This document shows, piece by piece, positions 1 to 64,000 of a stretch of 64,000 nt of DNA. The translations under genes were made by a program, and so were the position numbers. Location: positions 5,926 through 69,925 of the forward strand of contig JAGLNJ010000051.1 of assembly GCA_023139575.1 (NCBI GenBank). The letters are read 5' to 3'. Source of the stretch: Candidatus Omnitrophota bacterium. Lineage in GTDB: Bacteria; Omnitrophota; Gorgyraeia; Zapsychrales; JANLHA01. The notes beneath the pieces are model-generated. The model made no database searches. It worked only from the letters and a program-made list of their open reading frames with translations, and was not told the origin of the DNA. Positions within the stretch are counted from its first letter, which is position 1. Each line of letters begins with the position of its first letter.

Positions 1-3000
1 ACTGCACAATATTATCGGCGTCCAGGATCTGCCCGTTATCACCCATGATAACCTTATCGCCAAAGCCCAAAATTGTCTTGAAAGAAGCGGCGCCGGCTTC
101 CCTTTGTCCTGTATAAGCTAAAACCGTGTCGGCATCAGGATTTACTTTTAAAGCTAAAGTATTTTCATCACGCGTTAAGGTGTCATTAATTCCTCTGAGA
201 ATGAAAGATTTATCGCCTTTTTGTTTATCCAAAAAGCCCGCTAAACCGTCACTAAAAAATTTCAGCGCGTCCTTATCTTTTATTTTACCTTCCAGCACAG
301 ACAGCTCTGCCGTTCTTTTATTTAACCTCTCTTTATCCGGATCGCTGCTATAATTTTTTTCTTTATCAGAAGGTGTTTTTTCTTTTTCCGTTTCGGGGCC
401 CTTCACATCCGGCCCGGCAGGGCCTCCCGCCCCCGGTATCTGTTCTTCTTGTTCAGATTTCTTTTTGTTAGTATCATATTGATCTTTAAGAATTTTATAG
501 TATTTTTTGGATATAGGGCCTGATTCATGGGCTGCTGTTCTGCGATAAGGTGTGCCGTCAACGCCAGAACTGGCGCTGGCATAAAGATTATTGGCTTCTT
601 CTTCGATACTTGAAGTTTCTTTTGAAGGCCCGGGCTCTGACTGGCTCTCTTTCTCTTTGGGTTTTTCTTTGGGCTCTGTCGACAATTCGGTCTTTTTCTC
701 TTCTGGACTATCCGCTCCCGGCTCTTTTTTATCTTTTACTTCCCCCTTTTTATCGCGGGGTTTTCTTTCGTCATGTATAATTCCATCCATATTCATATCT
801 ACACCGCCGCCTTGAAACCCTGCTTCTTCTTGCCTCTCTTTTAAAAACTCTTTAGGGTCGGTAAAAACGGCAGATATGGATACATCCTCCCATTTTATTT
901 CTTCATACATGGATTCCCGGCCAAACGTGGCGTATATATAAGAGGATTCCTTGCCGAAAACCGGAGACCTTGACGACAAAGAAATTTCATTATAGACATA
1001 AAGCGATTTATCCCCTTCACCGCTTTTACCAAAGAGCACCTGTTCATTTGCCGATGTAATAGTGACCTCCTCCCCGCCTTCACCGCTTAAGATATCTAGG
1101 AGAGCCGCCATTGTTTCATATTCTTCTATAGACTCCTCTCTTAGATCAGAATCATCCTTCAAGTAAGAAGAATCATCCATCAAATAAGAAAAATCACCCG
1201 TCAAGCCAATAGAACCCGCATACAAATCCCCAGACATCAAGCTAAAAGCGCCAGTATTCAAAGCCCCATCCAGAGCGCCTTTACCGCTGAGAACATTCAG
1301 GAGGGCCTCAGAATAGCCCCCAGCTTTGAGTTCATCCAGGAGAGCTTCATTCTTTTCATCTGAAGAGCCTCCACCGCTGAGAACGTCTATGATGGCCTCA
1401 GAATAGCCATCAGCTTTGAGCGCATTTAGGAGCGCTGCCCACTTTTCATCTGGAGAGCCTTTACCGCTGAGAACATCTATGAGGGCCTTAGAATAGCCCC
1501 CAGCGCTGAGAACTTCTAGAAAGTCAGATAATTTTTTATCCGAATTATAACTAATTGTGATACGCTTTGCCTTCTTTCCAGGCAAAAAAATACCTTTTTC
1601 CCACCCTTCTAAAAGACTGGCAATGGTAAAGCCATCCGCATCGTGGCCGCTCTCCTCGCCATAGGAAAAGGCGCTGATCTCTTCATTAAGCATTCCGTCT
1701 ACTCCTGCTAGACGTGCTAAAAGCGTGGCGTCATCTACTTTCGGTTCAACAGATAACAGGTTTTCATCCACACCTGCCAGGCGCACAAGAAACGTGGCGT
1801 CATCTTCTTTCGATTCAATAGATAATCTTTTTGCGTCTTCCCCTTCTAAAAGAGCATGGCTGGTAAAGGTATCCCTGTCACCCGCGCCCTTCTCCTCAAA
1901 GAAATAGGAGCCCGTCCCTTCAAAGTTCAGCATGACATCGGCCTTAACGCCGTCTACACCCAAGCCCGCCACGCTTGCTATAATTTCAGGGTCTTCGTCT
2001 ATCCGCCTGTGGATCTCCACCAGATCGCTATCCTTAGAAAACGGCTTAAACAGGACATTTCCAGCCTTATCCTTCACTACTATTTCTTCCGGATCGATGC
2101 CCAGCGACTCTGTTTCCTCTTCAGTAAATTTAAGGCGCGGATCATTAAAGCCCTTATGCGCTACTGGATCAACTTTGCCTTTCGCGTTTATACTATAACC
2201 CGCGCGCATGAAACTTTTTCTTTTACCGCCAAACACGCCGATCAATTCAGCATCAGTGAGCCCCGGAGTCAATGGGCTGGCATAACCCAGAAGCACCAGC
2301 AATTTATCAAAGCCTTCTCCCCCGTCATACCTTCTGATCGAGCGGTATAATCCTAAATGCGTTAACATGTCAGTATATGACTGATTCGTTGACGCGCTTG
2401 AAAGGGCAATGCCCAAACTGGCATTTACATTAGCCTGCATGTGCTTGGCCAAGACGGTGTTTAAGGCCTTCGTTGAATGGAGAACAGCGGCGCTTTCAAT
2501 AATGTCATGGCCGGCCAGGCGCAGTTGCGCGTCATAATAAACATCGCTCGGAGCGTGCTCAATATCCCCGTCGTCATACAGTTCCTGCTGTTCGGCCTTG
2601 TGCTCAGCAAGCTGGTCCTCATAATCTTCAATATCCCGGAACTCTTGAGGGCTCAACCCGGCGCGGGCGCTGGTTTCATCAGCAAAGGCGACAAAGCTGT
2701 CCGGCCCGAACACAAATTTATCGTCTGAATTAGACATGAAGGCGTGATATGTCAGTTGGCCGACGCCGTCCTCATCTGTTTTTCCTTTTGAAGCGAATCC
2801 GGCTGTCCCATTAAATGCGGGGTGGTTGCCGTCGAAAGTTGTATAAGAATAAAGAAAATCATATCCCATTTCCAGTAAGGAGTTGCCAAATACCGAAACG
2901 AAAACACTGCCGGCGCCTTTTTTATCACTTTCAGAATGATTTTTCTTGCCGTCATACATATCCGTAAAGCTTGCCGGTGTCAGGCTGGCTAATGAAGCTG

Positions 3001-5590
3001 TTATCCCCTTTGCCGCGGCTGACCCTAAAAAGAGCAATGAGCGGATCTTCAAGGTGGCTATAACTTGTTCTTCTCCACTCGATAAACCGCTATCGGCATG
3101 GTCCTTCCCCACATTATTATCAATAACGGCGGCGATTCCTACGGTAATCAGAGACTGCAACAAAGATTTGAGCATCTCACCGCCAATGGTACACTCAACT
3201 ATTTCTCCCTTAGAATTGGCATATGTCCCCAACGGAGTACCGTCTTTCTCATCTCCTGCGCTGGCGATATAGAGGATAGCGGCTAAATTAGCCCCCAGTT
3301 CTCCCACAGCCTCGGAAAGAAGCGATTCCGTGTCAACATCGAACTCATCAGCCGCCAGTCTGCGCAGATAATAGGATGCCAGGCTTTTTGTAATTGTCAT
3401 ACCGGCGGATTTCGCCCAATTGATTAAAGAAACAACCGCCGTATTATAAACATCAACCCTAGGGCCGCCGGCATCGACTTCTCCCTTGTGCGTGAGGCCC
3501 ATAAAATCTCTGAAATACGTGCCGCACGTTTCGTCTGCGATATGAGCAAAAGAAGTCATAGCGAAGGATGTGGCTATAGAAGTAATCGCCCCTGCCAAGG
3601 CGGATCTCAACTGCGGATCCATATCCTCATCAAGGTGTTCATAAACATAATCTGATATTTCCCTGCTTATGTATGCCTTCACCAGACCTTGCGCGAAACC
3701 GTGCGCGAAACCGGTAAAAAAGACTTTTGTCATACTCATTCTGGTAATATCCAAGGCCGCCTTATTAACAACTTGCTTTTTAACCGTATTCGAAACTGTA
3801 GATGTCCCTGAAGTCCTGAACAATCTGGCAACTTTTGCTTTTGCCTTGCTCCAGGTTTTGGCCGCCCACTTCCCGGCAGCAGAATTGGCGATTTTATCCC
3901 CCGCCACCTGTAATAATGTCCTTTCAGCAGTGCTAGCCCCGGCTTGGGGGGCCATCGCAAGATCAACGAAAACTTGTGATGCTTGGGCTGCTTGGGTGGC
4001 GGTCCCCCCTGAAGTCATAACATCACCCGCTATTTCTCCTGCCTGTGCAGCGAGTTCTTGTGAAGCCCCTGCATTAATGGCTTGGGCTGCCCCTTCTCCT
4101 GCGGCGGCCGAAGCTGCGGCATCTCCCCCCGATTTTACAAAGTCTTTTCCTGCTGCTTCTCCTGCAGCCTTTGCCATTTCTTGCGTTCCCCCGCTCTTGA
4201 CTGTGTCGGACGCCGCTTGTCCTGCGGCGACTTTTGATCCTTCCGTTGCCCCTTCTCGTAATCCTTCTGCAACTATAGCCTGTTCCGCCGCCAACGCTGC
4301 GGCCTGCGCGACCATTAAACAGCTAAAACCCACTGTCAATGCTATAGTCAGGGCGGTTCCCACCAGCATCGCCGTACCGGGGTCACAAGATCCGGTAACT
4401 TGACAAGCTTGAGCCCAGGTGCTGGTCATCTCGCTTCCGGCAACTCCCATCACTGCAACTACCGCCCCACCTGAGGCACCTACAGCTCCCAGAGAGCCCA
4501 TCCACCCTCCAAAAGCGATAGATACAACGGATATCACAATATGAAGCATCATAGCGCTGCCGCTGATAAAGCCGGGCAGGTCGTCGGATTTATCTACCCA
4601 GGCATTGCCCCAAACAAAGGCCTTTTGGGCATCCGGGATAATTTGGCAGGCTATTTTTTGTTTATCTAAATCCGGAGCTAAAACAAAACCGCTGAACTGT
4701 CCCAAAAACTCTTCAATTGTAAGGATCCTGAGTTTGCCGATATCTGTAATAATCACTTCATCGTTTTCTTTGTCAACGCTCTTGACCATAACAAAGTGCT
4801 CAGGATCCAGGTTGGCAATAAAAGGCGTCTGGATCTTAAGGGCATCCTTATCTGACACTTTCGCCGCAATAAGATTAAGGCCATAAGGCTGGGCAATTTT
4901 ATCCATCGCGAACAAGGACGTCTTCAACTCAGGTTCGCCCGGCTTTACAATCTCGTTCAAAAGATCAACAATGAGCGTCGCTTGCGACAATTCTTCCAAC
5001 GTTTGATAAATATTTCGGCTTGCCAAAAGGTCTCGTAACGCATAAATACCGCAATTCAACGGATGAATGTCAGGATCCTGCAACCAGGATGCCACCTGGT
5101 TTATGCTGTTTTCATCGAATCGCAGCTTAGTCTCCAGGGAGATTTTCTTCGGCTCTTTGCCAACCATTTTGCCGCCTTCAATTCTTGTGTCAGATATATA
5201 GATATTAACACGGGGATTATCGCGGTAAGCAACTTGGCCTAAAAACTTGCGCATGGCTTTAGCTAATTCAAGGGATAATTCTTCAGCAGTCATCGGCTCT
5301 GGAAAGAGAAAAGGCAGGTCTAACGGGTTCTCTTGCGGGGCTTGAAACTTTTCAGCTCCCCACAAAACACGGGGATCATAGCTTAACGCCCAGGAAATCT
5401 GTTCAGGCACAAACACTAACACAACGAGCAGGGCAATAGTTCGCAGCCAAGTTTTAAAACGGCTCTTGAAAGGCTGCTCCGGCTTTTTATCTAAAACGAA
5501 GGCAGAGAAGTCCCCATGATCAATATTATTAATAATATTGCTATTATTTACACTTTGGGAGCCTGCATTATTGTCCAATCTGTCTTCCAT
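1..5590 (-). CDS. Giant repeat-containing secreted/membrane-anchored protein, partial (>1860 aa; 3' end beyond window edge). N-terminal signal-anchor helix, Ala/Gly-rich low-complexity block, 30-aa x3 and 23-aa x2 tandem repeats
   Basis: Reverse complement from the ATG at 5588-5590 reads open (MEDRLDNNAGSQSVNN...RTIALLVVLVFVPEQ...) down to position 1. An in-frame TAA lies 2 codons upstream of the ATG. The ORF track lists no other M-to-stop minus-strand ORF in this frame over 5.6 kb, consistent with one long frame whose stop is outside the window. Plus-strand 'ORFs' here are low-complexity mirror frames. Confidence 0.6.
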   Translation of the reverse strand, partial: MEDRLDNNAGSQSVNNSNIINNIDHGDFSAFVLDKKPEQPFKSRFKTWLRTIALLVVLVFVPEQISWALSYDPRVLWGAEKFQAPQENPLDLPFLFPEPMTAEELSLELAKAMRKFLGQVAYRDNPRVNIYISDTRIEGGKMVGKEPKKISLETKLRFDENSINQVASWLQDPDIHPLNCGIYALRDLLASRNIYQTLEELSQATLIVDLLNEIVKPGEPELKTSLFAMDKIAQPYGLNLIAAKVSDKDALKIQTPFIANLDPEHFVMVKSVDKENDEVIITDIGKLRILTIEEFLGQFSGFVLAPDLDKQKIACQIIPDAQKAFVWGNAWVDKSDDLPGFISGSAMMLHIVISVVSIAFGGWMGSLGAVGASGGAVVAVMGVAGSEMTSTWAQACQVTGSCDPGTAMLVGTALTIALTVGFSCLMVAQAAALAAEQAIVAEGLREGATEGSKVAAGQAASDTVKSGGTQEMAKAAGEAAGKDFVKSGGDAAASAAAGEGAAQAINAGASQELAAQAGEIAGDVMTSGGTATQAAQASQVFVDLAMAPQAGASTAERTLLQVAGDKIANSAAGKWAAKTWSKAKAKVARLFRTSGTSTVSNTVKKQVVNKAALDITRMSMTKVFFTGFAHGFAQGLVKAYISREISDYVYEHLDEDMDPQLRSALAGAITSIATSFAMTSFAHIADETCGTYFRDFMGLTHKGEVDAGGPRVDVYNTAVVSLINWAKSAGMTITKSLASYYLRRLAADEFDVDTESLLSEAVGELGANLAAILYIASAGDEKDGTPLGTYANSKGEIVECTIGGEMLKSLLQSLITVGIAAVIDNNVGKDHADSGLSSGEEQVIATLKIRSLLFLGSAAAKGITASLASLTPASFTDMYDGKKNHSESDKKGAGSVFVSVFGNSLLEMGYDFLYSYTTFDGNHPAFNGTAGFASKGKTDEDGVGQLTYHAFMSNSDDKFVFGPDSFVAFADETSARAGLSPQEFRDIEDYEDQLAEHKAEQQELYDDGDIEHAPSDVYYDAQLRLAGHDIIESAAVLHSTKALNTVLAKHMQANVNASLGIALSSASTNQSYTDMLTHLGLYRSIRRYDGGEGFDKLLVLLGYASPLTPGLTDAELIGVFGGKRKSFMRAGYSINAKGKVDPVAHKGFNDPRLKFTEEETESLGIDPEEIVVKDKAGNVLFKPFSKDSDLVEIHRRIDEDPEIIASVAGLGVDGVKADVMLNFEGTGSYFFEEKGAGDRDTFTSHALLEGEDAKRLSIESKEDDATFLVRLAGVDENLLSVEPKVDDATLLARLAGVDGMLNEEISAFSYGEESGHDADGFTIASLLEGWEKGIFLPGKKAKRITISYNSDKKLSDFLEVLSAGGYSKALIDVLSGKGSPDEKWAALLNALKADGYSEAIIDVLSGGGSSDEKNEALLDELKAGGYSEALLNVLSGKGALDGALNTGAFSLMSGDLYAGSIGLTGDFSYLMDDSSYLKDDSDLREESIEEYETMAALLDILSGEGGEEVTITSANEQVLFGKSGEGDKSLYVYNEISLSSRSPVFGKESSYIYATFGRESMYEEIKWEDVSISAVFTDPKEFLKERQEEAGFQGGGVDMNMDGIIHDERKPRDKKGEVKDKKEPGADSPEEKKTELSTEPKEKPKEKESQSEPGPSKETSSIEEEANNLYASASSGVDGTPYRRTAAHESGPISKKYYKILKDQYDTNKKKSEQEEQIPGAGGPAGPDVKGPETEKEKTPSDKEKNYSSDPDKERLNKRTAELSVLEGKIKDKDALKFFSDGLAGFLDKQKGDKSFILRGINDTLTRDENTLALKVNPDADTVLAYTGQREAGAASFKTILGFGDKVIMGDNGQILDADNIVQ
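1278..1547 (-). repeat. Three tandem 90-bp (30-aa) in-frame repeats inside the giant gene (protein unit ~LLxxLKAxGYSEAxIDVLSGxGSxDEK)
   Basis: Direct repeat ccttTaccgctgagaac... recurs at 1278, 1368 and 1458 with 90-bp period. Confidence 0.7.
1700..1840 (-). repeat. Two tandem 69-bp (23-aa) in-frame repeats inside the giant gene (unit ~K[EV]DDAT[FL]L[VA]RLAGVD)
   Basis: Motif cgtggcgtcatc at 1724 and 1793, period 69 bp. Confidence 0.55.
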
Positions 5591-6420
5591 AATTTAGTTT
5601 TTTAGTTTCGAATGTCCAGACTTATTTGCTCGTTTATTTTCTCCCCCAAGAAAATGCGCCAAAATGACGAGAAATAAATTGGAACGACTTGGCTGGATTC
5701 TAACTCGTGAGGAAGGCAGAATCCAGCTCTCTCGTTTAATTCAAATCGAGAGAAAAGAGCGGCTGTGATACATTGAACCTTGTATAATAATCGTCTACGA
5801 CCAAGACGATTTGATGAAGCTAAAATTTTGTTTTTTTGTATGCTATTCTTGATTTTTCGCATGTTGCTTTAGGTTTAATGCCATCCATTAAAAAAGGACT
5901 ACCGTGTATTATGGTAGTCCTATAGAATATTCACCTATCAGGCTGTTTTTGCTGAGTTGTTTTTGTGACCGTCGCGGTTAGCCGCATTCTCACTCCATGT
6001 TTAAATGAATTTAAACCAACTCTGAACTATGCCTTATAAGTATAACATAATAATATATATTGACAAGCTTGCGAATAAATTTTTTTAAGATACATCTTGT
6101 TGGTATATATTAAGTTACAATCTTATCAAAAAACTCTTTCACATAAAAAATAATAATTTTTCGGGTAATAATATTGCAAACGCTTTCTTTCCATCCCATA
6201 GAACGCATAAATTTACATTATATACAAGGAACCCCTTTCACTCCACCTTATTCCATATGTTGCGGAGAAAGAAATTTGTTTCAATTATAAAACCACAAAA
6301 GTTACATTGGTAAACCATTGTTTAATTTTTTGTTCAAACTAAGGAAGTATTAACAAGCCTTAAAGTAGATTGGACATTTGATTCGAATTCAAAAGCGCTG
6401 CAGTATTGACATTTATAGCT

Positions 6421-6455
6421 GCAAAAAGGGCGCATTACTTATTTAGAATGCGCCC
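6421..6455 (-). terminator. Rho-independent terminator closing the tad operon (after tadC)
   Basis: Perfect 9-bp inverted repeat GGGCGCATT-N10-AATGCGCCC (6428-6455). It is followed on the minus strand by TTTTT (plus-strand AAAAA 6423-6427), about 20 nt downstream of the tadC stop. Confidence 0.7.
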
Positions 6456-6477
6456 TTGGATAAAATATCTTATTTTT

Positions 6478-7368
6478 TTATTCTTCTATCTTACTGGTCA
6501 TCTGATCCATTGGATTAGTTTCTAAAAATTGCAGAAAAATCGGCCCCGCAACCAAAATACCAACAGTAGGAAAGATAAAGAATAATAGCGGAACTAAAAG
6601 TTTCAACGGCGCTTTCATAGCCATTTTCTCGCCCCTTCGATAACGCGAAGTACGCATATCTTCCGAAAGCATGTTCAGAGCCTCTGAAACAGACGTTCCC
6701 ATTTTGTCCGCCTGAATAAGCGTTCGGGAAAAAGTAGCCAGTTCCGCAAGATCATATTTAGATGAAAGGTCTTTTAAAGCGTCTCTGCGCGTTTTACCGA
6801 CATTAATCTCCTGAAGCAAAGTGTTGAGCTCACTTACCATGACAGAGGGAGGGGATTTCTCGACAACCCATTTTAACGCCAACATAAAGTCCAAGCCGGC
6901 ATTGACACAAAGACCTAATAAGTCAATGGCGTCCGGCAATTCTTTAACCATAACCCCCTTCACGAAGCGTATCTTTCCCTTCAACCAATATTCGGGAAGC
7001 ATATAGCCAAAGCAAAAGCTCATCAAAAACCAGAAAATCATCATGTCAGGCTTAATCATCGGATAAGAAATGGCCAAAACAAAAATGATGCACACTTCTT
7101 TAATGAAAAAAAATTCTTCCGGCGAAATCGGAAGGTGAGCCACAGACAAATCTTTAACAATTCTCGTTCTCAGCTTGCCGGAGCAAAACGGTTTATTTAT
7201 CAAAGCAATCTTCCTGAATATCGATTGTTTTTTTCCTTTACTATCCCCATCGGAAGAGGCATAACCCAGAGCCTCCAGAGTGGGTCGGCTTTCCCAACCT
7301 AAGGGAAAAAGGCCGAGAATAAAACTGAACCCCGAAAGAAATACCATCGTCAATATAAAAATAATCAT
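6478..7368 (-). CDS. tadC: Tad/Flp pilus assembly inner-membrane protein TadC (GspF/T2SSF domain)
   Basis: 296 aa with multiple TM helices. Central T2SSF-like block ELPDAIDLLGLCVNAGLDF...RRDALKDLSSKY...LIQADKMGTSVSEAL, typical of TadC/CpaH. Confidence 0.8.
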   Translation of the reverse strand: MIIFILTMVFLSGFSFILGLFPLGWESRPTLEALGYASSDGDSKGKKQSIFRKIALINKPFCSGKLRTRIVKDLSVAHLPISPEEFFFIKEVCIIFVLAISYPMIKPDMMIFWFLMSFCFGYMLPEYWLKGKIRFVKGVMVKELPDAIDLLGLCVNAGLDFMLALKWVVEKSPPSVMVSELNTLLQEINVGKTRRDALKDLSSKYDLAELATFSRTLIQADKMGTSVSEALNMLSEDMRTSRYRRGEKMAMKAPLKLLVPLLFFIFPTVGILVAGPIFLQFLETNPMDQMTSKIEE

Positions 7369-7430
7369 GTCTTTCTACCCTTTCATTAACCCCTCTTTGC
7401 TGACAGCTCAGGCGGCTGAGAGCTCGCCTA

Positions 7431-8285
7431 TTAGTAGTCCTTCGACGTGCTGATCTTCCAAATCATAGCGGCGCCGATGATCTCGGAAAATGCCGCATAA
7501 ATCAAAAGAGCCCGTCCATTCTGCGACTGGATCATATGATTAAAAAATGTCGGGTTCGCTCCGTATACAATAAAGAAAAAAGCCACCGGAAGCAATGACA
7601 TAACAACGCCCTGAATTTTACCTTGTATTGTCAACGTGTCAATTTGCCCCTGAACGCGCTTCTGTTCACGAATAACACCCACAATACGAGAAAAGATAGC
7701 GGGTAAATTACCTCCTGTCTCTCTCGCCAGAAGAATGGCTGTTGTCATCTGCTGCAAAGCCGACGACGGCATGCGATTGTATAAATGGTTGAACGCCTCT
7801 TCTAAGGAAACTCCCATTTTATTCTCGCCGAGAACCGTCCCGAACTCTTGATTGATAGGGTCCGGCATTTCTTCGACGACCGCTTCCATGGCCTGAATTA
7901 AACTCAACCCACCTCTAAAAGAACTCGACATAATCATCAAGGCATCAATTAACTGATTATTAAATTTTCTTCTATTGCCCTGCAACAAGGCCTTTGTATA
8001 AAGCCCCGGAAACAAAACACCAAAGGCTATGCCGATAACAATGCTGAAAACGCGCACTTGCGCCGGAGCTATCGCATAGCCGATCGCGCCGCCAACGAGA
8101 GGAGCTAAAAGATATACTTGTGAAATTTTTTGAATCTGCTGACGAGGAATTATCCTGTCCAATTTGTTGGACAATTTTTGGGCTCGCTTTTGACTTAAAC
8201 CCACTGTTTTATTATAGACGGTAGGCACCACAGAATACCCTATTAAGGCCGCGGTACAAAAAACTAAAAATAATGTGATCGCCAT
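7431..8285 (-). CDS. tadB: Tad/Flp pilus assembly inner-membrane protein TadB (GspF/T2SSF domain)
   Basis: 284 aa. T2SSF-like block FRGGLSLIQAMEAVVEEMPDPINQEFGTVLGENKMGVSLEEAFNHL...ARETGGNLPAIF. It sits directly upstream of tadC. Confidence 0.8.
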   Translation of the reverse strand: MAITLFLVFCTAALIGYSVVPTVYNKTVGLSQKRAQKLSNKLDRIIPRQQIQKISQVYLLAPLVGGAIGYAIAPAQVRVFSIVIGIAFGVLFPGLYTKALLQGNRRKFNNQLIDALMIMSSSFRGGLSLIQAMEAVVEEMPDPINQEFGTVLGENKMGVSLEEAFNHLYNRMPSSALQQMTTAILLARETGGNLPAIFSRIVGVIREQKRVQGQIDTLTIQGKIQGVVMSLLPVAFFFIVYGANPTFFNHMIQSQNGRALLIYAAFSEIIGAAMIWKISTSKDY

Positions 8286-8366
8286 TTTGTTTCCTTACTT
8301 TTTTACTTTAAAAAAGCCGCTCTGAAACCTCTTTTCTTAGTCCTCTTCTTCAGGGGGGCATTTTCC

Positions 8367-8879
8367 TTATTCCTTAATACCCCAGCACATATTGCTATTA
8401 CAATTTTCGCTTCTGCAATCTGCTATGCAGATCTGACACTTTGTAGCATATTCATCATGATCTTTCGGCAAATCGCAATCACAATTAGCGCGAAAGCACT
8501 GTGATCCCACCCATATATTCATGGCTCCATCTGCCTGGGCGCAGGTATCACATATCGGTTCTCCGACAGGAATCGGACTACAAGGCGGATCATCAAGCGT
8601 GCAGCAGGGTACCAGCCATCCGGGCATTGTATAAACATTCAGGCCCCCCGTAATCACTACAGAATCATAAAAACATTCTTCCGTCGCGTTCGGATCATAC
8701 TGCTTGCCGTGGCCGAAAGAATTACCGGCATTACGCCATTGACCGGACAAACCTCGTGCTAAATATTTTTGGAAAACAAAAAATGTGCTGGCAATAAAGA
8801 ACATGACAAACATATATTCCAAGGCCGAAACTGCTTTTTTATTGTTTGCATTAGTAAATAATATTTTCTTTTTATTCAT
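8367..8879 (-). CDS. Cysteine-rich Flp/TadE-like pilin-like protein (170 aa, about 18 Cys)
   Basis: N-terminal class-III-signal-like segment KKAVSALEYMFVMFFIASTFFVF followed by YLARGLSGQWR...QYDP, a motif shared with pilin paralogs 4 and 7. The C-terminus is packed with Cys (CCTLDDPPCSP, CDTC, CDCDLP, CQICIADCRSENCNSNMC). Confidence 0.55.
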   Translation of the reverse strand: MNKKKILFTNANNKKAVSALEYMFVMFFIASTFFVFQKYLARGLSGQWRNAGNSFGHGKQYDPNATEECFYDSVVITGGLNVYTMPGWLVPCCTLDDPPCSPIPVGEPICDTCAQADGAMNIWVGSQCFRANCDCDLPKDHDEYATKCQICIADCRSENCNSNMCWGIKE

Positions 8880-8901
8880 CTCTTATTCTTATTCGATTTG
8901 T

Positions 8902-11900
8902 TTAATTGGCGCCGGACAAAAACGCCCCGTCACACGGCACAAATTTTAACCGCATGCCTTGGTTTGCGTATAACATAGAATCACCAACACTCCTTGTCAC
9001 CAAATAGCCAAGCTCACCCATTTCACCCTCATCAAAGAAATACGCCGCGCAACTTTCCTCTACTACCCCGTGAGGCAACAAGTGCTCATGCACATAATTC
9101 CAACAATTAATATACTCAAGCTTTGAAAAACCCAGAGCCATTACCCCCCACTGAGCATCCGTTATAGCATGCGGGAAAGTGGCAATAGAATATTTGCTAT
9201 AATTTAACATAAACGCATAGCCCCACTCTGACCCATCAAGTAATTGTAACGGCCGGCACGCTCCTTCGACGCCAGCAACCTCCCCAGCTGAAAGTTCATC
9301 CGCTGCGGGATTATAATCACGAATCTCCCATAAATCTGAGTCGTCTGGAAACGTGATTACTCCTTGCACCTCTTCCGATTCATCAAACCGGATAACGCGC
9401 ACCTTTACCATACCCTCTGTGGAAACCAATTCATAACAACGGCTCGTCCCCCAATCCTTCGTGTAACTATCCACACGCGGCCACTCGGGATCCGGGCCAC
9501 CAACAGAATCAGGCCCTCCCTCAACAGGCCAATAACCGCAGGCATTATTACACCGTCCGGGAGCCCTTACCTCAACCTTGACAGCATGCCAGAAACCTTT
9601 GGAGCTTCCGTCTGCGCGCAACTCATCATCTTCCAGATCTTCGTCCTGCCACACATAAACGACGACAGATGCCGTTCCTTTTGTGTCCTCATAATTAAAG
9701 CGCGCTTGCACCATGGTTTCCATCGGAGAGTCCTGATCAAAAGGCGCGGGTGACGCCGTATTAAAAGGACTGTTTCCGTCAAGAAAGGCCGTAAAATGCT
9801 TCCATCCGTCATGCAAAATAAGCATGGCCCTTAAAGCTTCTTTCAATCTCGCTTGCAGGAACAGAAATCGTTTTTTAAATTTTGCCACCTGATTTTCCGC
9901 GTTTTTCATACAAGCTTCTGCTGTAGCCAAAAAAGCTCCCGAAGGATTAAAGGATCCTTGTGTCAGTTCCAAGCTCTCCACCAAAGAATCATACCATGTT
10001 GAATCATGCCATAAGGCTACTTCGGCGGCGGTAAACTCAGGCTCAGCAATCAGCCAAGCGCAACTAAAATAATTTTCCGGCAAAACCGTTTCCTCTTCAT
10101 AAGGCTGATCCCAAATCGGAAGCAAATAAGGATAATCAAAGGCCCAGCCGAAAGGCATCGCGGCCGGAGAGCAAAGAGTGATGCAGTCTGCGATCGCCGC
10201 CGGGTCTGGCGGTGGAACCATAAGATCCGGGGTGATATTGAAACATGCGTCAAAGGCAGCTTCATGTGCCGGGTCCGCGGGCCACTGCCATGCAGGCAGC
10301 GTAACAAGCAGCCCGGCCGAAGTGCGGTACTCCTGGGGCAACACTGAATTATTACAATTAGCCCTGCACTCCGCCATATTTGCCGAATTATAGCAAGTAT
10401 CAAACAACGCGCTTGCGACAGGATCCGGTGTTAGTTCATTAAAGTCCGGATCAGTCGCATCTCTTGCAACCAAGACCGCCGGACGGAAAGAGGCGTCACC
10501 CATAGACGGAAGAGGCGTGCCGGGAAAAGTATGGCAACTCCCTAAATTATAAGGCGGTTGTGTCATGGTTAGAGCATTTGTTACCGCATCAAAAAAGATC
10601 GTGTTATACAGTGGATCTGATGGATCATGAAACCAGGCACAACTACCCGGCTCAAGTGACGGTGGTGGTGGATCCTCAAAAACAGGCGGCACAAAGGCCG
10701 GCAATCCGGCACAATAATAATTACATTCAATAACATCCGCTGACACCAGGCATCTCATTATCTCTTCCGACGCTCCCGCGTTGCCGAAATCCATCCCCTG
10801 GAAGAGAATGGCGTCCGCCCCGGGAACCAGACACCGCGGCAATAACAAACAGGCCTCTGCCGCTCCGGCAGAATCCCCGGAAAAAAGAGCGTCAAAACAT
10901 CTTTGAAACTTCTGAGCATTTCCGATCGCGGGCGCGAGACCGCTTAGAGGGTATGTTCTTTCATCATTGACCTGCCAATTCAAACAGCTGACCACATCAA
11001 ACAGGTCTCCTCGAGACGGCTGATCAAACTCATCTGTAACGCTTCTTGTAAACATGGTCGGATCTATTTCGTTATAAACGGCCGCGGGAAAATCATCAAA
11101 AATCCAGTCACCCGCAGCAGGAACATAGTTAAAGCTGTCCGCTTCACCAAGAACAAACCCTATCGTCGGCGTTACATAAGGACATTCATTGACCCCATAT
11201 TCATTGGGGGCTGCTTGTTCCGGCGGGACGCACCAAACATCCATCTCGTTGCAACTGTCGGCAACATAGGGATTCGGCAGCACACCAATACCAAGGTCTT
11301 TAGTGTCCATACCTGCGGGATAAAAGCCCGGATGAGGAAATCCTTCATTAACTCCCATGCCATAAGGAGGGGAAAGATCAAAAGGCGGTGCTTGAGCATA
11401 AATCCAATAAAATATCCTCCACCAAAAACGATATATCTCATAACGCCATACCCATAACGTCCCATCATTTCCTTTTACAAAACTAAAAGGACATGCCCCT
11501 CCCTTAGCTCCCATATCCTCATCCAGGCGCTCTCCTGTATTAACATTTACACAAGGAGCCTCAAGCCAAGAGGATGCTATTTTATACCATTCCTTAGTTG
11601 TTTTTACCAATGCCCGTAAATTCTGGTCCAAAAGTGTTTCTGCATAAGAATAAAATTCACTTAAACCATAGACGATTTCGTCCAAAGAGTCTTCTGGATA
11701 CTCGGCTGGATCAGTCCCTCCGACCCCGCAATCACATGTATACGGCACATCCTGCAGATAAGGAAATCTAAGCCTCCTCTCTTGAGAATACGGGTCTGTG
11801 TGGTCTTCCCATGACGCGTCATCATAACACGCTCGATGTTTCGGGCAGTTTCCTTCATAAGGATACACATCCGAACAGAAACGATCCGCCCCCCTCTTCC

Positions 11901-13716
11901 ATCCCCCCTCACCTAAAGGATCCGCAGCGCAAGTGTCATCGTCGGCAATTAACCCTGCCGGCATCGGGACCTTATCCGCCAGCTGAGGAGGGTCACCCGC
12001 AGCGCCGGTATTGGCTTCGTCCAAACACCAATCGCCGCTGAAAGGAGCGTCACCTAAAATGTTAGGAAGTTCAAGCCGACTATTAATTCCATCGTGATCA
12101 TCATCGGCCATTTCCGGATATATATCAGCTAAAATACATGGCACCCCCGATCTTACATCACAATAAACACATTGATCATCAGTGTAATCTAAATATAATG
12201 GGGACAATTCTGTGCCCCAATCGGCAATTTTATGAAAAAGCTGAAAAATCCCTCCAGCAGGATAATTGTCGTTCAAAAGTCCCGGGCGCAAATCATAATT
12301 CATGGCATAAATCGGTGTTTTGTAATAACCCGAGACGTCATCTAATCTAAAAAGGCCTTCAATGGAACTCCCGACCGTGCTTTCCTGCCGTGTCAAACGC
12401 AGCCTGTCAGGATTGGCCGCATCAAAATAAGCCGGGTCTGTCGGGTTATAACGATAGAGATGGTGCTCATCATCCCGCCCCAGCAACTCTCTAAACGAAT
12501 AAAATCCATTAGTATGGTCTTCATATGCCGAATCGTAAATCTCTTCATATATTTCTCCGGCTTTATCATACGGCGTATTAGCCACACAAAGAGCCGGGTT
12601 CCCGCAAGGGTATTGCGGATCTCCAGGATCGTTACAGCAAGGCGGCATCACCGGAAGATTCTCTTCTCTGCCGTCGAATATAAGCACCCCCAAAATATCT
12701 ACACCAAAATCAGACACACAGCACGGATTACATTCTGAAGGCATGTCCAAAGGGAAGTCCGCAGGGAGGGATGGAAAGTTTCCCGGGCAGCACGGGTGTA
12801 TACCTGCCGAGGTAACACAATCTACCGGGTCTAAGAGTCCCCAGGTAGAAAACTGAGCGTTAAGATCATTACACAAGGCCACGTTCATGCCACTACTCCC
12901 ACAGTCAATATTGCATTTACCCGGATCCGCGTAAAGAAAACATGCCATGGATTGCTGAAAAAACTGAATAGCGTTAACCGGCGGGGCAATTATTGTTCGC
13001 AGTCGGTCTGTATAATAATAGGCAAACCGGGAAACATAATCACTGGCTTCATTCCTGGCAATGGCCGCATTCGTCTCCCAGTTAAGATCCTGATCAATAT
13101 CATGGAGGTCTGGAAAATAAACCTGATCCGTAATCGAATTCTGCAGCCCCATCAAAATCCCCCGCTCAATGAGCATGTCTTCAATAGAAAGGGCTTCTGC
13201 CATCATTTTATTCCATAGAGTCGTAATCCCGGGCTGCACAATTGTTAGTTGGACAACTAAAGAAGCCACAGACAAGATTAGAGCAAGACCCAAACAGACC
13301 AACTTCAGGGCAACGAAAGTCGCTGTCCCCGCGGAGGCGATAGTGATTATTATCGCAATAATGACAATGACAATCGTAAAGATGGCTTTTAAAACACCCG
13401 TCATGCCGCAAATACGCTGACGGCCCCCTAAAACTTCTTGAAATATTCTTTCCCCGTAGCTGGCCATTAAAGAAACCATATGCCCGGCAGATGCATTCGC
13501 CGCCATAACCGCAATGGTCTTGGTCCGTGAAACTCTCCCCATATTCATTACAGCCGCATAAATAATAAGAGCCAGGGCGGCTATAAGAATAAGAACAACG
13601 CCGACTTGGCCAGAGGTGTTTTTTAAAGAAGTTCTGTTTTTTTCTGAAAAGGAAAAAACGCTGTTTTTCCTGAAAACGTTTTGAATATTTTTTCGCAATA
13701 ATCTAAACATTAACAA
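8902..13716 (-). CDS. Giant (1604 aa) cysteine/proline/aspartate-rich TadG-like pilus-associated protein; putative pilus tip or adhesin
   Basis: N-terminus SGQVGVVLILIAALALIIYAAVMNMGRV resembles the Tad N-terminal (TadE/G-like) membrane domain. Two further TM helices follow, then a huge extracytoplasmic region with many CC/CxC motifs (HPCCPGNFP, CNPCCVSDFG, PPCCNDPGDPQYPCGNPALC) and D/P/Y/W-rich segments. It sits inside the tad operon. Confidence 0.6.
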   Translation of the reverse strand: MLMFRLLRKNIQNVFRKNSVFSFSEKNRTSLKNTSGQVGVVLILIAALALIIYAAVMNMGRVSRTKTIAVMAANASAGHMVSLMASYGERIFQEVLGGRQRICGMTGVLKAIFTIVIVIIAIIITIASAGTATFVALKLVCLGLALILSVASLVVQLTIVQPGITTLWNKMMAEALSIEDMLIERGILMGLQNSITDQVYFPDLHDIDQDLNWETNAAIARNEASDYVSRFAYYYTDRLRTIIAPPVNAIQFFQQSMACFLYADPGKCNIDCGSSGMNVALCNDLNAQFSTWGLLDPVDCVTSAGIHPCCPGNFPSLPADFPLDMPSECNPCCVSDFGVDILGVLIFDGREENLPVMPPCCNDPGDPQYPCGNPALCVANTPYDKAGEIYEEIYDSAYEDHTNGFYSFRELLGRDDEHHLYRYNPTDPAYFDAANPDRLRLTRQESTVGSSIEGLFRLDDVSGYYKTPIYAMNYDLRPGLLNDNYPAGGIFQLFHKIADWGTELSPLYLDYTDDQCVYCDVRSGVPCILADIYPEMADDDHDGINSRLELPNILGDAPFSGDWCLDEANTGAAGDPPQLADKVPMPAGLIADDDTCAADPLGEGGWKRGADRFCSDVYPYEGNCPKHRACYDDASWEDHTDPYSQERRLRFPYLQDVPYTCDCGVGGTDPAEYPEDSLDEIVYGLSEFYSYAETLLDQNLRALVKTTKEWYKIASSWLEAPCVNVNTGERLDEDMGAKGGACPFSFVKGNDGTLWVWRYEIYRFWWRIFYWIYAQAPPFDLSPPYGMGVNEGFPHPGFYPAGMDTKDLGIGVLPNPYVADSCNEMDVWCVPPEQAAPNEYGVNECPYVTPTIGFVLGEADSFNYVPAAGDWIFDDFPAAVYNEIDPTMFTRSVTDEFDQPSRGDLFDVVSCLNWQVNDERTYPLSGLAPAIGNAQKFQRCFDALFSGDSAGAAEACLLLPRCLVPGADAILFQGMDFGNAGASEEIMRCLVSADVIECNYYCAGLPAFVPPVFEDPPPPSLEPGSCAWFHDPSDPLYNTIFFDAVTNALTMTQPPYNLGSCHTFPGTPLPSMGDASFRPAVLVARDATDPDFNELTPDPVASALFDTCYNSANMAECRANCNNSVLPQEYRTSAGLLVTLPAWQWPADPAHEAAFDACFNITPDLMVPPPDPAAIADCITLCSPAAMPFGWAFDYPYLLPIWDQPYEEETVLPENYFSCAWLIAEPEFTAAEVALWHDSTWYDSLVESLELTQGSFNPSGAFLATAEACMKNAENQVAKFKKRFLFLQARLKEALRAMLILHDGWKHFTAFLDGNSPFNTASPAPFDQDSPMETMVQARFNYEDTKGTASVVVYVWQDEDLEDDELRADGSSKGFWHAVKVEVRAPGRCNNACGYWPVEGGPDSVGGPDPEWPRVDSYTKDWGTSRCYELVSTEGMVKVRVIRFDESEEVQGVITFPDDSDLWEIRDYNPAADELSAGEVAGVEGACRPLQLLDGSEWGYAFMLNYSKYSIATFPHAITDAQWGVMALGFSKLEYINCWNYVHEHLLPHGVVEESCAAYFFDEGEMGELGYLVTRSVGDSMLYANQGMRLKFVPCDGAFLSGAN

Positions 13717-13727
13717 ACCTTATTTTA

Positions 13728-14039
13728 TTAATCATAAGGACGGTCCTTTTGAAAAATTTCGCTTCTCACGCTCGGTTGAAAGGGCGCTGTTCCTCCCTTA
13801 TAAAAACGCGGACGCAGTTGATAAAGGATGCCGTCATAACTTGCCGGAACATCTTCTATTAAACCATCTCGATGCGCCGCCAACCTTCCGATCAAGTCCT
13901 TGCCCGACCATACAAAAAGTCTGATCGTTCCCAAAATGATCAAAACCGTTCCGAACAAGCTAAAACACAATTCTAAGGCAACCTGTGCCTTATTGCGACA
14001 TCGCTGTTCCTTTTTTCTTCTAAACAAAAAAATACGCAT
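13728..14039 (-). CDS. TadE-like pseudopilin (103 aa)
   Basis: N-terminus KAQVALELCFSLFGTVLIILGTIRLFVW matches the TadE-type N-terminal hydrophobic segment; small size; lies in the tad operon. Confidence 0.5.
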   Translation of the reverse strand: MRIFLFRRKKEQRCRNKAQVALELCFSLFGTVLIILGTIRLFVWSGKDLIGRLAAHRDGLIEDVPASYDGILYQLRPRFYKGGTAPFQPSVRSEIFQKDRPYD

Positions 14040-14048
14040 TCCGTCTCC

Positions 14049-15587
14049 TTACAAATTAGAGCCAGGCACTCTTGTAATCCATTGATGCCCCCGCTGATCA
14101 TGCACGCGGGAACGGACAACCAACAACATCGTTTCCAGATCAAGACACGTTAATTCAACGTTGGAGCCTTCATAACAATTGCCGCAAACCTCAACCGGGT
14201 TGGTCATGCCGAAAACACCATGAATAGTCGCAAAAGGAAGCCCTCCTGCCCCATATATAATAGTTTCGTCGGCTTCTTCCCAATTTACAGGAACACCGTT
14301 ACGGCAAAACCTCCCGGTATCGTTAGTTATTTTAAAAATCCTCTCTATAATATCAAGATTCTCCTGAATTAAAGTATGGCGTGTTTGACTGTTTTCCAAC
14401 TCATAAGCATTCGTTAACGCGCTTCCGTCTCCTTCAAGGCCGGTAAAAGAATACATTGTCATATCTGGCAGAAGACCAATCTTAATATAGGTTTGGGCAG
14501 GGTTTCGCAGCAAGAATATCTTAAGATCCATATCATCTTCGGCATTGTTTAAATCACCTTCTTGAGAATCCATAACTCTCAATTTTGTAACAACCCCATA
14601 TTGATCCGTTGACCAGTCAACAATACTTTCTTCTCTCAGATCCCCATCAACATCTATCAGTGTGTTAATCTGTTCGTCAGGTAATATCCCTCTTATCCCT
14701 TTATAAAAAGAGTCATCGAAAAACACATTTTTGTACTTCTTAAACTTGTCGTGGTTAACACCGGCCACCGGCATCCATTGCCATGCAAATTTACTTCGGG
14801 CAGCCGCAGTGGCTACATCAGGGGCACCGCCGCTAAAGTCCAAATCAAAACGATTCACTTCGCCAGCTTTAAAATCGTAAGGCTGGCTTTGATTGGCGAG
14901 CCTAGCAAAAAATATTGTACAGCCGACAATGCCAACACCGGGAAGAAACATGCATTGCGACTTATAACACGTACCATGAGGCGCTATGCTTTCCAAAGCA
15001 GGAACTGCAGCGTAATACGGGCTGCATTCCTGGAGGTTAACAACTCTTGTTCCTCCCGACCAGGTGTCCTGCCAGCTCACAGCGGCATTACCCGTGCCGG
15101 AAGGATAATTATAGCGGCGAAAAGCGGATAATGTAAATGGAAAACGCTGCCCGTTTATAAAAATATCCTGAACGGGAAGATTCCAATGCTCACAAATACC
15201 GTTTTCATTTGGGCATTCTACAGGATAAAACATAGCTTTAGTAAACGACGCGCTAGCTGATGCGACAAAAGGAATCCTGTCCCGAGTGCCTGTGGGTTGG
15301 GAAGCATCTGCCGACAACCTGTCTTCCAAAACCAATACTGACGCCGTATTCCGAGCTGCAGACGTCTGATAGGTTATGGTTCCATAGTTATATTTACCTT
15401 CTCCCGTGCGAAAAGACTCAATCATAGCCAGACGCATCGTCTTCAGGCTCTGATTCATCATTGAGCTGGACTGCAGGGCAGCCTTCACGATGAGCCCAAT
15501 AATAAAAATAACAATGGCTCCGAAAATGGCTAATTCGGTAGCTGATTGTGCTAATCTCAATTTTTTTTTCTTTGGGCTATTCAACAT
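14049..15587 (-). CDS. TadG/TadE-like large pseudopilin (512 aa)
   Basis: N-terminus KKKLRLAQSATELAIFGAIVIFIIGLIV (class-III-like A-Q-S-x-x-E-L plus a TM helix), followed by a large Cys-containing soluble domain. It lies immediately downstream of the pilin array. Confidence 0.55.
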   Translation of the reverse strand: MLNSPKKKKLRLAQSATELAIFGAIVIFIIGLIVKAALQSSSMMNQSLKTMRLAMIESFRTGEGKYNYGTITYQTSAARNTASVLVLEDRLSADASQPTGTRDRIPFVASASASFTKAMFYPVECPNENGICEHWNLPVQDIFINGQRFPFTLSAFRRYNYPSGTGNAAVSWQDTWSGGTRVVNLQECSPYYAAVPALESIAPHGTCYKSQCMFLPGVGIVGCTIFFARLANQSQPYDFKAGEVNRFDLDFSGGAPDVATAAARSKFAWQWMPVAGVNHDKFKKYKNVFFDDSFYKGIRGILPDEQINTLIDVDGDLREESIVDWSTDQYGVVTKLRVMDSQEGDLNNAEDDMDLKIFLLRNPAQTYIKIGLLPDMTMYSFTGLEGDGSALTNAYELENSQTRHTLIQENLDIIERIFKITNDTGRFCRNGVPVNWEEADETIIYGAGGLPFATIHGVFGMTNPVEVCGNCYEGSNVELTCLDLETMLLVVRSRVHDQRGHQWITRVPGSNL

Positions 15588-15614
15588 TTTTATATTAACT
15601 TCTCGGGTTGCTCT

Positions 15615-15944
15615 TTATGGAATTAACGATACGGATCCTGCCACGGACTGTGTCATATTCGCCGTATCAAGACGCAAAGTCCAATATCCCGGCTCGCTGT
15701 TAACAAGGTCTGGAACTGCTTCCGTATATGTTGTCGAATTGCCGGTCGTCGAATACGTCACCGCACCATTCATAAGCTCAGGATCATATTGATCGCCTAT
15801 CCCGTCAACGGCATCGCGCCACCTTCCCTGAATCCCTCTTTTAAAATAAATGCCGCCGACAAAAACAGCGGCCACAATAATCGTTGTCAACACAATATAC
15901 TCTGAAGCGCTTTGTCCCATCTTTTTTTTCATTCTAATGAGCAT
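15615..15944 (-). CDS. Flp-type prepilin paralog 7 (109 aa)
   Basis: MKKKMGQSASEYIVLTTIIVAAVFVGGI carries the G/QSxxEY class-III signal plus a TM helix. YFKRGIQGRWRDAVDGIGDQYDP is shared with paralog 4 and the 170-aa Cys-rich protein. RBS GGTGG lies upstream of the ATG at 15944. Confidence 0.7.
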   Translation of the reverse strand: MLIRMKKKMGQSASEYIVLTTIIVAAVFVGGIYFKRGIQGRWRDAVDGIGDQYDPELMNGAVTYSTTGNSTTYTEAVPDLVNSEPGYWTLRLDTANMTQSVAGSVSLIP

Positions 15945-15967
15945 TTTCCACCTTCTTTTTTCACCCT

Positions 15968-16318
15968 TTATAACGGATCCTTCTCGAGAAACCCCAAATT
16001 AGCATGCGTTTCTGTCATAACACTCTGCCCACGCATAATTGAATAAGTAGTCTCTCCCATATCTTCTGCTTTCGTTTTTGAGTCACTTAGCTGAATTTGC
16101 GCCGTTGAGTTAATCACTATCCCCATTTTTCCGCCAAGCTGTTCCGCCTCTTCTTGATTTCCCACTTGATCTGACATCATTTTTACCATGGCCTGCGCCG
16201 TTCTCTTGACCATTGGAGTCATAACCATTCCTATAGAAAATATAACGCCCAGCAAAAAGGTATATTCCAAAACTGTTTGCGCTTTTTTCTTTGATTGTTT
16301 GTTTTTGTATCTTATCAT
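15968..16318 (-). CDS. Flp-type prepilin paralog 6 (116 aa)
   Basis: KKKAQTVLEYTFLLGVIFSIGMVM; A at -1 of the putative cleavage site; hydrophobic helix. Confidence 0.6.
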   Translation of the reverse strand: MIRYKNKQSKKKAQTVLEYTFLLGVIFSIGMVMTPMVKRTAQAMVKMMSDQVGNQEEAEQLGGKMGIVINSTAQIQLSDSKTKAEDMGETTYSIMRGQSVMTETHANLGFLEKDPL

Positions 16319-16326
16319 AAATATAT

Positions 16327-16698
16327 TTAGTTAGCATACTTGGGCGCCAACTGATTAGTAAAAGTGTCCGTAGTTGAAGTGTGATCTATTTCAAAACGAA
16401 ACTCTTCAGCCAAGGTCGGAAACTGCTTTCGAATTATGTTACTTGCAACAACCCTCCTTGCCATTTGATTAACATAATATGGTTCGTATGAAAAATATCC
16501 AACTCCCTGGTAGTCGTCGCTGTCAAACTCCTCTTTTACTTCCTTGACCATGAAGAGGCGGACATCCCGTATTTTAGACTGAACAGCGCGGCGAAAATAT
16601 GTCGCCATAGACATAATAATGGCAACCACGAGAAAAAACATAATAGAATGTTGTATGGCCAAGCTTTGTCCGTTTTTATTTTTCAGTTGTTTAAGCAT
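16327..16698 (-). CDS. Flp/TadE-like pilin paralog 5 (123 aa, degenerate signal lacking Glu+5)
   Basis: NKNGQSLAIQHSIMFFLVVAIIMSMATYFRRAVQSKIR has G-Q-S but Q instead of E at +5; no obvious SD. Confidence 0.5.
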   Translation of the reverse strand: MLKQLKNKNGQSLAIQHSIMFFLVVAIIMSMATYFRRAVQSKIRDVRLFMVKEVKEEFDSDDYQGVGYFSYEPYYVNQMARRVVASNIIRKQFPTLAEEFRFEIDHTSTTDTFTNQLAPKYAN

Positions 16699-16764
16699 TA
16701 ATCTATAAATATTAGTATGAATATTAAATAATTAAAATAGAAAATTTGCTCTACCTCACAAAAT

Positions 16765-16807
16765 AAAGAATGGCTTACCTAAAATTCCCTCAAGTAAGCC
16801 ATTCTTT
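16765..16807 (-). terminator. Perfect 14-bp inverted repeat (intra-cluster hairpin/attenuator) between pilin paralogs 4 and 5
   Basis: AAAGAATGGCTTAC-N15-GTAAGCCATTCTTT. On the minus strand it is followed by ATTTTGTG, in the 156-nt gap between the pilin-4 stop and the pilin-5 start. Confidence 0.45.
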
Positions 16808-16853
16808 ATTTAACACATTAAACATTCCTTTTACTTAAACTAGGGCGATGAAA

Positions 16854-17174
16854 TTATCCCCAGAAAGGTTGCTCAGCGTTAATAATTTCCTGATTTGATG
16901 TAACTGTTGTAATCTCATCGGCTAGCAAAACTGATGAAGTTACTCCATCCTGAAACGTTTCTTGCGTACTTGCCGATGTAATTGTCATTTTAATTACATT
17001 TGTGTTTCCCGGAGCATACTGATCCCCGATGTCATCAGTAGCGCTACGCATACGACCTTGAATACCTCTTTTAATATAAACCTGTATAGATAAAAGAGCG
17101 CCTATCACGATGATAATCAAAACAGCATATTCGAGAGTGCTTTGCCCTTTCATCTTTCTTAAAAATTTAAACAT
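16854..17174 (-). CDS. Flp-type prepilin paralog 4 (106 aa from the ATG at 17174)
   Basis: MFKFLRKMKGQSTLEYAVLIIIVIGALLSI plus YIKRGIQGRMRSATDDIGDQYAP. AAGGAGG RBS lies 8 nt upstream of the ATG at 17174, while the ORF track starts 10 codons earlier. Confidence 0.7.
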   Translation of the reverse strand: MFKFLRKMKGQSTLEYAVLIIIVIGALLSIQVYIKRGIQGRMRSATDDIGDQYAPGNTNVIKMTITSASTQETFQDGVTSSVLLADEITTVTSNQEIINAEQPFWG

Positions 17175-17233
17175 TGATATATCCTCCTTATCAAATATTA
17201 GCATTTTAACGCTTTACCTAGCAAAGACTCACC

Positions 17234-17611
17234 TTAAATACCGTCAATCAAGCCGAGAGTCGTATCATACTGTGATACCTGAGAACCGCCAGTTCCACGA
17301 GTTCTGGTGTCATCGACGTTGTAAGCGATCATCGCCGAAAGATCAGCTCTTTGCTTTTGCAGTTCTGATTCGGTACTTGCCGTGGTAACAGCATAATTTG
17401 TTTCCAAGTAATACGGTTCGTATTGGTTAGTAGTGTCTCCGAGACCTGCTGTTTCGTTCGTTAAATATGTAGAAGCAGCGCGAATTCTGGCTTGGAGAGT
17501 TCTTTGCGCATAAGTCTGCATAGCAATTACAGCCGCGACGACCAAAGAAATCAAAAGGGCGTATTCAGCTGTCTGCTGTGCTTTTTTATTTTTAATGATT
17601 CTTTTTAACAT
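17234..17611 (-). CDS. Flp-type prepilin paralog 3 (125 aa)
   Basis: MLKRIIKNKKAQQTAEYALLISLVVAAVIAM; GGAGGT RBS upstream of the ATG at 17611. Confidence 0.65.
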   Translation of the reverse strand: MLKRIIKNKKAQQTAEYALLISLVVAAVIAMQTYAQRTLQARIRAASTYLTNETAGLGDTTNQYEPYYLETNYAVTTASTESELQKQRADLSAMIAYNVDDTRTRGTGGSQVSQYDTTLGLIDGI

Positions 17612-17667
17612 TTATTGTACCTCCGTAAACGTTATTTATAGTCTATCTTCATTTTTGTTAACTCCCA

Positions 17668-17874
17668 TTATGGAGCGACTGGACGGGAATCTGACAAGCG
17701 CTGAGCCATATCATCCATGTCATCTGTGCTGTCCGTCAGTGTCGTTTGAAGCTGTGTTTGGAAAAGTCCACCCGGACCTAAGAAAACAATAAGAATGGCA
17801 ACAACACCAGCTACAAGAATGATGTACTCTAAGGTGCTCTGCCCTTTTTCCCTTCTGTTAAGCTTTTGTAACAT
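17668..17874 (-). CDS. Flp-type prepilin paralog 2 (68 aa from the ATG at 17874)
   Basis: MLQKLNRREKGQSTLEYIILVAGVVAILIVFLG; AAGGAGG RBS upstream of 17874. The ORF track extends to 17934, but that 5' extension has no RBS. Confidence 0.7.
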   Translation of the reverse strand: MLQKLNRREKGQSTLEYIILVAGVVAILIVFLGPGGLFQTQLQTTLTDSTDDMDDMAQRLSDSRPVAP

Positions 17875-17935
17875 TATATTTTCCTCCTTACTTACTAAGT
17901 CTTTCTGCTTTTTTAGGCGTTTCCAAAAAAACACC

Positions 17936-18100
17936 TTAATTTGCGCGAAATCCTTTTTGAATTACCTGTTGAGTTGCTTGAACTGAACGAAACACGTAAG
18001 TACTCATTGCCATCATGGCAGCGGCAATTACAGCAACGACGAGAGCGTATTCGATAAAATTTTGACCTGCTTTACTTTTAATTTTCTTTATAAGCCTCAT
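17936..18100 (-). CDS. Flp-type prepilin paralog 1 (54 aa from the ATG at 18100; classic short Flp)
   Basis: MRLIKKIKSKAGQNFIEYALVVAVIAAAMMAMSTYVF; GAAGGTG RBS 3 nt upstream of the ATG at 18100. The track ORF extends to 18148. Confidence 0.7.
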   Translation of the reverse strand: MRLIKKIKSKAGQNFIEYALVVAVIAAAMMAMSTYVFRSVQATQQVIQKGFRAN

Positions 18101-18282
18101 CGCACCTTCACTTTCCGTGTACAGATAATTCGTGCCCAACTTAAGCAACTTAAAGTGGATTTTTATTGGGCAACTCTATTGCCGGCACGATCATGCCGAC
18201 ATCCGCATAACAAAAATCATTATGCAAGATTGAACCCCGTTAAAAACGGGAAGAAAGCCTTAATCAATTATGAAATAGCAAT

Positions 18283-18308
18283 AAAAAAGCCTCCAAGTGT
18301 TTTGGAGA
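18283..18308 (-). terminator. Rho-independent terminator downstream of the 629-aa hypothetical gene, upstream of the pilin array promoter region
   Basis: Stem GCCTCCAA-gtgtt-TTGGAG(ac) with a minus-strand T-tract (plus AAAAAA 18283-18288). Confidence 0.5.
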
Positions 18309-18526
18309 CTAGTGTGTTCTGTCTGTATTATCTTGTGTTATAGCTGTTTTAGAGTAAAAGTACCCTTGGTTGAACCGTATATAAAAAAGCCTCATGGCTT
18401 CTCCTTAGCTTAGTTACTTTATTTCACAAAACTTTACTTCGGGTGAATAAATTATAACATATATCTAAGATAACTGTCAAGGCGATACGCTCAAATAATC
18501 GTAGAAATAACAAAAATATATAAAAA

Positions 18527-20416
18527 TCATATAATGCCCAATAAAAGTTTTTTTCCTTCCAACATAATTTTTTGCTCACTAACCCTTCTTACCGCAAAAT
18601 TTAATTTTTCTATTTTCTCCCTTGGCAAGCTGTCTCTTTTAAACGCTATTTTTATGTAGTTTGCTGTTTCTTGGAAATGTCCCGGCAAAGCATAAAACCC
18701 GCTCAGCATTTCTTCCCTTGTCAATGCGGCGCATGAAAGAGGGAAGTACCTGTATTGGCAAAAAATATTTAATTGGTCCAGCAGGGTTTGCAGAATTTCA
18801 TTAAAATTATAAGAACTTGAAATAAAACGAGTTAAGTCATAATCTAAACTTATCTGTTGCTCATAGAAGGCTTTCTTTTCTTCAAATGCTTTTTTGATGG
18901 CCCCTTCTTCCCTTCCCGCATTCTGCAAATATCCCTTGAACCCTTCAGATGCGGCTGAGGCCTGTAATATAATGCCGAGAAGCGGATCCGCAAATGCTTG
19001 GCTATCATCAATATTATTAGTAATTACCGCCAGAAAAGGTTCTTTTTCAACATTTTTTGAAACAAAATAAACCTTTACCATCGTAGCACTGTCACTCATA
19101 ACAAAAGAGTTTAGATGGATCGAGCTTTCTCTATAATAATACTTCTCGTCTCCTTGAATTTCATGATAATGCTGTGACAGTTTGCAGGCCTTTAGTATCA
19201 TTTGAAACGAAGTCTGACCCGGCAACAAACCACAGACCAACGCCTTTTTTTTGCCAGGAATAAAAGGAAAAGAGGAAATTTCTTCATTTTTAAAATTGCG
19301 TAATACAATTTTGTCCAATCTGACTTTTGATGTTTTGTCTACCGCTTGGCACAAATGTCCAAAAATATCAATATTGCCATCATTGATAAAATCAATATTC
19401 CATGTTTGGACATTCTCAATAATTTCAGAATTGATCCGAGACACTGCCGAGTACAGTGAGGAGGCTAATCCTATCGAAGGCGGTTCTTTCCAAATTGACG
19501 TAAAAGACCCATCTAAATTAATTTGCTTTCCATCGCTTAAATAAACACTTATTATATTAACTTCCTTAAATAGTTGGGGCAACTCAATGGCAACCGCCAG
19601 CTTCAACTTGTTAAAATCGCATTCCTCTTTAATAGCCTCAATGGCAGACAAAGCAGCTTTGTTGTACAAAACATTATTTAATCTCCAAATTCCAGAAAAA
19701 GCACTTTGCTCAATATTTTGTGTATCCCTTAACCCAAACATTTCCAGAAATAATAAAATATCTGGATTGTTTAATCTGACGGATTTTGCCCACTCAAAAT
19801 TACTGGAAAACAATTGATTCAGCAGAGAGTTTTCTGTTAATTCATTAATTGCAGCCTTCAAAAAAACACTTCCCAAATTTGCCAAAGGAACAGATTTCTC
19901 TTCTTTTGTTTCCTGAATGGACATTAAGCCGGCTTTGTCCTTAGTAGCCTTTTCTCTAAGAGTTTCCTTTGGTAATTTTATTTTGGACATTCTAGACATT
20001 TCAGGTGGAGCCGTATCCTCCATAATAAGCGTCCGCTTCTCTTGCGGAAACAGTTCTTTAATTTTTGACTCCGGGATTTGAAATTTTTTGGAAGATTTTT
20101 TTGCTACCGACCTCCTCCCAACCGGGCTACTCAGACTGGAACTTTTGAAGATAGCGTTGATAGAGGATTTAGAAACTTTAATGTCAAAATTCTTTTGAAC
20201 AGTATCGACAAGCCTTCTGCAGCTTATATCAGGTTCTTTAGTTTTACAAGCTACAATAAAGACTACAACTTCTTTTTTTAATTTATGTATAACACCCATA
20301 GTTTTACAAAATGGACAATTGAACTTTCTAAGTATATCACAAAACAAGGCTTGGAAAAAGCGCCTTAGTTGATTTTTCATCTGCCTTAACTTTAATGTCC
20401 AGAAAAATATCAACAT
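18527..20416 (-). CDS. Hypothetical protein (629 aa), soluble, embedded in the tad locus; possible N-terminal HTH-like segment
   Basis: Long ORF with no recognisable catalytic motifs. The N-terminal region ...VACKTKEPDISCRRLVDTVQKNFDIKVSKSSINAIF looks HTH-like. It is bounded by its own terminator. Confidence 0.5.
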   Translation of the reverse strand: MLIFFWTLKLRQMKNQLRRFFQALFCDILRKFNCPFCKTMGVIHKLKKEVVVFIVACKTKEPDISCRRLVDTVQKNFDIKVSKSSINAIFKSSSLSSPVGRRSVAKKSSKKFQIPESKIKELFPQEKRTLIMEDTAPPEMSRMSKIKLPKETLREKATKDKAGLMSIQETKEEKSVPLANLGSVFLKAAINELTENSLLNQLFSSNFEWAKSVRLNNPDILLFLEMFGLRDTQNIEQSAFSGIWRLNNVLYNKAALSAIEAIKEECDFNKLKLAVAIELPQLFKEVNIISVYLSDGKQINLDGSFTSIWKEPPSIGLASSLYSAVSRINSEIIENVQTWNIDFINDGNIDIFGHLCQAVDKTSKVRLDKIVLRNFKNEEISSFPFIPGKKKALVCGLLPGQTSFQMILKACKLSQHYHEIQGDEKYYYRESSIHLNSFVMSDSATMVKVYFVSKNVEKEPFLAVITNNIDDSQAFADPLLGIILQASAASEGFKGYLQNAGREEGAIKKAFEEKKAFYEQQISLDYDLTRFISSSYNFNEILQTLLDQLNIFCQYRYFPLSCAALTREEMLSGFYALPGHFQETANYIKIAFKRDSLPREKIEKLNFAVRRVSEQKIMLEGKKLLLGII

Positions 20417-20476
20417 TTAAATATTTAATCTTTAAAAAAAGATGTATACTTTAAATAGTCACATAATTATCATTCC

Positions 20477-20734
20477 TTGGAAAAAGGATTCTTTATGCTT
20501 AAATGTCCCTATTGCTGCGAAGAACTAACATCCGAAGTTAATCGCTGCGTTCACTGCTCCCAATTTCTCATTGATGATATTATTCATTCAGATTTTCCCA
20601 GCCTGGACAAAAAGAAATGTGTTTTTTGCGGCAAAAAAATACTAAGTCGAGCTAAAATATGCAAGCACTGCCACAAATGGCTTGATGAATTAGATCAAGC
20701 GGTTCGTGATGTAGATCCTGATGATTTGGTTTGA
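20477..20734 (+). CDS. Small double zinc-ribbon protein (85 aa, four CxxC pairs)
   Basis: CPYCC...CVHC...CVFC...CKHC. It is the only plus-strand gene inside the minus-strand tad block. Confidence 0.45.
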   Translation: MEKGFFMLKCPYCCEELTSEVNRCVHCSQFLIDDIIHSDFPSLDKKKCVFCGKKILSRAKICKHCHKWLDELDQAVRDVDPDDLV

Positions 20735-20749
20735 TTCACTCCCGAAAGG

Positions 20750-21094
20750 CTATGCTTCTTTTATCAACTCATCCCCTATTTGAGTTTGCGTTTCATCAAT
20801 CGTCCCCTCTGGCAATTCAATACAATAATTTGCGCGAATAAAATAGGGACCCATCCTATAAGGTTTGATCCTTTTTACAAGACCGATAACTTTATTATTT
20901 TTGTCTACAAAAATAACATCGATTGTGAAACGCATAAAAAGCATGTGGATGGAGCGGCATTGTGTAATGATAAAGCCGTGCCCTTGCGGTAAATTGTCGC
21001 GCCCTAATAAACCAACAAGACGTGATAGCGCTGTATCCGCCAGCTCAGTTTGCTGAGAGATCGTGGTGTTTCGTGTTTTATTGATTATTTTCAC
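20750..21094 (-). CDS. DUF192 (COG1430) family protein
   Basis: LSRLVGLLGRDNLPQGHGFII..CRSIHMLFMRFTIDVIFVD...CIELPEGT matches the DUF192 pattern (GLMGR...GMLF...IHMFFMRFPIDVIF...ELPAG). Its start overlaps the ATPase stop by 4 nt. Confidence 0.65.
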   Translation of the reverse strand: MKIINKTRNTTISQQTELADTALSRLVGLLGRDNLPQGHGFIITQCRSIHMLFMRFTIDVIFVDKNNKVIGLVKRIKPYRMGPYFIRANYCIELPEGTIDETQTQIGDELIKEA

Positions 21095-23262
21095 AAGGCA
21101 GGAACTGTTTCCGTAAAGATTTTTTTCTCTAACGAAAGACCTATACGGTTAAAATCTTCCATGAACTTTGGGACATATCCTGTGGGTTTAAAGTCGCCGA
21201 GTATTTTCCCGTCTTCTGTTTTCCTTTTTTGGTCAAAGACAAAGACATCGCGCAAATCAAGCTGATGATCCTTTTCTATTCCGGCAACCTCGGTAATTCC
21301 TGTTATCTTACGAGTCCCGTCAGAGGTTCGGGCAACATGAACAATAATATCAATGGCTGAGGAAACCATTTCATTGATAGCCCGGATAGGCAATTCGATA
21401 CCGCTTAAGAGGATCATTGAACTCATACGAACCAAAACATCATGGCATGAATTCGCGTGCAGCGTCGTCATAGAGCCGTCATGACCCGTGTTCATAGCCT
21501 GAAGCATATCCAGGACCTCACGGCCGCGGCACTCCCCGATGATAATGCGGTCCGGGCGCATACGCAGCGAATTAATAAACAGATCTCGAATAGTGACCTC
21601 GCCGCGACCTTCAACGTTTGCCGGGCGGGATTCCAGTCGTCCCCAATGGGTTTTCTTTAACCGTAATTCAGCGGCGTCTTCTATCGATATAATTCTTTCA
21701 TTGTCAGGGATGAAATGAGAGAGAACATTTAAAAGCGTCGTTTTCCCGGCGCCGGTTCCTCCAGAAACGATAATATTTTTTCTTCCAACCACACAGGCCT
21801 CAAGAAAAGTAGCCATGTTTTTAGAAAAACTTTTGTACTTAAGCAGCAAGTCGGCCACGCTCAAGCGCTCAACACCAAATTTTCGAATGGTAATCATGGG
21901 GCCGGTCAAAGAAAGAGGGGGAATAATAGCGTTGAAGCGTGAGCCGTCCGGAAGACGAGCGTCGACCATCGGAACAGATTCGTCAATACGTCTACCGAGA
22001 GGAGCGATAATACGGTCAATAATCGCGCGCATCTGCTGATCAGAAACAAACTTCCTGTTAGTTAAAATAATCTTGCCGCCCTTTTCTATATACAGATCGT
22101 TTTTGCTGTTAACCATAATATCGGTAACCTCCGGATCCGCAAGAAACTCTTCCAAAGCCCCCAATCCTAAAGCCTCATCAACGATCTCCTTAACAATCCT
22201 CGCCCGCTCTTCATGCGAAGAAATCAGCGCCCCTTTTTCTTCCATAAGGAGGTTGCTGACAATTTTCTTGGCGGACTCTTTCAGCTCTAAGGCTTTTTGG
22301 GGATCCCCCAACATCTCCGGCGTCAAGTCTTCCACATGCAGGCGATCCACAAGCTTCTCGTGAATCTTCTTTTTAAGAGCGACAATCTCATCTTCCTCTT
22401 TCACAAAACCATCGCCACCGGCAGGCATGTTCTGTGATGATATGCCGAATTTCTGCCAGAATTCACCCGGCTTATCCATTCCTTCGGTCATGCGAACCTT
22501 AGCCACTTCCGCGCCCTGCACAAAAAGGTCTTCCTTTTTGAGGTCTGCGATCATTTGCTTAAAGGCTTCCGCTACCTTCGAACGAGGGCTGTCGATAACA
22601 CAGGGGACGCCTCGATTCAAAGCCATACCCACGGATCTTCCATCGGAAGGAATCCTCGCAAATATTTCGCAGCCTAATACATTGCGGACCTCCTGCCAGG
22701 CAACGCCTCCCCGGCTTTCCGATCGGTTTAAGACCAGCTTGATCATCTTAAAAGGGAAATGCAGGCTTTGCAGCACCTCTAGACACCATTTGATTTGATA
22801 TACAGCTAAAACATCAGGCGTGGCCACCAAAAATATCAAGTTGGAATGATCCAAAGCAGTCAAAAGGGTTTCGCTAAAAGCCTTCCCCGCGTCTATGATG
22901 ATATAATCATAGATCGTAGAGACCGTCTTGAAAAAAGGTTTGATGTTTTCTGCTGTAATATGACCGATCTGTTTAGAATGAATAACGGCCGGCAAAAAAT
23001 CCAGACCGCAGGAATGAGAAATGACAAATTTCTTAATAATGTCCGGACTGTCGGCCTTCTCTATTTCCGGCAAAAGATGAACCAGGGCGTGGCGGGGAAC
23101 AAGGCTTAACATTCTGGACATGTCTTGCCCTGCTTGAAAATCCAAATCAAGAAGCAACACCCTTTTACCCGACACGGCTAAAGAGGTTGCCAAGTTAACG
23201 GCGGCAAAAGTCTTTCCAACACCGCCCTTATTACTAAATATAGTTATGGTTCGAGCTTCCAT
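21091..23262 (-). CDS. Fusion protein: N-terminal ParA/MinD-type (TadZ/CpaE-like) ATPase domain + C-terminal CpaF/TadA secretion ATPase
   Basis: Residues 1-250 begin ITIFSNKGGVGKTFAAVNLATSLA (deviant Walker A KGGxGKT, MinD/ParA fold). Residues ~380-723 are CpaF-like: IVSGGTGAGKTTLLN (Walker A), GRLESRPANVEGRGEVTIRDLFINSLRMRPDRIIIGECRG, LQAMNTGHDGSMTTLHANS. Confidence 0.8.
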   Translation of the reverse strand: MEARTITIFSNKGGVGKTFAAVNLATSLAVSGKRVLLLDLDFQAGQDMSRMLSLVPRHALVHLLPEIEKADSPDIIKKFVISHSCGLDFLPAVIHSKQIGHITAENIKPFFKTVSTIYDYIIIDAGKAFSETLLTALDHSNLIFLVATPDVLAVYQIKWCLEVLQSLHFPFKMIKLVLNRSESRGGVAWQEVRNVLGCEIFARIPSDGRSVGMALNRGVPCVIDSPRSKVAEAFKQMIADLKKEDLFVQGAEVAKVRMTEGMDKPGEFWQKFGISSQNMPAGGDGFVKEEDEIVALKKKIHEKLVDRLHVEDLTPEMLGDPQKALELKESAKKIVSNLLMEEKGALISSHEERARIVKEIVDEALGLGALEEFLADPEVTDIMVNSKNDLYIEKGGKIILTNRKFVSDQQMRAIIDRIIAPLGRRIDESVPMVDARLPDGSRFNAIIPPLSLTGPMITIRKFGVERLSVADLLLKYKSFSKNMATFLEACVVGRKNIIVSGGTGAGKTTLLNVLSHFIPDNERIISIEDAAELRLKKTHWGRLESRPANVEGRGEVTIRDLFINSLRMRPDRIIIGECRGREVLDMLQAMNTGHDGSMTTLHANSCHDVLVRMSSMILLSGIELPIRAINEMVSSAIDIIVHVARTSDGTRKITGITEVAGIEKDHQLDLRDVFVFDQKRKTEDGKILGDFKPTGYVPKFMEDFNRIGLSLEKKIFTETVPAL

Positions 23263-23389
23263 AAAATTATATTTTACATGCTTTACAAAAAAAATCCAGT
23301 TAAATTTATTTTAAAAAAGCGATTGCTTCCAATTCGTGCGTATAAAACGGGAGAAAATCATGAACGTTTCAGAAAAATGAGGTCAAAAA

Positions 23390-25270
23390 CTATATCTTCT
23401 TGATTGTTTCAATCGTCGGAGAACATTCTAAACCCAGCTCATCTAAAATGGCTTCTTGACTATAGACAATGGGAATCGTAACAACCAGTTCTTCCAGCTC
23501 TACTTCCGAAGGAAAAGGATCAAAAGGCGCCAAAATCTGCGCAGTATTTATAGCGTCTTTATCAAAAATATCATACCCGGAAGATTCTTTTATTGTCGCG
23601 TCCATTAAGGATCCATCACTCAATATGGTTAAAGAAAGCTTAACTGTTCCTTGCCATCCTTCTTCTTTAGCCTTATATGGAAATGATATCGTTCGCGAAA
23701 TATTTTGTTGTATCGTCTGTACATACTCTGTGATAGCTTTAGAAATGTTTTCATCATCAATGATTTCTTCCGCTAAAGCTGTTTCTTCGTCGGTAACAAC
23801 GTCTATGGCTTCTTCACCCATTGTTTCGGGCTCTTTACCTTCTTCAGCGGCGGCTGTCTTATCCATTCTCTCTTCCAAAAAGGACGCTATCTCCTCTTCG
23901 TATTCATCAACAGCGGGTTCCTCAATGACGATCTCACCTTCTTCCAGTTTTTCGACGTCTTCTGATAAATCTGCCAACTCTTCCTCTAGTTCATATAACA
24001 TCCCGTCATCTTCTACAGCTTTTTCTTCCGACGGCAAAGACATCTGCCGAAAAATACGCGGAGTCAATGTAATAACAACTTCTTGCTCTTGATTTGCCGT
24101 AGGTGTTATCTTAGATCTGAACAGCGCTCCGACAATTGGTATGGCGCTGATAAAGGGAACTCGTTTAACCTCTTCGCTTTCATTGTGCTTAATCAATCCG
24201 GCAATAACAACCGTCTGCCCGTCATTCAACAGCAGTCGGGTATCGGCAGATCGTGTCGTGAAGGCAACATCATCGCCTACAGCATTAGCATTATCAATAT
24301 CCCTGATGGCAACAGACAAAAGGATATCGATTTTTCCATTTTTCACTTCCGGCGTTACCGTCAAATCAATGCCGTACTCCTTAAAAGTCACATTTTCTTG
24401 AACGCTACCAGCCACATTACCCGTAGTCGTCGTTCGAATCGGAATTTCCCCGCCGACTAAGAAAGAAGCGTCTTCACCATCGACCACAACAATGCTGGGC
24501 TTGGACAAAATTCGCCCTTTCCCTTCCTTAATAAGGGCTTTTACGGTAGCCTGTATTATTGAAGTACGATTAATGTCGCCGATTTTGAACAAATTTTCTA
24601 CATTGTTTCCATCAAACTCCGGCAAGGTCTCTTGATAAACAAGATTTAGAGAATCCGCACTATCTGTTGCCCAATCGAATCCTAATTCTTTCGTAAGCGT
24701 TGTGTTCAACTCAGAAATCTGTACGTCAATCTGAATAAGGTCGCCTTCTACTCTAACCATATCAATGACTTGCTCACCAAAATCGTCAAGGATGAGCTCC
24801 AGCATTTCCTGCTCGCTTTTAATAACAGTCCCTGTAGCTACGACCTTTCCTTCATATGGGTTTGGCGCCAATTTAACGTCCTTGATTTCAGCCGCATCCA
24901 GCAGGCTCTGTAAACGGGAAACAATTGACCCCATGTCTTCTTCGAAAACGCGAGCAATTATAGTTCTTTTCCCGTATTCATCCCAGATGAAAATCGGCGT
25001 CTCCCCAATAGCCTGACCGACAAGAAGCACTTCATTGACATCCGCATTAGCGATATCTACAATGCCCGGTTGGCTGATGGCAATCCTTGTAAGAGAATAC
25101 ACTTTTAAAGTGACCAGATCCCCTTGATAAAGGAAGACATCTCTTTTTTCCAAAGTATCAATAACGTCTTGCGTTTGGGCATGAGCGTTAAACGGAAACA
25201 CTGCCACTGTCATAACAATAAAAACGATTTGTAAAAATTTTTTGCTTTTTGTTTTTTTTGTGATCATCAT
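23390..25270 (-). CDS. cpaC: CpaC/RcpA-type secretin with a polyacidic linker and a C-terminal TonB_C-like domain
   Basis: Signal peptide. Secretin core GRILSKPSIVVVDGEDASFLVGGEIPI...VPFISAIPIVGALFRS. Then a ~90-aa Glu-rich linker (EEELADLSEDVEKLEEGEIVIEEPAVDEYEEE...). Then ISFPYKAKEEGWQGTVKLSLTILSDGSLMDATIKESSGYDIFDKDAINTAQILAPFDPFP, matching the TonB C-terminal pattern (YP..A...G.eG.V.v.f.I..DG.v.d..v..SSG...lD.aAl.A....F.P). Confidence 0.8.
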   Translation of the reverse strand: MMITKKTKSKKFLQIVFIVMTVAVFPFNAHAQTQDVIDTLEKRDVFLYQGDLVTLKVYSLTRIAISQPGIVDIANADVNEVLLVGQAIGETPIFIWDEYGKRTIIARVFEEDMGSIVSRLQSLLDAAEIKDVKLAPNPYEGKVVATGTVIKSEQEMLELILDDFGEQVIDMVRVEGDLIQIDVQISELNTTLTKELGFDWATDSADSLNLVYQETLPEFDGNNVENLFKIGDINRTSIIQATVKALIKEGKGRILSKPSIVVVDGEDASFLVGGEIPIRTTTTGNVAGSVQENVTFKEYGIDLTVTPEVKNGKIDILLSVAIRDIDNANAVGDDVAFTTRSADTRLLLNDGQTVVIAGLIKHNESEEVKRVPFISAIPIVGALFRSKITPTANQEQEVVITLTPRIFRQMSLPSEEKAVEDDGMLYELEEELADLSEDVEKLEEGEIVIEEPAVDEYEEEIASFLEERMDKTAAAEEGKEPETMGEEAIDVVTDEETALAEEIIDDENISKAITEYVQTIQQNISRTISFPYKAKEEGWQGTVKLSLTILSDGSLMDATIKESSGYDIFDKDAINTAQILAPFDPFPSEVELEELVVTIPIVYSQEAILDELGLECSPTIETIKKI

Positions 25271-25346
25271 ATTTACTCCCTAAACTTCCAGTTAACCTCA
25301 TAAAAAGTGAATAACCATAGCATACCTTATTCTTAACCGTTAACCT

Positions 25347-26144
25347 CTAATTTCTAACGCCACCTCTATAAATATCAATAAAAGTGGTTGGAGCGTCTCC
25401 GCCTGTTGTAACCGCCTCTAAAGGCATTTGAGTGTGTGGAACCAATAATTCCGTTCCTTGTTTTTCAAAAACATATTCTGATAAAGCTCCCCAAGAGGCT
25501 GCCTGCATAATTTCTGTTTCTGTTTCAGCAGGGGCTCTTAAAATCAATTGCATTTTTCCGTTTTTTTCAATAAATGACATAAGGCTGGCTTCTTCCGGCG
25601 TCAAGGCAAAGGTTATATTTAATGACCTGGCTTCTTGTTGCTTTTCATATCCTCCCGGAGCCTGCAAATTTGTCCCCACCGCTAAAATCTGGGCATTTTG
25701 GAAGACCATTGAAGTAATCGTGTTTTTGCCTGTCTTGTGTTGAATCGGTATTTCCATATGCGCCAAAACATCAACATAATCTCCAGGATTGATAAGGCCT
25801 CCGACCGCCGATAGAGAGTCTATCATAACCGTATACGCTCTCTTACCCGCAGGAGTACGTAAAGCCAATGAAGATTTTGGCACTGAGGGCGTCTGGGATT
25901 GAGAATCTTGCCCGGAACCAGCTATCACAACCTGACGGCTAGCTAATTGTTTGATTTCTTTACGCAAGGTTTCTAAGTCTCGCTGTAAAGGTTTGATCTG
26001 TTTGGTTTCATATTCTTGAGAAAGCTTGGCTGTTGCCTTTTTGATATTTCCTTCAATATGATTCCCTGTAAGAATAGCCGCAACCGCACCTAGCCCCACC
26101 GCACATGCAATAATAGCAAACTGTCTTTTGGCTTCTAAATTCAT
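25347..26144 (-). CDS. cpaB: Flp pilus assembly protein CpaB/RcpC (SAF domain)
   Basis: N-terminal TM anchor. YTVMIDSLSAVGGLINPGDYVDVLAHMEIP...FQNAQILAVG is typical of CpaB. It lies immediately upstream of the secretin. Confidence 0.75.
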   Translation of the reverse strand: MNLEAKRQFAIIACAVGLGAVAAILTGNHIEGNIKKATAKLSQEYETKQIKPLQRDLETLRKEIKQLASRQVVIAGSGQDSQSQTPSVPKSSLALRTPAGKRAYTVMIDSLSAVGGLINPGDYVDVLAHMEIPIQHKTGKNTITSMVFQNAQILAVGTNLQAPGGYEKQQEARSLNITFALTPEEASLMSFIEKNGKMQLILRAPAETETEIMQAASWGALSEYVFEKQGTELLVPHTQMPLEAVTTGGDAPTTFIDIYRGGVRN

Positions 26145-26148
26145 ATAC

Positions 26149-27126
26149 CTACTCCTCTAATAGTTTATCGTTAATATTCACGACCGTTTTATTTCGAAGC
26201 TCTTGAAGAGTTTCGTTGATTGTCTGTCTCTGCTTAAAAATCGTCAAACCTTCAACAATTTGCTCTTTCACGTCCTCAAAAGCCTTCTGCTCTCCACCTT
26301 TTTTCTCTTCCAGTTTAACAATATAAAAACCTTCCGGCCCTTTGAATACAGCGCTAACTTCGCCTGTTTCTAAAGCAGCGACGACTTTTCTCATTTTAGG
26401 GAAATCAAAAATAGCTTTGAACCCCATATCTCCTTTTTTCCAGGCAGACTTTGCCTTAGAGTGGGTCTTCACCATTTCTTGAAAATCTACGTCCTTATAT
26501 AGCTCAATGCGGATACTTTTTGCCGTTTCTTCATCTTTCACAACAATTTCCCGAACGCGCCATTCAACAGGATCAACAAATTCCGTTTTATTGTTTTCGT
26601 AATATCCCTCAGCTTCTTCTTCTGTCGCTTTTGCTTCTTTTACGATCTGGTCAGCCATTTCGCGAACGATAAGGGTGCGGCGGAACTCTTCCACAGCATC
26701 AACAATATCTTTTTTTTCTGCTATCCCGGTTTTTTCAGCCTCATGAACTATTAGTTGCTGATTGATAAGCTCTTCTAAAACCAGCTTGTTCTGATCAACA
26801 TTCTTTGTATCATAATCGGGCACCAGCTCTTTAAGAGCTTTAAGCCGTTCATTAAATTCTTCTATAGAAATCGCCCAACTGCCTACTGAGGCTAAGACAT
26901 TTTTTGCCATCGGCTTTGAGGCTTGATTAAATTTTTTTGATTTTATACCGGGAGGGTTGGTATTTGCCTGAGAAACTTTATTGCTTTGTGCCACTTCCGG
27001 GGCTGGTGGTTTTTTCTTGCCCTTTAGCTTATCGGTTAGCTCTGTAATCTTATCGCAACCTTGTGTGCTTGCCAGAATTAAGGTAAAAACACAAAAAAAA
27101 CCAATTTTTTGTTTAAATGCTGTCAC
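26149..27126 (-). CDS. PpiC-type peptidyl-prolyl cis-trans isomerase lipoprotein (PrsA/SurA-like)
   Basis: Lipobox LILASTQGC. Parvulin-like region ...WRVREIVVKDEETAKSI...GDMGF...FKGPEGFYIVKLEEKKG. It is the first gene of the operon, 4 nt before cpaB. Confidence 0.65.
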   Translation of the reverse strand: MTAFKQKIGFFCVFTLILASTQGCDKITELTDKLKGKKKPPAPEVAQSNKVSQANTNPPGIKSKKFNQASKPMAKNVLASVGSWAISIEEFNERLKALKELVPDYDTKNVDQNKLVLEELINQQLIVHEAEKTGIAEKKDIVDAVEEFRRTLIVREMADQIVKEAKATEEEAEGYYENNKTEFVDPVEWRVREIVVKDEETAKSIRIELYKDVDFQEMVKTHSKAKSAWKKGDMGFKAIFDFPKMRKVVAALETGEVSAVFKGPEGFYIVKLEEKKGGEQKAFEDVKEQIVEGLTIFKQRQTINETLQELRNKTVVNINDKLLEE

Positions 27127-27395
27127 AAAGACCTCCTTTTAAGGCATATTTGTAAGTATAACTTTTATATATTTAAAAAACAAGTAAATTCCCGTTTTTT
27201 TTGCATTAATGCATTTTATCTAACAAGTTGTGACTTATCGGTTTGCCTGATTTTCAGAAAGCGCTTTCTTATTTATTCCAAAATATAACATCAAAGGTTT
27301 TCCTTAATAGTCCTCTTCCGCAATCAGTTGATTTGATTTTTCTTCCAAAATTTGTTAATTTATCAATTAATTCAAGGCCTTCTCCTATATTACGC

Positions 27396-28202
27396 CTACC
27401 GCTCATTTAGTCGGTTCATCGGCAAACGGCGTCTTGCCTTCATAACGTTTTCTTTAAATATTTGACAATAAACAACTTGCTCTTTCCTCGCAGACGCTTT
27501 AACCAAAATATTACCCCAAGGGTCTATAACCATACTATGCCCGTACGCCCAAATCCCCCGCCCTCCTTGTCCTGCTTGATTAGGGGCTAGGACATAACAT
27601 TGGTTTTCAATAGCTCGGGCCCGTAACAAAGGCTCCCAATGAGTCTCACCTGTCTTTTGTGTAAAAGCCGCCGGAACGGCCAAGACATGACATCCTTTTT
27701 TTAAGTAAAACTGATACATTCCCGGAAAGCGCAGATCATAACAAATTGACATCCCCACCTTGAGGGTGTCCGCCGCAACAAACGTCTTTCTTTTTCCGGG
27801 AGTCATATAATTGGCTTCATTAATTTTTTTATTTCCTATGCGCGCTTTAAAAAGATTGTTTTTGCGATATCGCGCTATGATTTTTCCTCGTCGGTCGATA
27901 AAAACTGATGTATTGTAAAGAGCCTTGCTGCTGCTATCCTTTTCATAAACGGACCCTGCCAAAATATAAATCTTATGCTCTCGGGCAATCTGCATAAGTG
28001 GTTCCAGGGACTGTCCGGGAATCTTCTCAGCGACGTTATTTAAAATATGCCTTTTCCCCGTCTTGCCTCGATAGTGAAAAACTTCCGGCAATAAAACAAA
28101 CTCCGCTCTTTGCCGAACCGCTTTTGTCACAAAAGAAACCGCTTTGGCAATATTCTTCGCCTTATCTTTTCCGGCGTTCATTTGTACAAGCGCAATTTTC
28201 AT
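27396..28202 (-). CDS. Carbon-nitrogen hydrolase family protein (nitrilase/amidase superfamily)
   Basis: MKIALVQMN...FVLLPEVF...ICYDLRFP... is the CN-hydrolase Glu-Lys-Cys triad context. Confidence 0.75.
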   Translation of the reverse strand: MKIALVQMNAGKDKAKNIAKAVSFVTKAVRQRAEFVLLPEVFHYRGKTGKRHILNNVAEKIPGQSLEPLMQIAREHKIYILAGSVYEKDSSSKALYNTSVFIDRRGKIIARYRKNNLFKARIGNKKINEANYMTPGKRKTFVAADTLKVGMSICYDLRFPGMYQFYLKKGCHVLAVPAAFTQKTGETHWEPLLRARAIENQCYVLAPNQAGQGGRGIWAYGHSMVIDPWGNILVKASARKEQVVYCQIFKENVMKARRRLPMNRLNER

Positions 28203-28858
28203 TGCTTTTTTCCCGACGATATCATTTTTTTATATGTTTCGCCGTATTCCTCATAACATTTGGTATAAAACTCCTGCTGGCGCAATTTATTACGCCAGGC
28301 AACGAGGCGTGAATACGGCGTAATATCAAGCTTGGCTAATTCCACTGGGTCGAGAGTGGCCAACAAATTAATATCGGCCAATGATATTGTGTCTCCCGGC
28401 AGGTAGGGGTGATGTTTTAAACTGTTTTCCACCGCTGGTAAAAACCTGTTAAAAAAGTTCACGCCGTCTTGTTCCGAGCGTTTGTCAACCTCAACCGGAA
28501 TAATCGGGGCGAACAATCTATTGAACGCCACCTTGTTTATCGCCCCCCCGATATGCATTGAAACAAAATCAAGCCATTGATCAATGAGGCTTCGGGGTTT
28601 TAGCTCCTGCGGATATAGCCCGCTTTGCTTTTTATGACAGAGGTATCTGCAAATCGAGTTGCTTTCAAACAAAACAAATCCATCGTCCTCAATAACAGGA
28701 ACCTTTCCCGCCGGGTGCATGCGTAAATATTCGGCTGTGCGGGTTTCCCCGTCTTTTACTTTTACGCGGACATAATCATATTCTATGTTGAGTAAATTAG
28801 CCACAAATCGCACTTTATTCGACGAAGTGGACAAATCAGCCCCATAAATCTTTAACAT
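28199..28858 (-). CDS. Glutathione S-transferase family protein
   Basis: MLKIYGADLSTSSNKVRFVANLLNIEYDYVRV...GKVPVIEDDGFVLFESNSICRYL (GST N-terminal thioredoxin-like) plus a GST C-terminal helical domain. Start placed at the ATG at 28858, preceded by GGAGG; the track ORF extends to 28954. Confidence 0.7.
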   Translation of the reverse strand: MLKIYGADLSTSSNKVRFVANLLNIEYDYVRVKVKDGETRTAEYLRMHPAGKVPVIEDDGFVLFESNSICRYLCHKKQSGLYPQELKPRSLIDQWLDFVSMHIGGAINKVAFNRLFAPIIPVEVDKRSEQDGVNFFNRFLPAVENSLKHHPYLPGDTISLADINLLATLDPVELAKLDITPYSRLVAWRNKLRQQEFYTKCYEEYGETYKKMISSGKKQ

Positions 28859-29147
28859 TATTTTTCCCTCCTGAGGTTTTTTGTTATTATTCCTAATATA
28901 TAACGCTAAGGCAAGTACTAATGACAATTTTATTGGTTTTCCCTTATTTTCCAAAAAGGAATTCTTATCCCAAAATTACTGGCGCATGATTATGTGTTGC
29001 TTGTCAAAGCAGCCCTCTTTGACGAAAATTTTTTCTCGCTTTGAATATCTTTCCGCTTGTAAATGTTCTTCATAAAATATAGAATAAGTAATGCTCCCGT
29101 GCCAATAAAAACAATCTTCGAGAACCTGATATGAAAACGTAGAACTT

Positions 29148-29759
29148 GTGAATATACCTCAAATCAAAAATTTCACCAGCCACGAATCGATGACCAGCAC
29201 TATACAAACGGATCCTTTGGCATACCGCTGGTTCGCCTTTCTCATCATGCAACCTGCCGTAATTTCCCAATTGTCGTTGGAGAATGAAAACGCGGTGCTA
29301 TACAAAAATCTAAAAAAAACGGTTTTAAAACAAAAACTTTTACACCTGATCCTTTTTTTTGTTCTAATGGCGGGAACGATCGCGCAACAATATGCGCTAT
29401 ACACATTATCGTTTTTTTTCTTTTATCCAAACTGGAAATTCAGTCATAGCAAACGGCATTTAGTTTCACAAATCAGCATGAAAATCATCAACCGGGATTT
29501 TACAGAGCCAAATCTAAAAAAATCAACTTTTTTTCAAATATGTGAAAAATACAGCCGGGACTACAGCATCCCTTCTTTCGTTGATAAAACCTATATTTCA
29601 GACAAGATCTTGAGATATACGGCGCTTGTCACTATCATTACATTAATTCTTATTCGGCCAGTGCCGTCCGTCTTGTTTTTCTTCATTGCCTTCTTTTGTG
29701 TTTACATCCTCATCCGCATTATTTTAAACACGGATTTCTTTTACCGTGTCTTAAAATAA
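29148..29759 (+). CDS. Hypothetical membrane protein (203 aa)
   Basis: ORF with several hydrophobic segments; no motif recognised; AT-rich; could be spurious. Confidence 0.3.
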   Translation: MNIPQIKNFTSHESMTSTIQTDPLAYRWFAFLIMQPAVISQLSLENENAVLYKNLKKTVLKQKLLHLILFFVLMAGTIAQQYALYTLSFFFFYPNWKFSHSKRHLVSQISMKIINRDFTEPNLKKSTFFQICEKYSRDYSIPSFVDKTYISDKILRYTALVTIITLILIRPVPSVLFFFIAFFCVYILIRIILNTDFFYRVLK

Positions 29760-30031
29760 ATCGATGGATCAAACTTGCACAAATAAAAAGGGAGTTAGAC
29801 GCCTTGAATAGTTGGACGTCTTCGATCCATAAAACGCTATTTAGTACTATATAATACTCCCGCAAGCAAATTTAGCATGGGCAGTTAGTGGACATTTAGC
29901 GTTCCAACTCTAGCCAAAACCTGCCAACGGCTGCCAAACCCCTTTTTCCAACATCACATGTTCTCGTCGGTATTTATCCCTAAAACCAAAAAACCATGCA
30001 GTTATATGCCACATGGCTTCCCTTAAAAAAA

Positions 30032-30105
30032 CGACCCCAGCGGGATTTGAACCCGCGTCGCGAGCTTGAAAAGCTCGTGTCCTGACCAGGCTAGACGATG
30101 GGGTC
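30032..30105 (-). tRNA. tRNA-Glu (anticodon UUC)
   Basis: Reverse complement GACCCCATCGTCTAGCCTGGTCAGGACACGAGCTTTTCAAGCTCGCGACGCGGGTTCAAATCCCGCTGGGGTCG. Cloverleaf with anticodon stem CGAGC/GCTCG and loop TTTTCAA. Confidence 0.8.
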
Positions 30106-30242
30106 TTAAATATCTTTTCTTAAATTAAATAAGTATTATAGTTAATTTACTTTGTCGGTCAAGGAAAAAATTGTGCTCTGAAAATTGTTGCCCCACTCCT
30201 CGTTTTAAGGCTGGCTTGACTTTTCTCCTGCAACTAACAGAT

Positions 30243-32693
30243 TTATTCTTCCTTGGCCACAACGTTCGCGACAGACATAACCTTATCATCTTTTTTCAAA
30301 TTCAGCAATTTTACGCCCTGTGTGCTACGCGATGATTGGCGGATATCTTTTGTCGAGCATCGGACGATCATGCCGTTCTTCGTAACGGTCATGATTTCGT
30401 CTTCTCCCATGACCGCCAAAACTCCTACAACAAGGCCGTTTTTTTCCGTGGTTTTCAAATTAATGATGCCTTTCCCTCCTCTTGACTGCACGCGGTAAGC
30501 GCTGAACTCAGACCGTTTCGCATAGCCAAGCGACGACACAGTCAAAAGAGTGCTTCCTGTCTTGGAAATATCCGAGGGGAAAACCTGCATGCTGACAACA
30601 ATATCCGTCTTCCCCAGCCTTATCCCTCTAACCCCTCGAGCGGAACGTCCCATATCCCGGATCTGCCTTTCAGAAAATCTCAGAGACTTTCCTTCCTTTG
30701 TGGCGAGCAGGATTTCGAACTTCCCATTGCTTATGGCCGTCCCTATAAGCTCGTCACCTTTATCAAGCGAAATCCCTACAATGCCGCCCTTGCGGGGATT
30801 GCTAAAAGCCGACAGCTTTGTTTTTTTGACGTTTCCTCTGGCGGTCGCCATAACAATGGACTGATCTTCTGGGAAATCTTTAACAGCAACTATTGAGCTG
30901 ATGCTCTCATTATTCTTCATGGAAAGCAGATTAACGATCGCTTTGCCCTTAGAGCTGCGTGAGGCTATGGGTATTTCATAGACCTTCAGCCAGCGGATTA
31001 TCCCCTGATTTGAAAAAATCAGGAGATAATCTTTTGAGGAGGCAACGAAAATTTGCCTGACAAAGTCCTCCTCTTTGGTGGTCATCGCCGTTACTCCTTT
31101 ACCGCCCCTCTTTTGACGGCGGTAGGAGCCAACCCCCAATCTTTTAATATAGCCGGTATTGCTAATTGTAATGGCCATGTCCTCTTCGGCGATCAGATCC
31201 TCCATCTCGATCTCCTCGGCCTTAGCGGCAATCTCCGTCCTTCTTTCGTCGCCGTATTTTTTCTTCACAGCAACGAGCTCATCCTTAATGATGCCGTCAA
31301 TCATTTTTTCTGAAGCAAGAATAGCCCGGTAACGATCAATATCTTTTAAAAGCGTTTTGTATTCCTCGTCTATCTTGCTGCGCTCCAAAGCGGTCAGACG
31401 CTGCAGCTGCATCTCCAAAATGGCCTGCGACTGGATCTCGCTGAGCTTAAAGTTTTTCATCAATTTCACCTTGGCCTCTACCGTGCTTTTGGATGAGCGG
31501 ATCAGGCGAATAATTTCATCAATATGATCAATGGCGATCTTTAGGCCTTCCAAGATGTGCGCCCGTTTTAAAGCTCGATCCAGGTTAAATTGCGTCCTGC
31601 GGCGTATGATGATGCGGCGATGCTTTATGTAATGATTTATTAGCTGCTTTATGTTTAAAATACGCGGGCTGTTGTTAACCAGGGCCAAATTGATAATGCC
31701 GAAAGTTGTTTCCAGCTGAGTATGTTTATAAAGATAATTTAAAACAATCTGCGGCTGGACATCGCGGCGCAATTCAATAACAACGCGGATGCCGTCTTTA
31801 TCTGATTCATCGCGAATATCTGTCACGCCGTCTACGCTTTTATTCTGAACCAAAGAAGCTATCGTTGTGATAAGGTTAGCTTTATTTACTTGATACGGGA
31901 GCTCTGTAATAATAATGGTATCTTTATTGCCCTTTTGGCGCTCGATAGCGGCACGCGCCCGCAAGGTGACCTTGCCCCTTCCTGTTGTATAGGCATTCGT
32001 TATGCCTTCTCTTCCACAGATGATCCCTCCCGTGGGGAAGTCCGGCCCTTTAACAATTTTATTTAAATCTTTTACCGTGGCTTCTGGATTATCAATTAAA
32101 TGCGTGGTGCCATCAATAACTTCCCCCAGATTATGCGGCGGCATATTAGTGGCCATACCGACGGCAATACCACTCGACCCGTTAATCAAAAGGTTCGGGA
32201 TGGCCGAAGGCAGGACTTGAGGTTCTTTCAGGGTGGCATCAAAATTAGGATTGTAATCAACCGTATTTTTTTCGATATCAGTCAGCATTTCTCCGGATAT
32301 CGAAGCCAGCCGTGCTTCCGTATAACGCATAGCCGCCGCGGAATCGCCATCAACAGAACCAAAGTTTCCCTGGCCGTCGATCAAAGGATACCGTAAAGAA
32401 AACTCCTGCACCATGCGCACCATGGTGTCATAAACGGCAGAGTCGCCATGAGGATGATACTTACCTAAAACCTCACCGACAATACGGGCGCTTTTCTTAT
32501 AAGGTTTGCTGTGTTCCAGATTAAGCTCTTTCATCGCATACAAAATGCGGCGGTGAACTGGTTTCAACCCATCGCGAACATCCGGCAGGGCTCGCCCGAC
32601 TATAACGCTCATCGAATACGCGAGGTAAGACCTCTTCATCTCCTCTTCAATATTGACAGGTATTATTTTCTCTTTTATTGACAGGCTATTCAT
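30243..32693 (-). CDS. gyrA: DNA gyrase subunit A
   Basis: 816 aa; [30 protein letters not shown]; active-site tyrosine region ...[11 protein letters not shown]; C-terminal beta-pinwheel repeats. Confidence 0.95.
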
Positions 32694-32756
32694 ATATAAG
32701 CGACCTTTCCTTATTAGCTGAAACTTCCGGCCTTCCTGCGTCCGTTCCGGCAGGCG

Positions 32757-35539
<2,783 letters not shown>

Positions 35540-35566
35540 GTTTTTTTAAATTCTTTTTTTGGTTCT

Positions 35567-36658
35567 TTAAATCTTCATCGGTAGCGCTAAATAGAGATAT
35601 TCTTCTAACCGAATAACCGCCGCTTTATCTGGCCCTAATAACTCTAAATTAATACTTTCTTCATTATTAATGGTTTTCAACATATCAATAAAAAACTGGG
35701 GATTAAAGCCCACAACCATCTCTTTCCCTCCGTAATTTATAGAAACTTCCTCTCTCGACTCACCTACATCAGGTGTTATTTTAGAAACAACGAGTTTATT
35801 GGAAAACAACTCAAATTTTATTGCCTGAAAATCGGGCGTAGCTAATAAATTCGCCCTGCGAATAGCGCTTAAAAATTCTTGCGTGTTAATTTTTATAGGT
35901 TGTGCTGACGCGTTCGGAATAACTTGATTATAATCAGGAAAATCCCCCTCAATAATACGGGTGGCGATCAAGACGCCTTCAATATCAAATAAGACCTGGT
36001 TTGTTCCGGGTATAAAAGAAATATCCCCGTCATCCCCCAAATTCCTATATATCTCTTGAACCGCTTTTAAAGGAATGATGACAGAAATTTGTTTTTTTAC
36101 TGGGGACATTAGTTTTTTTTCTATTTTGGCTAATCTTCTTCCATCTGTTGCCACTAGCCTAATATTATTTTGATCTATTTCCAACAAAAGCCCATTCAAT
36201 ATATAGCGGGATTCTTCATGTGAAACAGCAAAGGACGTCAAGCGCAGCATTTCTTTAAAAACAGATTGCTTGATTTTCACAGCTTCTCTGTCTTTGAATT
36301 CTGGAAACTTCGGGAATTCATCTTTTGGCAACCCTATCAGTTTAAAACGGCATTTATTTCCTTCAATATCTATCTGGTTATTTTTCTTGGCGCTAATTAA
36401 GATATCCCCAGATGGAGACTCACGAATGATGTCACTAAACCTCTTTGCGGGAATAGTTATTGCCCCTTCTTCAATCTTTTCCACAGGTATTTCACACGAA
36501 ATTCCTATATCTAAATCGGTTGTATTTAACCTTATCATATCTTTCTGAGTCTCCAACAACATGTTTGAAAGAATGGGTAAAACCGCTTTTGCGGATACAA
36601 TATTTTGTACCACTTGAATTCCTTCTAATAGATTATCTTTGGTAACTTTTATCTTCAT
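35567..36658 (-). CDS. dnaN: DNA polymerase III beta subunit (sliding clamp)
   Basis: 363 aa; MKIKVTKDNLLEGIQVVQNIVSAKAVLPILSNMLLE is a typical DnaN N-terminus; located downstream of dnaA. Confidence 0.9.
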   Translation of the reverse strand: MKIKVTKDNLLEGIQVVQNIVSAKAVLPILSNMLLETQKDMIRLNTTDLDIGISCEIPVEKIEEGAITIPAKRFSDIIRESPSGDILISAKKNNQIDIEGNKCRFKLIGLPKDEFPKFPEFKDREAVKIKQSVFKEMLRLTSFAVSHEESRYILNGLLLEIDQNNIRLVATDGRRLAKIEKKLMSPVKKQISVIIPLKAVQEIYRNLGDDGDISFIPGTNQVLFDIEGVLIATRIIEGDFPDYNQVIPNASAQPIKINTQEFLSAIRRANLLATPDFQAIKFELFSNKLVVSKITPDVGESREEVSINYGGKEMVVGFNPQFFIDMLKTINNEESINLELLGPDKAAVIRLEEYLYLALPMKI

Positions 36659-36739
36659 TTTCCCCTCTTTTTCTTTTGACTACTATTACTTTATTATTAA
36701 TAAAAACGCTTTAATGCTAACAGTAGTTGTAATAGGTGT

Positions 36740-36748
36740 TGTGGATAA
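36740..36748 (-). promoter_or_regulatory. Consensus DnaA box (TTATCCACA on the minus strand) in the dnaA-dnaN spacer
   Basis: Plus-strand tgtggataa is an exact reverse complement of TTATCCACA. Confidence 0.6.
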
Positions 36749-36827
36749 GTTGAACAAGATTAAAAGTTTTTTAATAGCAGTTAGTTATAAAAATTCCCAA
36801 TGTTACTTTCTTATGTAAAAAAAATAA

Positions 36828-38171
36828 TTACTGTTTTAAAGATGTGGTTAACTTCTCGACAGTGTTTCTTAATTCTCTATTATCCTGAATTTCTTTATTA
36901 ATTTTTCGACAAGAATGCATAATGGTCGTATGATCTTTCCCCCCAAAAGCATTACCAATTTCAGGAAAAGAAGAATTTGTAAGCTGCCGCGTTAAAAACA
37001 TCGCGATTTGTCGCGGCAGAATAATATTTCTGCTTCTTCTCTTTCCTTTAAGGTCAGACAAGCTAATATGAAATAAATCCGAAACGGATTTTTGTATCAT
37101 TTCAATACTGATCGTTTTTACGGTTTGTTTAACCATATCCTTCAAGACCACTTTTGCCATATCTAAATGAATCTGCTTTTCTTCCAACAGGGAATAAGCA
37201 ACTACCCGAATTAATGCCCCTTCCAATTCACGGATATTAGTTTTTATTTGATCAGCAATAAAATCAATCACGTTATCCGGAATAACAACAGATTCTCGCT
37301 CACTTTTCTTTCTTAATATAGCCACGCGCGTTTCAAAATCTGGAGGTTGGATATCGGTAATAAGACCCCACGCAAAACGGGACCGTAAACGCTCTTCAAG
37401 ATTGGAGATCTCTTGAGGTGGACGATCCGAGCAGATAATAATTTGTTTTCGGCTGTTATGTAAGGCATTAAAAGTGTGAAAAAACTCCTCTTGGGTGGAT
37501 TCTTTGCCGGCTATAAAGTGAATGTCGTCGATGAGCAACACATCCATATTACGATATTTTTGTCTAAATTGAGGTGTTGAGCGGTGGCGAATAGCATTAA
37601 TGAGTTCATTAGTGAATTTTTCAGAGGACAAATAAACACATTTAGCGTCTGGATGAATGCTTTTGATATGATGTGTGATTGACTGCATTAAATGCGTTTT
37701 CCCTAAACCGACCTGCCCGTATATAAATAAAGGATTGTATGCTTTGGACGGTGATTCAGCGACAGCTTGACTGGCAGCGTAAGCAAAACGGTTAGAGGGT
37801 CCAACGACAAAGCTTTCAAAAGTAAAACGCTTATTTAAATTAATATCTTCCCTGTTAGTCGTCCTCTTCACTAGAATGTTTGTTTCTATAGGGGAAAGTA
37901 TTTGTGTGTTTTGAGGGTTGTTTAATTCAGGATTGATATCGAATTCGATATTAATTTTTTGAGATAGGTCTGTATTGACGTGTTTATTAATAATTTTATA
38001 AAAGTGCTCAATGATCCAGTTTTTATAGAACTCGTCGGGAGTTTCAATTATTATTGTATCAGGTTTTTTTTCCTTAACATTAAGAGAAGCAAACCATGTA
38101 TCATATGATGATGCCCCAATCGCATCTTTAATAATAGGTTGCGCTTTTTGCCAATTATCCAGTAATTCCAT
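36828..38171 (-). CDS. dnaA: Chromosomal replication initiator DnaA
   Basis: 447 aa; AAA+ motifs NPLFIYGQVGLGKTHLMQ, DVLLIDDIHF; C-terminal DNA-binding domain ...HTTIMHSCRKI. Confidence 0.95.
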   Translation of the reverse strand: MELLDNWQKAQPIIKDAIGASSYDTWFASLNVKEKKPDTIIIETPDEFYKNWIIEHFYKIINKHVNTDLSQKINIEFDINPELNNPQNTQILSPIETNILVKRTTNREDINLNKRFTFESFVVGPSNRFAYAASQAVAESPSKAYNPLFIYGQVGLGKTHLMQSITHHIKSIHPDAKCVYLSSEKFTNELINAIRHRSTPQFRQKYRNMDVLLIDDIHFIAGKESTQEEFFHTFNALHNSRKQIIICSDRPPQEISNLEERLRSRFAWGLITDIQPPDFETRVAILRKKSERESVVIPDNVIDFIADQIKTNIRELEGALIRVVAYSLLEEKQIHLDMAKVVLKDMVKQTVKTISIEMIQKSVSDLFHISLSDLKGKRRSRNIILPRQIAMFLTRQLTNSSFPEIGNAFGGKDHTTIMHSCRKINKEIQDNRELRNTVEKLTTSLKQ

Positions 38172-38637
38172 AATTTTTGAAATAAAAAAGTGTTTTTAAA
38201 AAAAAGATTTGTTGACAAGAACAACGAGTTGTTAACATGTCAGTAATCCCTCAAAGTGTTTCATATCAACTGTTTGTGTTTTTGGTAAATCTAAATTAAC
38301 AAGTTTTCCACAGGGCTGGTTAACAACTGCAACTTAGGGTTTGACAAAAATCCTTTTTGAATAGTGAGAAGCCACCAATAAAAAAACGCAAAATATCAAG
38401 TGATAAAAAAGTGTCTTTATTATATCAGACAAAATTTTTAATTCAACTTAAAAGATGCAATATTCCTAAATAAGAAGAAAATAAACGCCCAAAAAAGGCT
38501 ATAAATAAAACTAAAAATGTCATCGACTATTTTTGTTTATTATACATACATAAATAGTTAAAAATAAGTAACTTTAGAGCCTATAAAAAAATGAAAAAGC
38601 TTGACTATGAAATCGACTATGATATAATTTACCAACC
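38172..38637. other. Candidate oriC region (AT-rich divergent spacer between dnaA and rpmH)
   Basis: 466-bp AT-rich non-coding spacer between divergent dnaA and rpmH. One near-consensus DnaA box TTTTCCACA at 38304-38312, plus A-tracts. The classic location of bacterial oriC. Confidence 0.45.
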
Positions 38638-38775
38638 ATGAAGAAGAATTTAACAACTCCAACGATACTAAAAGGTAAAAGAAAGCACGGCTTTCGCAAA
38701 AGGATGTCTACATCTGATGGGCAAGACACGATCAAAAGGCGCCGCGCTAAAGGGAGAAAAAGGCTAGCTAAATAA
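38638..38775 (+). CDS. rpmH: 50S ribosomal protein L34
   Basis: 45-aa [48 protein letters not shown] (below the ORF-track size cutoff), a typical L34. Confidence 0.8.
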
Positions 38776-38801
38776 GATCATCCTTTGCCTGCGACTACCC
38801 A

Positions 38802-39011
38802 ATGAAGTGTTTAATTATTTCATTAATTCATATATACCAAGCATTTAGCCGTATTCTTCTGCCGAGAAGGTGTCGTTTCCACCCCTCATGTTCTACCTAC
38901 GCTATACAAACCATTGAAAAATATGGGCTTATAAAAGGAACCTTTAAATCTGTTAAACGGGTTATCAGATGTTCGCCTCTTTCTGATGGCGGATATGATC
39001 CAGTAAGGTGA
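38802..39011 (+). CDS. yidD: Membrane protein insertion efficiency factor YidD
   Basis: 69 aa; LLPRRCRFHPSCSTYAIQTIEKYG is the conserved C-[RK]-[FY]-x-P-[ST]-CS-x-Y YidD motif; precedes yidC. Confidence 0.8.
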   Translation: MKCLIISLIHIYQAFSRILLPRRCRFHPSCSTYAIQTIEKYGLIKGTFKSVKRVIRCSPLSDGGYDPVR

Positions 39012-39015
39012 TTTT

Positions 39016-40605
39016 ATGGAAAAAAGACTTTTTTTAGCTTTTGTGTTGTCCTTTTTTATTTTGTTTACTTGGAATAAAATGTTTCCCCAACAAAAGAACG
39101 GGGAAATTGTTACTAAAGAAATTATAGAAGAAAAAGCGGATTTAACAATTCCTCCTCCGCTCCCGATTATTGAAAGAAAAGAAGAACGACTATCTTTTTT
39201 AGGTAATGAAAAAATTGAGATAGAGATAACTAATCTTGGAGCAAGTATCAAAAGCGTTAGATTAGCTGAGTATAATTCAAATCTGCCTATAACTGAAATT
39301 AACAGCCTAAAACAATATAAAGATGTGACTTTTATAGAAACTTATAAGACTGCCAATAAAATTATATTCCAATACAAAGCTAATGATATAGCAATTTCTA
39401 AATCATATGAGCTCGACGGATATTTGGTTAAAACGGACACTCGAATAGAAAATAGCAGAGAAATGTCCATTGAAGAAAAAGTTGAAATACAAGCCTTTAA
39501 ATTGGACATTTCCAGATTGGACAAAGAAGGCATTAACCCTCGAGATAAAATGCTTCAAGAATATTCTATTGCCAATGATCTTCAAATATATCGAAAAAAG
39601 AACGCATTTAAAATTAGTAAAAAAGATTATAGAGTTGAAATAGATAATATTAATTGGATTGGTTTTAGAAACAGGTATTTTTGTGCAATATTAATGCCAC
39701 AGTATAATATAGAAAAATATGAAATTATTCCTATAGAAAACCAAGAGTTGTCCATTACTTTAAGCGCAAAAACCGAAAAATTAGGTCAAATTGATACACA
39801 AGAGTATCAAAATATAATATACTTTGGGCCACAAGACATCAATGTGTTAAAAAGTTACGATTTAGGCTTTGAGCGCATCATAAATTATAAGATTGGAGGC
39901 TTTTTTGATATTATGGCCTTCGGACTTACTGACTTTGTTGCCAAAATCATCCTGAGATATTTGAATTTTTTAAACAAAATTATTGATAATTTAGGTATAG
40001 CAATCATTATTTTAGCAATTTCAATATCGGTTGTGACATATCCATTTACGCATAAAAGCATGATGTCAATGAAGAAAATGCAGGCAATTCAGCCAAAGTT
40101 GAGCAAAATAAGGGAGCAATATAAGAATAATCCCCAAAAATTAAATAAAGAGATGATGGAGTTGTATAAAGAAAACAAGGTGAATCCATTTGGAGGGTGC
40201 TTACCAATGCTTTTTCAAATGCCCATTTTTATTGGGCTGTATCAAGTTCTTTGGAGATCCGCATCTTTGAAAGGGGCGAGTTTTTTATGGATAAAAGACC
40301 TTTCAGAACCAGATAGGCTTTTTATATTAAATAATACGCTTCCAATAATTGGCAACGAGATCAATATTTTGCCTATTTTAATGATGATAGTTATGTTTTT
40401 TCAGCAAAAAATTTCATCAAAAAACATGGTTGTCGCCGATCCGCAACAGGCGCAACAACAAAAAATGATGATGATGTTTATGCCGTTGATGATTGGTTTT
40501 ATCTTTTATAAATTTGCTAGCGGTTTGGCGCTTTATTTTACCACGTTCTATATATTGTCCACTCTGACGCACTTGAGAATGTCCAAAATAAAAAAGGCTG
40601 TTTAA
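39016..40605 (+). CDS. yidC: Membrane protein insertase YidC
   Basis: 529 aa; N-terminal TM, periplasmic domain, C-terminal 60 kDa IMP core NPFGGCLPMLFQMPIFIGLYQVL. Confidence 0.9.
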   Translation: MEKRLFLAFVLSFFILFTWNKMFPQQKNGEIVTKEIIEEKADLTIPPPLPIIERKEERLSFLGNEKIEIEITNLGASIKSVRLAEYNSNLPITEINSLKQYKDVTFIETYKTANKIIFQYKANDIAISKSYELDGYLVKTDTRIENSREMSIEEKVEIQAFKLDISRLDKEGINPRDKMLQEYSIANDLQIYRKKNAFKISKKDYRVEIDNINWIGFRNRYFCAILMPQYNIEKYEIIPIENQELSITLSAKTEKLGQIDTQEYQNIIYFGPQDINVLKSYDLGFERIINYKIGGFFDIMAFGLTDFVAKIILRYLNFLNKIIDNLGIAIIILAISISVVTYPFTHKSMMSMKKMQAIQPKLSKIREQYKNNPQKLNKEMMELYKENKVNPFGGCLPMLFQMPIFIGLYQVLWRSASLKGASFLWIKDLSEPDRLFILNNTLPIIGNEINILPILMMIVMFFQQKISSKNMVVADPQQAQQQKMMMMFMPLMIGFIFYKFASGLALYFTTFYILSTLTHLRMSKIKKAV

Positions 40606-40606
40606 A

Positions 40607-40804
40607 ATGAATAAAAAAACAAAAAGCATTGATGTTGAGGGCTCTACGGTAGAAGAGGCAATCAAAAAAGCTTTGGATATATTAAATGTCACAAAAAATG
40701 ATATAGTGGTTAAAGTAGTCTGTGAAGAGAAGAGGGGCTTGTTTGGTATGGAGGGGGCAAAGCCAGCCAAAATAAAGGTCAGCCTCAAAGAAAATGATAA
40801 TTAA
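40607..40804 (+). CDS. Jag_N-domain-only protein (KhpB/Jag N-terminal homolog, 65 aa)
   Basis: IDVEGSTVEEAIKKALDILNVTKNDIVVKVVCEEKRGLFGMEGAKPAKIKV matches the Jag N-terminal domain. Position after yidC is conserved, but the KH/R3H domains are absent. Confidence 0.5.
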   Translation: MNKKTKSIDVEGSTVEEAIKKALDILNVTKNDIVVKVVCEEKRGLFGMEGAKPAKIKVSLKENDN

Positions 40805-40859
40805 TTAAAAAAACACTTGCTTTGTTTGTAAAAAAGCGGAAAATAAAATGTAGGCAATA

Positions 40860-40875
40860 GATTTCACGTGAAAAC
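40860..40875. promoter_or_regulatory. parS-like palindrome 1 (gATTTCACGTGAAAAc)
   Basis: Core TTTCACGTGAAA matches the canonical parS tGTTTCACGTGAAACa at 12 of 16 positions; directly upstream of parA. Confidence 0.5.
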
Positions 40876-40895
40876 ATTGCCTAACAAAAAATAAT

Positions 40896-40911
40896 AATTT
40901 CACGTGAAAAG
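40896..40911. promoter_or_regulatory. parS-like palindrome 2 (aATTTCACGTGAAAAg)
   Basis: Second copy of the same palindromic core 36 bp downstream, overlapping the parA 5' end. Confidence 0.5.
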
Positions 40912-40927
40912 CCCTTTTAAAGAAATT

Positions 40928-41794
40928 ATGGCCAAAATAATTTCAATCTGCAATCAAAAAGGTGGTACGGGTAAAACCACTACCGCCGTAAATCTTTCCT
41001 ACGCACTATCACAACATAATAAAAAAGTTCTCATGGCAGACACGGATCCTCAAGGAAACGCGACCAGCGGGATCGGTATAAATAAAAGTGTTATTAATAA
41101 ATCTATTTATGACGTCTTATTAAATAAATGTTCAATAAAAGACTCAATTGTCGAAAAAGCTTATGAAAATTTAGATGTGTTGCCATGTAATATTAACTTG
41201 ACCGGAGCAGAAATTGAGTTAGTAGGGGCGCTGTCGAGGGAGACACGGCTAAAAAAGGCTTTATCATCTATTTCTGAAGAGTATGACTACATCTTTTTAG
41301 ATTGTCCGCCATCTTTAGGTTTATTGACGCTGAACGCTTTGGTGGCCAGCGATGGGATTGTTATACCGATACAATGTGAGTTTTATGCTTTAGAAGGGGT
41401 TTCTCAGCTTCTTAATACCATTAATTTGGTTCGTGACGGTCTTAACCCAGAGTTAGACATTGAAGGTGTTTTGATGACGATGGCAGATTATAGGACTAAT
41501 TTAACTACGGAAGTTATTAATGAAATTAAGAGTTATTTTAAAGATAAAGTTTATGATACTATTATACCTAGAAATATAAAATTGAGTGAAGCGCCGAGTT
41601 TTGGGAAGCCGATTATGCTTTATGACCATAATTCCATTGGCGCTAAGAAATACACACAGTTGGCATTAGAATTCTTAGGGGCCAAGATAGAAGATCCTAA
41701 CAAGTTGGAAGAAAAGAACATGCAAGAAATCCCACAAGCCGACATCACTGAAGTACCCGTAAATCCAGCTTCAGAAGAAGCCACGCCCACTTAA
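40928..41794 (+). CDS. parA: Chromosome partitioning ATPase ParA/Soj
   Basis: MAKIISICNQKGGTGKTTTAVNLSYAL (deviant Walker A). The ATG at 40928 fits ParA N-termini; the track ORF starts at a GTG at 40904. Confidence 0.9.
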   Translation: MAKIISICNQKGGTGKTTTAVNLSYALSQHNKKVLMADTDPQGNATSGIGINKSVINKSIYDVLLNKCSIKDSIVEKAYENLDVLPCNINLTGAEIELVGALSRETRLKKALSSISEEYDYIFLDCPPSLGLLTLNALVASDGIVIPIQCEFYALEGVSQLLNTINLVRDGLNPELDIEGVLMTMADYRTNLTTEVINEIKSYFKDKVYDTIIPRNIKLSEAPSFGKPIMLYDHNSIGAKKYTQLALEFLGAKIEDPNKLEEKNMQEIPQADITEVPVNPASEEATPT

Positions 41795-41820
41795 AAGAAC
41801 TTTAAAACCAGGAGCAATAA

Positions 41821-42681
41821 ATGGAGCATCGAGCTTTAGGAAAAGGGTTATCTGCTTTGATACCAGATAATTTCACCCTTAATGAAAATAAAGCCATCAC
41901 CCAGTCCATCGCTTATGTAAAAACGGAAAGAATAAAAGATTCCTCGTTGCAGCCACGAAAGAATTATGATGAAGAAAAGTTGGATGGGTTAAAGCTATCT
42001 ATTCAAGAAAAAGGGGTGTTACAGCCAATACTTGTTAGAAAAAGGGGGGATGATTATGAAGTTGTGGCTGGAGAAAGGCGTTTACGGGCGGCTAGATCCA
42101 TAAATCTCGACGACGTGCCCGTCATAATCAAAGACGTTTCTAATGATGAAGCACTTGTTTTGGCATTGGTTGAGAATATTCAACGTGAAGACCTAAATCC
42201 GATTGAAGAAGCGCTGGCTTTTCAACGGCTGCTGGAGGATTTTTCTTTTTCACAGGATGTTATTGCTAAATCTGTAGGAAAGGACAGATCAACGATCAGC
42301 AATACTTTGCGACTTTTGAAATTGCCGGGAGATATTCAAAAGGCTGTTGTTGATGGGCGGATAGCAATGGGGCATGCCAGGACCCTTATTAACGTTGAAG
42401 ACATGAATGAACAGCAATTTTTATTTAATCAAATTATTTTGAAGGGGTTGTCGGTTCGTGAAATCGAAAATCTAACCAAAGGCAAGGCAAAGAGAAACCC
42501 TCGTCAGAAAAAAGTTAAGGAAGACGGGAAAGATCACGAAACGGTTTTAGTGGAAGAAGAATTGCAAAAATTTCTTGGAACTAAAGTTAGGGTTCAATCC
42601 CAGAGAAAAAGAGGAAAGATCACCATTGATTATTATTCTCATGATGATTTAAACAGGATCCTGAATTTAATTAAACAGTAA
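41821..42681 (+). CDS. parB: Chromosome partitioning protein ParB/Spo0J
   Basis: 286 aa; ParB box GERRLRAA, HTH ...QDVIAKSVGKDRSTISNTLRLL. Confidence 0.9.
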   Translation: MEHRALGKGLSALIPDNFTLNENKAITQSIAYVKTERIKDSSLQPRKNYDEEKLDGLKLSIQEKGVLQPILVRKRGDDYEVVAGERRLRAARSINLDDVPVIIKDVSNDEALVLALVENIQREDLNPIEEALAFQRLLEDFSFSQDVIAKSVGKDRSTISNTLRLLKLPGDIQKAVVDGRIAMGHARTLINVEDMNEQQFLFNQIILKGLSVREIENLTKGKAKRNPRQKKVKEDGKDHETVLVEEELQKFLGTKVRVQSQRKRGKITIDYYSHDDLNRILNLIKQ

Positions 42682-42830
42682 CATTATTATCTTCCTAAAG
42701 TTGCCTCTCATTTCATACATCAAGAACAAATTAATGTATATTGAAACATGATGATGCGTTATTCAGAAAACGTAAATTACGTAAACCATTGAAAATAAAA
42801 AATATACAAGCACAAAAAAGGACATTTATT

Positions 42831-43652
42831 ATGATAAAAGGGATGACGGGATATGGAACAGCGGGCGTTAATACGAACAAAATAAAAGGTGTTGTAGAAA
42901 TCAAAACGCAAAATCACCGCTATTTTGACACGGTTTTTTATTTGCCTTTGGGGTTTTCTTCGCTCGAAAACAAGATCAAGAATGCAATCAATGCGAAGAT
43001 CAAAAGAGGCAGAGTTACTTTTTCATTTAAAATTACTGAAAGATCAACACAGGCGATTGACCTTAACAAAGCGGCCGTTAAAAAATATTTGAGCTATGCT
43101 AAACAATTAAAAAAAGAATTTTCTTTGACGAGCGAGCTGTCTGTTGCGGACTTAATAAAATTGCCCGGAGTTGTTGAGGCGAAAGACACCTTAGTGACTC
43201 CCCCGCAAGTAGCTACATCGCTGGAAAAAGGTTTGGACACCGCGCTGAAAAGTTTGATAACGATGCGCGCGCGAGAAGGCAAGAGTTTGGCCAAAGATAT
43301 TAATGTGATATTGCAGGGAATGTTGCGGCAGGTGAGAATTATTCAGATGCGATCAAAGGCCTTGCTGAAAAAAAATAAGAAATTGATGAACATGGATGAA
43401 TTCCTTTCTTATCAAAAAGGGATCGACATTAGCGAAGAATTGACCAGGCTCAAACATTATATTGAAGAGTTCAAATTGCTTTTAAAATCAACAGTTAGCG
43501 TCGGAAAGAAGCTGGATTTTGTCGCCCAGGAAATGCAAAGAGAAACGAACACAATAGGTTCTAAGGTTCAGGATCGAATTATATCCAACGCAGTGATTAC
43601 AATAAAAAGCAAAATAGAAAAGCTTCGCGAACAAGCCCAAAACATTGAATAA
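42831..43652 (+). CDS. yicC: YicC family stress-induced protein (YicC_N + DUF1732)
   Basis: MIKGMTGYG... is the typical YicC start; C-terminal ...EMQRETNTIGSK... The track ORF begins 30 codons earlier at 42741. Confidence 0.7.
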   Translation: MIKGMTGYGTAGVNTNKIKGVVEIKTQNHRYFDTVFYLPLGFSSLENKIKNAINAKIKRGRVTFSFKITERSTQAIDLNKAAVKKYLSYAKQLKKEFSLTSELSVADLIKLPGVVEAKDTLVTPPQVATSLEKGLDTALKSLITMRAREGKSLAKDINVILQGMLRQVRIIQMRSKALLKKNKKLMNMDEFLSYQKGIDISEELTRLKHYIEEFKLLLKSTVSVGKKLDFVAQEMQRETNTIGSKVQDRIISNAVITIKSKIEKLREQAQNIE

Positions 43653-43668
43653 AAGCGGGAAAAGATTT

Positions 43669-44247
43669 ATGAAAAAGGGGAGAATCGTTATTATATCGGG
43701 GCCTTCGGGTTCAGGCAAAACCACTTTGCAGGCCAAGCTTTTGAAAAGCAAAAGGGTAAAAGGAAAGTTGGTTGAATCGATATCAATAACGACGCGGCCC
43801 AGACGCAAAGGGGAAAAGGATGGCCGCGAGTATTTTTTTGTAAGTGATAAAATGTTTCGTTATAAAAAAAGGGCGGGGCACCTGTTAGAATCTGAACAGG
43901 TGTTTCACTGTTTTTATGGGACTCCGAGAAAATATGTTTATGATCTGTTAAAAAAGGGCACGCATGTATTATTGGGCATTGATGTTAAAGGGGCCAGAAA
44001 GGTTAGGCTGCAATACCCGGAAGCCTTGATGATTTTTATTAAAACGCCTTCGTTAAAAGTACTGAAAGAACGGTTATTAAAGCGCAAAACCGAAGAACCA
44101 ACAGACCTTAAGATTCGTGTGGCCATAGCGAGCCAGGAATTGAAAGCGGCCAATCGATATGATTTTGTTATTATCAATAACGATTTAAAAAAAGCGTATG
44201 CAGAGCTTGAAAATATTGTTTGTAGAGAGCTTTTCGCTAAGAGATAA
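43669..44247 (+). CDS. gmk: Guanylate kinase
   Basis: GRIVIISGPSGSGKTTL P-loop, ...TTRPRRKGEKDGREYFFVS. Start chosen at the second ATG (MKKGRIVII); the track ORF starts at 43645. Confidence 0.85.
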   Translation: MKKGRIVIISGPSGSGKTTLQAKLLKSKRVKGKLVESISITTRPRRKGEKDGREYFFVSDKMFRYKKRAGHLLESEQVFHCFYGTPRKYVYDLLKKGTHVLLGIDVKGARKVRLQYPEALMIFIKTPSLKVLKERLLKRKTEEPTDLKIRVAIASQELKAANRYDFVIINNDLKKAYAELENIVCRELFAKR

Positions 44248-44389
44248 TTCTTTGCGCTGGCCGCAGGCAGGCTGCAAAAAAAGAACTTTGACAAAATCTG
44301 CGATATATGATATATATTCAGATTAATTATATAAGAAAATTTAAATTTATAATATTATTTGATCATCAATAAAATGGAGGTGTAGTGTA

Positions 44390-44641
44390 ATGGGATATCC
44401 GCCGTTGGAGGATTTGTTGCCGAAGTCGAATTTTAGCGTTTATAAACTAGTGCGCATGGCTGCGATAAGGGCCTTAGAGCTGGCTGATGGAAAGCCAAAA
44501 TTGATGGAAAGACCTTCGGGTGAAAAAACCCCGACAGTCGCTTTAGAAGAAATCAAGGCAGGGAGGGTTGTTTTGAAGGATGTGGCTGATCAGTTTAAGC
44601 CGGTAGAAACGCCAGAGGCGCTGGCAAAAAAAGAAAAATAA
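44390..44641 (+). CDS. rpoZ: DNA-directed RNA polymerase subunit omega
   Basis: 83 aa; SVYKLVRMAAIRALELADG is the RpoZ signature; conserved gmk-rpoZ linkage. Confidence 0.8.
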   Translation: MGYPPLEDLLPKSNFSVYKLVRMAAIRALELADGKPKLMERPSGEKTPTVALEEIKAGRVVLKDVADQFKPVETPEALAKKEK

Positions 44642-44665
44642 TTACGTTAAGCGTTCTTTAAACCT

Positions 44666-45214
44666 ATGGTCTTAAAAAATAAAAAAGTTGTTTTAGGCGT
44701 GACGGGAAGCATAGCCGCCTATAAAGCGCCGGACATTGTGCGGCGCTTACAGGATCAGGGGGCTGTTGTTTCTGTTATCATGACTAAAGAGGCTCAGGAA
44801 TTTATAACCCCGCTCACGTTTGAAAGTTTGACGCAAACAAAAGTTGGTCTTGATATGTTTGCCCGAAAAGAAGTTTTTTCATATATTCAACATATAAGAT
44901 TTGCTCAGGAAGCTGATATACTGCTTATAGCTCCGGCTACAGCGAATATAATAGGAAAGATAGCTTCTGGAATCGCTAACGATCTTTTAACATGCACAGC
45001 CTTGGCCGTGAAGGCACCGATTATGATCGCCCCCGCAATGAACGATGCGATGTTTCACAACAACATAGTTCAGGATAATTGTAAGAAATTAAAACAATAT
45101 GGCGTGAAAATAATCGATCCTGTTAAGGGACTCTTGGCTTGCGGGACAGAAGGCGAGGGGCATTTAGCCGAAGTAGATATAATAGTTGAAGCCGTAGAAA
45201 AAATATTTCTTTGA
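44666..45214 (+). CDS. coaC: Phosphopantothenoylcysteine decarboxylase-type flavoprotein (CoaC domain only)
   Basis: 182 aa; KKVVLGVTGSIAAYKAPDIVRRL...PAMNDAMFHN is the flavoprotein/HFCD fold. No CoaB synthetase domain follows. Confidence 0.7.
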   Translation: MVLKNKKVVLGVTGSIAAYKAPDIVRRLQDQGAVVSVIMTKEAQEFITPLTFESLTQTKVGLDMFARKEVFSYIQHIRFAQEADILLIAPATANIIGKIASGIANDLLTCTALAVKAPIMIAPAMNDAMFHNNIVQDNCKKLKQYGVKIIDPVKGLLACGTEGEGHLAEVDIIVEAVEKIFL

Positions 45215-45223
45215 AAATTTTGT

Positions 45224-45295
45224 GGCGAGGTAGCCAAGTGGTAAGGCGGTGGTCTGCAAAACCATTATTCACCGGTTCGAGTCCGGTCCTCGCCT
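45224..45295 (+). tRNA. tRNA-Cys (anticodon GCA)
   Basis: GGCGAGGTAGCCAAGTGGTAAGGCGGTGGTCTGCAAAACCATTATTCACCGGTTCGAGTCCGGTCCTCGCCT; acceptor GGCGAGG/CCTCGCC, anticodon loop CTGCAAA, T-loop GGTTCGAGTCC. Confidence 0.8.
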
Positions 45296-45389
45296 TTAAT
45301 AAAAGGTCAGATGTAAGAAGCCATGGGTTAGCAATAGAAAGTATTGAGATAAACTGAACACGACCCATAGACTAATGAAAGCTTTTATT

Positions 45390-45472
45390 GGGCAAGTGGT
45401 GGAATGGCATACACGCAGGACTTAAAATCCTGTGACCGGAAGGTCGTGTGGGTTCGACTCCCACCTTGCCCA
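45390..45472 (+). tRNA. tRNA-Leu (anticodon UAA) with long variable arm
   Basis: GGGCAAGTGGTGGAATGGCATACACGCAGGACTTAAAATCCTGTGACCGGAAGGTCGTGTGGGTTCGACTCCCACCTTGCCCA; loop CTTAAAA. Confidence 0.8.
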
Positions 45473-45627
45473 TAACATAAATGAACAGCGGGAAAAGGAC
45501 GCCGGCTCAAAGAACAAACGCACTAAACATTTAGATTGGGCGCTTAGCTCAGTTTCAGCCGGAGGCTGATCCGCCTCTGGCGGAGGTTAAAGAAGCTTGC
45601 TCATATCGTGATTCAAAAAAGGTTCGT

Positions 45628-45701
45628 GGGCGGTTAGCTCAGTTGGTTAGAGTGTCACGTTGACATCGTGAAGGTCACAAGTTCGAGTCTTGTACCGCCC
45701 A
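45628..45701 (+). tRNA. tRNA-Val (anticodon GAC)
   Basis: GGGCGGTTAGCTCAGTTGGTTAGAGTGTCACGTTGACATCGTGAAGGTCACAAGTTCGAGTCTTGTACCGCCCA; anticodon loop TTGACAT. Confidence 0.8.
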
Positions 45702-45799
45702 TTTTATTTCAACCAAAAAGGACATCTTAATACTTAAATGAACGGCCGCAGAAAAAAACGCAATAATTTTTTATATCCTGCAGGCCATCTTTTTAATAT

Positions 45800-47536
45800 A
45801 TGGATTACAAAACAGACATAGATAAATTAAGACATTCCTGCTCGCATGTTATGGCCCAGGCGGTAAAAAAACTGTGGCCGGAAGCGAAGGCGGCTATTGG
45901 TCCAGCCATTGAAACTGGTTTTTATTATGATTTTGAAAAGGAAGAACCATTTACCAATAAAGATTTAAAGGCCATTGAAAAAGAAATGCGCAAGATTATT
46001 TCCAAAGGGCATAGTATTACGCAGGTCTTTATGCCTCGCCAGGAAGCCATCAATTTTTTCAAAAAGACGGAGGATGATTATAAGCTTGAACTGATTGAAG
46101 GCATTTTAGATGAACAGATTTCTATATATAAAACAGGCGAAGAGTTTTTTGATTTATGTAAAGGGCCTCATGTTGAAAGCGTTTCAGAGATTAAGGTTTT
46201 TAAATTGTTGTCCGTGGCTGGCGCCTATTGGCGAGGGGATGAAAAAAACAAAATGCTGCAGCGTATTTACGGAACGTGTTTCGCCAGCGATGAGGAGCTG
46301 AAGGCCGATTTGAAAATGCGTGAGGAGGCGGAAAAGCGAGACCATAGAAAGCTTGGAACGCAGCTGGATCTGTTTCATATTTACCATGAAGATGCGGGGG
46401 CGGGTTTGGTTTTTTACCACCCTTCGGGAGCTTTGTTGCGCAAGATTATTGAGGATTACACAAAGGAAAAACATCTAAACAGCGGTTATGAAATGGTCAT
46501 GACCCCGAATATCTTAAAGGGTAAGCTTTGGGATAAAAGCGGCCATTCTGATTTCTATCGAGAAAACATGTATTATTTTGATGTGGACCAGGAAGAGTAT
46601 GCTGTTAAGCCCATGAATTGCCCCGGGCACATGCTTATTTATAAAGCGCATCTTCATTCTTATAGGGAATTGCCCATTCGTTTTTTTGAATTAGGAACAG
46701 TTTATCGCCAAGAAAAGGCTGGCGTGTTGCATGGCCTGCTGCGTGTGCGGGGTTTCACGCAAGACGATGCACATATTTTTTGCACACCCGAGCAATTAAA
46801 GGATGAGATTAAAAGCGGTTTGGATTTTGTGTTTTCCACGATGGAAGATTTTGGTTTTGAGTCTTGGGATATTGAAGTCAGCACAAAACCGGAAAAACAT
46901 ATTGGCGCTGATGAAAATTGGCAGAACGCCACAGATACCTTGGAAGGCGCTTTGAAGGAAAAAGATATAGATTATCAAATCAATGAGGGTGACGGAGCGT
47001 TTTATGGACCGAAGATTGATATTAAATTAAAGGATGCGATTGGCCGGTCCTGGCAATGTGCGACTATTCAATGTGATTTTTCTTTGCCGGAGCGGTTTGA
47101 CTTAACTTATGTGAATGAAGAAGGCCAGGCTGTTCGGCCGATTATGATTCATCGGGCGGTGTTTGGGAGCGTGGAACGGTTTATTGGGACGTTGATCGAG
47201 CATTATGCGGGCGCTTTTCCTTTATGGCTTGCGCCCGTTCAGGTTGCCGTTATTCCTATAAAAGATGAGAACCAAGAATTTGCAAATCAAGTAAAAGACA
47301 ATTTACAAAAGAATGGCATAAGGGTTATAATTGATGCAAGAAATGAGAGCTTGGGAAAACGCATTCGGGAAGGAGCCGTTAAAAAGATTCCTTACCTGCT
47401 TGTTATCGGAGATAAAGAGGTTGAAACACAGCAAGTAGCTGTACGTAAAAGAATCGTGGGTGATCAAGGCGGCTTGACGGTTGAAGCGTTTTTGAAACAA
47501 TTGCAGCAGGAAATAGAGACAAAAACGCTTAATTAA
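45800..47536 (+). CDS. thrS: Threonyl-tRNA synthetase (lacking N-terminal TGS domain)
   Basis: 578 aa; begins at the editing/SAD region HSCSH; class II aaRS motifs ...FRGE/ ...GPKIDI...; C-terminal anticodon-binding domain. Confidence 0.9.
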   Translation: MDYKTDIDKLRHSCSHVMAQAVKKLWPEAKAAIGPAIETGFYYDFEKEEPFTNKDLKAIEKEMRKIISKGHSITQVFMPRQEAINFFKKTEDDYKLELIEGILDEQISIYKTGEEFFDLCKGPHVESVSEIKVFKLLSVAGAYWRGDEKNKMLQRIYGTCFASDEELKADLKMREEAEKRDHRKLGTQLDLFHIYHEDAGAGLVFYHPSGALLRKIIEDYTKEKHLNSGYEMVMTPNILKGKLWDKSGHSDFYRENMYYFDVDQEEYAVKPMNCPGHMLIYKAHLHSYRELPIRFFELGTVYRQEKAGVLHGLLRVRGFTQDDAHIFCTPEQLKDEIKSGLDFVFSTMEDFGFESWDIEVSTKPEKHIGADENWQNATDTLEGALKEKDIDYQINEGDGAFYGPKIDIKLKDAIGRSWQCATIQCDFSLPERFDLTYVNEEGQAVRPIMIHRAVFGSVERFIGTLIEHYAGAFPLWLAPVQVAVIPIKDENQEFANQVKDNLQKNGIRVIIDARNESLGKRIREGAVKKIPYLLVIGDKEVETQQVAVRKRIVGDQGGLTVEAFLKQLQQEIETKTLN

Positions 47537-47562
47537 AAAAAATTTCTTAGTGTAATTAAGCC

Positions 47563-48135
47563 GTGAAAAAGGTGAAAAGAAAAACTTTTTCACGCAGAAA
47601 ACAGGAGGTGGTTCTTATTCAAAAAAACATTAGAATTAACGAGCGCATCAGAGTCCCAGAGGTTCGCGTTATTGGCGCCAATTCAGAGCAGTTAGGCGTC
47701 GTGGTTCTTAAAAGAGCCTTGGAATTGGCACGCGAAAACAGTCTTGATTTGGTAGAAGTAGCTCCAACCGCTAAACCGCCGGTTTGTCGTATTATGGATT
47801 TCAGTAAGTATAAATATGACCAAGAAAAAAAGGAAAGGCGGGTTAAAAAGGCCCAGAAAATTACCCATTTAAAGCAAATAAGGATTAAGCCGCATATTGA
47901 TGAGAATGATTACCAGATTAAGCTTAAGCAGGCGAAGATGTTTCTTGATAAGAAGGATAAGGTGAAAGTCAACCTGTTCTTCAGGGGCCGGGAGGTCGCC
48001 TTTCGGGCTCAGGGAAAGAGGATTTTAGACCGCTTTGTTGAAGATATTTCTGACGTGGGGCAGACTGAAAAATCTGCTCAAATGGAGGGTCGGATCATGT
48101 CGCTCATCCTTACGCCTAAATCTGAGAAAAATTGA
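47563..48135 (+). CDS. infC: Translation initiation factor IF-3
   Basis: INERIRVPEVRVIGANSEQLGVV... is typical of IF-3; conserved thrS-infC-rpmI-rplT order. The true start may be a non-ATG codon. Confidence 0.85.
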   Translation: MKKVKRKTFSRRKQEVVLIQKNIRINERIRVPEVRVIGANSEQLGVVVLKRALELARENSLDLVEVAPTAKPPVCRIMDFSKYKYDQEKKERRVKKAQKITHLKQIRIKPHIDENDYQIKLKQAKMFLDKKDKVKVNLFFRGREVAFRAQGKRILDRFVEDISDVGQTEKSAQMEGRIMSLILTPKSEKN

Positions 48136-48316
48136 AAAACGGATAAAAAAGAATAATTGACATAAAAGCGTTTATCCTTTAACATATATGCTCTTATTTT
48201 AAATTTTAAAGTAATGGAGCAATTTTTCAAAAGCATGACGAAAACCGCGTTGAATAAACGACAAAGAAATTTTATTGATTTGTGAAGGGTAGAGATGTGA
48301 AAGAGAGGTAAAGGAA

Positions 48317-48520
48317 ATGCCGAAATTGAAAACAAATCGGTCTGCAGCGAAACGATTTAAAATAACAAAATCCGGAAAAATCAAAAAGCGCAGTGCCGGC
48401 AGAGGACATATTTTAGGTAAAATGGCCCGTAAGCGAAAACGCAAGTTGCGCCAGAGCAGTTATCTGTCAGATGCGGATGAAAAAAGGATAAGGAGGTTGC
48501 TGCCCTATGGTGCGAATTAA
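48317..48520 (+). CDS. rpmI: 50S ribosomal protein L35
   Basis: MPKLKTNRSAAKRFKITKSGKIKKRSAGRGH is an L35 signature. Confidence 0.9.
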   Translation: MPKLKTNRSAAKRFKITKSGKIKKRSAGRGHILGKMARKRKRKLRQSSYLSDADEKRIRRLLPYGAN

Positions 48521-48884
48521 ATCTTCAGTTGCGCGTCGAAAAAGACATAAAAAGGTTTTAAAAGAAACGAAAGGCCAGTTTGGCCATAGAAGCAAACGCT
48601 TTTCACAGGCTAAGCGATCTCTGAAAAAAGGGATGGCCTATGCGTTCCGCGACCGCAAGGTTAAGAAGAGACTATATAAAGCTATTTGGATTGTTCGGAT
48701 AAGCGCTGCTTGCCAAGAGGCAGGTATCGCCTATAGCCGTTTCATCAATGGTTTGACCAAGGCCAAAGTGGCTATAAACAGAAAAGTTTTAGCAGATCTA
48801 AGCATCAGTTCGCCAGCCACTTTCAAGCAGCTTGTCAAATTGGCTAAAGCAACCTTGACGGCTAAAATGCCGAAACAGGCTTAA
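48507..48884 (+). CDS. rplT: 50S ribosomal protein L20
   Basis: MVRIKSSVARRKRHKKVLKETKGQFG... is an L20 signature. Confidence 0.9.
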   Translation: MVRIKSSVARRKRHKKVLKETKGQFGHRSKRFSQAKRSLKKGMAYAFRDRKVKKRLYKAIWIVRISAACQEAGIAYSRFINGLTKAKVAINRKVLADLSISSPATFKQLVKLAKATLTAKMPKQA

Positions 48885-48908
48885 AAAGACGGCATTGATA
48901 ATCTTAAA

Positions 48909-48943
48909 ATGTGGGTTCTAAAAACAGAACTCACATTTTTTTT
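48909..48943 (+). terminator. Rho-independent terminator after rplT
   Basis: ATGTGGGTTCT-aaaaac-AGAACTCACAT stem (one mismatch) followed by TTTTTTTT. Confidence 0.7.
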
Positions 48944-49017
48944 GGCTCAGAGGAGCAGGCAGCGAAACCTAAAAAATTTCCTTGTTATAGTAATATTAAT
49001 ATAATACAATCATCACC

Positions 49018-50376
49018 ATGAGAATTATTATTGTTGGGGCAGGAATTATCGGTTCAAATTTGGCAAAATTCCTTACCGATGAGAACCATGAAGTCTATAT
49101 TATCGAGACTGATCCTGAAACCGCCCGAAAAGTTGATGAAAAGCTCGACGCTAAAGTCATTGTGGGTAACGGCGCGGATCCTGAGGCCCTCAAGAAAGCC
49201 GGCATCGAGCAAGCTGATTTGGTTATTGCGGTTACAACCTCAGATGAAACTAATTTAGTTGTAGGGGTTTTAGCAGAATCGTTTGGCGCCAAAAGAAGAA
49301 TTGCCCGGGTGCGCAGCGTGTCCTTGTCTAATGTCCTTGATGAAGTCGGATATGCCAAATTCCATTTAGATGAACTCATCAATCCTGAAGAATTAGCTTC
49401 GCAAACAATTATTAAGACTATTGAAACACCTGGAGCCAGTGAAGTGGCTGATTTTGCCGAAGGCAAGATCCTGTTGCGCGCCTTTGATATCCCAGAGGCC
49501 TCGCATTTATGCGGACTGCGCGTTGAAGAGGTTCGTGATGAAGACTTCCCTTGGCCATTTATTATTGTTGCTATCAAACGTAATGGATCCGTTCTCATTC
49601 CCAAAGGCGATACTTTTGTTGAGGCGGAAGACCGTATTTATGTTTTATTGCCCCACCAGTCTCTCGGAGAATTTTTGACCTTTGTTAATCCTGAAAGCCG
49701 TATGCCAAAAAAAGTGGTTATCTATGGCGCCACTCATATGGGGCAACGCGTGGCAAAGGCCTTAAGCGAAAAGATAAGCGATGTGATTTTATTAGAGGAG
49801 AACCCTCTTATAGCGGAAAAAGCGGCAGGAGCGCTGGAGTCGATACGGGTGATTAACGGGACAGCGGCCGAAAAAGATATATTAGTAGAATGCGGCATCG
49901 AAGCAGCAGATGCTTTTATTGCCACAAGCGGCAACGATCATTCTAATTTGGTCAGCGCTGTTTTAGCGAAAAAGATGGGCGCTAAACGGACCGCGATTAT
50001 TACGCAGCATCCGGATTATATGAGTATCGTCGATGCATTAAAAATAGATGCTCTCATCAACCCCAGGCTTTTGGCCATGCAGCAGATTTTACGATTAGTT
50101 CGAGGCAAGGGCATTCAATCCGTCACGAAGATGATGGATTGTGATGCCGAGGCGTTAGAATTTATTCCGGAACCGGGAGCCCCCATAACGAAGTCTCCGA
50201 TTAAAAACATCAACTTCCCAAAAAATTCTATTGTTGGCGCTGTTTCCCGTGAGGATGGGGTTATTCTCGTTGACGGAGAAACAGAAATCAAAGCAGGAGA
50301 ACGGGTAATCGTCTTTTGTCAAGAAAGCGCCGTCAAGAAGCTGCAATCATTATTTATTCATAAAAAAGCATTTTAA
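49018..50376 (+). CDS. trkA: Trk potassium uptake system NAD-binding protein TrkA (two RCK_N/RCK_C pairs)
   Basis: MRIIIVGAGIIGSNLAKFL Rossmann motif, a second Rossmann VVIYGATHMGQRVAK; 452 aa. Confidence 0.85.
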   Translation: MRIIIVGAGIIGSNLAKFLTDENHEVYIIETDPETARKVDEKLDAKVIVGNGADPEALKKAGIEQADLVIAVTTSDETNLVVGVLAESFGAKRRIARVRSVSLSNVLDEVGYAKFHLDELINPEELASQTIIKTIETPGASEVADFAEGKILLRAFDIPEASHLCGLRVEEVRDEDFPWPFIIVAIKRNGSVLIPKGDTFVEAEDRIYVLLPHQSLGEFLTFVNPESRMPKKVVIYGATHMGQRVAKALSEKISDVILLEENPLIAEKAAGALESIRVINGTAAEKDILVECGIEAADAFIATSGNDHSNLVSAVLAKKMGAKRTAIITQHPDYMSIVDALKIDALINPRLLAMQQILRLVRGKGIQSVTKMMDCDAEALEFIPEPGAPITKSPIKNINFPKNSIVGAVSREDGVILVDGETEIKAGERVIVFCQESAVKKLQSLFIHKKAF

Positions 50377-50388
50377 AAGGCCGTCTTT

Positions 50389-51843
50389 GTGCACAAGAAA
50401 TTCGTTTTAAATATAATTTCACGTATTCTCTTAATAGTATGCTTTGTCATGTTGGCTCCATTGGGGTGGGCTTTTTTGGCAAACCCTAACAGCCGCGAAG
50501 TGTTTGTTTTTGTTGCTACGATAGCCTTTGGGATGACCGTTGCCGGGATATGCCGGGTATTCTTGAGAATTAAAAAAACAGATTATGAAAAAATGAATAT
50601 TAAAGACGCCTTGGCTATTGTCGGGTTATCTTGGATTTGTTTGTCAGCTTATGGCGCTTTGCCGCTATTTTTTAGCGGGGCTGTGCCGTCCTTTACCGAC
50701 GCCTTTTTTGAAGTGGTTAGCGGTTTTACAACGACTGGGGCAACGATCATAACGGATGTTGAGGCCTTGCCGCGCGGCATCCTTTTCTGGCGGAGTTTGA
50801 CGCATTGGCTGGGCGGGATGGGAATCATTGTTTTATGTCTGGCTTTGTTGCCGGCTTTGGGGCATAGCGCTTTTCATCTTTATCGGGCCGAGGCCCCGGG
50901 AATCGCTGTCGAACGTGTTGAACCGCGGATTAAAGAGACCGCCAAAATTCTTTGGTCGGTGTATTTTCTGCTTTCCTTGGCGGAAACGCTGCTTCTTATG
51001 TTTGGGGGCATGACCTTTTATGAGTCCTTGTGCCATACTTTTGGGACAATGGCTACGGGAGGTTTTTCAACCAGAAACGCAAGCATCGGAGCTTTCAACG
51101 CTTATACGCAGTGGGTTATTACGGTCTTTATGTTTCTTGCCGGGGCAAATTTTATGCTGCATTATCAGGCCTTGAGGGGAAACATTAAAAGCTATCTTAA
51201 AAGTGAAGAGTTCCGCGCCTATTTAGGAATATTATTAGTGGGGACAATTTTCTTCTCCATGATTCTTTTTATGATGGGGCCAGAACCCTTTTCGTTTCGC
51301 GCAGCGGCTTTCCAGGTAACTTCCATTTTGACCACGACCGGTTATACAACAGTTGATTTTGATCTGTGGCCGCACGTCTTGCGTTTCGGTTTGATTCTGT
51401 TGATGTTTATTGGCGGGTGCGGCGGCTCAACCGGTGGCGGCATGAAAGTGGTCCGCATATTGCTGACCTTTAAAATGGCTATTAATTCTGTTGTGCAGAT
51501 GGTTTTTCCTAATGCCGTTATTCCATTAAAATGTGACAACAATCCCTTGCCGAACAGGCAAGTGACAACGGTTTTGTCTTATTTTATTGTTTATATTTTG
51601 CTTTTCTTTATCGGCTCGTTTCTTTTTATTCTCTTTGAGCGGTGTGACTTAGCAACCGGATTTTCGGCAACGATCGCCGCATTGAGTAATATTGGTCCCG
51701 GCCTCGTTAAAGTCGGTGCTACCCAAAACTACGCCTGGATATCTATTCCGGGAAAGTGGTTATTAATTTTTCTTATGTTGGCGGGAAGGCTTGAATTATA
51801 CGCAGTCTTGATTCTCATTTTTCCTTCGACGTGGAAAAAATAG
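50389..51843 (+). CDS. trkH: Trk potassium transporter membrane subunit TrkH
   Basis: 484 aa polytopic membrane protein with repeated TTTGYT/TTGF selectivity-like motifs (GFTTTGATI, TTTGYTTVD, GFSTRNAS). Confidence 0.85.
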   Translation: MHKKFVLNIISRILLIVCFVMLAPLGWAFLANPNSREVFVFVATIAFGMTVAGICRVFLRIKKTDYEKMNIKDALAIVGLSWICLSAYGALPLFFSGAVPSFTDAFFEVVSGFTTTGATIITDVEALPRGILFWRSLTHWLGGMGIIVLCLALLPALGHSAFHLYRAEAPGIAVERVEPRIKETAKILWSVYFLLSLAETLLLMFGGMTFYESLCHTFGTMATGGFSTRNASIGAFNAYTQWVITVFMFLAGANFMLHYQALRGNIKSYLKSEEFRAYLGILLVGTIFFSMILFMMGPEPFSFRAAAFQVTSILTTTGYTTVDFDLWPHVLRFGLILLMFIGGCGGSTGGGMKVVRILLTFKMAINSVVQMVFPNAVIPLKCDNNPLPNRQVTTVLSYFIVYILLFFIGSFLFILFERCDLATGFSATIAALSNIGPGLVKVGATQNYAWISIPGKWLLIFLMLAGRLELYAVLILIFPSTWKK

Positions 51844-51922
51844 ATGCTGATAAATAGAGCGTGACGCTGTAATTTTTGATGGTATAATGGTTGCAAGCTT
51901 TTTTGAATTTTAAGGAGAAACA

Positions 51923-52963
51923 ATGGGTTGGGATTTTAATGAGCTTCGCCAAAAAGTTCAGGAAGAAGCCAAAGGCATTCAGGATATTCAAGGCCTTGAG
52001 GCCTTCCGTATAAAATATTTAGGCCGCAAAGGCTTGATTCAGGGAATTTATGCCAGCCTGGCCACTTTGCCTAAAGAAGAAAAGCCTGCTGTAGGGAAAC
52101 GAGCAAATGATTTGAGATCGCTCATTACCCGGGAAATGGAAGAAAGGAAGAAGGCCGTGGAGTCTTCATTGCAGAGCAAGAAACGAAAAGGAGATATTGA
52201 TGTTTCTTTGCCGGGCGTAGGACAGGAATTTGGACGATCACATATTTTGACCCAAGTCATTGATGAAATATGCGGGACATTTGAAAACTTGGGCTTTATC
52301 GTTCACGAAAGCCCGGAGATCGAAACAGAATTTTATAATTTTACTGCGTTAAACATTCCGATCGACCATCCGTCCCGGGACGCCTTTGACACATTTTATT
52401 TGGAGCAAAAAGATTGCCAAAACCCGGATCGCAATGTGCTTTTGCGCAGCCACACATCTCCTGGACAGATTCGTATTATGGAAACAGCGAAGCCTCCACT
52501 TGCAGTGGTTGTTCCAGGGAAAGTGTACCGGCCTGATGCCGTTGATGCCAGCCATTCGTTTATGTTTCACCAGATCGAGGGGCTCCTTGTTGATAAAGAC
52601 GTGAAATTTTCTCACTTAAAAGGCCTTTTGAGTGAATTCTGCCGGCGTTTTTTCAGTGAAGATATTAAGATGCGTTTTCGTCCGCACTTTTTTCCTTTTA
52701 CGGAGCCTTCAGCTGAAGTAGATATTTCTTGTTATATTTGTGGTGGAAAGGGGTGTTCAGTTTGTGGACGAAAAGGGTGGCTTGAAATTTTAGGATGCGG
52801 CATGGTTCATCCAAAGGTTTTTGAAGCGGTCAATTATCCTAAAGGGAAATATACCGGGTTAGCCTTTGGCATGGGAGTAGAAAGAGTTGCCATGTTGAAA
52901 TATGGCATTCATGATATCCGTATCTTTTATGAAAACGACATAAGGTTTTTGAAACAGTTTTAA
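51923..52963 (+). CDS. pheS: Phenylalanyl-tRNA synthetase alpha subunit
   Basis: 346 aa; class II core FRPHFFPFTEPSAEVDI, GWLEILGCGMVHP. Confidence 0.9.
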   Translation: MGWDFNELRQKVQEEAKGIQDIQGLEAFRIKYLGRKGLIQGIYASLATLPKEEKPAVGKRANDLRSLITREMEERKKAVESSLQSKKRKGDIDVSLPGVGQEFGRSHILTQVIDEICGTFENLGFIVHESPEIETEFYNFTALNIPIDHPSRDAFDTFYLEQKDCQNPDRNVLLRSHTSPGQIRIMETAKPPLAVVVPGKVYRPDAVDASHSFMFHQIEGLLVDKDVKFSHLKGLLSEFCRRFFSEDIKMRFRPHFFPFTEPSAEVDISCYICGGKGCSVCGRKGWLEILGCGMVHPKVFEAVNYPKGKYTGLAFGMGVERVAMLKYGIHDIRIFYENDIRFLKQF

Positions 52964-52975
52964 TAGAGGGTTGTT

Positions 52976-55009
52976 ATGAAAATCAGTCTTAACTGGTTAA
53001 AAGACTACATAAAATTTAATATTCCTGTTGAAAAATTGGCGCATCGTTTAACGATGGCGGGTATGGAAATTGAGAAGATCCATTCTGTCGACGAGGATGT
53101 TGTTCTGGAGCTGGAAATTACGCCTAACCGTTCGGATTGTCTAAATGTTATCGGGATCGCCCGAGAGGTTTCGGCCGTTTTAAATAAGACGTTGATTATC
53201 CCGAAAGTCCGCAAAAGAAGGCTTCCTTCTGCCAAAGCGGATGTCGCTATTCTTGACCGCGAAGGGTGTTTGAGATACATTGGCGCTTTGATCAAAAATG
53301 TATCCGTGGGAAAGGCTCCTGATAGCATGGCCAAACGCCTTTCAGCTATAGGCCTTCGCCCCATTAACAATATCGTTGATATAACTAATTTTTGCCTTAT
53401 GGAAACAGGGCAGCCTATGCATGCCTTTGATTATGACAAACTTATTGGCGGTAAAATCGTCGTTCGTCGTGCCAGGCAGGGCGAGAAGATTGTCACGATC
53501 GATGGCGTGGAAAGAGTCTTGGACACGTCAATATTGGTTATTGCCGACACTAAAAGACCTGTAGCTGTTGCCGGTGTTATGGGCGGGCAGGATACGGAAG
53601 TAACCGAAAAGACAAAAAATATTCTGTTGGAAAGCGCCTGTTTTGATCCGGTTTTGGTGAGAAGAGGCGCGCGTAAATTAGGCCTTTCCACAGATTCGTC
53701 ATATCGTTTTGAACGGGGTGTTAATATTCAGATGGTGGAAGGGGCCGCACATCGCGCGATAGCTTTGATCCGCGAGTTTTCGCAAGGCGAAACAACGCAT
53801 TGGACGGATCTCTTTTTAACAAAGAGAAAAATTTCTAAATCCGAAATTAGTATAAAAATTCAACAGGTTAATGATCTGTTGGGCTCACAATTGACATATT
53901 CACGTTGCAAGACGATCCTGAAAAGACTTGAATTTTACGTCAAAGGAGAAAATCGTGACACCTTGCATGTGCAAGCCCCTGATTTCCGAGGAGATATTGA
54001 AAGGGAGGTAGACGTTATTGAAGAGATTGGCCGAGTGATCGGCTACGACAATCTCCCGATGAGTTTACCGCAAATTACGGTGACGCATTTAAATCCCCGA
54101 AATAATCGGCAGCTGAAAAAAGAAATGCGTGACATTCTGAATGCGCAGGGGTTTAATGAAATTATTACCTATACACTGATCAACAGTCAGTCTTTAGAAA
54201 AAACAAAGCAGGCCGCCCTTAAAAGAATTAGAGTTAAAAACCCTCTCACTCAAGATCAGGAAATCATGCGCCCGGATCTTCTCCCAAGTTTTTTAGACAT
54301 TGCGCTTTCCAACATTAATCGCGGCCAAAAAAACATGCGGCTATATGAACTCGGAAAAAAATATCTCCCCGAGGGAGAAAAAGAATTTTTGGCGATGATC
54401 GTCACGGGTCTTAAAGCTTCTGACTGGCGGAATTTTTCCAAAGGAAAAATGGATTTTTTTGATATCAAAGGGCCGGCTTCTGTTTTGATGGAACGGCTGC
54501 GCGTAAAAAAGGCTTCTTTTGAAGATGCGGCAGAATCTCCGATTTATGAGCCGGGACGCGCCGCAGTGATTAAGGCAGGGCAAACGGTTTTGGGAGACGC
54601 GGGGCAGATCAAAAAAGAAATTTTAAAAAAATGGGATATAAAATTTGAAGACATATACTTTCTTCAATTAAGCCTCACTGAGCTGGCAAAGGAAAGACAG
54701 CTGACGGCGGGCTTTGAACCGATTTCCGAATATCCTGCTATTACCCGGGATGTCAGTTTGGCTGTTAAAGAAGACGTTTCTTTTGCTCAAATTGAAAAAA
54801 CAGCTTTTCAATTAGGCGCAAAATTTTTGAAAGAAATAAACTTTATGGAAGTATATCGCGGGGAAAAAATACCCCAAGGATATAAGGGGCTGAGTTTCTC
54901 GCTCCGCTACCAATCTTCTAGACGCACTTTGACAGAAGAAGAGATCGGTGAGGTTCACGCAACTATTTGTCAAAGTTATATCGACCAGACGCGGGCGATT
55001 ATCCGTTAA
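52976..55009 (+). CDS. pheT: Phenylalanyl-tRNA synthetase beta subunit
   Basis: 677 aa; MKISLNWLKDYI is the classic PheT start; B3/4 and B5 domains; follows pheS. Confidence 0.9.
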   Translation: MKISLNWLKDYIKFNIPVEKLAHRLTMAGMEIEKIHSVDEDVVLELEITPNRSDCLNVIGIAREVSAVLNKTLIIPKVRKRRLPSAKADVAILDREGCLRYIGALIKNVSVGKAPDSMAKRLSAIGLRPINNIVDITNFCLMETGQPMHAFDYDKLIGGKIVVRRARQGEKIVTIDGVERVLDTSILVIADTKRPVAVAGVMGGQDTEVTEKTKNILLESACFDPVLVRRGARKLGLSTDSSYRFERGVNIQMVEGAAHRAIALIREFSQGETTHWTDLFLTKRKISKSEISIKIQQVNDLLGSQLTYSRCKTILKRLEFYVKGENRDTLHVQAPDFRGDIEREVDVIEEIGRVIGYDNLPMSLPQITVTHLNPRNNRQLKKEMRDILNAQGFNEIITYTLINSQSLEKTKQAALKRIRVKNPLTQDQEIMRPDLLPSFLDIALSNINRGQKNMRLYELGKKYLPEGEKEFLAMIVTGLKASDWRNFSKGKMDFFDIKGPASVLMERLRVKKASFEDAAESPIYEPGRAAVIKAGQTVLGDAGQIKKEILKKWDIKFEDIYFLQLSLTELAKERQLTAGFEPISEYPAITRDVSLAVKEDVSFAQIEKTAFQLGAKFLKEINFMEVYRGEKIPQGYKGLSFSLRYQSSRRTLTEEEIGEVHATICQSYIDQTRAIIR

Positions 55010-55033
55010 TTTTTTCTTTAAGGATATGGCAGA

Positions 55034-55061
55034 TTGAAATACAAAACAATAGTGCTATAAT
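55034..55061 (+). promoter_or_regulatory. Sigma-70-like promoter (TTGAAA-16 nt-TATAAT) upstream of a ~170-nt leader preceding rarA
   Basis: TTGAAA at 55034-55039 and TATAAT at 55056-55061. Confidence 0.45.
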
Positions 55062-55248
55062 ATATCCATCCCTGCTGTGTTCGTTAGTGGCTGACTAAAT
55101 GAACCAATAATGGTATGAAGGGAGCCTGACTTCTAGATGTCCCAGGACATCTTAGAGGGGTACCCACCTATAACACAGGTTCACTCCTATACTAAGGCCC
55201 GACGGCAATAGCGGGGATTTCTTTTCTAGTCTGCCTTTATGAACGAGA

Positions 55249-56637
55249 ATGAAAAAGGCATCTCAAAATAACTCCGAAGACCTCTTTACGGTGAAACGGC
55301 AAAAAGAATTGCTGGCCACTTCCCCCCTTAGCGCGCGCATGCGTCCAGGCACATTAAAAGAATATGCGGGGCAAAAACACATCTTGGGTGAAGGCAAATT
55401 ATTAAACCGCGCCATAGCCGCTGATCGGATCAGCTCGTTGATTTTGTATGGGCCTCCGGGCTGCGGCAAGACGACTTTAGCGCATTGTATTAGCAGCCAG
55501 TCTCAGGCTGTTTTCGAGAAGGTCAATGCGGTTTCCTCAAATGTTGAGGAGCTGCGTAAAGTTCTTCTTTCCGGACGGCACAGACGCATGAATTCCGGGA
55601 ACAAAACGATTCTCTTTATTGACGAGATCCATCGTTTTAATAAGGCACAACAGGATGTCCTTATGCCCGATTTGGAAGACGGTAGCGTGGTCTTGATTGG
55701 GGCCACGGTTTTTAATCCGTTTTTTTCTCTGGTTAGCCCTCTTTTATCCCGATCCTTGGTTTTTGAGCTGCAAGCTTTGCAGACGGAGGATATTTTATCT
55801 TTATTAAAAAGGGCGTTGAAGGATAAAGAACGGGGTTTAGGCATGCTCAAAATTAAGGCCAGCCCTAAAGCCCTAAACTTCCTTGCTGACATCTGCGATG
55901 GCGACGCAAGAAAGGCGCTAAACGCTCTTGAGATAGGATGCCTGACAACGACAAAGAATAAGCAGGGCGTCATCAATTTTTCCCTGAAAGTGGCACAGGA
56001 ATCAATTCAGAAAAAACAGGTCAATTATGATCAGGCTGGTGATGCTCATTATGACACCGCATCGGCTTTCATAAAATCCATGCGGGGTTCTGATCCGGAT
56101 GCGGCCTTATATTGGATGGCAAAAATGATTTATGCAGGGGAAGACCACCGGTTTATAGCGCGAAGGATTTGTATTTGCGCGGCTGAAGACGTCGGCAATG
56201 CGGACCCCAGAGCAATAACAGTGGCTAATGCTGCCTATCAGATTACGGAATTTATCGGCATGCCGGAAGCTCGCATTCCTTTGGCCCAGGCGGCTGTTTA
56301 TGTGGCTTGCGCTCCTAAGTCAAACGCTGTTTATTTAGGAATTGATAAGGCCTTATCTGATGTAAAAAATAAGAGGATTCAGGAGGTCCCTACATATTTA
56401 AAAGACGCTTCATATTCTGGGGCAAAGAAGATGGGGCATGGCCAGGGCTATCGTTATTCCCATGATTATAAAGATCATTATGTTGCTCAGGATTATACCC
56501 CTAAGGGCGTTGACTATTATCATCCCACGGATTTGGGATTTGAAAAAGAAATGAAGCAGCGGTTGGCAAAAATAAGGCAAAATTCGACAAAAGAGAAGAA
56601 AAACCCTCAAAATTTTGGAAAAGCGCAAAAATATTAA
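55249..56637 (+). CDS. rarA: Replication-associated recombination protein A (RarA/MgsA, AAA+ ATPase)
   Basis: LILYGPPGCGKTTLA Walker A, ILFIDEIHRFNKAQQD; C-terminal MgsA domain ...YDQAGDAHYD... Confidence 0.85.
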   Translation: MKKASQNNSEDLFTVKRQKELLATSPLSARMRPGTLKEYAGQKHILGEGKLLNRAIAADRISSLILYGPPGCGKTTLAHCISSQSQAVFEKVNAVSSNVEELRKVLLSGRHRRMNSGNKTILFIDEIHRFNKAQQDVLMPDLEDGSVVLIGATVFNPFFSLVSPLLSRSLVFELQALQTEDILSLLKRALKDKERGLGMLKIKASPKALNFLADICDGDARKALNALEIGCLTTTKNKQGVINFSLKVAQESIQKKQVNYDQAGDAHYDTASAFIKSMRGSDPDAALYWMAKMIYAGEDHRFIARRICICAAEDVGNADPRAITVANAAYQITEFIGMPEARIPLAQAAVYVACAPKSNAVYLGIDKALSDVKNKRIQEVPTYLKDASYSGAKKMGHGQGYRYSHDYKDHYVAQDYTPKGVDYYHPTDLGFEKEMKQRLAKIRQNSTKEKKNPQNFGKAQKY

Positions 56638-56790
56638 AAATTAGTAGGTTTATATATATTAATATATAATCAAAAAGAATAAAGTTGTAGATTTATATAA
56701 AAAGTGATAATATATTAAAAATGTCAACAGGGGAAAAACTGGTTCAGAGAGCCTTTTTAAATTTATCCAAATATTTAAAGAAAATTTCTT

Positions 56791-57351
56791 GTGAAAATAG
56801 AAGAAAAACACGGTATCCGAGAAAGAATATTAACACTTTTAAGAAAACAAAAGGAGGCTGACAAGCTTCAAAAGAGCCTGATTATTTTAAAAAAATTATT
56901 TGCGTTAGAAGCGTTTGATAATGCAAAAACAGTTCTTTTTTATGCGTCTTTTGATGGAGAAGTTGAAACTTTTGAAATGATGGCGCAAGCCAAAAAAATG
57001 AAGAAAAGCGTAGCACTACCGATTATTTTAATGCGAGAAGAAAAAATAATACCTGTTTTAATCGATAATTTTGTGGAAGAAATTGAGATTGGCCCTTACG
57101 GTATTCAGCAACCACGATATGATCATGATAAAATGTTAAATATCCAGGGCATAGACGCTGTTATTATTCCTGGAGTTGCTTATGATAAAAAAAAATATCG
57201 GTTAGGCCGAGGGAAAGGTTTTTACGATCGTTTTTTAAATGACCTCTCTAAAGAGACGCCAACTATCGGTTTGGCGTTTGATTTTCAGGTCATTGATGAT
57301 ATCCCGCATGAAGAACACGATGTTCCTGTAGACTACGTTATTACTAATTAG
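56791..57351 (+). CDS. 5-formyltetrahydrofolate cyclo-ligase
   Basis: 186 aa; ...ALPII...; IIPGVAYDKKKYRLGRGKGFYDRFL is the 5-FCL signature. Confidence 0.75.
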   Translation: MKIEEKHGIRERILTLLRKQKEADKLQKSLIILKKLFALEAFDNAKTVLFYASFDGEVETFEMMAQAKKMKKSVALPIILMREEKIIPVLIDNFVEEIEIGPYGIQQPRYDHDKMLNIQGIDAVIIPGVAYDKKKYRLGRGKGFYDRFLNDLSKETPTIGLAFDFQVIDDIPHEEHDVPVDYVITN

Positions 57352-57467
57352 CTTCCTTCTTTTTTAGACTAGATTTTCCTTAATTGCCTGTTTTTTGAAC
57401 AGTAAAGGGCTAATACTTAAAAAGAGACGGCTGTCTCGATAACATAAAATAAAGAGGAGTTGTACAA

Positions 57468-59048
57468 ATGAAGGAAATTGCCGCTTTAACTATGGACCAA
57501 AGCTTAATCATTGGGATTATTGCTGGTTTTTGTATTTTTGTAGGGTGGATGTTGCGATCTTATTTTGCCGGAAAGAAATTGCGTGAAGCTGAACAGCGCG
57601 CTAAGGAGTTAACAGAATTTGCCAATCGTGAAGCGGACAGCCGTAAGAAAGAAACCGAGCTGGCAGCCAAGGATCTCATGTTGAAGATTCACCAAGATTT
57701 TGACAAGGAAACTAAAGGCAGGCGTGAGGAACTGGCAGCGACAGAGAAGCGTATTTTGCAAAAGGAAGAAAATCTTGATAAAAGAGTCGATTTGCTGGAG
57801 AAAAAAGAAAAAGACATTAATAATCGGCTGATGGTTTTAAGAAAAGAAGAAGATGGTTTCAAATTAAAAAATGAAGAACTTACCAAGCTTATTGCTGAAG
57901 AAAAAAAGAGACTGCAGCATATTTCGTCTATGTCGTCGGATGAGGCCAAGGCGTTGTTGTTGAAAAGGGTAGATGAAGAATTGGTAGAGGAAAAGGCGAC
58001 GCGGATCAGAAGAAACGAAGAAGATATTAAAGAGGCTTCTGATAAGACGGCCAAACAAATTGTCAGCACTGCTATCCAAAGATGCGCCTCTGATCATACG
58101 GCTGAAACTACCTTGAGCGTTGTGGCCTTGCCGAGTGATGAGATGAAAGGACGAATTATCGGACGGGAAGGACGCAATATCCGCGCTTTGGAAATGGCTA
58201 CGGGAGTTGATATTATTATTGATGATACTCCTGAAGCGGTTACGATTTCAGGGTTTGATATGGTTAGAAGAGAAATCGCGCGTATTGCTTTGCAAAATTT
58301 GATTGCGGATGGACGGATTCACCCGGGGCGAATTGAAGAGGTTGTTGAGAAGGCAAAACAAGAAATTGAAAGCCGTATAAAAGAAGAAGGGGAAAAGGCT
58401 GCGTTTGACTTAGGGATACACGGCATGCATCCTGAGCTTTTAAAACTCGTCGGAAGGCTGAAATACCGCACCAGTTTTGGTCAGAACGCCCTAATTCACA
58501 CCAAAGAAGTTGCGAGTCTTATGAAGATTATGGCAACGCAAATGGGCTTGGACCCCAAGATTGCTGTCCGTGCCGGGCTTTTGCATGACATCGGGAAAGT
58601 GGTCAGCCAGGAGATGGGAGAGGGTACGCATGCTTTAGTTGGCGCTAATTTATCTCGGAAGTTTGGTGAAGGCGAAACTGCCGTAAACGCGATTGCTTCT
58701 CATCATGACGAGGTTGATTGCGAAACAGAATACGGGGTTCTTTTATGTGCGGCTGATGCCATCAGCGCTTCTCGCCCTGGAGCCAGAGCCGAAACGCTTG
58801 AGACATATGTCAAGAGACTTGAAAGTTTAGAGAAGATCGCGAATGCTTTTAAAGGCGTAGACAAATCTTATGCTTTGCAGGCAGGTAGAGAGATCCGTAT
58901 TGTGGTCAGCCCTGATAAAATCAATGACGACGAAGCTATTGTTATGGCGAGGGATATTCGTAAGCGCATCGAACAGGAATTGGAATATCCGGGGCAAATA
59001 AAAGTTATTGTTGTTCGGGAAACCCGCGCGGTTGAATTCGCAAAATAA
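57468..59048 (+). CDS. rny: Ribonuclease Y
   Basis: N-terminal TM, coiled coil, KH domain (GRIIGREGRNIRALE), HD domain (LLHDIGKV...HH). Confidence 0.9.
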   Translation: MKEIAALTMDQSLIIGIIAGFCIFVGWMLRSYFAGKKLREAEQRAKELTEFANREADSRKKETELAAKDLMLKIHQDFDKETKGRREELAATEKRILQKEENLDKRVDLLEKKEKDINNRLMVLRKEEDGFKLKNEELTKLIAEEKKRLQHISSMSSDEAKALLLKRVDEELVEEKATRIRRNEEDIKEASDKTAKQIVSTAIQRCASDHTAETTLSVVALPSDEMKGRIIGREGRNIRALEMATGVDIIIDDTPEAVTISGFDMVRREIARIALQNLIADGRIHPGRIEEVVEKAKQEIESRIKEEGEKAAFDLGIHGMHPELLKLVGRLKYRTSFGQNALIHTKEVASLMKIMATQMGLDPKIAVRAGLLHDIGKVVSQEMGEGTHALVGANLSRKFGEGETAVNAIASHHDEVDCETEYGVLLCAADAISASRPGARAETLETYVKRLESLEKIANAFKGVDKSYALQAGREIRIVVSPDKINDDEAIVMARDIRKRIEQELEYPGQIKVIVVRETRAVEFAK

Positions 59049-59087
59049 AATTGTTAGCTGAAAGACAGGCTTCAGGAAACAAACCTC

Positions 59088-59873
59088 ATGAACATTCTGT
59101 GTATAGGTGATGTTGTTGGAAAGGCTGGAAGAAAGGCGTTAACAGAGCTTCTTCCTCAACTGCAAGAGGAGTATGCCTTAGACGCTATTATTGCTAATGC
59201 TGAGAATTCTGCGGGCGGTTCCGGCATAACGCCGCGTATAGCGAATCAATTTTTCCGTTTAGGCTGTACGGTTATAACTCTGGGCGACCATGTTTGGGAT
59301 CGGCAGGAGCTGGTTGAATATTTGAAGGAACGGAAAGCTATTCTGCGTCCAGCCAATTACCCTTCCGGCACGCCGGGAAAGGGATGGTGTGTCGTGGAAA
59401 CAGCGAATGGGTCGAAAATCGGCGTTATCAACCTCTTGGGGCGGGTTTTCATGCGTTACAATGTCAACTGCCCCTTTAAGACAGCGGAAGATGTCATCAA
59501 GGAAATAAAAAAGGTAACCAACATTATTGTTGTTGATATGCACGCGGAGACAACCAGTGAAAAAGTTGCTATGGGATGGTTTCTCGACGGTAAAGCGTCA
59601 GCGATTTTTGGAACGCATACCCATATTCAAACGGCTGATGAAAAGGTTTTACCTAAAGGGACGGCGTATATTACAGACGTTGGCATGACCGGGCCTTATG
59701 ACTCGGTTATTGGCCAGAACAAGGAAAAAATCATCAAAAGATTTTTAACAAGCATGCCAACACGTTTTGAAGTGGCTAAAGAGAATCCCGTGGTTCATGG
59801 GGTCGTTGTTGAAATAGATGATATTACCGGGTTAGCTAAAAAAATTAGCCGTGTACAAAGGAGTTTACTATGA
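59088..59873 (+). CDS. ymdB: YmdB-like metallophosphoesterase (TIGR00282 family 2',3'-cyclic-nucleotide phosphodiesterase)
   Basis: MNILCIGDVVGKAGRKAL, ...GDHVWD..., GTHTH; conserved rny-ymdB pairing. Confidence 0.85.
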   Translation: MNILCIGDVVGKAGRKALTELLPQLQEEYALDAIIANAENSAGGSGITPRIANQFFRLGCTVITLGDHVWDRQELVEYLKERKAILRPANYPSGTPGKGWCVVETANGSKIGVINLLGRVFMRYNVNCPFKTAEDVIKEIKKVTNIIVVDMHAETTSEKVAMGWFLDGKASAIFGTHTHIQTADEKVLPKGTAYITDVGMTGPYDSVIGQNKEKIIKRFLTSMPTRFEVAKENPVVHGVVVEIDDITGLAKKISRVQRSLL

Positions 59874-60259
59874 ACGCTTGGGAAGGATTAAACCGAAGGC
59901 GTTTCCCGCGGGTTAACTATCCCTGTCTTGTTAAGGTAAAACAGAAAGAAGACTCCCCGGGAATATATTTAACTCATACGGAAAATATCGGCGTTGGCGG
60001 TGTCGGTATTATTTTAAAAAAGCACATAAAGCTTTATGCCCCCGTTGAAGTTGAAATTGACCTTTTAGATTTGGATAATCCTGTGAAGTGCCACGGCAAG
60101 GTGGTTTGGTCTGTCCTCCGGAAAAATGGAGCCTTGAAGAAGGTGGCGTTTTACGATTTAGGCGTTGAGTTTATCAACCTGCCTTCGCAAGATCTAAGCC
60201 GGATAGAAGGCATAGTCAAGCGTCTCGCTAGGCACGATTATCGGGTGCCTTATGTGTGA
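59870..60259 (+). CDS. PilZ domain protein (putative c-di-GMP receptor)
   Basis: RRRFPRV (RxxxR) and ENIGVGGVG (D/NxSxxG) PilZ motifs; 129 aa; start overlaps the ymdB stop (ATGA). Confidence 0.6.
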   Translation: MNAWEGLNRRRFPRVNYPCLVKVKQKEDSPGIYLTHTENIGVGGVGIILKKHIKLYAPVEVEIDLLDLDNPVKCHGKVVWSVLRKNGALKKVAFYDLGVEFINLPSQDLSRIEGIVKRLARHDYRVPYV

Positions 60260-60333
60260 TGATTATTTAAAAGGCAGGAAGTTCTCCCTTTTACGATAAC
60301 TCTATAAAATTTATATGAATAGATGGTGAAAAA

Positions 60334-61611
60334 ATGATTAAAGTGCGATTTGCTCCCAGCCCCACAGGGTATTTGCATGTCGGCGGTGCGCGTACGGCCC
60401 TTTTTAACTGGATGTATGCGAAGGCTCAGGGAGGAAAATTTGTTTTAAGGATAGAAAACACGGATCTGGAACGTTCCAAACCGGAATATGTTGATAGCAT
60501 TCTGGAAAGCATGAAATGGTTGGGGTTGACCTGGGATGAGCTGTACCGACAAAGTGACCGCTTTGATATCTATCGTGAACATGCAGAAAAATTGTTAGCG
60601 GAAGGCAAGGCCTATAAAGAAGGTGACGCCGTCATTTTGAATATGCCGAAGGAAGAGATCAAGATTTATGATCTGATCCGCGGCGAGATTGTTTTTGATT
60701 CGGACGCTCTTAAGGATCAGGTTTTGATGAAATCTGATGGCTCCCCAACGTACAGTTTTGCTTGCGTTGTTGACGATGCTCTGATGGAGATATCACATGT
60801 TATTCGTGGAGAAGACCACATTCCAAACACGCCGAAACAGATTGTTATTTATCAGTCTCTGGGATTTGCGATTCCAAAATACGCCCATTTGCCTTTAATC
60901 ATGGACGCCGAAGGCGGCCGGATGTCGAAAAGGACCGGCGCTGTGGCCGTTAATGAATATGAGTCGATGGGGATTTTATCAGAGGCCCTGGTTAATTATC
61001 TGATGCTTTTGGGCTGGTCCCCGGGAAACAATCAAGAGATCATCAGCTTAAAAAAAGCGGTTACGAAATTTTCTATAAAAAAGATCAATAAGGCTGCGGC
61101 AGCTTTTTCTTTGGAAAAACTCAAGTGGATGAATGGTCAATATATTAAGCAGATGGATACCGCCCCCTTAGCCGAGCAGGTAGCTGCCTTTTTAAAAGCA
61201 CAGGATCTAGACGGCAAAGAATGTGACCAGAACAAAATCAAAGAGATTGTTGGCTTATATAAAAGCCGCATGACTACGTTTGTTGAATTCTGCGAGAGAA
61301 CAAAATATTTTTTTCGGGATGAAATAGAGATCGTCCCATCAATGAGAGATAAATTTTTATCAAAGGGCCAAGAACAGGCTTTTCATATATTGCAAGAACG
61401 ATTAGGAAGATTAGACGAATATAACATGGAAACGGCAGAGAAAGCCTTTCGTGATGTCGTGCAGGAATTAGAGATGAAAGCCTCTGACTTGGTGCATCCG
61501 GTCAGGGTCGCTTTGACGGGACAGGATGTTGGGCCGGGCTTGTTTGAGACGATGGCTGTGTTAGGAAAAGAGAAAACCGTCGCCAGATTACGGAATGCTG
61601 TACAAAATTAA
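60334..61611 (+). CDS. gltX: Glutamyl-tRNA synthetase (short, 425 aa)
   Basis: RFAPSPTGYLHVGGARTALFNWMYAK (HIGH-type motif), KMSKR; shorter than typical GluRS, so the anticodon-binding domain is probably reduced. Confidence 0.8.
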   Translation: MIKVRFAPSPTGYLHVGGARTALFNWMYAKAQGGKFVLRIENTDLERSKPEYVDSILESMKWLGLTWDELYRQSDRFDIYREHAEKLLAEGKAYKEGDAVILNMPKEEIKIYDLIRGEIVFDSDALKDQVLMKSDGSPTYSFACVVDDALMEISHVIRGEDHIPNTPKQIVIYQSLGFAIPKYAHLPLIMDAEGGRMSKRTGAVAVNEYESMGILSEALVNYLMLLGWSPGNNQEIISLKKAVTKFSIKKINKAAAAFSLEKLKWMNGQYIKQMDTAPLAEQVAAFLKAQDLDGKECDQNKIKEIVGLYKSRMTTFVEFCERTKYFFRDEIEIVPSMRDKFLSKGQEQAFHILQERLGRLDEYNMETAEKAFRDVVQELEMKASDLVHPVRVALTGQDVGPGLFETMAVLGKEKTVARLRNAVQN

Positions 61612-61785
61612 AGGGGCCGTCATGAGGCAAAAAAAGAGATTAATCCTTGGGATAGTGCTTGTTTGTTTATGCTTGACCTTTGTCGGTTGTGAGTCAACGA
61701 TGCATCAGATTCAGGAATTTGATGAGTGGTGGAAAGAAAATTTGTGGTAAAAAACGCTTTTTGATTAATTGGTTTTTTAATATAT

Positions 61786-61857
61786 TGCCCTGTCGTTCAA
61801 TTGGTAGGACACATGACTCTGGCTCATGCGATCTTGGTTCGAGCCCAGGCGGGGCAG
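61786..61857 (+). tRNA. tRNA-Gln (anticodon CUG), U1-A72 start
   Basis: TGCCCTGTCGTTCAATTGGTAGGACACATGACTCTGGCTCATGCGATCTTGGTTCGAGCCCAGGCGGGGCA; anticodon stem CATGA/TCATG, loop CTCTGGC. A U1 start is also seen in E. coli tRNA-Gln. Confidence 0.7.
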
Positions 61858-61918
61858 TAAAATTTGATTATTTATTTTGAAAGCAAGATTTTAGATAATG
61901 TGGGCTGGCAAATAAAAC

Positions 61919-62173
61919 ATGTGGCATATATATATTCTGGAATCTAATGACGGACGGATGTATACGGGAATCACCTCCGACATTGAAAGACGTTTCAAGG
62001 AACATCAACAGGGTAAAGGCGCTCGCTTTACAAAGGCCTTTGGCGCAAAAAAAATGCTTTATTATGAAGATTGTGAGACAAAAAATGAGGCGCTAAAACG
62101 TGAGGCGGAAATTAAAAAATTAACAAAAAGCCAAAAACTTTCGCTGATTAAAAACAAAAAAATTAAAATATGA
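61919..62173 (+). CDS. GIY-YIG nuclease family protein (UPF0213-like)
   Basis: [37 protein letters not shown] is the GIY...YTG(I/S)T...R...H GIY-YIG pattern; 84 aa; its stop overlaps the glnS start. Confidence 0.7.
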
Positions 62174-63888
62174 ATCAAAAGCCAGGCAATAATAGTGAAG
62201 AGAGCAAACCATTTCGGTCGCTGGACTTTGTCCGTGAAATCGTTGCGCAGGATTTAAAAGCCAACAAGCACGACGGCAAGGTTGTAACGCGGTTTCCTCC
62301 CGAGCCAAACGGCTATTTGCATATCGGCCATGCCAAATCGATTTGTTTGAATTTCGGTATTGCCTTGGAAAATCAAGGGACGTGCCACTTGCGTTTTGAT
62401 GACACCAACCCCGCTAAAGAAGATGAAGAATATGTAGATGCTATTAAAGAAGACGTGAGCTGGCTGGGATTTGATTGGGGTGAACACCTTTATTTTGCTT
62501 CAGATTATTTTGAAAAAATTTATGCCTACGCGGTTGAGCTGATCAAGCAAGGCCAGGCGTATGTGGATAGTTTGAGCGCCGAGGAGATACGGAAAAACAG
62601 AGGGACATTAACGGAGCCGGGAAAAAACAGCCCTTATCGTGATCGACCAGTTGAAGAAAATCAGGATCTTTTTGAGCGAATGCGGAAAGGCGAATTCGAG
62701 GAAGGAACGCATGTCTTACGGGCTAAGATCGATATGGCTTCGGGAAATATGAACATGCGCGACCCTACGCTCTATCGCATCCGTAAAGCGTCACATCATC
62801 GCACCGGTGATAAATGGTGCATTTATCCGATGTATGATTTTACACATTGTCTTTCCGACTCGATTGAGGGTATTACGCATTCTATCTGCACGTTAGAGTT
62901 TGAGAACCATCGGCCTTTATATGATTGGGTTTTGGATGAATTAAAAACGCCTTGCCATCCGCAACAGATAGAATTCGCCCGGCTGAATTTGAATTATTCC
63001 ATCATGAGCAAACGAAAGCTTTTAGAATTAGTCAAAGGCGAACATGTTAATGGCTGGGATGATCCGCGCATGCCGACCATATGCGGGTTGCGTCGTCGAG
63101 GATATACTCCGGAGGCTATCCGGGAATTCTGTAAACGCATCGGCGTAGCTAAAGTGGACGGGGTTATTGATATCGCGCTTTTGGAGCATTGTTTACGTGA
63201 AGATCTTAATAAGAGGGCCCCACGGGTCATGGCCGTGCTCAAACCGTTGAAAGTTGTTATTACAAATTATCCTCAAGGTCAAGAGGAAGATCTGGATGCC
63301 GTGAACAACCCTGAGGACCCGGACGCCGGAACGCGGAAGGTCCCGTTTTCGCGCGAACTATATATAGAGCAGGATGATTTTATGGAAGATCCGCCGAAGA
63401 AATTTTACAGATTGTCTCCGGAAAAGGAGGTTCGCCTGCGTTATGCCTATTTTATAACGTGTGAAAAAGTTATTAAAGATGAACAAACCGGTGAAATCAA
63501 GGAGTTGCACTGCACCTATGATCCGGCTACAAAAGGGGGTAATTCCCCCGACGGGCGTAAAGTTAAGGCCACGATACATTGGGTGTCTGCCCGGCACGCA
63601 TTGCCGGCAGAAGTGCGTTTGTATGACCGCTTGTTTAATAATGAAAACCCTTCCGGGGAAAAGGATATAAATTTTAAAAATTTTTTTAATCCCTGCTCTC
63701 TGGAAGTTTTAAATGACTGCTGGCTGGAGCCAAGCTTAAAAGGGCTGCGGCCGGGAGATCCGAGGCAGTTTGAACGCCTGGGTTATTTTTCTTTGGATAA
63801 GGATGCGACTGAACAAAAAACCATCTTAAATCGCACTGTTTCTTTAAGGGATTCGTGGGCCAAGATTTCCAAAGCACATAAAAAATAA
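62170..63888 (+). CDS. glnS: Glutaminyl-tRNA synthetase
   Basis: [24 protein letters not shown] (HIGH), VMSKR-like motif MSKR, C-terminal beta-barrel anticodon-binding domains; 572 aa. Confidence 0.9.
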
Positions 63889-64000
63889 TAATGCCATTGA
63901 GTTCTTTGAATTAAAAAGATTTTAACATATGAGGAAAGTATAAAACTTTCCAAACTGCTGAAAACTCCTTTCCTGAGAACGCAAGAAGTTATGACGATCG

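Follow-up and report, generated by a model that had tools for sequence, protein, structure and literature searches.

A giant gene with a C39 protease-like head behind a Tad-like cassette in an uncultivated Omnitrophota bacterium, with a conserved predicted promoter and leader ahead of it

Which gene starts beside the pilus locus of an uncultivated Candidatus Omnitrophota bacterium and runs off the edge of the analysed sequence, what may its product do, and how may it be switched on? The stretch considered here, referred to as the window, comprises 64,000 nucleotides of contig JAGLNJ010000051.1 (assembly GCA_023139575.1), and its features are collected in Table 1. The preliminary description of this DNA had proposed a truncated giant gene of more than 1860 codons, open on the minus strand from the ATG at 5590 to the window edge, and exact translation of positions 1-5590 bears this out, with zero stops in 1,863 codons, the probability of which is about 1e-47 from the base composition. 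The frame does not end just beyond the window edge: the ENA contig ZHAN22-2_SAMN18200494 scaffold_45, which matches the window at 100% identity along 17,368 bp, carries a gene call of 13,703 residues that begins at TTG 5578 and reaches the contig end. Counted from ATG 5590, the ORF has at least 13,707 codons (at least 41.1 kb), and the probability of no stop in 13.7 kaa is about 1e-349. The extension of the contig, which had been recommended for recovery of the full ORF, succeeded up to this point and fell short of the ORF end, as the longest contig found also ends inside the gene. In the search made to extend the ORF, the giant gene of this organism was absent from the species-representative genomes, and a 48-mer taken from the end of the L005 sequence had no exact match in the JGI metagenomes. 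The gene caller chose TTG 5578 as the start codon; the N-termini of homologues read M-[DE]-x-[KR]-x-D-N and, therefore, favour ATG 5590. The protein sequence readable in this analysis is the first 3,037 residues, all stop-free.

Table 1. Features of the giant gene and its upstream region in the 64-kb window (aa numbered along the giant protein)
Feature	Position	Strand	Basis
Giant ORF, first 1,863 codons	1..5590	-	Stop-free translation and identical ENA contig
Start of orphan, acidic, nearly Cys-free body	2..3301	-	BLASTP coverage, word-indexed search, Pfam, composition
Lys/Glu/Pro/Ser-rich charged low-complexity stretch, ~aa 1620-1760	311..733	-	Translation, composition
Three 30-aa tandem repeats, aa 1354-1446, LxxLKAxGYSEAxIDVLSGxGSxDEK	1253..1531	-	TRF, mapping
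Two 23-aa tandem repeats, aa 1257-1302, SxExKxDDATxLxRLAGVD	1685..1822	-	Mapping
Second conserved module, aa 596-763, modelled as a four-helix bundle that may be membrane-embedded	3302..3805	-	Iterative profile, alignment, AF2
Ala/Gly-rich low-complexity linker	3806..4252	-	Composition, mapping
Cluster of ~3 TM helices, aa 338-446	4253..4579	-	Hydropathy; AF2 helices 344-367, 374-398, 404-446
Peptidase_C39 (papain-like cysteine protease) domain, aa 160-325	4616..5113	-	Pfam PF03412, AF2, Foldseek
Predicted catalytic triad Cys180, His265, Asp283	5051-5053, 4796-4798, 4742-4744	-	Alignment
Subdomain of a helix and a long beta-hairpin, aa 100-155, packing in front of protease domain	5126..5293	-	AF2 pLDDT >=90
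TM1, signal-anchor or signal-peptide helix, aa 48-69	5384..5449	-	Hydropathy, AF2 helix 48-69, invariant columns
Conserved leader element ending in terminator-like hairpin and U6	5889..6024	-	Folding, covariance model
Predicted dedicated sigma-70 promoter	6039..6066	-	Motif scan
Intrinsic terminator at the end of the Tad operon, 20 nt past the TadC stop	6421..6457	-	Hairpin folding
Tad/T2SS-like cassette	6478..27126	-	Pfam; class-III signal peptides G/A|xxxxEY

It is extremely unlikely that so long a frame arose by misassembly or is an unexpressed pseudogene in decay. A scaffold gap does fall into the Ala/Gly-rich region of one assembly (100 N in L007), and interruptions by frameshift or stop are found in several relatives, such that three apparent short forms, as well as the early-ending L001 and L003, are longer frames broken in this way; 40 of the 43 species-locus ORFs run past the retrieved sequence. 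However, the same giant-gene sequence is carried by four independent assemblies, the stop-free length is far beyond chance, the head of the protein is under strong purifying selection across ~100 species, and peptides of the homologous class in V. archaeovorus were detected (Seymour et al. 2023).

The giants of Omnitrophota, of the 'Archaeovorin' and Dockerin types, were described with a C39 N-terminus and, before the giant genes, a T2SS/Tad-like cassette of more than 10 genes, including GspD/E/F, RcpC, the Rotamase_2 PPIase and proteins with class-III signal peptides (West-Roberts et al. 2023, bioRxiv 10.1101/2023.11.21.568195). Since both traits are already known from that work, the window gene, of more than 41 kb, belongs to this known C39-headed class behind a Tad/T2SS-like cassette. 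The preliminary description had already compared it with the giant ORFs of Omnitrophota-type nanobacteria, and every homologue comes from Omnitrophota MAGs. The genes of the published set exceed 90 kb and 30 kaa, while 'giant' means elsewhere at least 20-25 kb; with at least 41.1 kb the window gene passes the latter definitions, and its documented length is at least 13.7 kaa against their >30 kaa. It shares with them the C39 domain near the N-terminus by a signal peptide or anchor, the upstream cassette with more than 10 genes, the scarcity of annotatable domains, the poorly conserved body and the near-origin position known from V. archaeovorus, in which Seymour et al. 2023 found Tad near the origin and, for attached cells, a threefold higher level of peptides from giant proteins; here, too, the cassette and the C39-headed giant are placed near oriC. 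The Archaeovorin body domains (GT, GH, methyltransferase, NUDIX, SecA_DEAD, GGDEF) and the dockerin/TSP3 repeats of the others, with pilZ genes downstream (West-Roberts et al. 2023), have no counterpart among the Pfam matches of the first 3,037 aa as far as these domains and repeats are concerned. Among the long proteins of Nielsen and Lui 2026, one architecture cluster with PF03412 comprises 24 proteins. The C39-head family assembled here has 676 cluster representatives, many of 5-8 kaa, with the head at the N-terminus.

The pilus (tad) locus reported upstream of the giant gene was confirmed by Pfam. The first part of the cassette encodes the Rotamase_2 PPIase, RcpC, a secretin-TonB_C fusion, a CpaE-CpaF fusion, DUF192 and a 629-aa orphan, and the second part seven small Flp-type pilins, the pseudopilin-like p512, p103, p1604 and p170, and then TadB and TadC. 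Thus, the parts of a Tad/Flp system are present, namely RcpC/CpaB, secretin, CpaE/TadZ, the CpaF/TadA ATPase, TadB, TadC and Flp pilins, and class-III signal peptides were found on at least nine proteins. TadB-TadC lies directly upstream of the giant ORF in 33 of 43 Omnitrophota species loci, that is, in nearly every locus with enough upstream sequence, and the order p512-p103-p1604-p170-TadB-TadC-spacer-giant recurs in most loci. Judged by this gene order, the link of the giant gene to the Tad-like locus is conserved and not incidental.

The conserved head of the giant protein, of ~765 residues, consists of a basic tail predicted to be cytoplasmic, the signal-anchor helix, an alpha/beta subdomain, the C39 domain, ~3 TM helices, the Ala/Gly linker and the four-helix module. 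The N-terminal signal-anchor helix had been noticed before and is placed at the same site by hydropathy and AF2; its flanks are conserved as a basic KPFxSRFKxW before and PEQxSWAxNYNPxVLWG after. A search of PDB sequences with the head gave no significant match, so that a fold search was needed. The domain and structure prediction, suggested in the preliminary description, identified the Peptidase_C39 by Pfam (PF03412, 35.2 bits at a gathering cutoff of 22), by the AF2 model with a papain-like fold (pLDDT >90) and by Foldseek, with matches to PCAT1, HlyB CLD 3zua, HlyB/D complexes, 3b79 and 9l5u_B and TM-scores of 0.67-0.75 against isolated C39 domains. The Cys/His/Asp residues are in place: Cys180 and His265 are invariant, and Asp283 is conserved in at least 90%, among 30 diverged sequences at 29-44% identity, and all three are invariant in a 5-sequence alignment. 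A further, weak match in Foldseek (E = 0.088), with the periplasmic domain of EpsAB (4g54), would fall on the subdomain before the protease. The number of TM helices after C39 varies among homologues by hydropathy. The Ala/Gly-rich segment, reported at ~3940-4330, maps to 3938-4315 as the linker core (aa 426-551), in which the string ..V[KT]SGG.. occurs three times; A+G reaches 41% across aa 451-600. The second module, with the motifs FAxGFxxGxxxGY..LGDD..IxSS and QL..ARYxADE..DSxLSQAIG, was found by the iterative profile in 62 of the 123 members of the family, in every case collinear and at ~aa 430-720; its AF2 core has pLDDT 74-92, and the PDB fold search with it gave no significant match. 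The Peptidase_C39, the sole recognisable domain, as well as the second module and the conserved leader, had been overlooked in the first reading of the window.

Behind the head, the body has a net charge of -138 and 2 Cys over 2,587 aa. Comparison with the giant ORFs of related genomes, an earlier suggestion, separates a head shared by the 676 representatives from a body for which no relatives were detectable beyond ~residue 830 by BLASTP against 84 relatives; the word-indexed search of aa 560-1250 against 5.8 billion proteins gave zero matches. The role as adhesin or fibre put forward in the preliminary description found no support in the 3,037 readable residues, which have no Pfam domain except C39 and, in particular, no adhesin, Ig-like, RTX or glycoside-hydrolase domain. 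The two groups of tandem repeats reported at 1278-1547 and 1700-1840 exist close to these sites (Table 1); for the 30-aa repeats TRF gives period 90, 2.5 copies and 81% match at 1283-1504, the 23-aa copies are identical in 15 of 23 residues, and an additional repeat of 7 aa x 2.8 at 1142-1195 had been overlooked. The idea that the repeats are a hotspot of length variation found no support, as their copy number is equal and free of indels in L005, L006 and L007. The strain-level SNPs cluster in the body, with 8 of 14 non-synonymous, 9 within aa 826-851, and none in 5.5 kb of the Tad genes. As far as can be judged from its sequence, the body is a fast-evolving, orphan, acidic and Cys-poor part with short tandem repeats.

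The explanation preferred here, which as a whole is probable, is that of a C39-headed giant gene in its own transcription unit, with the following topology, maturation and attenuation. TM1 would insert the nascent chain with the N-terminus inside, and the C39 domain would come to lie on the periplasmic face, as predicted from the positive-inside rule at TM1. The head would both anchor and mature the giant polypeptide, the C39 domain cutting the giant chain itself or a partner and thereby freeing or trimming surface-exposed parts. Many internal double-glycine sites for such cleavage were considered and dropped: the double-glycine-like motif PhixxPhi[ST]GG, defined post hoc, is observed 3 times in this ORF against 0.27 expected, but 84 relatives show no family-wide enrichment (ratio 1.04-1.26, equal to the reversed control), so that the sequence does not support many internal C39 sites. 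Depletion of GG as avoidance of cleavage sites was likewise rejected; the ratio of the GG dipeptide is 0.80-0.83 in the family bodies and 1.31 in the adjacent Tad ORFs, and this ORF is undepleted (0.96).

Other functions of the head and of the chain behind it have to be weighed against this maturation. The C39-like head might be a substrate-docking or chaperone domain comparable to the CLD of HlyB, which would lack protease activity and keep hold of the giant chain, or of a partner, in the course of export, to which the Foldseek matches with 3zua and the HlyB/D complexes and the family-wide lack of enrichment of double-glycine-type motifs would correspond; it is unlikely, because the CLD of HlyB lacks the catalytic Cys, while in the present family Cys180 and His265 are invariant at 29-44% identity, Asp283 is nearly so, and the C39 score is above the gathering cutoff. 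Still more improbable is the processing by the C39 head of the Flp-type pilins or pseudopilins of the adjacent Tad-like machine, in replacement of the TadV/A24 prepilin peptidase. No dedicated A24 peptidase (TadV/CpaA) was found in the cassette or among the other ORFs of the 64-kb window, at least nine proteins bear class-III signal peptides, and the synteny of head, TadB and TadC is strict; however, the A24 gene may sit elsewhere in the genome, a literature link was not found, and the cleavage of class-III peptides takes place on the cytoplasmic side, behind one Gly or Ala, whereas C39 enzymes cleave after Gly-Gly and the positive-inside rule puts this one outside. On these grounds of topology and cleavage site, C39 as a prepilin peptidase was judged unlikely. 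With a probability as low as that of docking, the protein may be an effector resembling polymorphic toxins, whose conserved head serves to anchor and deliver a diversifying payload that reaches neighbour cells via the Tad-like apparatus. The contrast of a conserved head with a hypervariable orphan body, the clustering of non-synonymous strain SNPs in the latter with none in the Tad genes, and the structural neighbour 9l5u_B, a papain-like toxin, would fit such an effector, but no toxin or immunity domain was detected in 3,037 residues, the size and TM-rich architecture are unlike those of known polymorphic toxins, and the variable part starts right behind the head, not at the C-terminal tip.

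Coming back to the C39-headed gene in its own transcription unit, the gap between TadC and the giant ORF measures 887 bp with GC 0.33 (0.49 in the gene), in accordance with the AT-rich upstream region of ~850 bp noted earlier. The strong terminator also noted there is an 11-bp perfect stem at 6426-6457 with a 10-nt loop and U5 (-18.5 kcal/mol, z = -3.9), which a simple scanner missed because of the loop length. About 360 nt past it lies the predicted promoter, with TTGTCA, a 16-nt hexamer spacer and the near-consensus extended -10 TGTTATACT; transcription would start near 6032, and the leader would be ~440 nt long. The extended -10 promoter is present in 37 of 43 species loci and in the window, and its motif occurs exactly once in 30 of 34 spacers; of the 8 other matches in 1.42 Mb, 7 are also upstream of a giant ORF. 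The metagenome loci gave the same picture: 45 of 50 have it, and there were 0 matches elsewhere. By this predicted terminator after TadC and the dedicated promoter, the giant gene forms its own transcription unit.

The leader carries a hairpin (arms 5913-5921 and 5895-5903, U6 at 5889-5894; -14 kcal/mol, z = -4.9) that ends ~300 nt before the ATG. Window positions 5889-5921 thus show what is expected of an intrinsic terminator, namely a stable GC-containing hairpin with a U-tract behind it, conserved with compensatory changes and placed between promoter and ORF. The covariance model built without the window matches its leader with 38.3 bits (E ~4e-5 in 772 kb) and also 26 of 56 independent metagenome loci; all 8 pairs of the stem covary, with 0 of 500 shuffles reaching the observed values, the terminator hairpin is found in 20 of the 34 spacers, where shuffles give 0.8, and the orientation is always that of the giant ORF. 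In the loci L049 and L101 of two divergent relatives, the only ones of 58 scanned with a c-di-GMP-family aptamer, the RF03167 c-di-GMP-I-GGC riboswitch matches at 3108-3192 and 928-1073, respectively, with 69.3 and 69.7 bits (gathering 59) and sits between the promoter and the terminator, with the 3' end of the aptamer overlapping the latter. The window leader has a terminator hairpin of the same family as these two and resembles them in part of the flanking sequence, but it does not have the P1/P2/P3 aptamer of L049 and L101: it has no c-di-GMP-clan match even at E <=10 and, like most others in the alignment, is without the P2 hairpin and both strands of the outer P3, so that a c-di-GMP-I aptamer in it was ruled out. 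The search of the window spacer for known RNA families found none, and no established ligand of the c-di-GMP-I-GGC variant was found in the literature.

The leader hairpin would act as a conditional terminator (attenuator) gating transcription into the 41-kb ORF. In L049 and L101, ligand binding to the c-di-GMP-I-GGC aptamer would sequester the 5' arm of the terminator and make an ON switch; as the aptamer is unrecognisable in the window, the expression there would depend on another factor or simply on partial termination. It is thus tentatively suggested, as a possible but rather doubtful generalization, that a phylum-wide and previously undescribed cis-regulatory unit, i.e., a private promoter together with a leader in which the covarying terminator has an evolutionary link to the c-di-GMP-I-GGC riboswitch, switches on the C39-headed giants, the full aptamer being kept in the divergent clade of L049 and L101 and the common form, including that of the window, being an aptamer-reduced derivative that answers another signal or factor. 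Equally possible and equally doubtful is that the promoter, the ~135-nt RNA and the hairpin with U6 make up an independent small RNA gene beside the giant gene and not an attenuating leader; the compact, conserved unit from promoter to terminator, the ~300 nt between the window hairpin and the ATG, and the aptamer unrecognisable in most loci would speak for it. However, this is the sole conserved promoter upstream of the giant ORF, the leader orientation always matches the ORF, and the aptamers of L049 and L101, held at the same position with the 3' end overlapping the terminator, have a cis-regulatory layout. The private promoter, the leader with its riboswitch and the second module are unmentioned in West-Roberts et al. 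2023, Seymour et al. 2023 and Nielsen and Lui 2026, and the conserved private promoter with the terminator-containing leader ahead of the giant gene is apparently new.

Among known systems, the C39-headed protein has its best structural matches in PCAT1/ComA/LagD (C39, PF03412), with which it shares the fold, the catalytic triad and the position of the protease directly before TM helices. It differs from the PCAT-type ABC exporters by an extra TM helix before C39, from which an extracytoplasmic location is predicted; ABC_tran and ABC_membrane had no match in 3,037 aa, so that the PCAT architecture of 6 TM helices and an ATPase was not found there, and no separate cargo with a double-glycine leader was identified. 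LapG is a separate periplasmic cysteine protease of the BTLCP (C93) type that frees a giant adhesin under post-translational control of c-di-GMP via LapD. In outline, the present system would resemble LapG/LapA in that a papain-superfamily protease of the periplasm goes with a giant protein at the surface, to which two relatives add control of the cyclic-dinucleotide type; here, in contrast, the protease is a C39 fused to the giant protein, the control, where seen, is an RNA leader, and RTX or T1SS features are lacking. In the N-terminal 3,037 aa no Ig-like, cadherin or RTX Pfam domains of RTX/LapA-like or Bap-like adhesins were found. As has been suggested for Velamenicoccus archaeovorus, the product would cooperate with the Tad-like machine when the cell attaches to other cells or attacks them.

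The window adds a member to the giant genes of Omnitrophota, which rank with the longest ORFs known. The comparison with relatives also sharpens the constants of the family: the ~765-residue head, the intact C39 triad, the second module and the TadB-TadC synteny, as well as the long AT-rich spacer, the dedicated strong promoter and the structured, terminator-containing leader. If the cis-regulatory reading is true, a second messenger gates the expression of a gene of at least 41 kb at transcription termination and, hence, attachment or predation. The orphan riboswitch variant c-di-GMP-I-GGC becomes tied to a specific gene class, which may help to find its ligand, and the same link may also reveal the signal that triggers the production of giant proteins in these episymbionts.

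The minus-strand frame that the preliminary description had seen running open from the ATG at 5590 to the window edge was found, on exact translation of 1-5590, to comprise 1,863 codons with zero stops, for which the probability at the given base composition is about 1e-47. The neighbouring TadC protein, traced in public assemblies, led to an 81-kb ENA contig identical to the window (100% over 17,368 bp), whose gene call of 13,703 residues extends by its coordinates to the contig end, so that the true length of the gene exceeds 41 kb. Thus, the giant size is borne out and the ORF does not stop just past the window edge, and the stop-free frame and the long call together remove both grounds for dismissing it, an internal stop and an early end; 3,037 residues of it are readable, through L005, a locus of the same gene in a public assembly, and contain 0 stop codons. 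The gene caller starts at a TTG at 5578, four codons downstream of the ATG at 5590, and the latter is favoured as the probable start by the conserved N-terminus of the homologues, M-[DE]-x-[KR]-x-D-N. All the features named in the preliminary description were found, displaced by a few dozen bases at most; its observation is confirmed and its interpretation is largely right.

The key feature that it overlooked is the Peptidase_C39 head, the sole Pfam domain of the giant protein (35.2 bits, cutoff 22). The first database search returned just four homologues, every one an Omnitrophota C39 protein, while a profile search with the conserved N-terminal module gave 676 cluster representatives, many of them 5,000-7,800 residues long, with this module at their N-terminus. 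In a 30-sequence alignment at 29-44% identity, Cys180 and His265 do not vary and Asp283 is at least 90% conserved; in a 5-sequence alignment all three are invariant. In the AlphaFold model, built with a homologue alignment, residues 100-325 (pLDDT >90) form a helix and beta-hairpin subdomain and then a papain-like domain, preceded by a transmembrane helix at 48-69, which is the hydrophobic helix behind the earlier claim of a signal anchor, and followed by three helices at 344-446. Foldseek matched the head to PCAT1, the C39-like domain of HlyB, 3b79 and a papain-like toxin; a match to 4g54, the periplasmic domain of the T2SS EpsAB (GspA-B) fusion, is too weak to interpret (E = 0.088) and is probably due to the helix and beta-hairpin subdomain at aa 100-155 (window 5126-5293). 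Since the basic motif KPFxSRFKxW precedes this first helix, TM1, and an acidic or neutral stretch follows it, an N-in orientation is predicted, by which the C39 protease would lie outside the cytoplasm, in contrast to the PCATs. The number of helices after the C39 domain varies among the homologues, so that the body may begin on either side of the membrane.

In BLASTP against 84 relatives, residues 1-440 were conserved in nearly all and almost nothing past residue 830. With an iterative profile, another conserved module was detected, which covers aa 596-763, occurs in 62 of 123 relatives and always follows the transmembrane cluster in collinear order. Its predicted structure is a four-helix bundle, for which no significant structural neighbour was found. 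The body is acidic (net charge -138) and nearly Cys-free, has no Pfam domain in aa 764-3037, and gave no homologue in a search of 5.8 billion proteins with aa 560-1250. The Ala/Gly-rich segment and both sets of tandem repeats noted earlier are present (the 30-aa set with period 90, 2.5 copies and 81% match by TRF), and the proposal that the repeats are a hotspot of length variation found no support, their copy number being the same among three assemblies. One public assembly has a 100-N scaffold gap that coincides exactly with the Ala/Gly-rich linker (window 3573-4377; L007:5467-5566), which suggests that the linker is hard to assemble with short reads. Strain SNPs are clustered in the body, with 14 in 2.6 kb (8 non-synonymous) versus 0 in 5.5 kb of Tad genes; nine of the 14 between two assemblies fall within 26 codons, aa 826-851 (window 3040-3113), and are mostly non-synonymous, the difference-free Tad genes lying on the contig that carries this cluster. 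In another assembly, L008, all five SNPs are in the 1,604-aa gene (10171-10616).

The Tad locus reported upstream is real by Pfam, with RcpC, a secretin bearing a C-terminal TonB_C domain, a CpaE-CpaF fusion, TadB, TadC and Flp-type pilins. Among the 43 loci of Omnitrophota species representatives collected with the head profile, most keep the order p512-p103-p1604-p170-TadB-TadC-spacer-giant ORF, TadB-TadC being directly upstream of the ORF in 33, and in 40 the ORF continues past the end of the retrieved DNA. Three 'short' forms among these loci, as well as L001 and L003, in which the ORF ends early, are directly followed by a long frame on the same strand, overlapping except in L001, where the same frame resumes beyond one stop codon; they have the appearance of giants that were interrupted. 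A true stand-alone head was found just once, with a length of ~1,200 aa. The five interruptions, a single in-frame stop in L001 and a change between overlapping frames in the other four, could be sequencing errors, decay or recoding. Since p512, p1604, p103 and p170 bear class-III-type signal peptides, as do seven small pilins, the (pseudo)pilin set of this Tad-like machine is unusually rich; the 1,604- and 512-aa orphans, which share 24-41% identity across species, look from their sequence like giant pseudopilins. Further upstream are dnaA, dnaN, gyrB and gyrA, with yidC and parAB across the origin; the locus adjoins the replication origin (dnaA/yidC divergent, gap 38172-39015), with DciA nearby too (region 36828-40605). 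The window also holds five tRNAs and a 6S RNA.

Window 1-64000 encodes no A24 (TadV/CpaA) prepilin peptidase, despite at least nine genes with class-III signal peptides. That the C39 head stands in for this peptidase is nonetheless an unattractive explanation, because class-III leaders are cut after a single Gly at the cytoplasmic face. It was also asked whether the giant protein has many internal double-glycine sites for the C39 domain. The motif PhixxPhi[ST]GG occurs 3 times in the ORF against 0.27 expected, as defined after the sequence had been seen, and is not enriched in the relatives, so that such sites are left without support. The bodies of the C39-headed giants, taken from the L009-L051 ORFs and the long P proteins, are depleted of GG dipeptides, with a ratio of 0.80-0.83 (z about -7). 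The Tad-cassette ORFs beside them are enriched, at 1.31, and the giant ORF of the window, at 0.96, shows no depletion.

The AT-rich upstream region is an 887-bp spacer of GC 0.33, and the strong terminator said to part the Tad operon from the giant gene lies 20 nt past the TadC stop (11-bp stem, -18.5 kcal/mol). A long AT-rich spacer is a feature of the class (median 954 bp, GC 0.36 versus 0.47 in the gene). Of 34 spacers, 30 contain a single copy of the promoter motif TTGNNN-N13-16-TGNTATA[CT]T, which matches elsewhere in 1.42 Mb only 8 times, 7 of them immediately upstream of the ORF in loci that lack a TadC; in an independent metagenome set it was found in 45 of 50 loci, with zero matches elsewhere. 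Downstream of the promoter, a hairpin with a T-run 80-400 nt before the start codon is present in 20 of 34 spacers versus 0.8 in shuffles, and the stems of relatives share a common sequence with compensatory changes. A covariance model built from 11 relatives, the window left out, matches the leader of the window at 38.3 bits (E about 4e-5). It also matches nine more loci and, among independent metagenome loci, 26 of 56, all matches being upstream of the ORF on the same strand. All 8 pairs of the stem covary, with 94% of cells paired; none of 500 shuffles attains these values, and slid controls drop to 29-57%.

In L049 and L101, two loci that belong to the most divergent clade, the aptamer RF03167 (c-di-GMP-I-GGC) of Rfam was recognised at the leader position with 69.3 and 69.7 bits (gathering score 59), its 3' end in L101 being overlapped by the 5' arm of the terminator. 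No Rfam aptamer was recognised in the other 56 loci or in the leader of the window, and the P2 hairpin is absent from the alignment of leaders without a recognised aptamer; the literature searched did not yield the ligand of this GGC variant. We read the element as an attenuating leader that in some lineages is under riboswitch control. The main rival reading, that the promoter and leader constitute an independent small RNA, is considered less likely. From the hairpin to the ATG, the leader is taken up by an 86-codon ORF (window 5602-5862, minus strand); with no Pfam match and no gene call on the public contig, it is probably non-coding.

Coordinates of features in the window and in the loci of relatives (L numbers)
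Feature	Position	Strand	Remark
Dedicated promoter, TTGTCA-N16-TGTTATACT	6066-6039	-	extended -10
Leader hairpin	5921-5889	-	-14 kcal/mol
Promoter and leader units, with aptamer in L049 and L101	window 5889-6066; L049:3096-3212; L101:869-1090	- (window)	
Ala/Gly-rich segment	3938-4315		aa 426-551
Two 23-aa repeats	1685-1822		
Three 30-aa repeats	1253-1531		
p1604 and p512 orphans (1,604 and 512 aa)	8902-13716 and 14049-15587	-	class-III-type signal peptide and hydrophobic helix at start
Domain fusions in Tad machinery: CpaE/TadZ-like ParA ATPase with CpaF/TadA T2SSE ATPase; secretin-TonB_C	21091-23262 and 23390-25270	-	
6S RNA	55066-55221		Rfam 65.6 bits
Giant-frame interruptions, five relatives	L001:15734-15736; L003:7594-7619; L010:9431-9800; L033:12948-13027; L041:11775-12018		

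According to West-Roberts et al. 2023 (10.1101/2023.11.21.568195), Omnitrophota giant genes bear C39 near the N-terminus beside signal peptides and are preceded by a secretion system of >10 genes, including gspD/E/F, rcpC, a Rotamase_2 PPIase and small class-III signal peptide genes, and the C39 may cleave the giant protein itself or other substrates. Seymour et al. 2023 reported giant ORFs across the phylum and located the Tad locus of V. archaeovorus at 12-30 kb from the start of the genome; the architecture clusters of long proteins listed by Nielsen and Lui 2026 include one with PF03412 and 24 members. The giant gene is another member of this class, a membership that rests on the head and the cassette, the 'Archaeovorin' and 'Dockerin' subtypes being defined by body domains; the function of the giant protein is one that we infer. 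West-Roberts 2023, Seymour 2023 and Nielsen and Lui 2026 make no mention of a riboswitch, promoter or leader upstream of the giants, and the promoter and leader element appears to be a new part, which is testable.

Follow-up and report, generated by a model that had tools for sequence, protein, structure and literature searches.

What kind of machine does this locus encode, and does it act together with the giant gene beside it? We analysed a stretch of 64,000 nucleotides (the window) from an uncultured Omnitrophota genome, in which the locus lies ~10 kb from oriC. Exact copies of its proteins occur on Omnitrophica MAG contigs in ENA and NCBI, in keeping with the phylum guessed at first. The genes listed in a preliminary description of this DNA were all present at the coordinates given, on the minus strand. 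HMM searches identified a core set consisting of a Rotamase_2 PPIase, RcpC/CpaB, a secretin, a ParA::TadA ATPase, a DUF192 protein and two single-domain T2SSF proteins, with 11 prepilin-like proteins carrying Flp/TadE/TadG-type N-termini encoded between the core genes. The T2SSF, T2SSE and secretin domains expected of the proteins called TadB, TadC, ATPase and secretin were all recovered. The core genes are as follows.

26149..27126, minus strand: periplasmic PPIase, probable lipoprotein (Pfam Rotamase_2 3e-16, plus SurA_N; signal-like N-terminus ending ...ASTQGC)
25347..26144, minus strand: CpaB/RcpC (Pfam RcpC 3e-23; one N-terminal TM segment)
23390..25270, minus strand: secretin with an RcpA/CpaC-like N-domain, an acidic linker and a C-terminal TonB_C domain (Secretin 3.5e-41; T2SS-T3SS_pil_N 4e-8)
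21091..23262, minus strand: TadZ/CpaE-like ParA domain fused to a TadA/CpaF ATPase, 723 aa (AAA_31/ParA 4-240; T2SSE 366-645, 1e-57)
20750..21094, minus strand: DUF192 protein (Pfam DUF192 5e-19)
7431..8285, minus strand: TadB, single T2SSF domain (3.8e-18; orthologues 63-67% identical)
6478..7368, minus strand: TadC, single T2SSF domain (5.8e-14; orthologues 62-72% identical)

The locus does encode a Tad/Flp-type pilus, and the identity first proposed for it held, given the core domains, a TadA-type ATPase, an Flp-like motif and agreement with the literature on the same phylum. As a whole, it is very likely the Omnitrophota version of the Tad (tight-adherence, type IVc) pilus machine, placed directly upstream of the giant gene typical of the phylum. 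The fusion ATPase, of the hexameric TadA type, scored 325 bits with TIGR03819 (TadA), compared with 38 for GspE and 35 for PilB, indicating a Tad system and not a T2SS. Both of its Walker A motifs (KGGVGKT and GGTGAGKTT) are intact, and its homologues are 686-737 aa long in all but two of the best-scoring 120 listed, aligning at 66-78% identity across 94-100% of the query length. CpaB passed the equivalog cutoff of NCBIfam TIGR03177 (87.7 bits; cutoff, 71). The TonB_C domain of the secretin (residues 529-603, 1e-15; NCBIfam tonB_Cterm exceeds its cutoff) is kept as a fusion in the homologous loci L011, L012, L015 and L016, L015 and L016 also have the PPIase in the matching place, and a DUF192 gene directly follows the ATPase in 5/5 other loci examined.

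The cluster has also been labelled T2SS-like (West-Roberts 2023, bioRxiv 10.1101/2023.11.21.568195), a reading under which a short pseudopilus exports hydrolases, or fragments processed from the giant protein, through the secretin. The top NCBIfam match of the secretin is indeed GspD, though far under cutoff; a single small pilin is accompanied by numerous "minor" pilin-like proteins, an arrangement resembling a T2SS pseudopilus; and the locus is kept beside the giant gene, whose C39 peptidase domain could cut its product into exportable pieces (bioRxiv 10.1101/2023.11.21.568195). However, besides the ATPase scores, the platform consists of two single-domain proteins, TadB and TadC, instead of a single double-domain GspF; the locus also encodes CpaB and an N-domain of the CpaC type; GspC, GspL, GspM and an N_methyl-type pseudopilin signal were not found; and the leaders are Flp-type G/QxxxEY. 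We consider this reading improbable: the Tad-type components exclude membership in the T2SS, and a secretion function is compatible with them, since Tad systems can secrete. The ATPase could also be taken to mark a conjugation- or competence-like pilus for DNA transfer or uptake, as the NCBIfam model that fits it best bears the name "TadA family conjugal transfer-associated ATPase" and the VirB11 and TrbB models score too. All such matches, however, lie below the equivalog cutoffs and reflect the common TadA/VirB11 clade; a relaxase, a coupling protein, ComEC/ComEA and other transfer genes are absent from the locus and the window, and the locus is chromosomal, beside oriC and conserved across the phylum. 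We give a DNA pilus almost no credence.

As a Tad pilus cluster, the locus shares with Aggregatibacter tad, Caulobacter cpa and Bdellovibrio Tad the CpaB-secretin-CpaE-CpaF-TadB-TadC logic and Flp G/XXXXEY prepilins. It differs from canonical Tad loci in missing TadV/CpaA, TadD/CpaD and RcpB, in having 8 Flp-like genes instead of 1-3, in being split by HTH and divergent zinc-ribbon genes, and in its added PPIase, DUF192 protein and secretin-TonB_C fusion; the Bdellovibrio secretin is without TonB_C. The ParA-CpaF fusion, described earlier as atypical, is real but common to Bdellovibrionota and others, a TadZ::TadA fusion in a single ORF occurring in Bdellovibrio sp. HCB288 and other Bdellovibrionota. 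A prepilin peptidase (Peptidase_A24) was found neither in the locus or the 64-kb window nor, in five other genomes, less than 10 kb from the locus; prepilin processing, which we assume, must use a peptidase encoded outside the window.

This kind of locus has already been published across Omnitrophota, and the window holds another genome's copy. West-Roberts 2023 (bioRxiv 10.1101/2023.11.21.568195) reported the same composition upstream of giant genes phylum-wide, named the PPIase within the conserved locus and called it a conserved "secretion system"; Seymour 2023 (PMC10066038) found that V. archaeovorus expresses the Tad complex in co-culture and that TadBC/RcpA are present in 74/116 Velamenicoccia species. 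A role in attaching to prey or host cells has been proposed for the published cluster. Compared by published description (PMC10066038; bioRxiv 10.1101/2023.11.21.568195), the locus of V. archaeovorus LiM (CP019384.1:12382-29832), of the same phylum, has the same parts (Rotamase_2 PPIase, rcpC, secretin, ATPase, T2SSF and many small class-III-signal genes) and likewise sits directly upstream of a giant gene whose N-terminal part carries a C39 domain, near the chromosome start; we saw no essential difference. The three differences emphasised in the preliminary description (domain fusions, pilin number and giant Cys-rich components) are real, but they are fixed phylum-wide features published in outline and do not set this locus apart. 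Added here are the colinearity of the pilin orthologues, their divergence gradient, a covarying hairpin, the HTH identity of the 629-aa protein and the finding that the ATPase fusion is common to Bdellovibrio.

A six-frame scan of the whole 64-kb window for the prepilin site [G/A]-Q-x-x-x-E-[Y/L] returned 8 occurrences, all on the minus strand at 13988-18067; chance is no explanation for this confinement to the pilin block. Seven small ORFs (f1-f7) and a 170-aa ORF (c170) share a layout of a short basic leader, a site of the [G/A]-Q-x-x-x-E-Y type and a hydrophobic helix. From their likely true starts, f1-f7 are 54, 68, 125, 106, 123, 116 and 109 aa long, and they contain no cysteines.

17936..18100, minus strand: Flp pilin f1, mature form ~42 aa (leader ...KSKAG/QNFIEY; Flp_Fap 1.7e-4, sub-threshold; good SD)
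17668..17874, minus strand: Flp-like pilin f2 (Class_IIIsignal 7.8e-6, above cutoff; orthologues 55-58% identical)
17234..17611, minus strand: Flp-like pilin f3 (motif KKA/QQTAEY; orthologues 60-62% identical)
16854..17174, minus strand: Flp-like pilin f4 (motif MKG/QSTLEY; strong SD AAGGAGGA; orthologues 68-70% identical)
16327..16698, minus strand: pilin-like f5 (N-terminus NKNG/QSLAIQH plus TM segment, a degenerate site without E-Y; positional orthologues 25-39% identical)
15968..16318, minus strand: Flp-like pilin f6 (motif KKA/QTVLEY; orthologues 30-40% identical)
15615..15944, minus strand: Flp-like pilin f7 (motif KMG/QSASEY; orthologues 37-45% identical)

Pfam Flp_Fap stayed below threshold for all pilins, and only Class_IIIsignal passed, for one of them. 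The f1 orthologues (50-52 aa, 67% identical) also give weak Flp_Fap matches, and f1 is the likeliest candidate for the major pilin. The motif RGIQGRW..GDQYDP is common to f7, f4 and c170.

The locus is split into two halves by the HTH gene and the divergent zinc-ribbon gene; these genes and the expression signals are as follows.

20495..20734, plus strand: double zinc-ribbon protein, 79 aa, divergent from the rest of the locus (two CxxC...CxxC pairs)
18527..20299, minus strand: conserved cytoplasmic HTH protein, candidate regulator (590 aa from M40; listed as 629 aa)
18451..18480, minus strand: consensus sigma-70 promoter ahead of the pilin block (TTGACA-18-TATAAT with TG; 12/12 match, best in 20 kb)
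18288..18310, minus strand: leader hairpin with U-run, between promoter and first pilin (-11.7 kcal/mol, z = -4.7)
16764..16808, minus strand: hairpin of 20+ bp after f4 (-28.2 kcal/mol, z = -7.4)
6421..6455, minus strand: intrinsic terminator after tadC (-18.5 kcal/mol, z = -4.3, then U-run)

The strong terminator reported at the end of the locus was confirmed. In contrast, the 629-aa gene, previously given as an unknown with its own terminator, encodes the conserved HTH protein, and the hairpin at 18310-18288, preceded by a 28-codon uORF, belongs to the pilin leader, since it lies downstream of the perfect sigma-70 promoter. The listed genes do run on the minus strand, but the plus-strand 79-aa gene means that they do not form the single uninterrupted strand or operon first described; 79-aa genes with weak DZR matches occupy the equivalent place, in the same direction, in L001, L011 and L012. 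The hairpin after f4 (ATGGCTTAC...GTAAGCCAT) recurs in the equivalent gap of L011, L012, L015 and L016, with compensatory changes in 6/22 pairs; terminator, attenuator and mRNA stabiliser are candidate roles.

Between the small pilins and tadB lie the candidates for the pilus tip.

14049..15587, minus strand: large TadE/TadF-like (KilL-like) minor pilin, 512 aa (N-terminal motif, AF2 pilin-like model)
13728..14039, minus strand: small TadE-like (KilM-like) minor pilin, 103 aa (N-terminus NKA/QVALEL plus TM segment; without Pfam match)
8902..13710, minus strand: giant Cys-rich TadG/KilN-like protein, 1602-1604 aa (N-terminus SG/QVGVVLILIAALALI, no Glu; a conserved hydrophobic hairpin follows)
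8367..8879, minus strand: Cys-rich Flp-like pilin c170, 170 aa (N-terminus KKA/VSALEY)

The Pfam TadE and Tad models did not match the 512-, 103- or 1604-aa proteins, so these labels rest on the N-terminal motif, gene order and, for the 512-aa protein, an AF2 model with a long N-terminal helix and a beta-rich head. The pseudopilin assignments made earlier, and the tip assignment, stand on these three lines, while the Flp_Fap, TadE and Tad models were sub-threshold or unmatched. Orthologues of the 103-aa protein (33-38% identical) read ..GQVSLEF.. and ..AQVTMEF.., and those of c170 are 106-197 aa long and 29-34% identical. The Cys richness noted before was borne out, with 55 Cys (3.4%) in the 1604-aa protein and 14 (8.2%) in c170. 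Only 15 homologues of the 1604-aa protein were found, at ~30% identity; 11 of its cysteines are invariant and 9 nearly invariant across them, the Tad model PF13400 matches 1/15 members of the family (E 0.014), and a PDB search gave no match. Its candidate role is that of a tip or adhesin module; the two further hydrophobic helices that follow its pilin-like helix could instead hold it in the membrane.

Gene order is colinear, gene by gene, in five other genomes, and all pilin-like genes have orthologues. Identity between genomes is 72-75% for the ATPase, 62-72% for TadB/C and 55-70% for f1-f4, compared with only 29-38% for the 512-, 103- and 1604-aa proteins and c170. This low identity fits a variable pilus tip, by analogy with the Myxococcus xanthus Kil system (PMC8460266, PMC12075869), in which disulfide-rich variable tips of TadE/F/G-type minor pilins are needed for contact killing (PMC12075869). 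Like the machine described here, Kil is a Tad-type machine of a predator (as Omnitrophota are presumed to be), with a small Flp major pilin, extra Flp minor pilins and a trio of extended, short and very large TadE/F/G-like minor pilins that are Cys-rich and lineage-variable; the likeness to the Kil tips lies in gene features, the searches run here having shown no homology in sequence. The window has one tip set, within the locus, whereas Myxococcus has four, dispersed; the large subunit, at 1604 aa, is far bigger here than in Kil and has the two additional helices; and in place of a T3SS* partner, of which none is known here, there are the giant-gene neighbour, the TonB_C-tagged secretin and the fused TadZ-TadA.

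The ~20-kb boundary drawn earlier omits the defining neighbour of the locus, which lies immediately downstream.

1..5590, minus strand: giant gene, N-terminal 1,863 aa in the window (ORF runs off the window; Peptidase_C39 at residues 221-307)

On the source contig its product is at least 13,703 aa, reaching the contig end; the giant genes that L011, L012 and L013 carry at the matching position encode at least 12,290 aa and at least 7,148-8,031 aa. Terminators and a ~900-bp spacer separate the locus from the giant gene, so that conserved adjacency is the sole basis for a functional link. One may therefore ask whether this is an ordinary adhesive Tad pilus for surfaces or biofilms, adjacent to the giant gene through a shared near-oriC location and not a shared function. 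The canonical Tad core genes and the separating spacer are consistent with that, as are the homologous half-locus L014, with no giant gene nearby, and L015, with a different upstream context. However, wherever a complete locus was examined (window, L011, L012/L013), the giant gene follows tadC even though the DNA between them is not conserved; the adjacency has been described throughout the phylum (bioRxiv 10.1101/2023.11.21.568195); rapid evolution of the Cys-rich tip candidates fits recognition of specific partners; and the fused ATPase is common to Bdellovibrionota predators. An ordinary adhesive pilus is accordingly unlikely, and we favour a Tad machine that probably works with the giant gene.

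In such a machine, f1-f4, which are small, highly conserved and provided with a consensus promoter, strong ribosome-binding sites and a conserved closing hairpin, are probably the abundant fibre subunits. The fast-diverging and presumably weaker-expressed f5-f7, the 512/103/1604-aa trio and c170 would prime assembly and form a disulfide-rich tip, which would touch the partner or prey cell by analogy with the KilL/M/N tips shown for the Kil Tad pilus in Myxococcus. The HTH and zinc-ribbon proteins probably regulate the pilin block, and the machine and its neighbour, the giant C39-bearing membrane protein, probably act jointly when cells attach to each other or prey is taken. As first suggested, the locus is probably a specialised attachment apparatus, a function deduced from its gene content and in agreement with the same-phylum literature (PMC10066038; bioRxiv 10.1101/2023.11.21.568195).

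In the ORF listing, minus-strand ORFs follow one another without a break from 27126 down to 6478, and profile searches recovered each of the core genes assigned in the preliminary description.

Envelope machinery genes recovered by profile searches
26149-27126, minus strand: PPIase (Rotamase_2 / SurA_N)
25347-26144, minus strand: RcpC (CpaB)
23390-25270, minus strand: secretin (T2SS-T3SS_pil_N and Secretin, with a C-terminal TonB_C)
21091-23262, minus strand: ATPase with ParA/AAA_31 (residues 4-240) and T2SSE (residues 366-645)
20750-21094, minus strand: DUF192 protein
7431-8285, minus strand: TadB, one T2SSF domain
6478-7368, minus strand: TadC, one T2SSF domain

The ATPase matched T2SSE with an E-value of 1e-57 in Pfam. 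In NCBIfam, its ATPase half scored 325 bits against the TadA family TIGR03819, short of the equivalog cutoff of 373 bits, compared with 38 bits for GspE, 35 for PilB and 46 for PilT. The Walker A/B motifs and His box were intact, with Walker motifs preserved in both halves. These results indicated an ATPase of the TadA/CpaF clade. Identical ATPase and TadC sequences were found on metagenome contigs from a single project, and NCBI annotates the ATPase as 'Flp pilus assembly complex ATPase component TadA [Candidatus Omnitrophica bacterium]'. TadZ/CpaE was present as a fusion, in the form of the ParA/AAA_31 domain inside the ATPase polypeptide; unlike free-standing TadZ, this domain is not preceded by an N-terminal receiver-like domain. 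Two further components of a Tad system, an RcpA/CpaC secretin and RcpC/CpaB, were found as matches to Secretin, T2SS-T3SS_pil_N and CpaB, the last above the TIGR03177 equivalog cutoff in NCBIfam. The secretin carries a signal peptide and an acidic linker followed by the TonB_C domain, and the N terminus of the PPIase is lipoprotein-like. The platform is split between neighbouring proteins of 284 aa and 296 aa, each with a single T2SSF domain, as in Tad systems.

One paper labels this type of locus a type II secretion system. This identity failed on the clade of the ATPase, the split platform, the Flp-type leaders and the lack of GspC, GspL and GspM: GspE models scored the ATPase at 38–48 bits against cutoffs above 600 in NCBIfam, and profile searches returned no match to GspC, GspL, GspM or N_methyl. 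We assign the locus to the Tad (type IVc) systems and, among these, to the locus already known to precede giant genes in Omnitrophota. That locus has been described as conserved phylum-wide, next to giant proteins with N-terminal C39 domains (West-Roberts et al. 2023, bioRxiv 10.1101/2023.11.21.568195), and as containing gspD/E/F homologues, rcpC, a Rotamase_2 PPIase and many small class-III-signal genes (bioRxiv 10.1101/2023.11.21.568195); secretion or pilus genes flank 13 of 14 giants (2026 preprint). Here, an Omnitrophota genome carries the same components, and the next gene is a giant one whose N terminus holds a C39 domain. The pilus locus of atypical composition reported in the preliminary description is real and was correctly interpreted, but its type is published and phylum-wide, and the window holds one more copy.

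The start of the giant gene lies in the window as one minus-strand ORF of 1,863 aa that runs from 5590 to 1 and off the window. On the 81 kb source contig it was called at 13,703 aa, a lower bound as the call still touches the contig end. Peptidase_C39 at residues 221–307, with the ..LNCG.. catalytic-Cys context, was the only Pfam domain in the first 3,033 aa.

Seven small Flp-like genes (f1–f7, between 18100 and 15615) and the gene for a 170-aa pilin (c170, 8367-8879) encode a short basic leader, the motif [G/A]-Q-x-x-x-E-Y and a hydrophobic helix. A six-frame regular-expression scan found the prepilin motif eight times in the 64 kb, all on the minus strand between 13988 and 18067. With the most plausible starts, the precursors of f1–f7 are 54, 68, 125, 106, 123, 116 and 109 aa. 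The 54-aa precursor of f1, with the site ...AG/QNFIEY, is of classical Flp size and has the features of an Flp prepilin (G/XXXXEY and ∼40–60 aa when mature), and the motif recurs in seven more genes. In Pfam, f1 matched Flp_Fap at 21.8 bits, under the 32.2-bit threshold, and f2 matched Class_IIIsignal above threshold; the NCBIfam search of the pilin-like proteins gave no match.

Three further proteins of 512, 103 and 1604 aa (p512, p103 and g1604) are candidate TadE/F/G-like minor pilins. The N termini of p512 and p103 read A-Q-x-x-x-E-L, and that of g1604 has G-Q followed by a hydrophobic helix without the Glu. Neither TadE (PF07811) nor Tad matched any pilin-like protein of the locus in Pfam, and PF13400 matched 1 of 15 g1604 family members, with an E-value of 0.014. 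The features that would fit TadE/TadF and TadG are the N-terminal motifs, the gene order and the predicted structure of p512. Its AF2 model (pLDDT 77, pTM 0.75) combines an N-terminal helix of 58 residues with a beta-rich head, a predicted architecture that is pilin-like; the p512 family comprises 375 representatives at 50% clustering. The term pseudopilin-like for p512, p103 and g1604 follows from their motifs. Family profiles of g1604, p512 and the 590-aa HTH protein described below matched no PDB sequence. The description of the large components as Cys-rich was borne out, with 55 Cys in g1604 and 14 in c170, compared with none in f1–f7. Eleven Cys are invariant in the g1604 family, and g1604 contains two extra hydrophobic helices.

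We compared the locus with contigs carrying homologues of g1604 or the ATPase (loci L011, L012, L015 and L016). The shared order begins with (PPIase, CpaB,) secretin with TonB_C, the ParA::T2SSE ATPase and DUF192, continues with a 79-aa zinc-ribbon gene on the opposite strand and a 558–827 aa protein, and proceeds to small genes of ∼51, 68, 123–133, 106–107, 123–132, 109–129 and 105–116 aa. Proteins of 444–552, 87–109, 1049–1604 and 106–197 aa follow, then two T2SSF proteins, a 0.8–1.8 kb gap and a giant gene (at least 12,290 aa, and at least 7,148–8,031 aa, in the related loci). Other loci have small ORFs of 71–78 aa in the interval from the HTH gene to f1; these were considered as further pilins and rejected, being neither pilin-like nor conserved. 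In BLASTP, the best match of each window protein was its positional counterpart; therefore, the seven pilins did not arise by recent duplication but form an old, fixed set.

Identity between loci fell into two classes. The conserved class comprises the ATPase (72–75%), TadB/C (62–72%) and f1–f4 (55–70%), and the divergent class f5–f7 (25–45%), p512 (30–32%), p103 (33–38%), c170 (29–34%) and g1604 (∼30%, with large indels). Only 15 members of the g1604 family were detectable in a word-indexed database, and more than 100 ATPase homologues, nearly all full-length, stood at 66–78% identity among the matches listed. In L011, an IS1595-family DDE transposase (15189-15932) is inserted on the opposite strand between the orthologue of the Cys-rich pilin and tadB. 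A half-locus on another contig (L014, 7098-17054) contains pilin-like genes followed by those for proteins of 511, 76, 1620 and 118 aa and by a pair of T2SSF genes, in a context of sigma factor/RskA, PALP enzymes and RND efflux. Neither an ATPase nor a secretin nor a giant gene lies within 10 kb of it, and it could be a rearranged copy or a second cluster of tip and platform genes.

We also examined the signals that punctuate the pilin genes. A perfect extended sigma-70 promoter (12/12 consensus) lies at 18480-18451 (minus strand), 3' of the 629-aa ORF, and is followed by a uORF of 28 codons and a terminator-like hairpin at 18310-18288, all of them ahead of the first Flp gene. This hairpin had been taken as the terminator of the 629-aa gene; because it comes after the promoter and uORF, it is instead an element of the pilin leader. 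The layout of promoter, uORF and hairpin (18288-18480) resembles an attenuator, and this region showed no DNA-level conservation in the other loci. The genes f1–f4 have strong Shine-Dalgarno sequences, and f5 and f6 have no strong ones. After f4 stands a very strong hairpin (16764-16808, minus strand; −28 kcal/mol, z = −7.4, ∼20 bp or more) with the core ATGGCTTAC...GTAAGCCAT. It recurs in the same gap of four other loci, making five genomes with the window, and 6 of its 22 pairs show compensatory changes.

Positions of the post-f4 hairpin in the four other loci
L011, ∼7058-7117: post-f4 hairpin
L012, ∼6997-7056: post-f4 hairpin
L015, ∼17076-17135: post-f4 hairpin
L016, ∼16420-16479: post-f4 hairpin

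It is likely a terminator, attenuator or mRNA stabiliser that divides highly from weakly expressed pilin genes. The strong terminator placed at the end of the locus by the preliminary description (6421-6455) held up, at −18.5 kcal/mol and z = −4.3 followed by a U-run. Two long intergenic regions, between tadC and the giant gene and between the HTH gene and f1, had no match in Rfam and no DNA conservation against L011 or L012. In the spacer upstream of the giant gene, a promoter-like TTGTCA-16-TATACT with TG (6066-6039, minus strand) is followed after ∼120 nt by a hairpin with a U-run (5921-5893, minus strand; −14 kcal/mol); this element (5893-6066, minus strand) could be a small RNA or leader.

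The 629-aa ORF separates the machinery half from the pilin half. As M-G at M40 (position 20299) is invariant in 35 homologues, M40 is the most likely start, which gives a protein of 590 aa. The source names of the homologues were Omnitrophota or metagenome only, and the protein has no TM segment. Its AF2 model (pLDDT 77, pTM 0.70) shows a three-helix N-terminal domain, a disordered linker and an ∼450-aa alpha/beta domain. Low GC, a weak HTH_32 match and a best Foldseek match to Tn5 transposase (E 0.1) could have pointed to an inserted transposase, an origin ruled out by a positional orthologue in each locus examined. We infer that the 629-aa ORF encodes a conserved DNA-binding protein and is a candidate regulator of the neighbouring pilin promoter. 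A gene on the plus strand at 20495-20734, flanked by those for DUF192 and the HTH protein, encodes 79 aa with two zinc ribbons (CxxC...CxxC). A 79-aa gene has the same placement and orientation in L011, L012 and a further homologous locus, L001, with weak DZR matches in L011 and L012; the counterpart in L015 is 109 aa without a Pfam match, and none was called in L016.

A scan of the ATPase against GTDB species genomes gave colinear matches in many phyla. The scan was dominated by generic CpaF matches, and the best 80 matches listed included two Omnitrophota loci only and did not include V. archaeovorus. In an ORF-continuity check, a single ∼720–770 aa ParA::TadA ORF was found in the Omnitrophota loci L017 and L018 and in Bdellovibrio sp. 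HCB288 (L047, 9929-12151). Single ORFs of this type were also found in Bdellovibrionota/Oligoflexia (L025 and L031), a 'Deltaproteobacteria' MAG (L020) and an Elusimicrobiales MAG (L056). The cpaE and cpaF genes were separate in the Firmicutes, Actinomycetota, Chloroflexota, Acidobacteriota, Nitrospirales, Planctomycetaceae, Rugamonas and Rhodobacteraceae loci that were checked. As the fusion occurs in Bdellovibrionota and others, it is not unique to Omnitrophota. In Pfam searches, the Bdellovibrio locus resembled the window locus in having CpaB, secretin, ParA::T2SSE and TadB, but, unlike the Omnitrophota locus, it lacked TonB_C and DUF192; in the small sample checked, only Omnitrophota loci had DUF192 and PPIase genes and a TonB_C domain fused to the secretin. 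TadBC and RcpA have been reported in 74 of 116 Velamenicoccia species, and TadB and TadC group with those of Bdellovibrionales (Seymour et al. 2023, PMC10066038).

Omnitrophota occur widely, are uncultured and ultra-small, and are suspected of predation or parasitism. What genomes suggest about their attachment to other cells comes mainly from this locus and the neighbouring giant gene. The window holds no new kind of system; it sharpens the published picture, chiefly for specialists. What it adds is an assignment to the Tad and not the T2SS type, a set of eleven pilin-like genes that is ancient and fixed, and a contrast between conserved machinery and a Cys-rich TadE/F/G-like module that evolves fast, as a tip that sets specificity would be expected to do. 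It also adds a fused TadZ-TadA ATPase that ties the locus to Bdellovibrionota Tad systems, the conserved post-f4 hairpin and the HTH protein.

In the mechanism we propose, the upstream half of the locus would build the envelope machine, and the promoter-proximal, well-translated and conserved f1–f4 would supply fibre subunits from a transcript that the post-f4 hairpin may limit or stabilise. The fast-diverging downstream pilin-like proteins (including the p512/p103/g1604 trio and c170) would prime fibre assembly and form a partner-specific tip at its end. A parallel is offered by the Kil Tad pilus of Myxococcus, which has an Flp major pilin and KilL/M/N trios of TadE/F/G-like proteins, one extended, one short and one large (Herrou et al. 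2025, PMC12075869); these trios form disulfide-rich, variable tips needed for contact killing (PMC12075869), and TadG-based tips have been proposed to be general (Herrou et al. 2025, PMC12075869). The likeness is by analogy, in a long, short and giant minor pilin trio that is Cys-rich and fast-evolving and is known here from genes and predicted structure. For V. archaeovorus enrichments, f1 as a candidate fibre subunit and g1604 as a candidate adhesin are concrete targets.

That the locus keeps its place beside the gene for a giant membrane protein with a C39 domain suggests that the two act together when cells make contact. A more far-reaching reading, which we put forward tentatively and consider rather improbable, is that the Tad-like machine and its neighbour of more than 13,700 aa constitute one cell-contact organelle. 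A heteropolymeric Flp fibre would then be assembled from a fixed set of eight Flp-like subunits, and a fast-evolving, disulfide-rich tip (512 + 103 + 1604 aa, perhaps with the 170-aa pilin) would determine which prey or host is bound. The envelope site of the pilus would also recruit the giant membrane protein or serve as its route of action, with the unusual TonB_C domain of the secretin as a possible docking point. The prepilin peptidase bears on an extreme form of this reading. Peptidase_A24 (TadV/CpaA) was not found among the scanned window ORFs of at least 109 aa, which include every long ORF except antisense overlaps, nor among the called genes within 10 kb of the locus in L011, L012, L015 and L016. 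The enzyme may be encoded elsewhere in the genome; that the cytoplasm-facing C39 peptidase domain of the giant protein replaces the missing TadV is very improbable.

Upstream of the locus lie CN-hydrolase, GST, tRNA-Glu, gyrA, gyrB, dnaN and dnaA, and L016 keeps the gyrB-gyrA-GST-CN_hydrolase context. The GC skew flips at ∼38–39 kb, which places the locus ∼10 kb from oriC. The probable oriC (∼38200-39000) is marked by this sign change and a fall in GC to 31%, with dnaA, dnaN, gyrB and gyrA (minus strand) to the left and yidC, parA and parB (plus strand) to the right. Transcription of nearly all window genes follows the direction of replication, a pattern also reported for complete Omnitrophota genomes. 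Housekeeping genes make up the remainder of the window. A 6S RNA gene is located at 55066-55221 (plus strand; Rfam, 65.6 bits), and a stand-alone PilZ-domain protein is encoded at 59870-60259 (plus strand), among housekeeping genes of the other replichore; PilZ genes have been reported downstream of giant genes (West-Roberts et al., bioRxiv 10.1101/2023.11.21.568195).

Follow-up and report, generated by a model that had tools for sequence, protein, structure and literature searches.

A probable tip-associated minor pilin with a predicted disulfide-stabilised head in the Tad locus of Omnitrophota

We propose that the gene at positions 8367..8879 on the minus strand of the window, by which is meant the whole stretch of 64,000 nucleotides that was analysed, encodes a tip-associated, adapter-like minor pilin of the Tad (type IVc) system that carries an added, disulfide-knotted head, and we regard this reading as probable. 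The predicted product, of 170 aa from an ATG start, is, as judged from profile searches, a member of an undescribed, phylum-wide family of Omnitrophota, and from its N-terminus and genomic setting we infer that it is incorporated into the pilus and has a tip or adapter position there. That the protein looks like a minor pilin with a disulfide-stabilised head, as the first-pass annotation had put it, is supported by its single copy, its fixed slot beside TadE/F/G-like genes, an evolutionary rate like that of the neighbouring gene block and an even number of cysteines in 90% of the relatives.

The open reading frame is a genuine, conserved gene. Its product matches exactly the NCBI entry MCK5214379.1 (Candidatus Omnitrophica, annotated as 'hypothetical protein'), and an ortholog, P0001, is 84% identical, has the same synteny and keeps 14 of the 14 cysteines. 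The gene lies between a giant protein gene and tadB, as had been described, starting 22 nt past the stop of the 1604-aa open reading frame and ending 81 nt before tadB. The open reading frames that overlap it on the plus strand reach just 50-54 aa. An overprinted frame of a different gene or a spurious frame is rejected because of the conserved ortholog, the purifying selection (dN/dS between the two orthologs is 0.13 in the N-terminal part and 0.5 overall) and the existence of a family of hundreds of members.

A word-indexed search with the single protein returned one relative, and it was the exhaustive HMMER search that exposed the family, with 342 cluster representatives; the scan of loci and genomes was done with a 12-sequence family alignment. 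The idea of a one-off specialisation is thus contradicted. In Pfam and NCBIfam the protein matches no family at E up to 1, and none of 80 family members matches a Pfam pilin model at E up to 0.01. A direct match of the protein to PF04964 (Flp_Fap) or PF04021 (Class_IIIsignal) is absent, and the family is unmatched by PF07811 (TadE-like), the weak matches to which belong to p512, p103 and the giant ortholog alignment (see below). Because no model exists for it in Pfam or NCBIfam, the family is a candidate for a new one, and the literature searches turned up no account of a Tad pilin rich in cysteines from Omnitrophota. A canonical Flp major pilin has a precursor of about 50-80 aa, no globular domain and no cysteine, and with a length of 170 aa and a head of 107 aa that holds 14 cysteines the present protein is therefore not to be filed as one.

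The N-terminus is of the prepilin type. A predicted class-III leader of basic character, aa 1-16 (MNKKKILFTNANNKKA, positions 8832..8879, minus strand, as are all features given here), is followed by VSALEY and then by a hydrophobic helix, so that Ala stands at −1, Glu at +5 and Tyr at +6; the junction KKA/VSALEY has the G/XXXXEY form of leader and cleavage site that is typical of Flp/Tad (type IVc) prepilins, and the family statistics point to cleavage by prepilin peptidase after Ala16. Among 150 relatives, position −1 is Ala (82) or Gly (63) in 145, position +5 is Glu in 149, and position +6 is Tyr (122) or Phe (19) in 141. Directly past the predicted cleavage site comes the hydrophobic segment alpha1-N of about 20 residues (aa 17-36, VSALEYMFVMFFIASTFFVF, positions 8772..8831), which is helical in the AlphaFold2 (AF2) model and aligns by hhalign with profiles of Flp-like paralogs. 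It leads into an amphipathic segment, alpha1-C, with the conserved motif QKYLARGLSGQWRNAGNSFGHGKQYDP (aa 37-63, positions 8691..8771), for which the family consensus reads QkYI.RG..GRWK.vGDsFG.GRQYDP and which two of the neighbouring paralogs share. This segment is the signature of the family, and the headless orthologs that are described below end with it.

The first-pass annotation had noticed both the class-III-like start (SALEY plus a transmembrane helix) and a motif RGxxGxWR...QYDP common to this protein and to pilin paralogs of the locus, and both are borne out. The post-helix motif RGLSGQWRNAGNSFGHGKQYDP recurs almost exactly in the paralog at 15615-15944 (RGIQGRWRDAVDGIGDQYDP) and more loosely in that at 16854-17204 (RGIQGRMRSATDDIGDQYAP). 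The similarity that the alignment with the upstream pilins was expected to give is statistically supported, with BLASTP E values of 7e-11 and 3e-9 for the two paralogs in single-pair comparisons and of 5.6e-9 and 2e-7 for the same matches against 20 locus proteins. In hhalign, the family profile aligns with that of a Flp-like paralog family, 7 of whose 11 members match PF04964, at a probability of 95.7%, and with that of a PF04021-positive (class-III-signal) paralog family at 97.4%. Homology to recognised Flp and class-III-signal pilins is thus indicated by both methods, and the N-terminus of the protein is, at the level of sequence, homologous to Flp-type pilins.

These data bear on a reading in which the protein has no place in the pilus but stays uncleaved as a bitopic protein of the inner membrane, its Cys-rich domain lying in the periplasm, and functions in the assembly platform alongside TadB and TadC. 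The gene directly precedes tadB, the 81-nt gap between them has no terminator-like site on the minus strand, and a prepilin peptidase (TadV/CpaA, peptidase A24) was not recognised among the window ORFs scanned, all of which would suit such a reading. We nevertheless consider it very improbable. The near-invariant residues at −1 (Ala/Gly), +5 (Glu) and +6 (Tyr/Phe) are hallmarks of a substrate of prepilin peptidase, and a plain membrane anchor is disfavoured because it gives no reason to conserve them; moreover, the N-terminus is homologous to those of the neighbouring Flp pilins, and the evolutionary rate given below fits that of the tip block rather than that of TadB/C.

The Cys-rich head (aa 64-170, positions 8370..8690) is delimited by the cysteine counts, the alignments, the core of the AF2 model and a head HMM. 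The first-pass annotation had a C-terminal domain of about 110 residues with about 18 cysteines; the size stands, at 107 aa, as does the strong enrichment, while the number of cysteines is 14. This corresponds to a density of 13% (14/107 aa) against a background of 0.8% (binomial P about 1e-13), and the contrast that had been drawn with Cys-free pilins is confirmed, the seven neighbouring pilins holding no cysteine at all. The conserved core of the head consists of C69 and aa 122-165 (W123, C128, C133, C135, C148, C151, C155 and C160), its eight cysteine columns being 69-99% conserved in the family alignment. Between the two parts lies a lineage-specific insertion (aa 70-121, positions 8517..8672) with five extra cysteines (C92, C93, C100, C110 and C113), which is recognised from the family alignments and is missing from most members. 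Over the family, the total length ranges from 88 to 214 aa and the number of cysteines from 6 to 25, with lineage-specific insertions. The number of cysteines is even in 135 of 150 relatives, with a mode of 8, and takes the value 6 in 23 members, 10 in 17 and 14 in 8. In P0001 all 14 cysteines are retained, although its head differs by 29 non-synonymous changes.

Since the head lies beyond a prepilin-type export signal, it is predicted to be extracytoplasmic, and the even cysteine counts together with this topology favour stabilisation of the head by disulfides. It has the features of a disulfide-rich extracytoplasmic domain, namely an even number of conserved cysteines, a location beyond an export signal and no metal-cluster motif, with the bonding itself being predicted. 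A map of the disulfides from the co-occurrence of cysteine columns in the family was dropped, as the correlations (C128-C155 0.64, C133-C151 0.53) are too noisy.

It might be argued that the cysteines bind a metal (Zn or Fe-S) instead of forming disulfides, giving a head that is metal-stabilised or redox-active. CxxC pairs occur at C110-x2-C113 and C148-x2-C151 and a CxC pair at C133 and C135, and Omnitrophota are mostly anaerobes, so that oxidative folding is less obvious in such hosts. By contrast, the even counts are often not multiples of four, and the frequent values of 6, 10 and 14 therefore disfavour Cys4 metal sites; just one CxxC is in the core, and inspection of the target head revealed no CxxCH heme motif and no ferredoxin-type spacing; conserved His, Asp or Glu partners are absent; and the domain lies beyond the export signal. 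We thus take metal binding to be quite improbable.

The structure prediction is consistent with this division of the protein. With an 80-sequence MSA, AF2 gave a moderate model (mean pLDDT 75, pTM 0.50), in which a helix of 42 residues spans aa 14-55, with pLDDT above 90 for aa 21-50, and the head has a compact core of pLDDT about 88, the insertion at aa 70-121 being effectively unmodelled at pLDDT 50-57. The run with a 2-sequence MSA was unusable (pLDDT 39.5). A Foldseek search of the model against the PDB found no structural match.

The gene is embedded in a Tad locus. In the window this comprises genes for TadB and TadC, for a fusion of TadZ with TadA, for a secretin and for CpaB, in agreement with the set TadA, TadB, TadC, RcpA and RcpC/CpaB by which a tad locus is recognised. 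Immediately downstream of it are the genes for the T2SSF platform proteins TadB (7431..8285) and TadC (6478..7368). Immediately upstream is that of the giant protein (8902..13716; 1604 aa, 55 cysteines), which has a TadG-like N-terminus, SG/QVGVVLILIAAL, with no Glu at +5 and a weak PF13400 match (E 0.06); the N-termini of its orthologs, found in about 20 loci, match PF13400 down to E 7.5e-5. Then come a 103-aa pseudopilin-like protein (p103, 13728..14039), recognised by its N-terminus (A/QVALEL...) and synteny, and a 512-aa TadE-like protein with 10 cysteines and a pilin-type N-terminus, A/QSATELAIFG (p512, 14049..15587). Farther upstream are seven Cys-free Flp/class-III pilin paralogs (15615..18148; 15615-15944, 15968-16318, 16327-16698, 16854-17204, 17234-17611, 17668-17934 and 17936-18148), with matches to PF04021 (E 7.8e-6) and PF04964 (E 1.7e-4). 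The pilin-like N-termini and the sub-threshold PF07811 and PF13400 matches of p512, p103 and the giant lend weak support to a resemblance of the three to TadE/F/G.

The same order, that is, seven Cys-free pilins, a TadE-like protein of about 500 aa, a pseudopilin of about 100 aa, a TadG-like Cys-rich giant, the Cys-rich pilin, TadB and TadC, is conserved in about 20 Omnitrophota genomes, the part from the giant to TadC being kept in loci L001-L023 with a single copy of the pilin gene per locus. The head HMM matches that slot alone, once per locus, in 22 loci at E <1e-4, and it detected no related module in the giant or in p512. In three loci of distant lineages (L024, L025 and L027), the slot before TadB is filled by headless Flp-like proteins of 66-94 aa, which terminate 6-8 aa past QYDP; in L027 the TadE-like, pseudopilin and TadG-like genes are still found upstream. 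From the presence of headless orthologs in the same slot it follows that the conserved function would reside in the Flp-like part, and the low dN/dS of the N-terminal part is consistent with that.

The rates of evolution also place the gene with its upstream neighbours. Between L008 and L009, dN is 0.097 for the Cys-rich pilin gene; the upstream genes have values of 0.085 (giant), 0.125 (p103) and 0.060 (p512), in comparison with 0.013 for TadB and 0.012 for pil4. The Cys-rich pilin thus keeps pace with the block of the giant and the pseudopilin, and its rate is 5-8 times that of TadB/C.

Direct pairing of the Cys-rich pilin with the giant at the pilus tip, which the first-pass annotation had suggested, is plausible. 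In the strong form of this idea, the head would be devoted to docking with the giant, the two proteins making a specific heterodimer at the tip, and the pilin would count as a fourth tip subunit and not as an adapter to the shaft. The two genes are adjacent in about 20 loci, often 0-60 nt apart, evolve at equally fast rates and encode proteins that are both Cys-rich; besides, head-bearing pilins co-occur with homologs of this giant in every case, and in L024-L027, where no homolog of the giant is detectable by BLAST, the pilins are headless or Cys-poor. Yet this co-occurrence is confounded by phylogeny, as it sets one clade against its outgroups, and in L027 a TadG-like protein of 1157 aa with 30 cysteines is paired with a headless pilin. 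The check for co-evolution with the giant, run as a mirror-tree (13 taxa, noisy), gave no signal, with a partial r of 0.04 for the giant versus a modest 0.45 for p103 and 0.31 for pil7, and the head and the giant have no module in common by the head HMM. Dedicated docking to the giant is hence, in our judgement, possible but rather unlikely.

The selection on the head bears on another alternative, in which the head is a variable adhesin module on the pilus for recognition of prey or host, independent of the giant, and its hypervariability reflects an arms race with prey surfaces. In the closest pair (the present gene and P0001), dN/dS is 0.89 in the head against the low N-terminal value (Fisher P = 0.014), with every cysteine retained; the family varies widely in length, cysteine number and insertions; and the tips of Myxococcus display variable domains that set the prey range (PMC12075869). 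On the other hand, the high omega of the head comes from that single close pair, with 8 synonymous and 29 non-synonymous changes, a more divergent pair has a whole-gene omega of 0.075, showing clear purifying selection, and the head is tiny beside the giant of 1100-1700 aa, which is the more obvious adhesin. We thus consider an independent adhesin unlikely.

Returning to the adapter-like minor pilin, we propose the following pathway. Prepilin peptidase would remove the 16-residue basic leader after Ala16, and the mature protein of about 154 aa would pack into the pilus via the Flp-type hydrophobic alpha1 and the segment GxW(R/K)...G(R/K)QYDP, the sequence of which is closest to that of the locus's own conserved pilins. 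It would act at the tip of the filament jointly with TadE-like p512, the pseudopilin p103 and the TadG-like, Cys-rich giant of 1604 aa, its most likely role being that of an adapter or coupling subunit that links the tip or priming complex to the shaft. As to the origin of the head, an ancestral headless adapter of about 50 mature residues may have gained, in this lineage, a small, fast-evolving C-terminal head, with a core of about 50 residues and 8 cysteines, to which the further insertion of 52 residues would have been added, giving 14 cysteines and up to seven disulfides. The head would then be exposed at or beside the tip and made rigid by the disulfides.

Omnitrophota (for habitat data, see PMC10066038) are abundant, uncultured and ultra-small and are thought to be predators or parasites, and their Tad locus is conserved, is expressed in the sole enrichment culture and is genomically linked to the largest known genes (PMC10066038; bioRxiv 10.1101/2023.11.21.568195). 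The prior annotation of the locus covers TadB/C, RcpA and 'small genes with class III signal peptides' only. With the present analysis, one anonymous gene of the locus is assigned to a defined family whose slot is fixed, and the locus gains a proposed tip module (TadE-like protein, pseudopilin, TadG-like giant and Cys-rich pilin) that parallels the Kil tips of Myxococcus. The headless and head-bearing forms provide a natural series on how Flp pilins gain globular domains, and multimer modelling and proteomics have a definite target in the Cys-rich pilin. It might further be speculated, with low confidence, that a Flp-derived adapter with a hypervariable, knottin-like disulfide head is a specificity element that couples a predation or attachment pilus to the Cys-rich tip protein, and so forms a class of Tad minor pilins that had gone unrecognised. 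If that is true, the heads would be expected to differ according to which prey or hosts are used or which cargo is chosen. A further possibility is that the head links the pilus with the giant proteins of the 'archaeovorin' type, whose genes lie just past that of TadC.

Finally, we compare the protein with known systems. With the Flp/Fap (PF04964) and class III signal (PF04021) proteins it shares the leader, the cleavage-site motif and the hydrophobic helix, while it differs from them in its length (170 aa versus about 50-80), its 14 cysteines against none in the seven paralogs, its globular head and its lack of a direct Pfam match. Like TadE/TadF (PF07811; Aggregatibacter, Pseudomonas, and CpaJ/CpaK of Caulobacter), it has a prepilin-type N-terminus with Glu at +5 and a globular part past alpha1 and is a minor component encoded in a tad operon; by contrast, it has no PF07811 match, its GRWK..GDSFG.GRQYDP motif and head are unrelated to TadE/F, and the TadE/F-like roles are apparently taken by the 512-aa and 103-aa genes. 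With the type IVa/IVb pilins, which have a disulfide-bounded D-region, it has in common the 'lollipop' form of alpha1 plus a disulfide-stabilised head (predicted here), and with the T4aP minor pilins and PilY1 and the GspHIJK tip of the T2SS the concept of minor pilins that initiate assembly and carry a large protein at the tip; the signal, however, is of the Tad/Flp type and not of the GFTLIE type, the head of the present protein is much smaller and much denser in cysteines, and Foldseek gave no PDB counterpart.

The remaining comparison is with the Kil (Tad-like) predation pilus of Myxococcus xanthus, where the TadE/F/G-like tips KilL/M/N, which carry many predicted disulfides, need the Flp-like adapter pilins KilK/KilO encoded adjacent to them, an adapter role that was shown genetically (Herrou et al. 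2025, PMC12075869). A counterpoint to the adapter role is that KilK/KilO are small and all-helical in comparison with the protein here with its 107-aa Cys-rich globular head, the two being likened here by their description. As a head is present, unlike in KilK/KilO, the Cys-rich pilin may instead be a fourth tip subunit. The headless forms in L024, L025 and L027 would, for their part, fit the description of a small, fully alpha-helical adapter, their precursors of 66-94 aa being small and Flp-like as is KilO with 59 aa. The present protein resembles KilK/KilO in having a Flp-type prepilin N-terminus, in being a single minor copy and in being encoded, in about 20 loci, beside tip genes whose likeness to TadE/G is weakly supported, within a Tad locus of a probable predator, and here, as in Kil, many disulfides are predicted for the tip proteins that go with it.

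It is noted that the gene of the Cys-rich pilin, the 170-aa protein considered here, stands where the first-pass annotation had put it, with an ORF scan giving an ATG-started ORF at 8367-8879 (minus strand), which starts 22 nt past the stop of the ORF of the 1604-aa giant protein (8902-13716) and ends 81 nt before TadB (T2SSF family, 7431-8285). The product has an exact database match, NCBI MCK5214379.1, named 'hypothetical protein KAR05_03385 [Candidatus Omnitrophica bacterium]'. All 14 Cys are kept in an ortholog with 84% identity (P0001) from an ENA metagenome contig, where its gene is flanked by the C-terminal end of a giant homolog on one side and by TadB/TadC on the other. Between these two proteins the dN/dS (NG86) is 0.13 for aa 1-63, 0.89 for aa 64-170 and 0.50 overall, with the contrast between the two parts having Fisher P = 0.014, and in a more divergent pair of related Tad loci (L008/L009) the omega is 0.075. 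From the conserved ortholog in synteny and the dN/dS values it therefore follows that the gene is translated and that purifying selection acts on it. The idea that 8367-8879 is an overprinted frame of another gene, which had been named as a possible refutation, is rejected on the same evidence and also because the overlapping plus-strand ORFs are merely 50-54 aa long.

The protein begins with MNKKKILFTNANNKKA/VSALEY and continues with a hydrophobic stretch, that is, the class-III-like N-terminus (SALEY plus hydrophobic segment) proposed for it is present. Among the 150 family members with a locatable motif, 82 have A and 63 have G at position −1, 149 have E at mature position +5, and 122 have Y and 19 have F at +6, a pattern that is the Flp/TadE/TadF-type prepilin-peptidase motif (G/XXXXEY). 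The post-helix motif, RGLSGQWRNAGNSFGHGKQYDP, is indeed common to pilin paralogs, with a near match in the paralog at 15615-15944 and a looser one in that at 16854-17204 (RGIQGRMR...QYAP). Moreover, the similarity to the upstream pilins is statistically supported, with BLASTP of single pairs giving E 7e-11 and 3e-9 for two paralogs over residues 7-63/74, and BLASTP against all 20 locus proteins giving E 5.6e-9 and 2e-7, and 5.6e-4 for a third paralog. When the family profile is compared with the profiles of the orthologs of the two shortest paralogs, the probability is 95.7% (E 9e-9) for the group that matches the Pfam model Flp_Fap in 7 of its 11 members, and 97.4% (E 1e-11) for the second group, the window member of which matches Class_IIIsignal above threshold.

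Note also that pilin paralog 4 (16854-17204, minus strand, 116 aa) is by far the best conserved pilin, with 51-74% identity across most loci and a dN resembling that of TadB, making it a candidate for the major or shaft subunit. The motif RGxxGRxR...GDQYxP is common to it and the Cys-rich pilin, and the latter may mimic it.

The Cys-rich head (aa 64-170) has 14 Cys, all within residues 69-165, rather than the about 18 counted at first. The C-terminal 107 residues are 13% Cys, versus 0.8-0.9% for housekeeping proteins and for the other proteins of the locus (binomial P ~1e-13), and the seven upstream pilin paralogs have none. Eight Cys columns (C69, C128, C133, C135, C148, C151, C155 and C160) are kept in 69-99% of members; beyond these the protein has C165 and a 52-residue insertion (aa 70-121) that contributes five Cys. 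The mature part has an even number of Cys in 135 of 150 members, with the mode being 8 and with 6, 10 and 14 being common, and neither CxxCH nor ferredoxin spacing is present in the head. Judged from these counts, pairing into disulfides would be a better fit than Cys4 metal sites. In the AF2 model built with an MSA of 80 sequences (mean pLDDT 75, pTM 0.50), a single long helix (residues 14-55, pLDDT above 90) is followed by a conserved head core, made up of short strands at 69-72 and 122-125 and helices at 126-132 and 144-154, with pLDDT ~88, while the insertion is unmodelled (pLDDT 50-57). The predicted shape resembles a pilin 'lollipop' on which the head is very small; Foldseek gave no structural match to it in the PDB, and a sequence-profile search of the PDB gave nothing significant.

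The relatives are found by exhaustive search: a word-indexed search with the protein gave a single relative, and HMMER over 1.84 billion cluster representatives gave 342 proteins with an E limit of 1e-3, of which 77 pass a limit of 1e-10, with lengths of 69-214 aa and the consensus kkaqS.lEY..Li.fil.AflvFQkYI.RG..GRWK.vGDsFG.GRQYDP..T.EC.fd...WYd..Cfe..C...C....C..Ci..C....C. The protein itself has no Pfam or NCBIfam match, and 80 relatives match no pilin model in Pfam. In members P0009, P0020 and P0049 the head is lengthened by further Cys-rich repeats, e.g. CGDGICNGSEDCPSCPTDCGC, and proline-rich tails, with up to 25 Cys, and these members show a head that apparently grows in modular fashion.

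A scan of GTDB species representatives gave 24 loci, 23 of which either have the label Omnitrophota or come from TPA MAGs that share the synteny and are named 'uncultured Planctomycetales', with the one exception, L026, being a MAG labelled Deltaproteobacteria. A head-only HMM finds exactly one ORF per locus, always in the same place (22 loci at E below 1e-4), and has no match within the giant or the 512-aa protein. BLAST annotation of ORFs gives the same gene order in about 20 loci and a 161-kb JGI contig, i.e., the 629-aa protein, pilins 1 to 7, the homologs of the 512-aa and 103-aa proteins, the giant (1072-1724 aa, 34-68 Cys), the Cys-rich pilin (99-164 aa, 6-16 Cys), TadB and TadC, with the 512-aa homologs having 6-26 Cys. 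The 512-aa and 103-aa proteins have pilin-like N-termini (A/QSATELAIFG and A/QVALEL), and that of the giant (G/QVGVVLIL) is without E at +5, as in TadG, and matches PF13400 (TadE/G-like) weakly (E 0.06). Among 37 ortholog N-termini, four match PF07811 TadE (best E 1.2e-4) and two PF13400 (best E 7.5e-5), all of which are suggestive, though below threshold. These sequence features suggest that the three genes (8902-15587, minus strand) could form a TadE/F/G-like tip module, with the 1100-1700-aa protein of 34-68 Cys as the putative TadG equivalent.

The Tad locus in the window is complete and on the minus strand, with the order PPIase, CpaB/RcpC, secretin (23390-25270), TadZ-TadA fusion (21091-23262), DUF192 (COG1430) protein (20750-21094), 629-aa protein (18527-20416, weak HTH_32 match), the seven pilin paralogs, the 512-aa and 103-aa proteins, the giant (55 Cys), the Cys-rich pilin, TadB, TadC (T2SSF, 6478-7368) and an ORF without a stop, at least 1864 aa long (2-5593), which runs off the window start. 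Two architectures are unusual for Tad systems: the 723-aa fusion of TadZ (ParA/MinD-like) with TadA (T2SSE ATPase), and the C-terminal TonB_C domain behind an acidic linker in the secretin. In most related loci the 629-aa protein is kept just ahead of the pilin array, and the DUF192 protein is kept between it and TadZ-TadA, L026 included. The ORF directly downstream of TadC has a TM segment at its N-terminus and, at aa 221-307, a Peptidase_C39-like domain (E 1.3e-8); it probably represents the 5' portion of an Omnitrophota 'giant gene' of the type of West-Roberts et al., and a 1699-aa homolog occupies the corresponding position in locus L027. The window spans the part of an Omnitrophota chromosome around the origin, having dnaA, dnaN, gyrB, gyrA, parAB and yidC and a cumulative GC-skew minimum at ~36-38 kb (window ~36000-39000), with dnaA, dnaN, gyrB and gyrA on one side of the minimum and yidC and parAB on the other, together marking the replication origin, within ~30 kb of which the Tad locus lies. 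The Tad locus of V. archaeovorus is likewise near the origin (CP019384.1, 12382-29832; PMC10066038).

In distant loci (TadB ~40% identical) the place directly before TadB is filled by a reduced form: L024, L025 and L027 have short, headless Flp-like proteins, which stop 6-8 residues past QYDP, e.g. ...GRQYDPAATVVTVN (called ORFs of 66 aa without Cys, 68 aa with one Cys and 94 aa with three, respectively), and L026 has a protein of 102 aa with a single Cys. The genes upstream in L027 are TadE-like, pseudopilin-like and TadG-like (1157 aa, 30 Cys). It follows that the ancestral, conserved element is the Flp-like alpha1 plus the GRW...QYDP segment, and that the Cys-rich head was added in one large clade, which also has homologs of the window's giant. 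The headless lineages have an extra gene of ~150-190 aa between the big protein and the pilin (L024 1910-2419, L025 643-1224, L027 9592-10035), with a lipoprotein-like N-terminus (...LLAGC...DDVSFAR) in L024 and L025; it is not present in head-bearing loci and might stand in functionally for the head.

Between L008 and L009 the dN is 0.097 for the Cys-rich pilin, 0.085 for the giant, 0.125 for the 103-aa protein and 0.060 for the 512-aa protein, and 0.013 for TadB, 0.020 for TadC, 0.012 for pilin 4 and 0.017 for pilin 7. This ranking is unchanged in other pairs and in protein distances over 13 taxa, and thus the Cys-rich pilin is part of a fast-evolving block of four consecutive genes. In a mirror-tree analysis controlled for TadB+TadC, its partial correlations are 0.04 with the giant, 0.45 with the 103-aa protein, 0.25 with the 512-aa protein and 0.31 with pilin 7, giving, as weak evidence from 13 taxa, no support for a specific co-evolving pair with the giant. 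In addition, the orthologs of pilins 2-4 (window 16854-17934) in L007/L008/L009 have dS of 0.05-0.7 versus ~1 to above 2 for all flanking genes, suggesting that the pilin cassette was recently exchanged or underwent gene conversion, or that codon selection acts very strongly on the major pilin(s).

The Omnitrophota Tad locus itself is already reported: Seymour et al. 2023 (PMC10066038) gave the TadBC/RcpA phylogeny and noted that V. archaeovorus expresses the locus, a conserved secretion locus ahead of giant genes was described by West-Roberts et al. 2023 (bioRxiv 10.1101/2023.11.21.568195), and a 2026 preprint mentions Tad cassettes flanking giant genes. In these three texts 'cysteine' in this context and a description of the present protein are absent. 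With no description in these texts and no Pfam/NCBIfam model, and with the annotation 'hypothetical protein', it is therefore placed as a new family within Tad minor pilins, a well-defined new family and not a new mechanism, which makes the Omnitrophota pilus tip directly modellable.

We hold it very likely that the protein is a minor Tad subunit of the prepilin type whose head is rich in disulfides, and we infer its cleavage, assembly, localisation and disulfide bonding. The nearest experimentally studied analogue is the Kil Tad pilus of Myxococcus xanthus (PMC12075869), where KilL, KilM and KilN, homologs of TadE/F/G, form spearhead-like 'Tip' complexes with many predicted disulfides, and KilK/KilO are adapters that join the alpha1 bundle of the tip to the shaft and are required for priming polymerisation (PMC12075869). 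By this analogy a tip-associated or adapter role of the Cys-rich pilin is rather probable, and it would be an adapter or tip-associated subunit that gained an exposed, disulfide-knotted head in the window's clade; that the head specifically docks the giant we consider unlikely. The Kil adapter and the pilin in the place before TadB are alike in position, N-terminal type, copy number and rate class, with the headless Omnitrophota forms being a close match to the Kil adapter.
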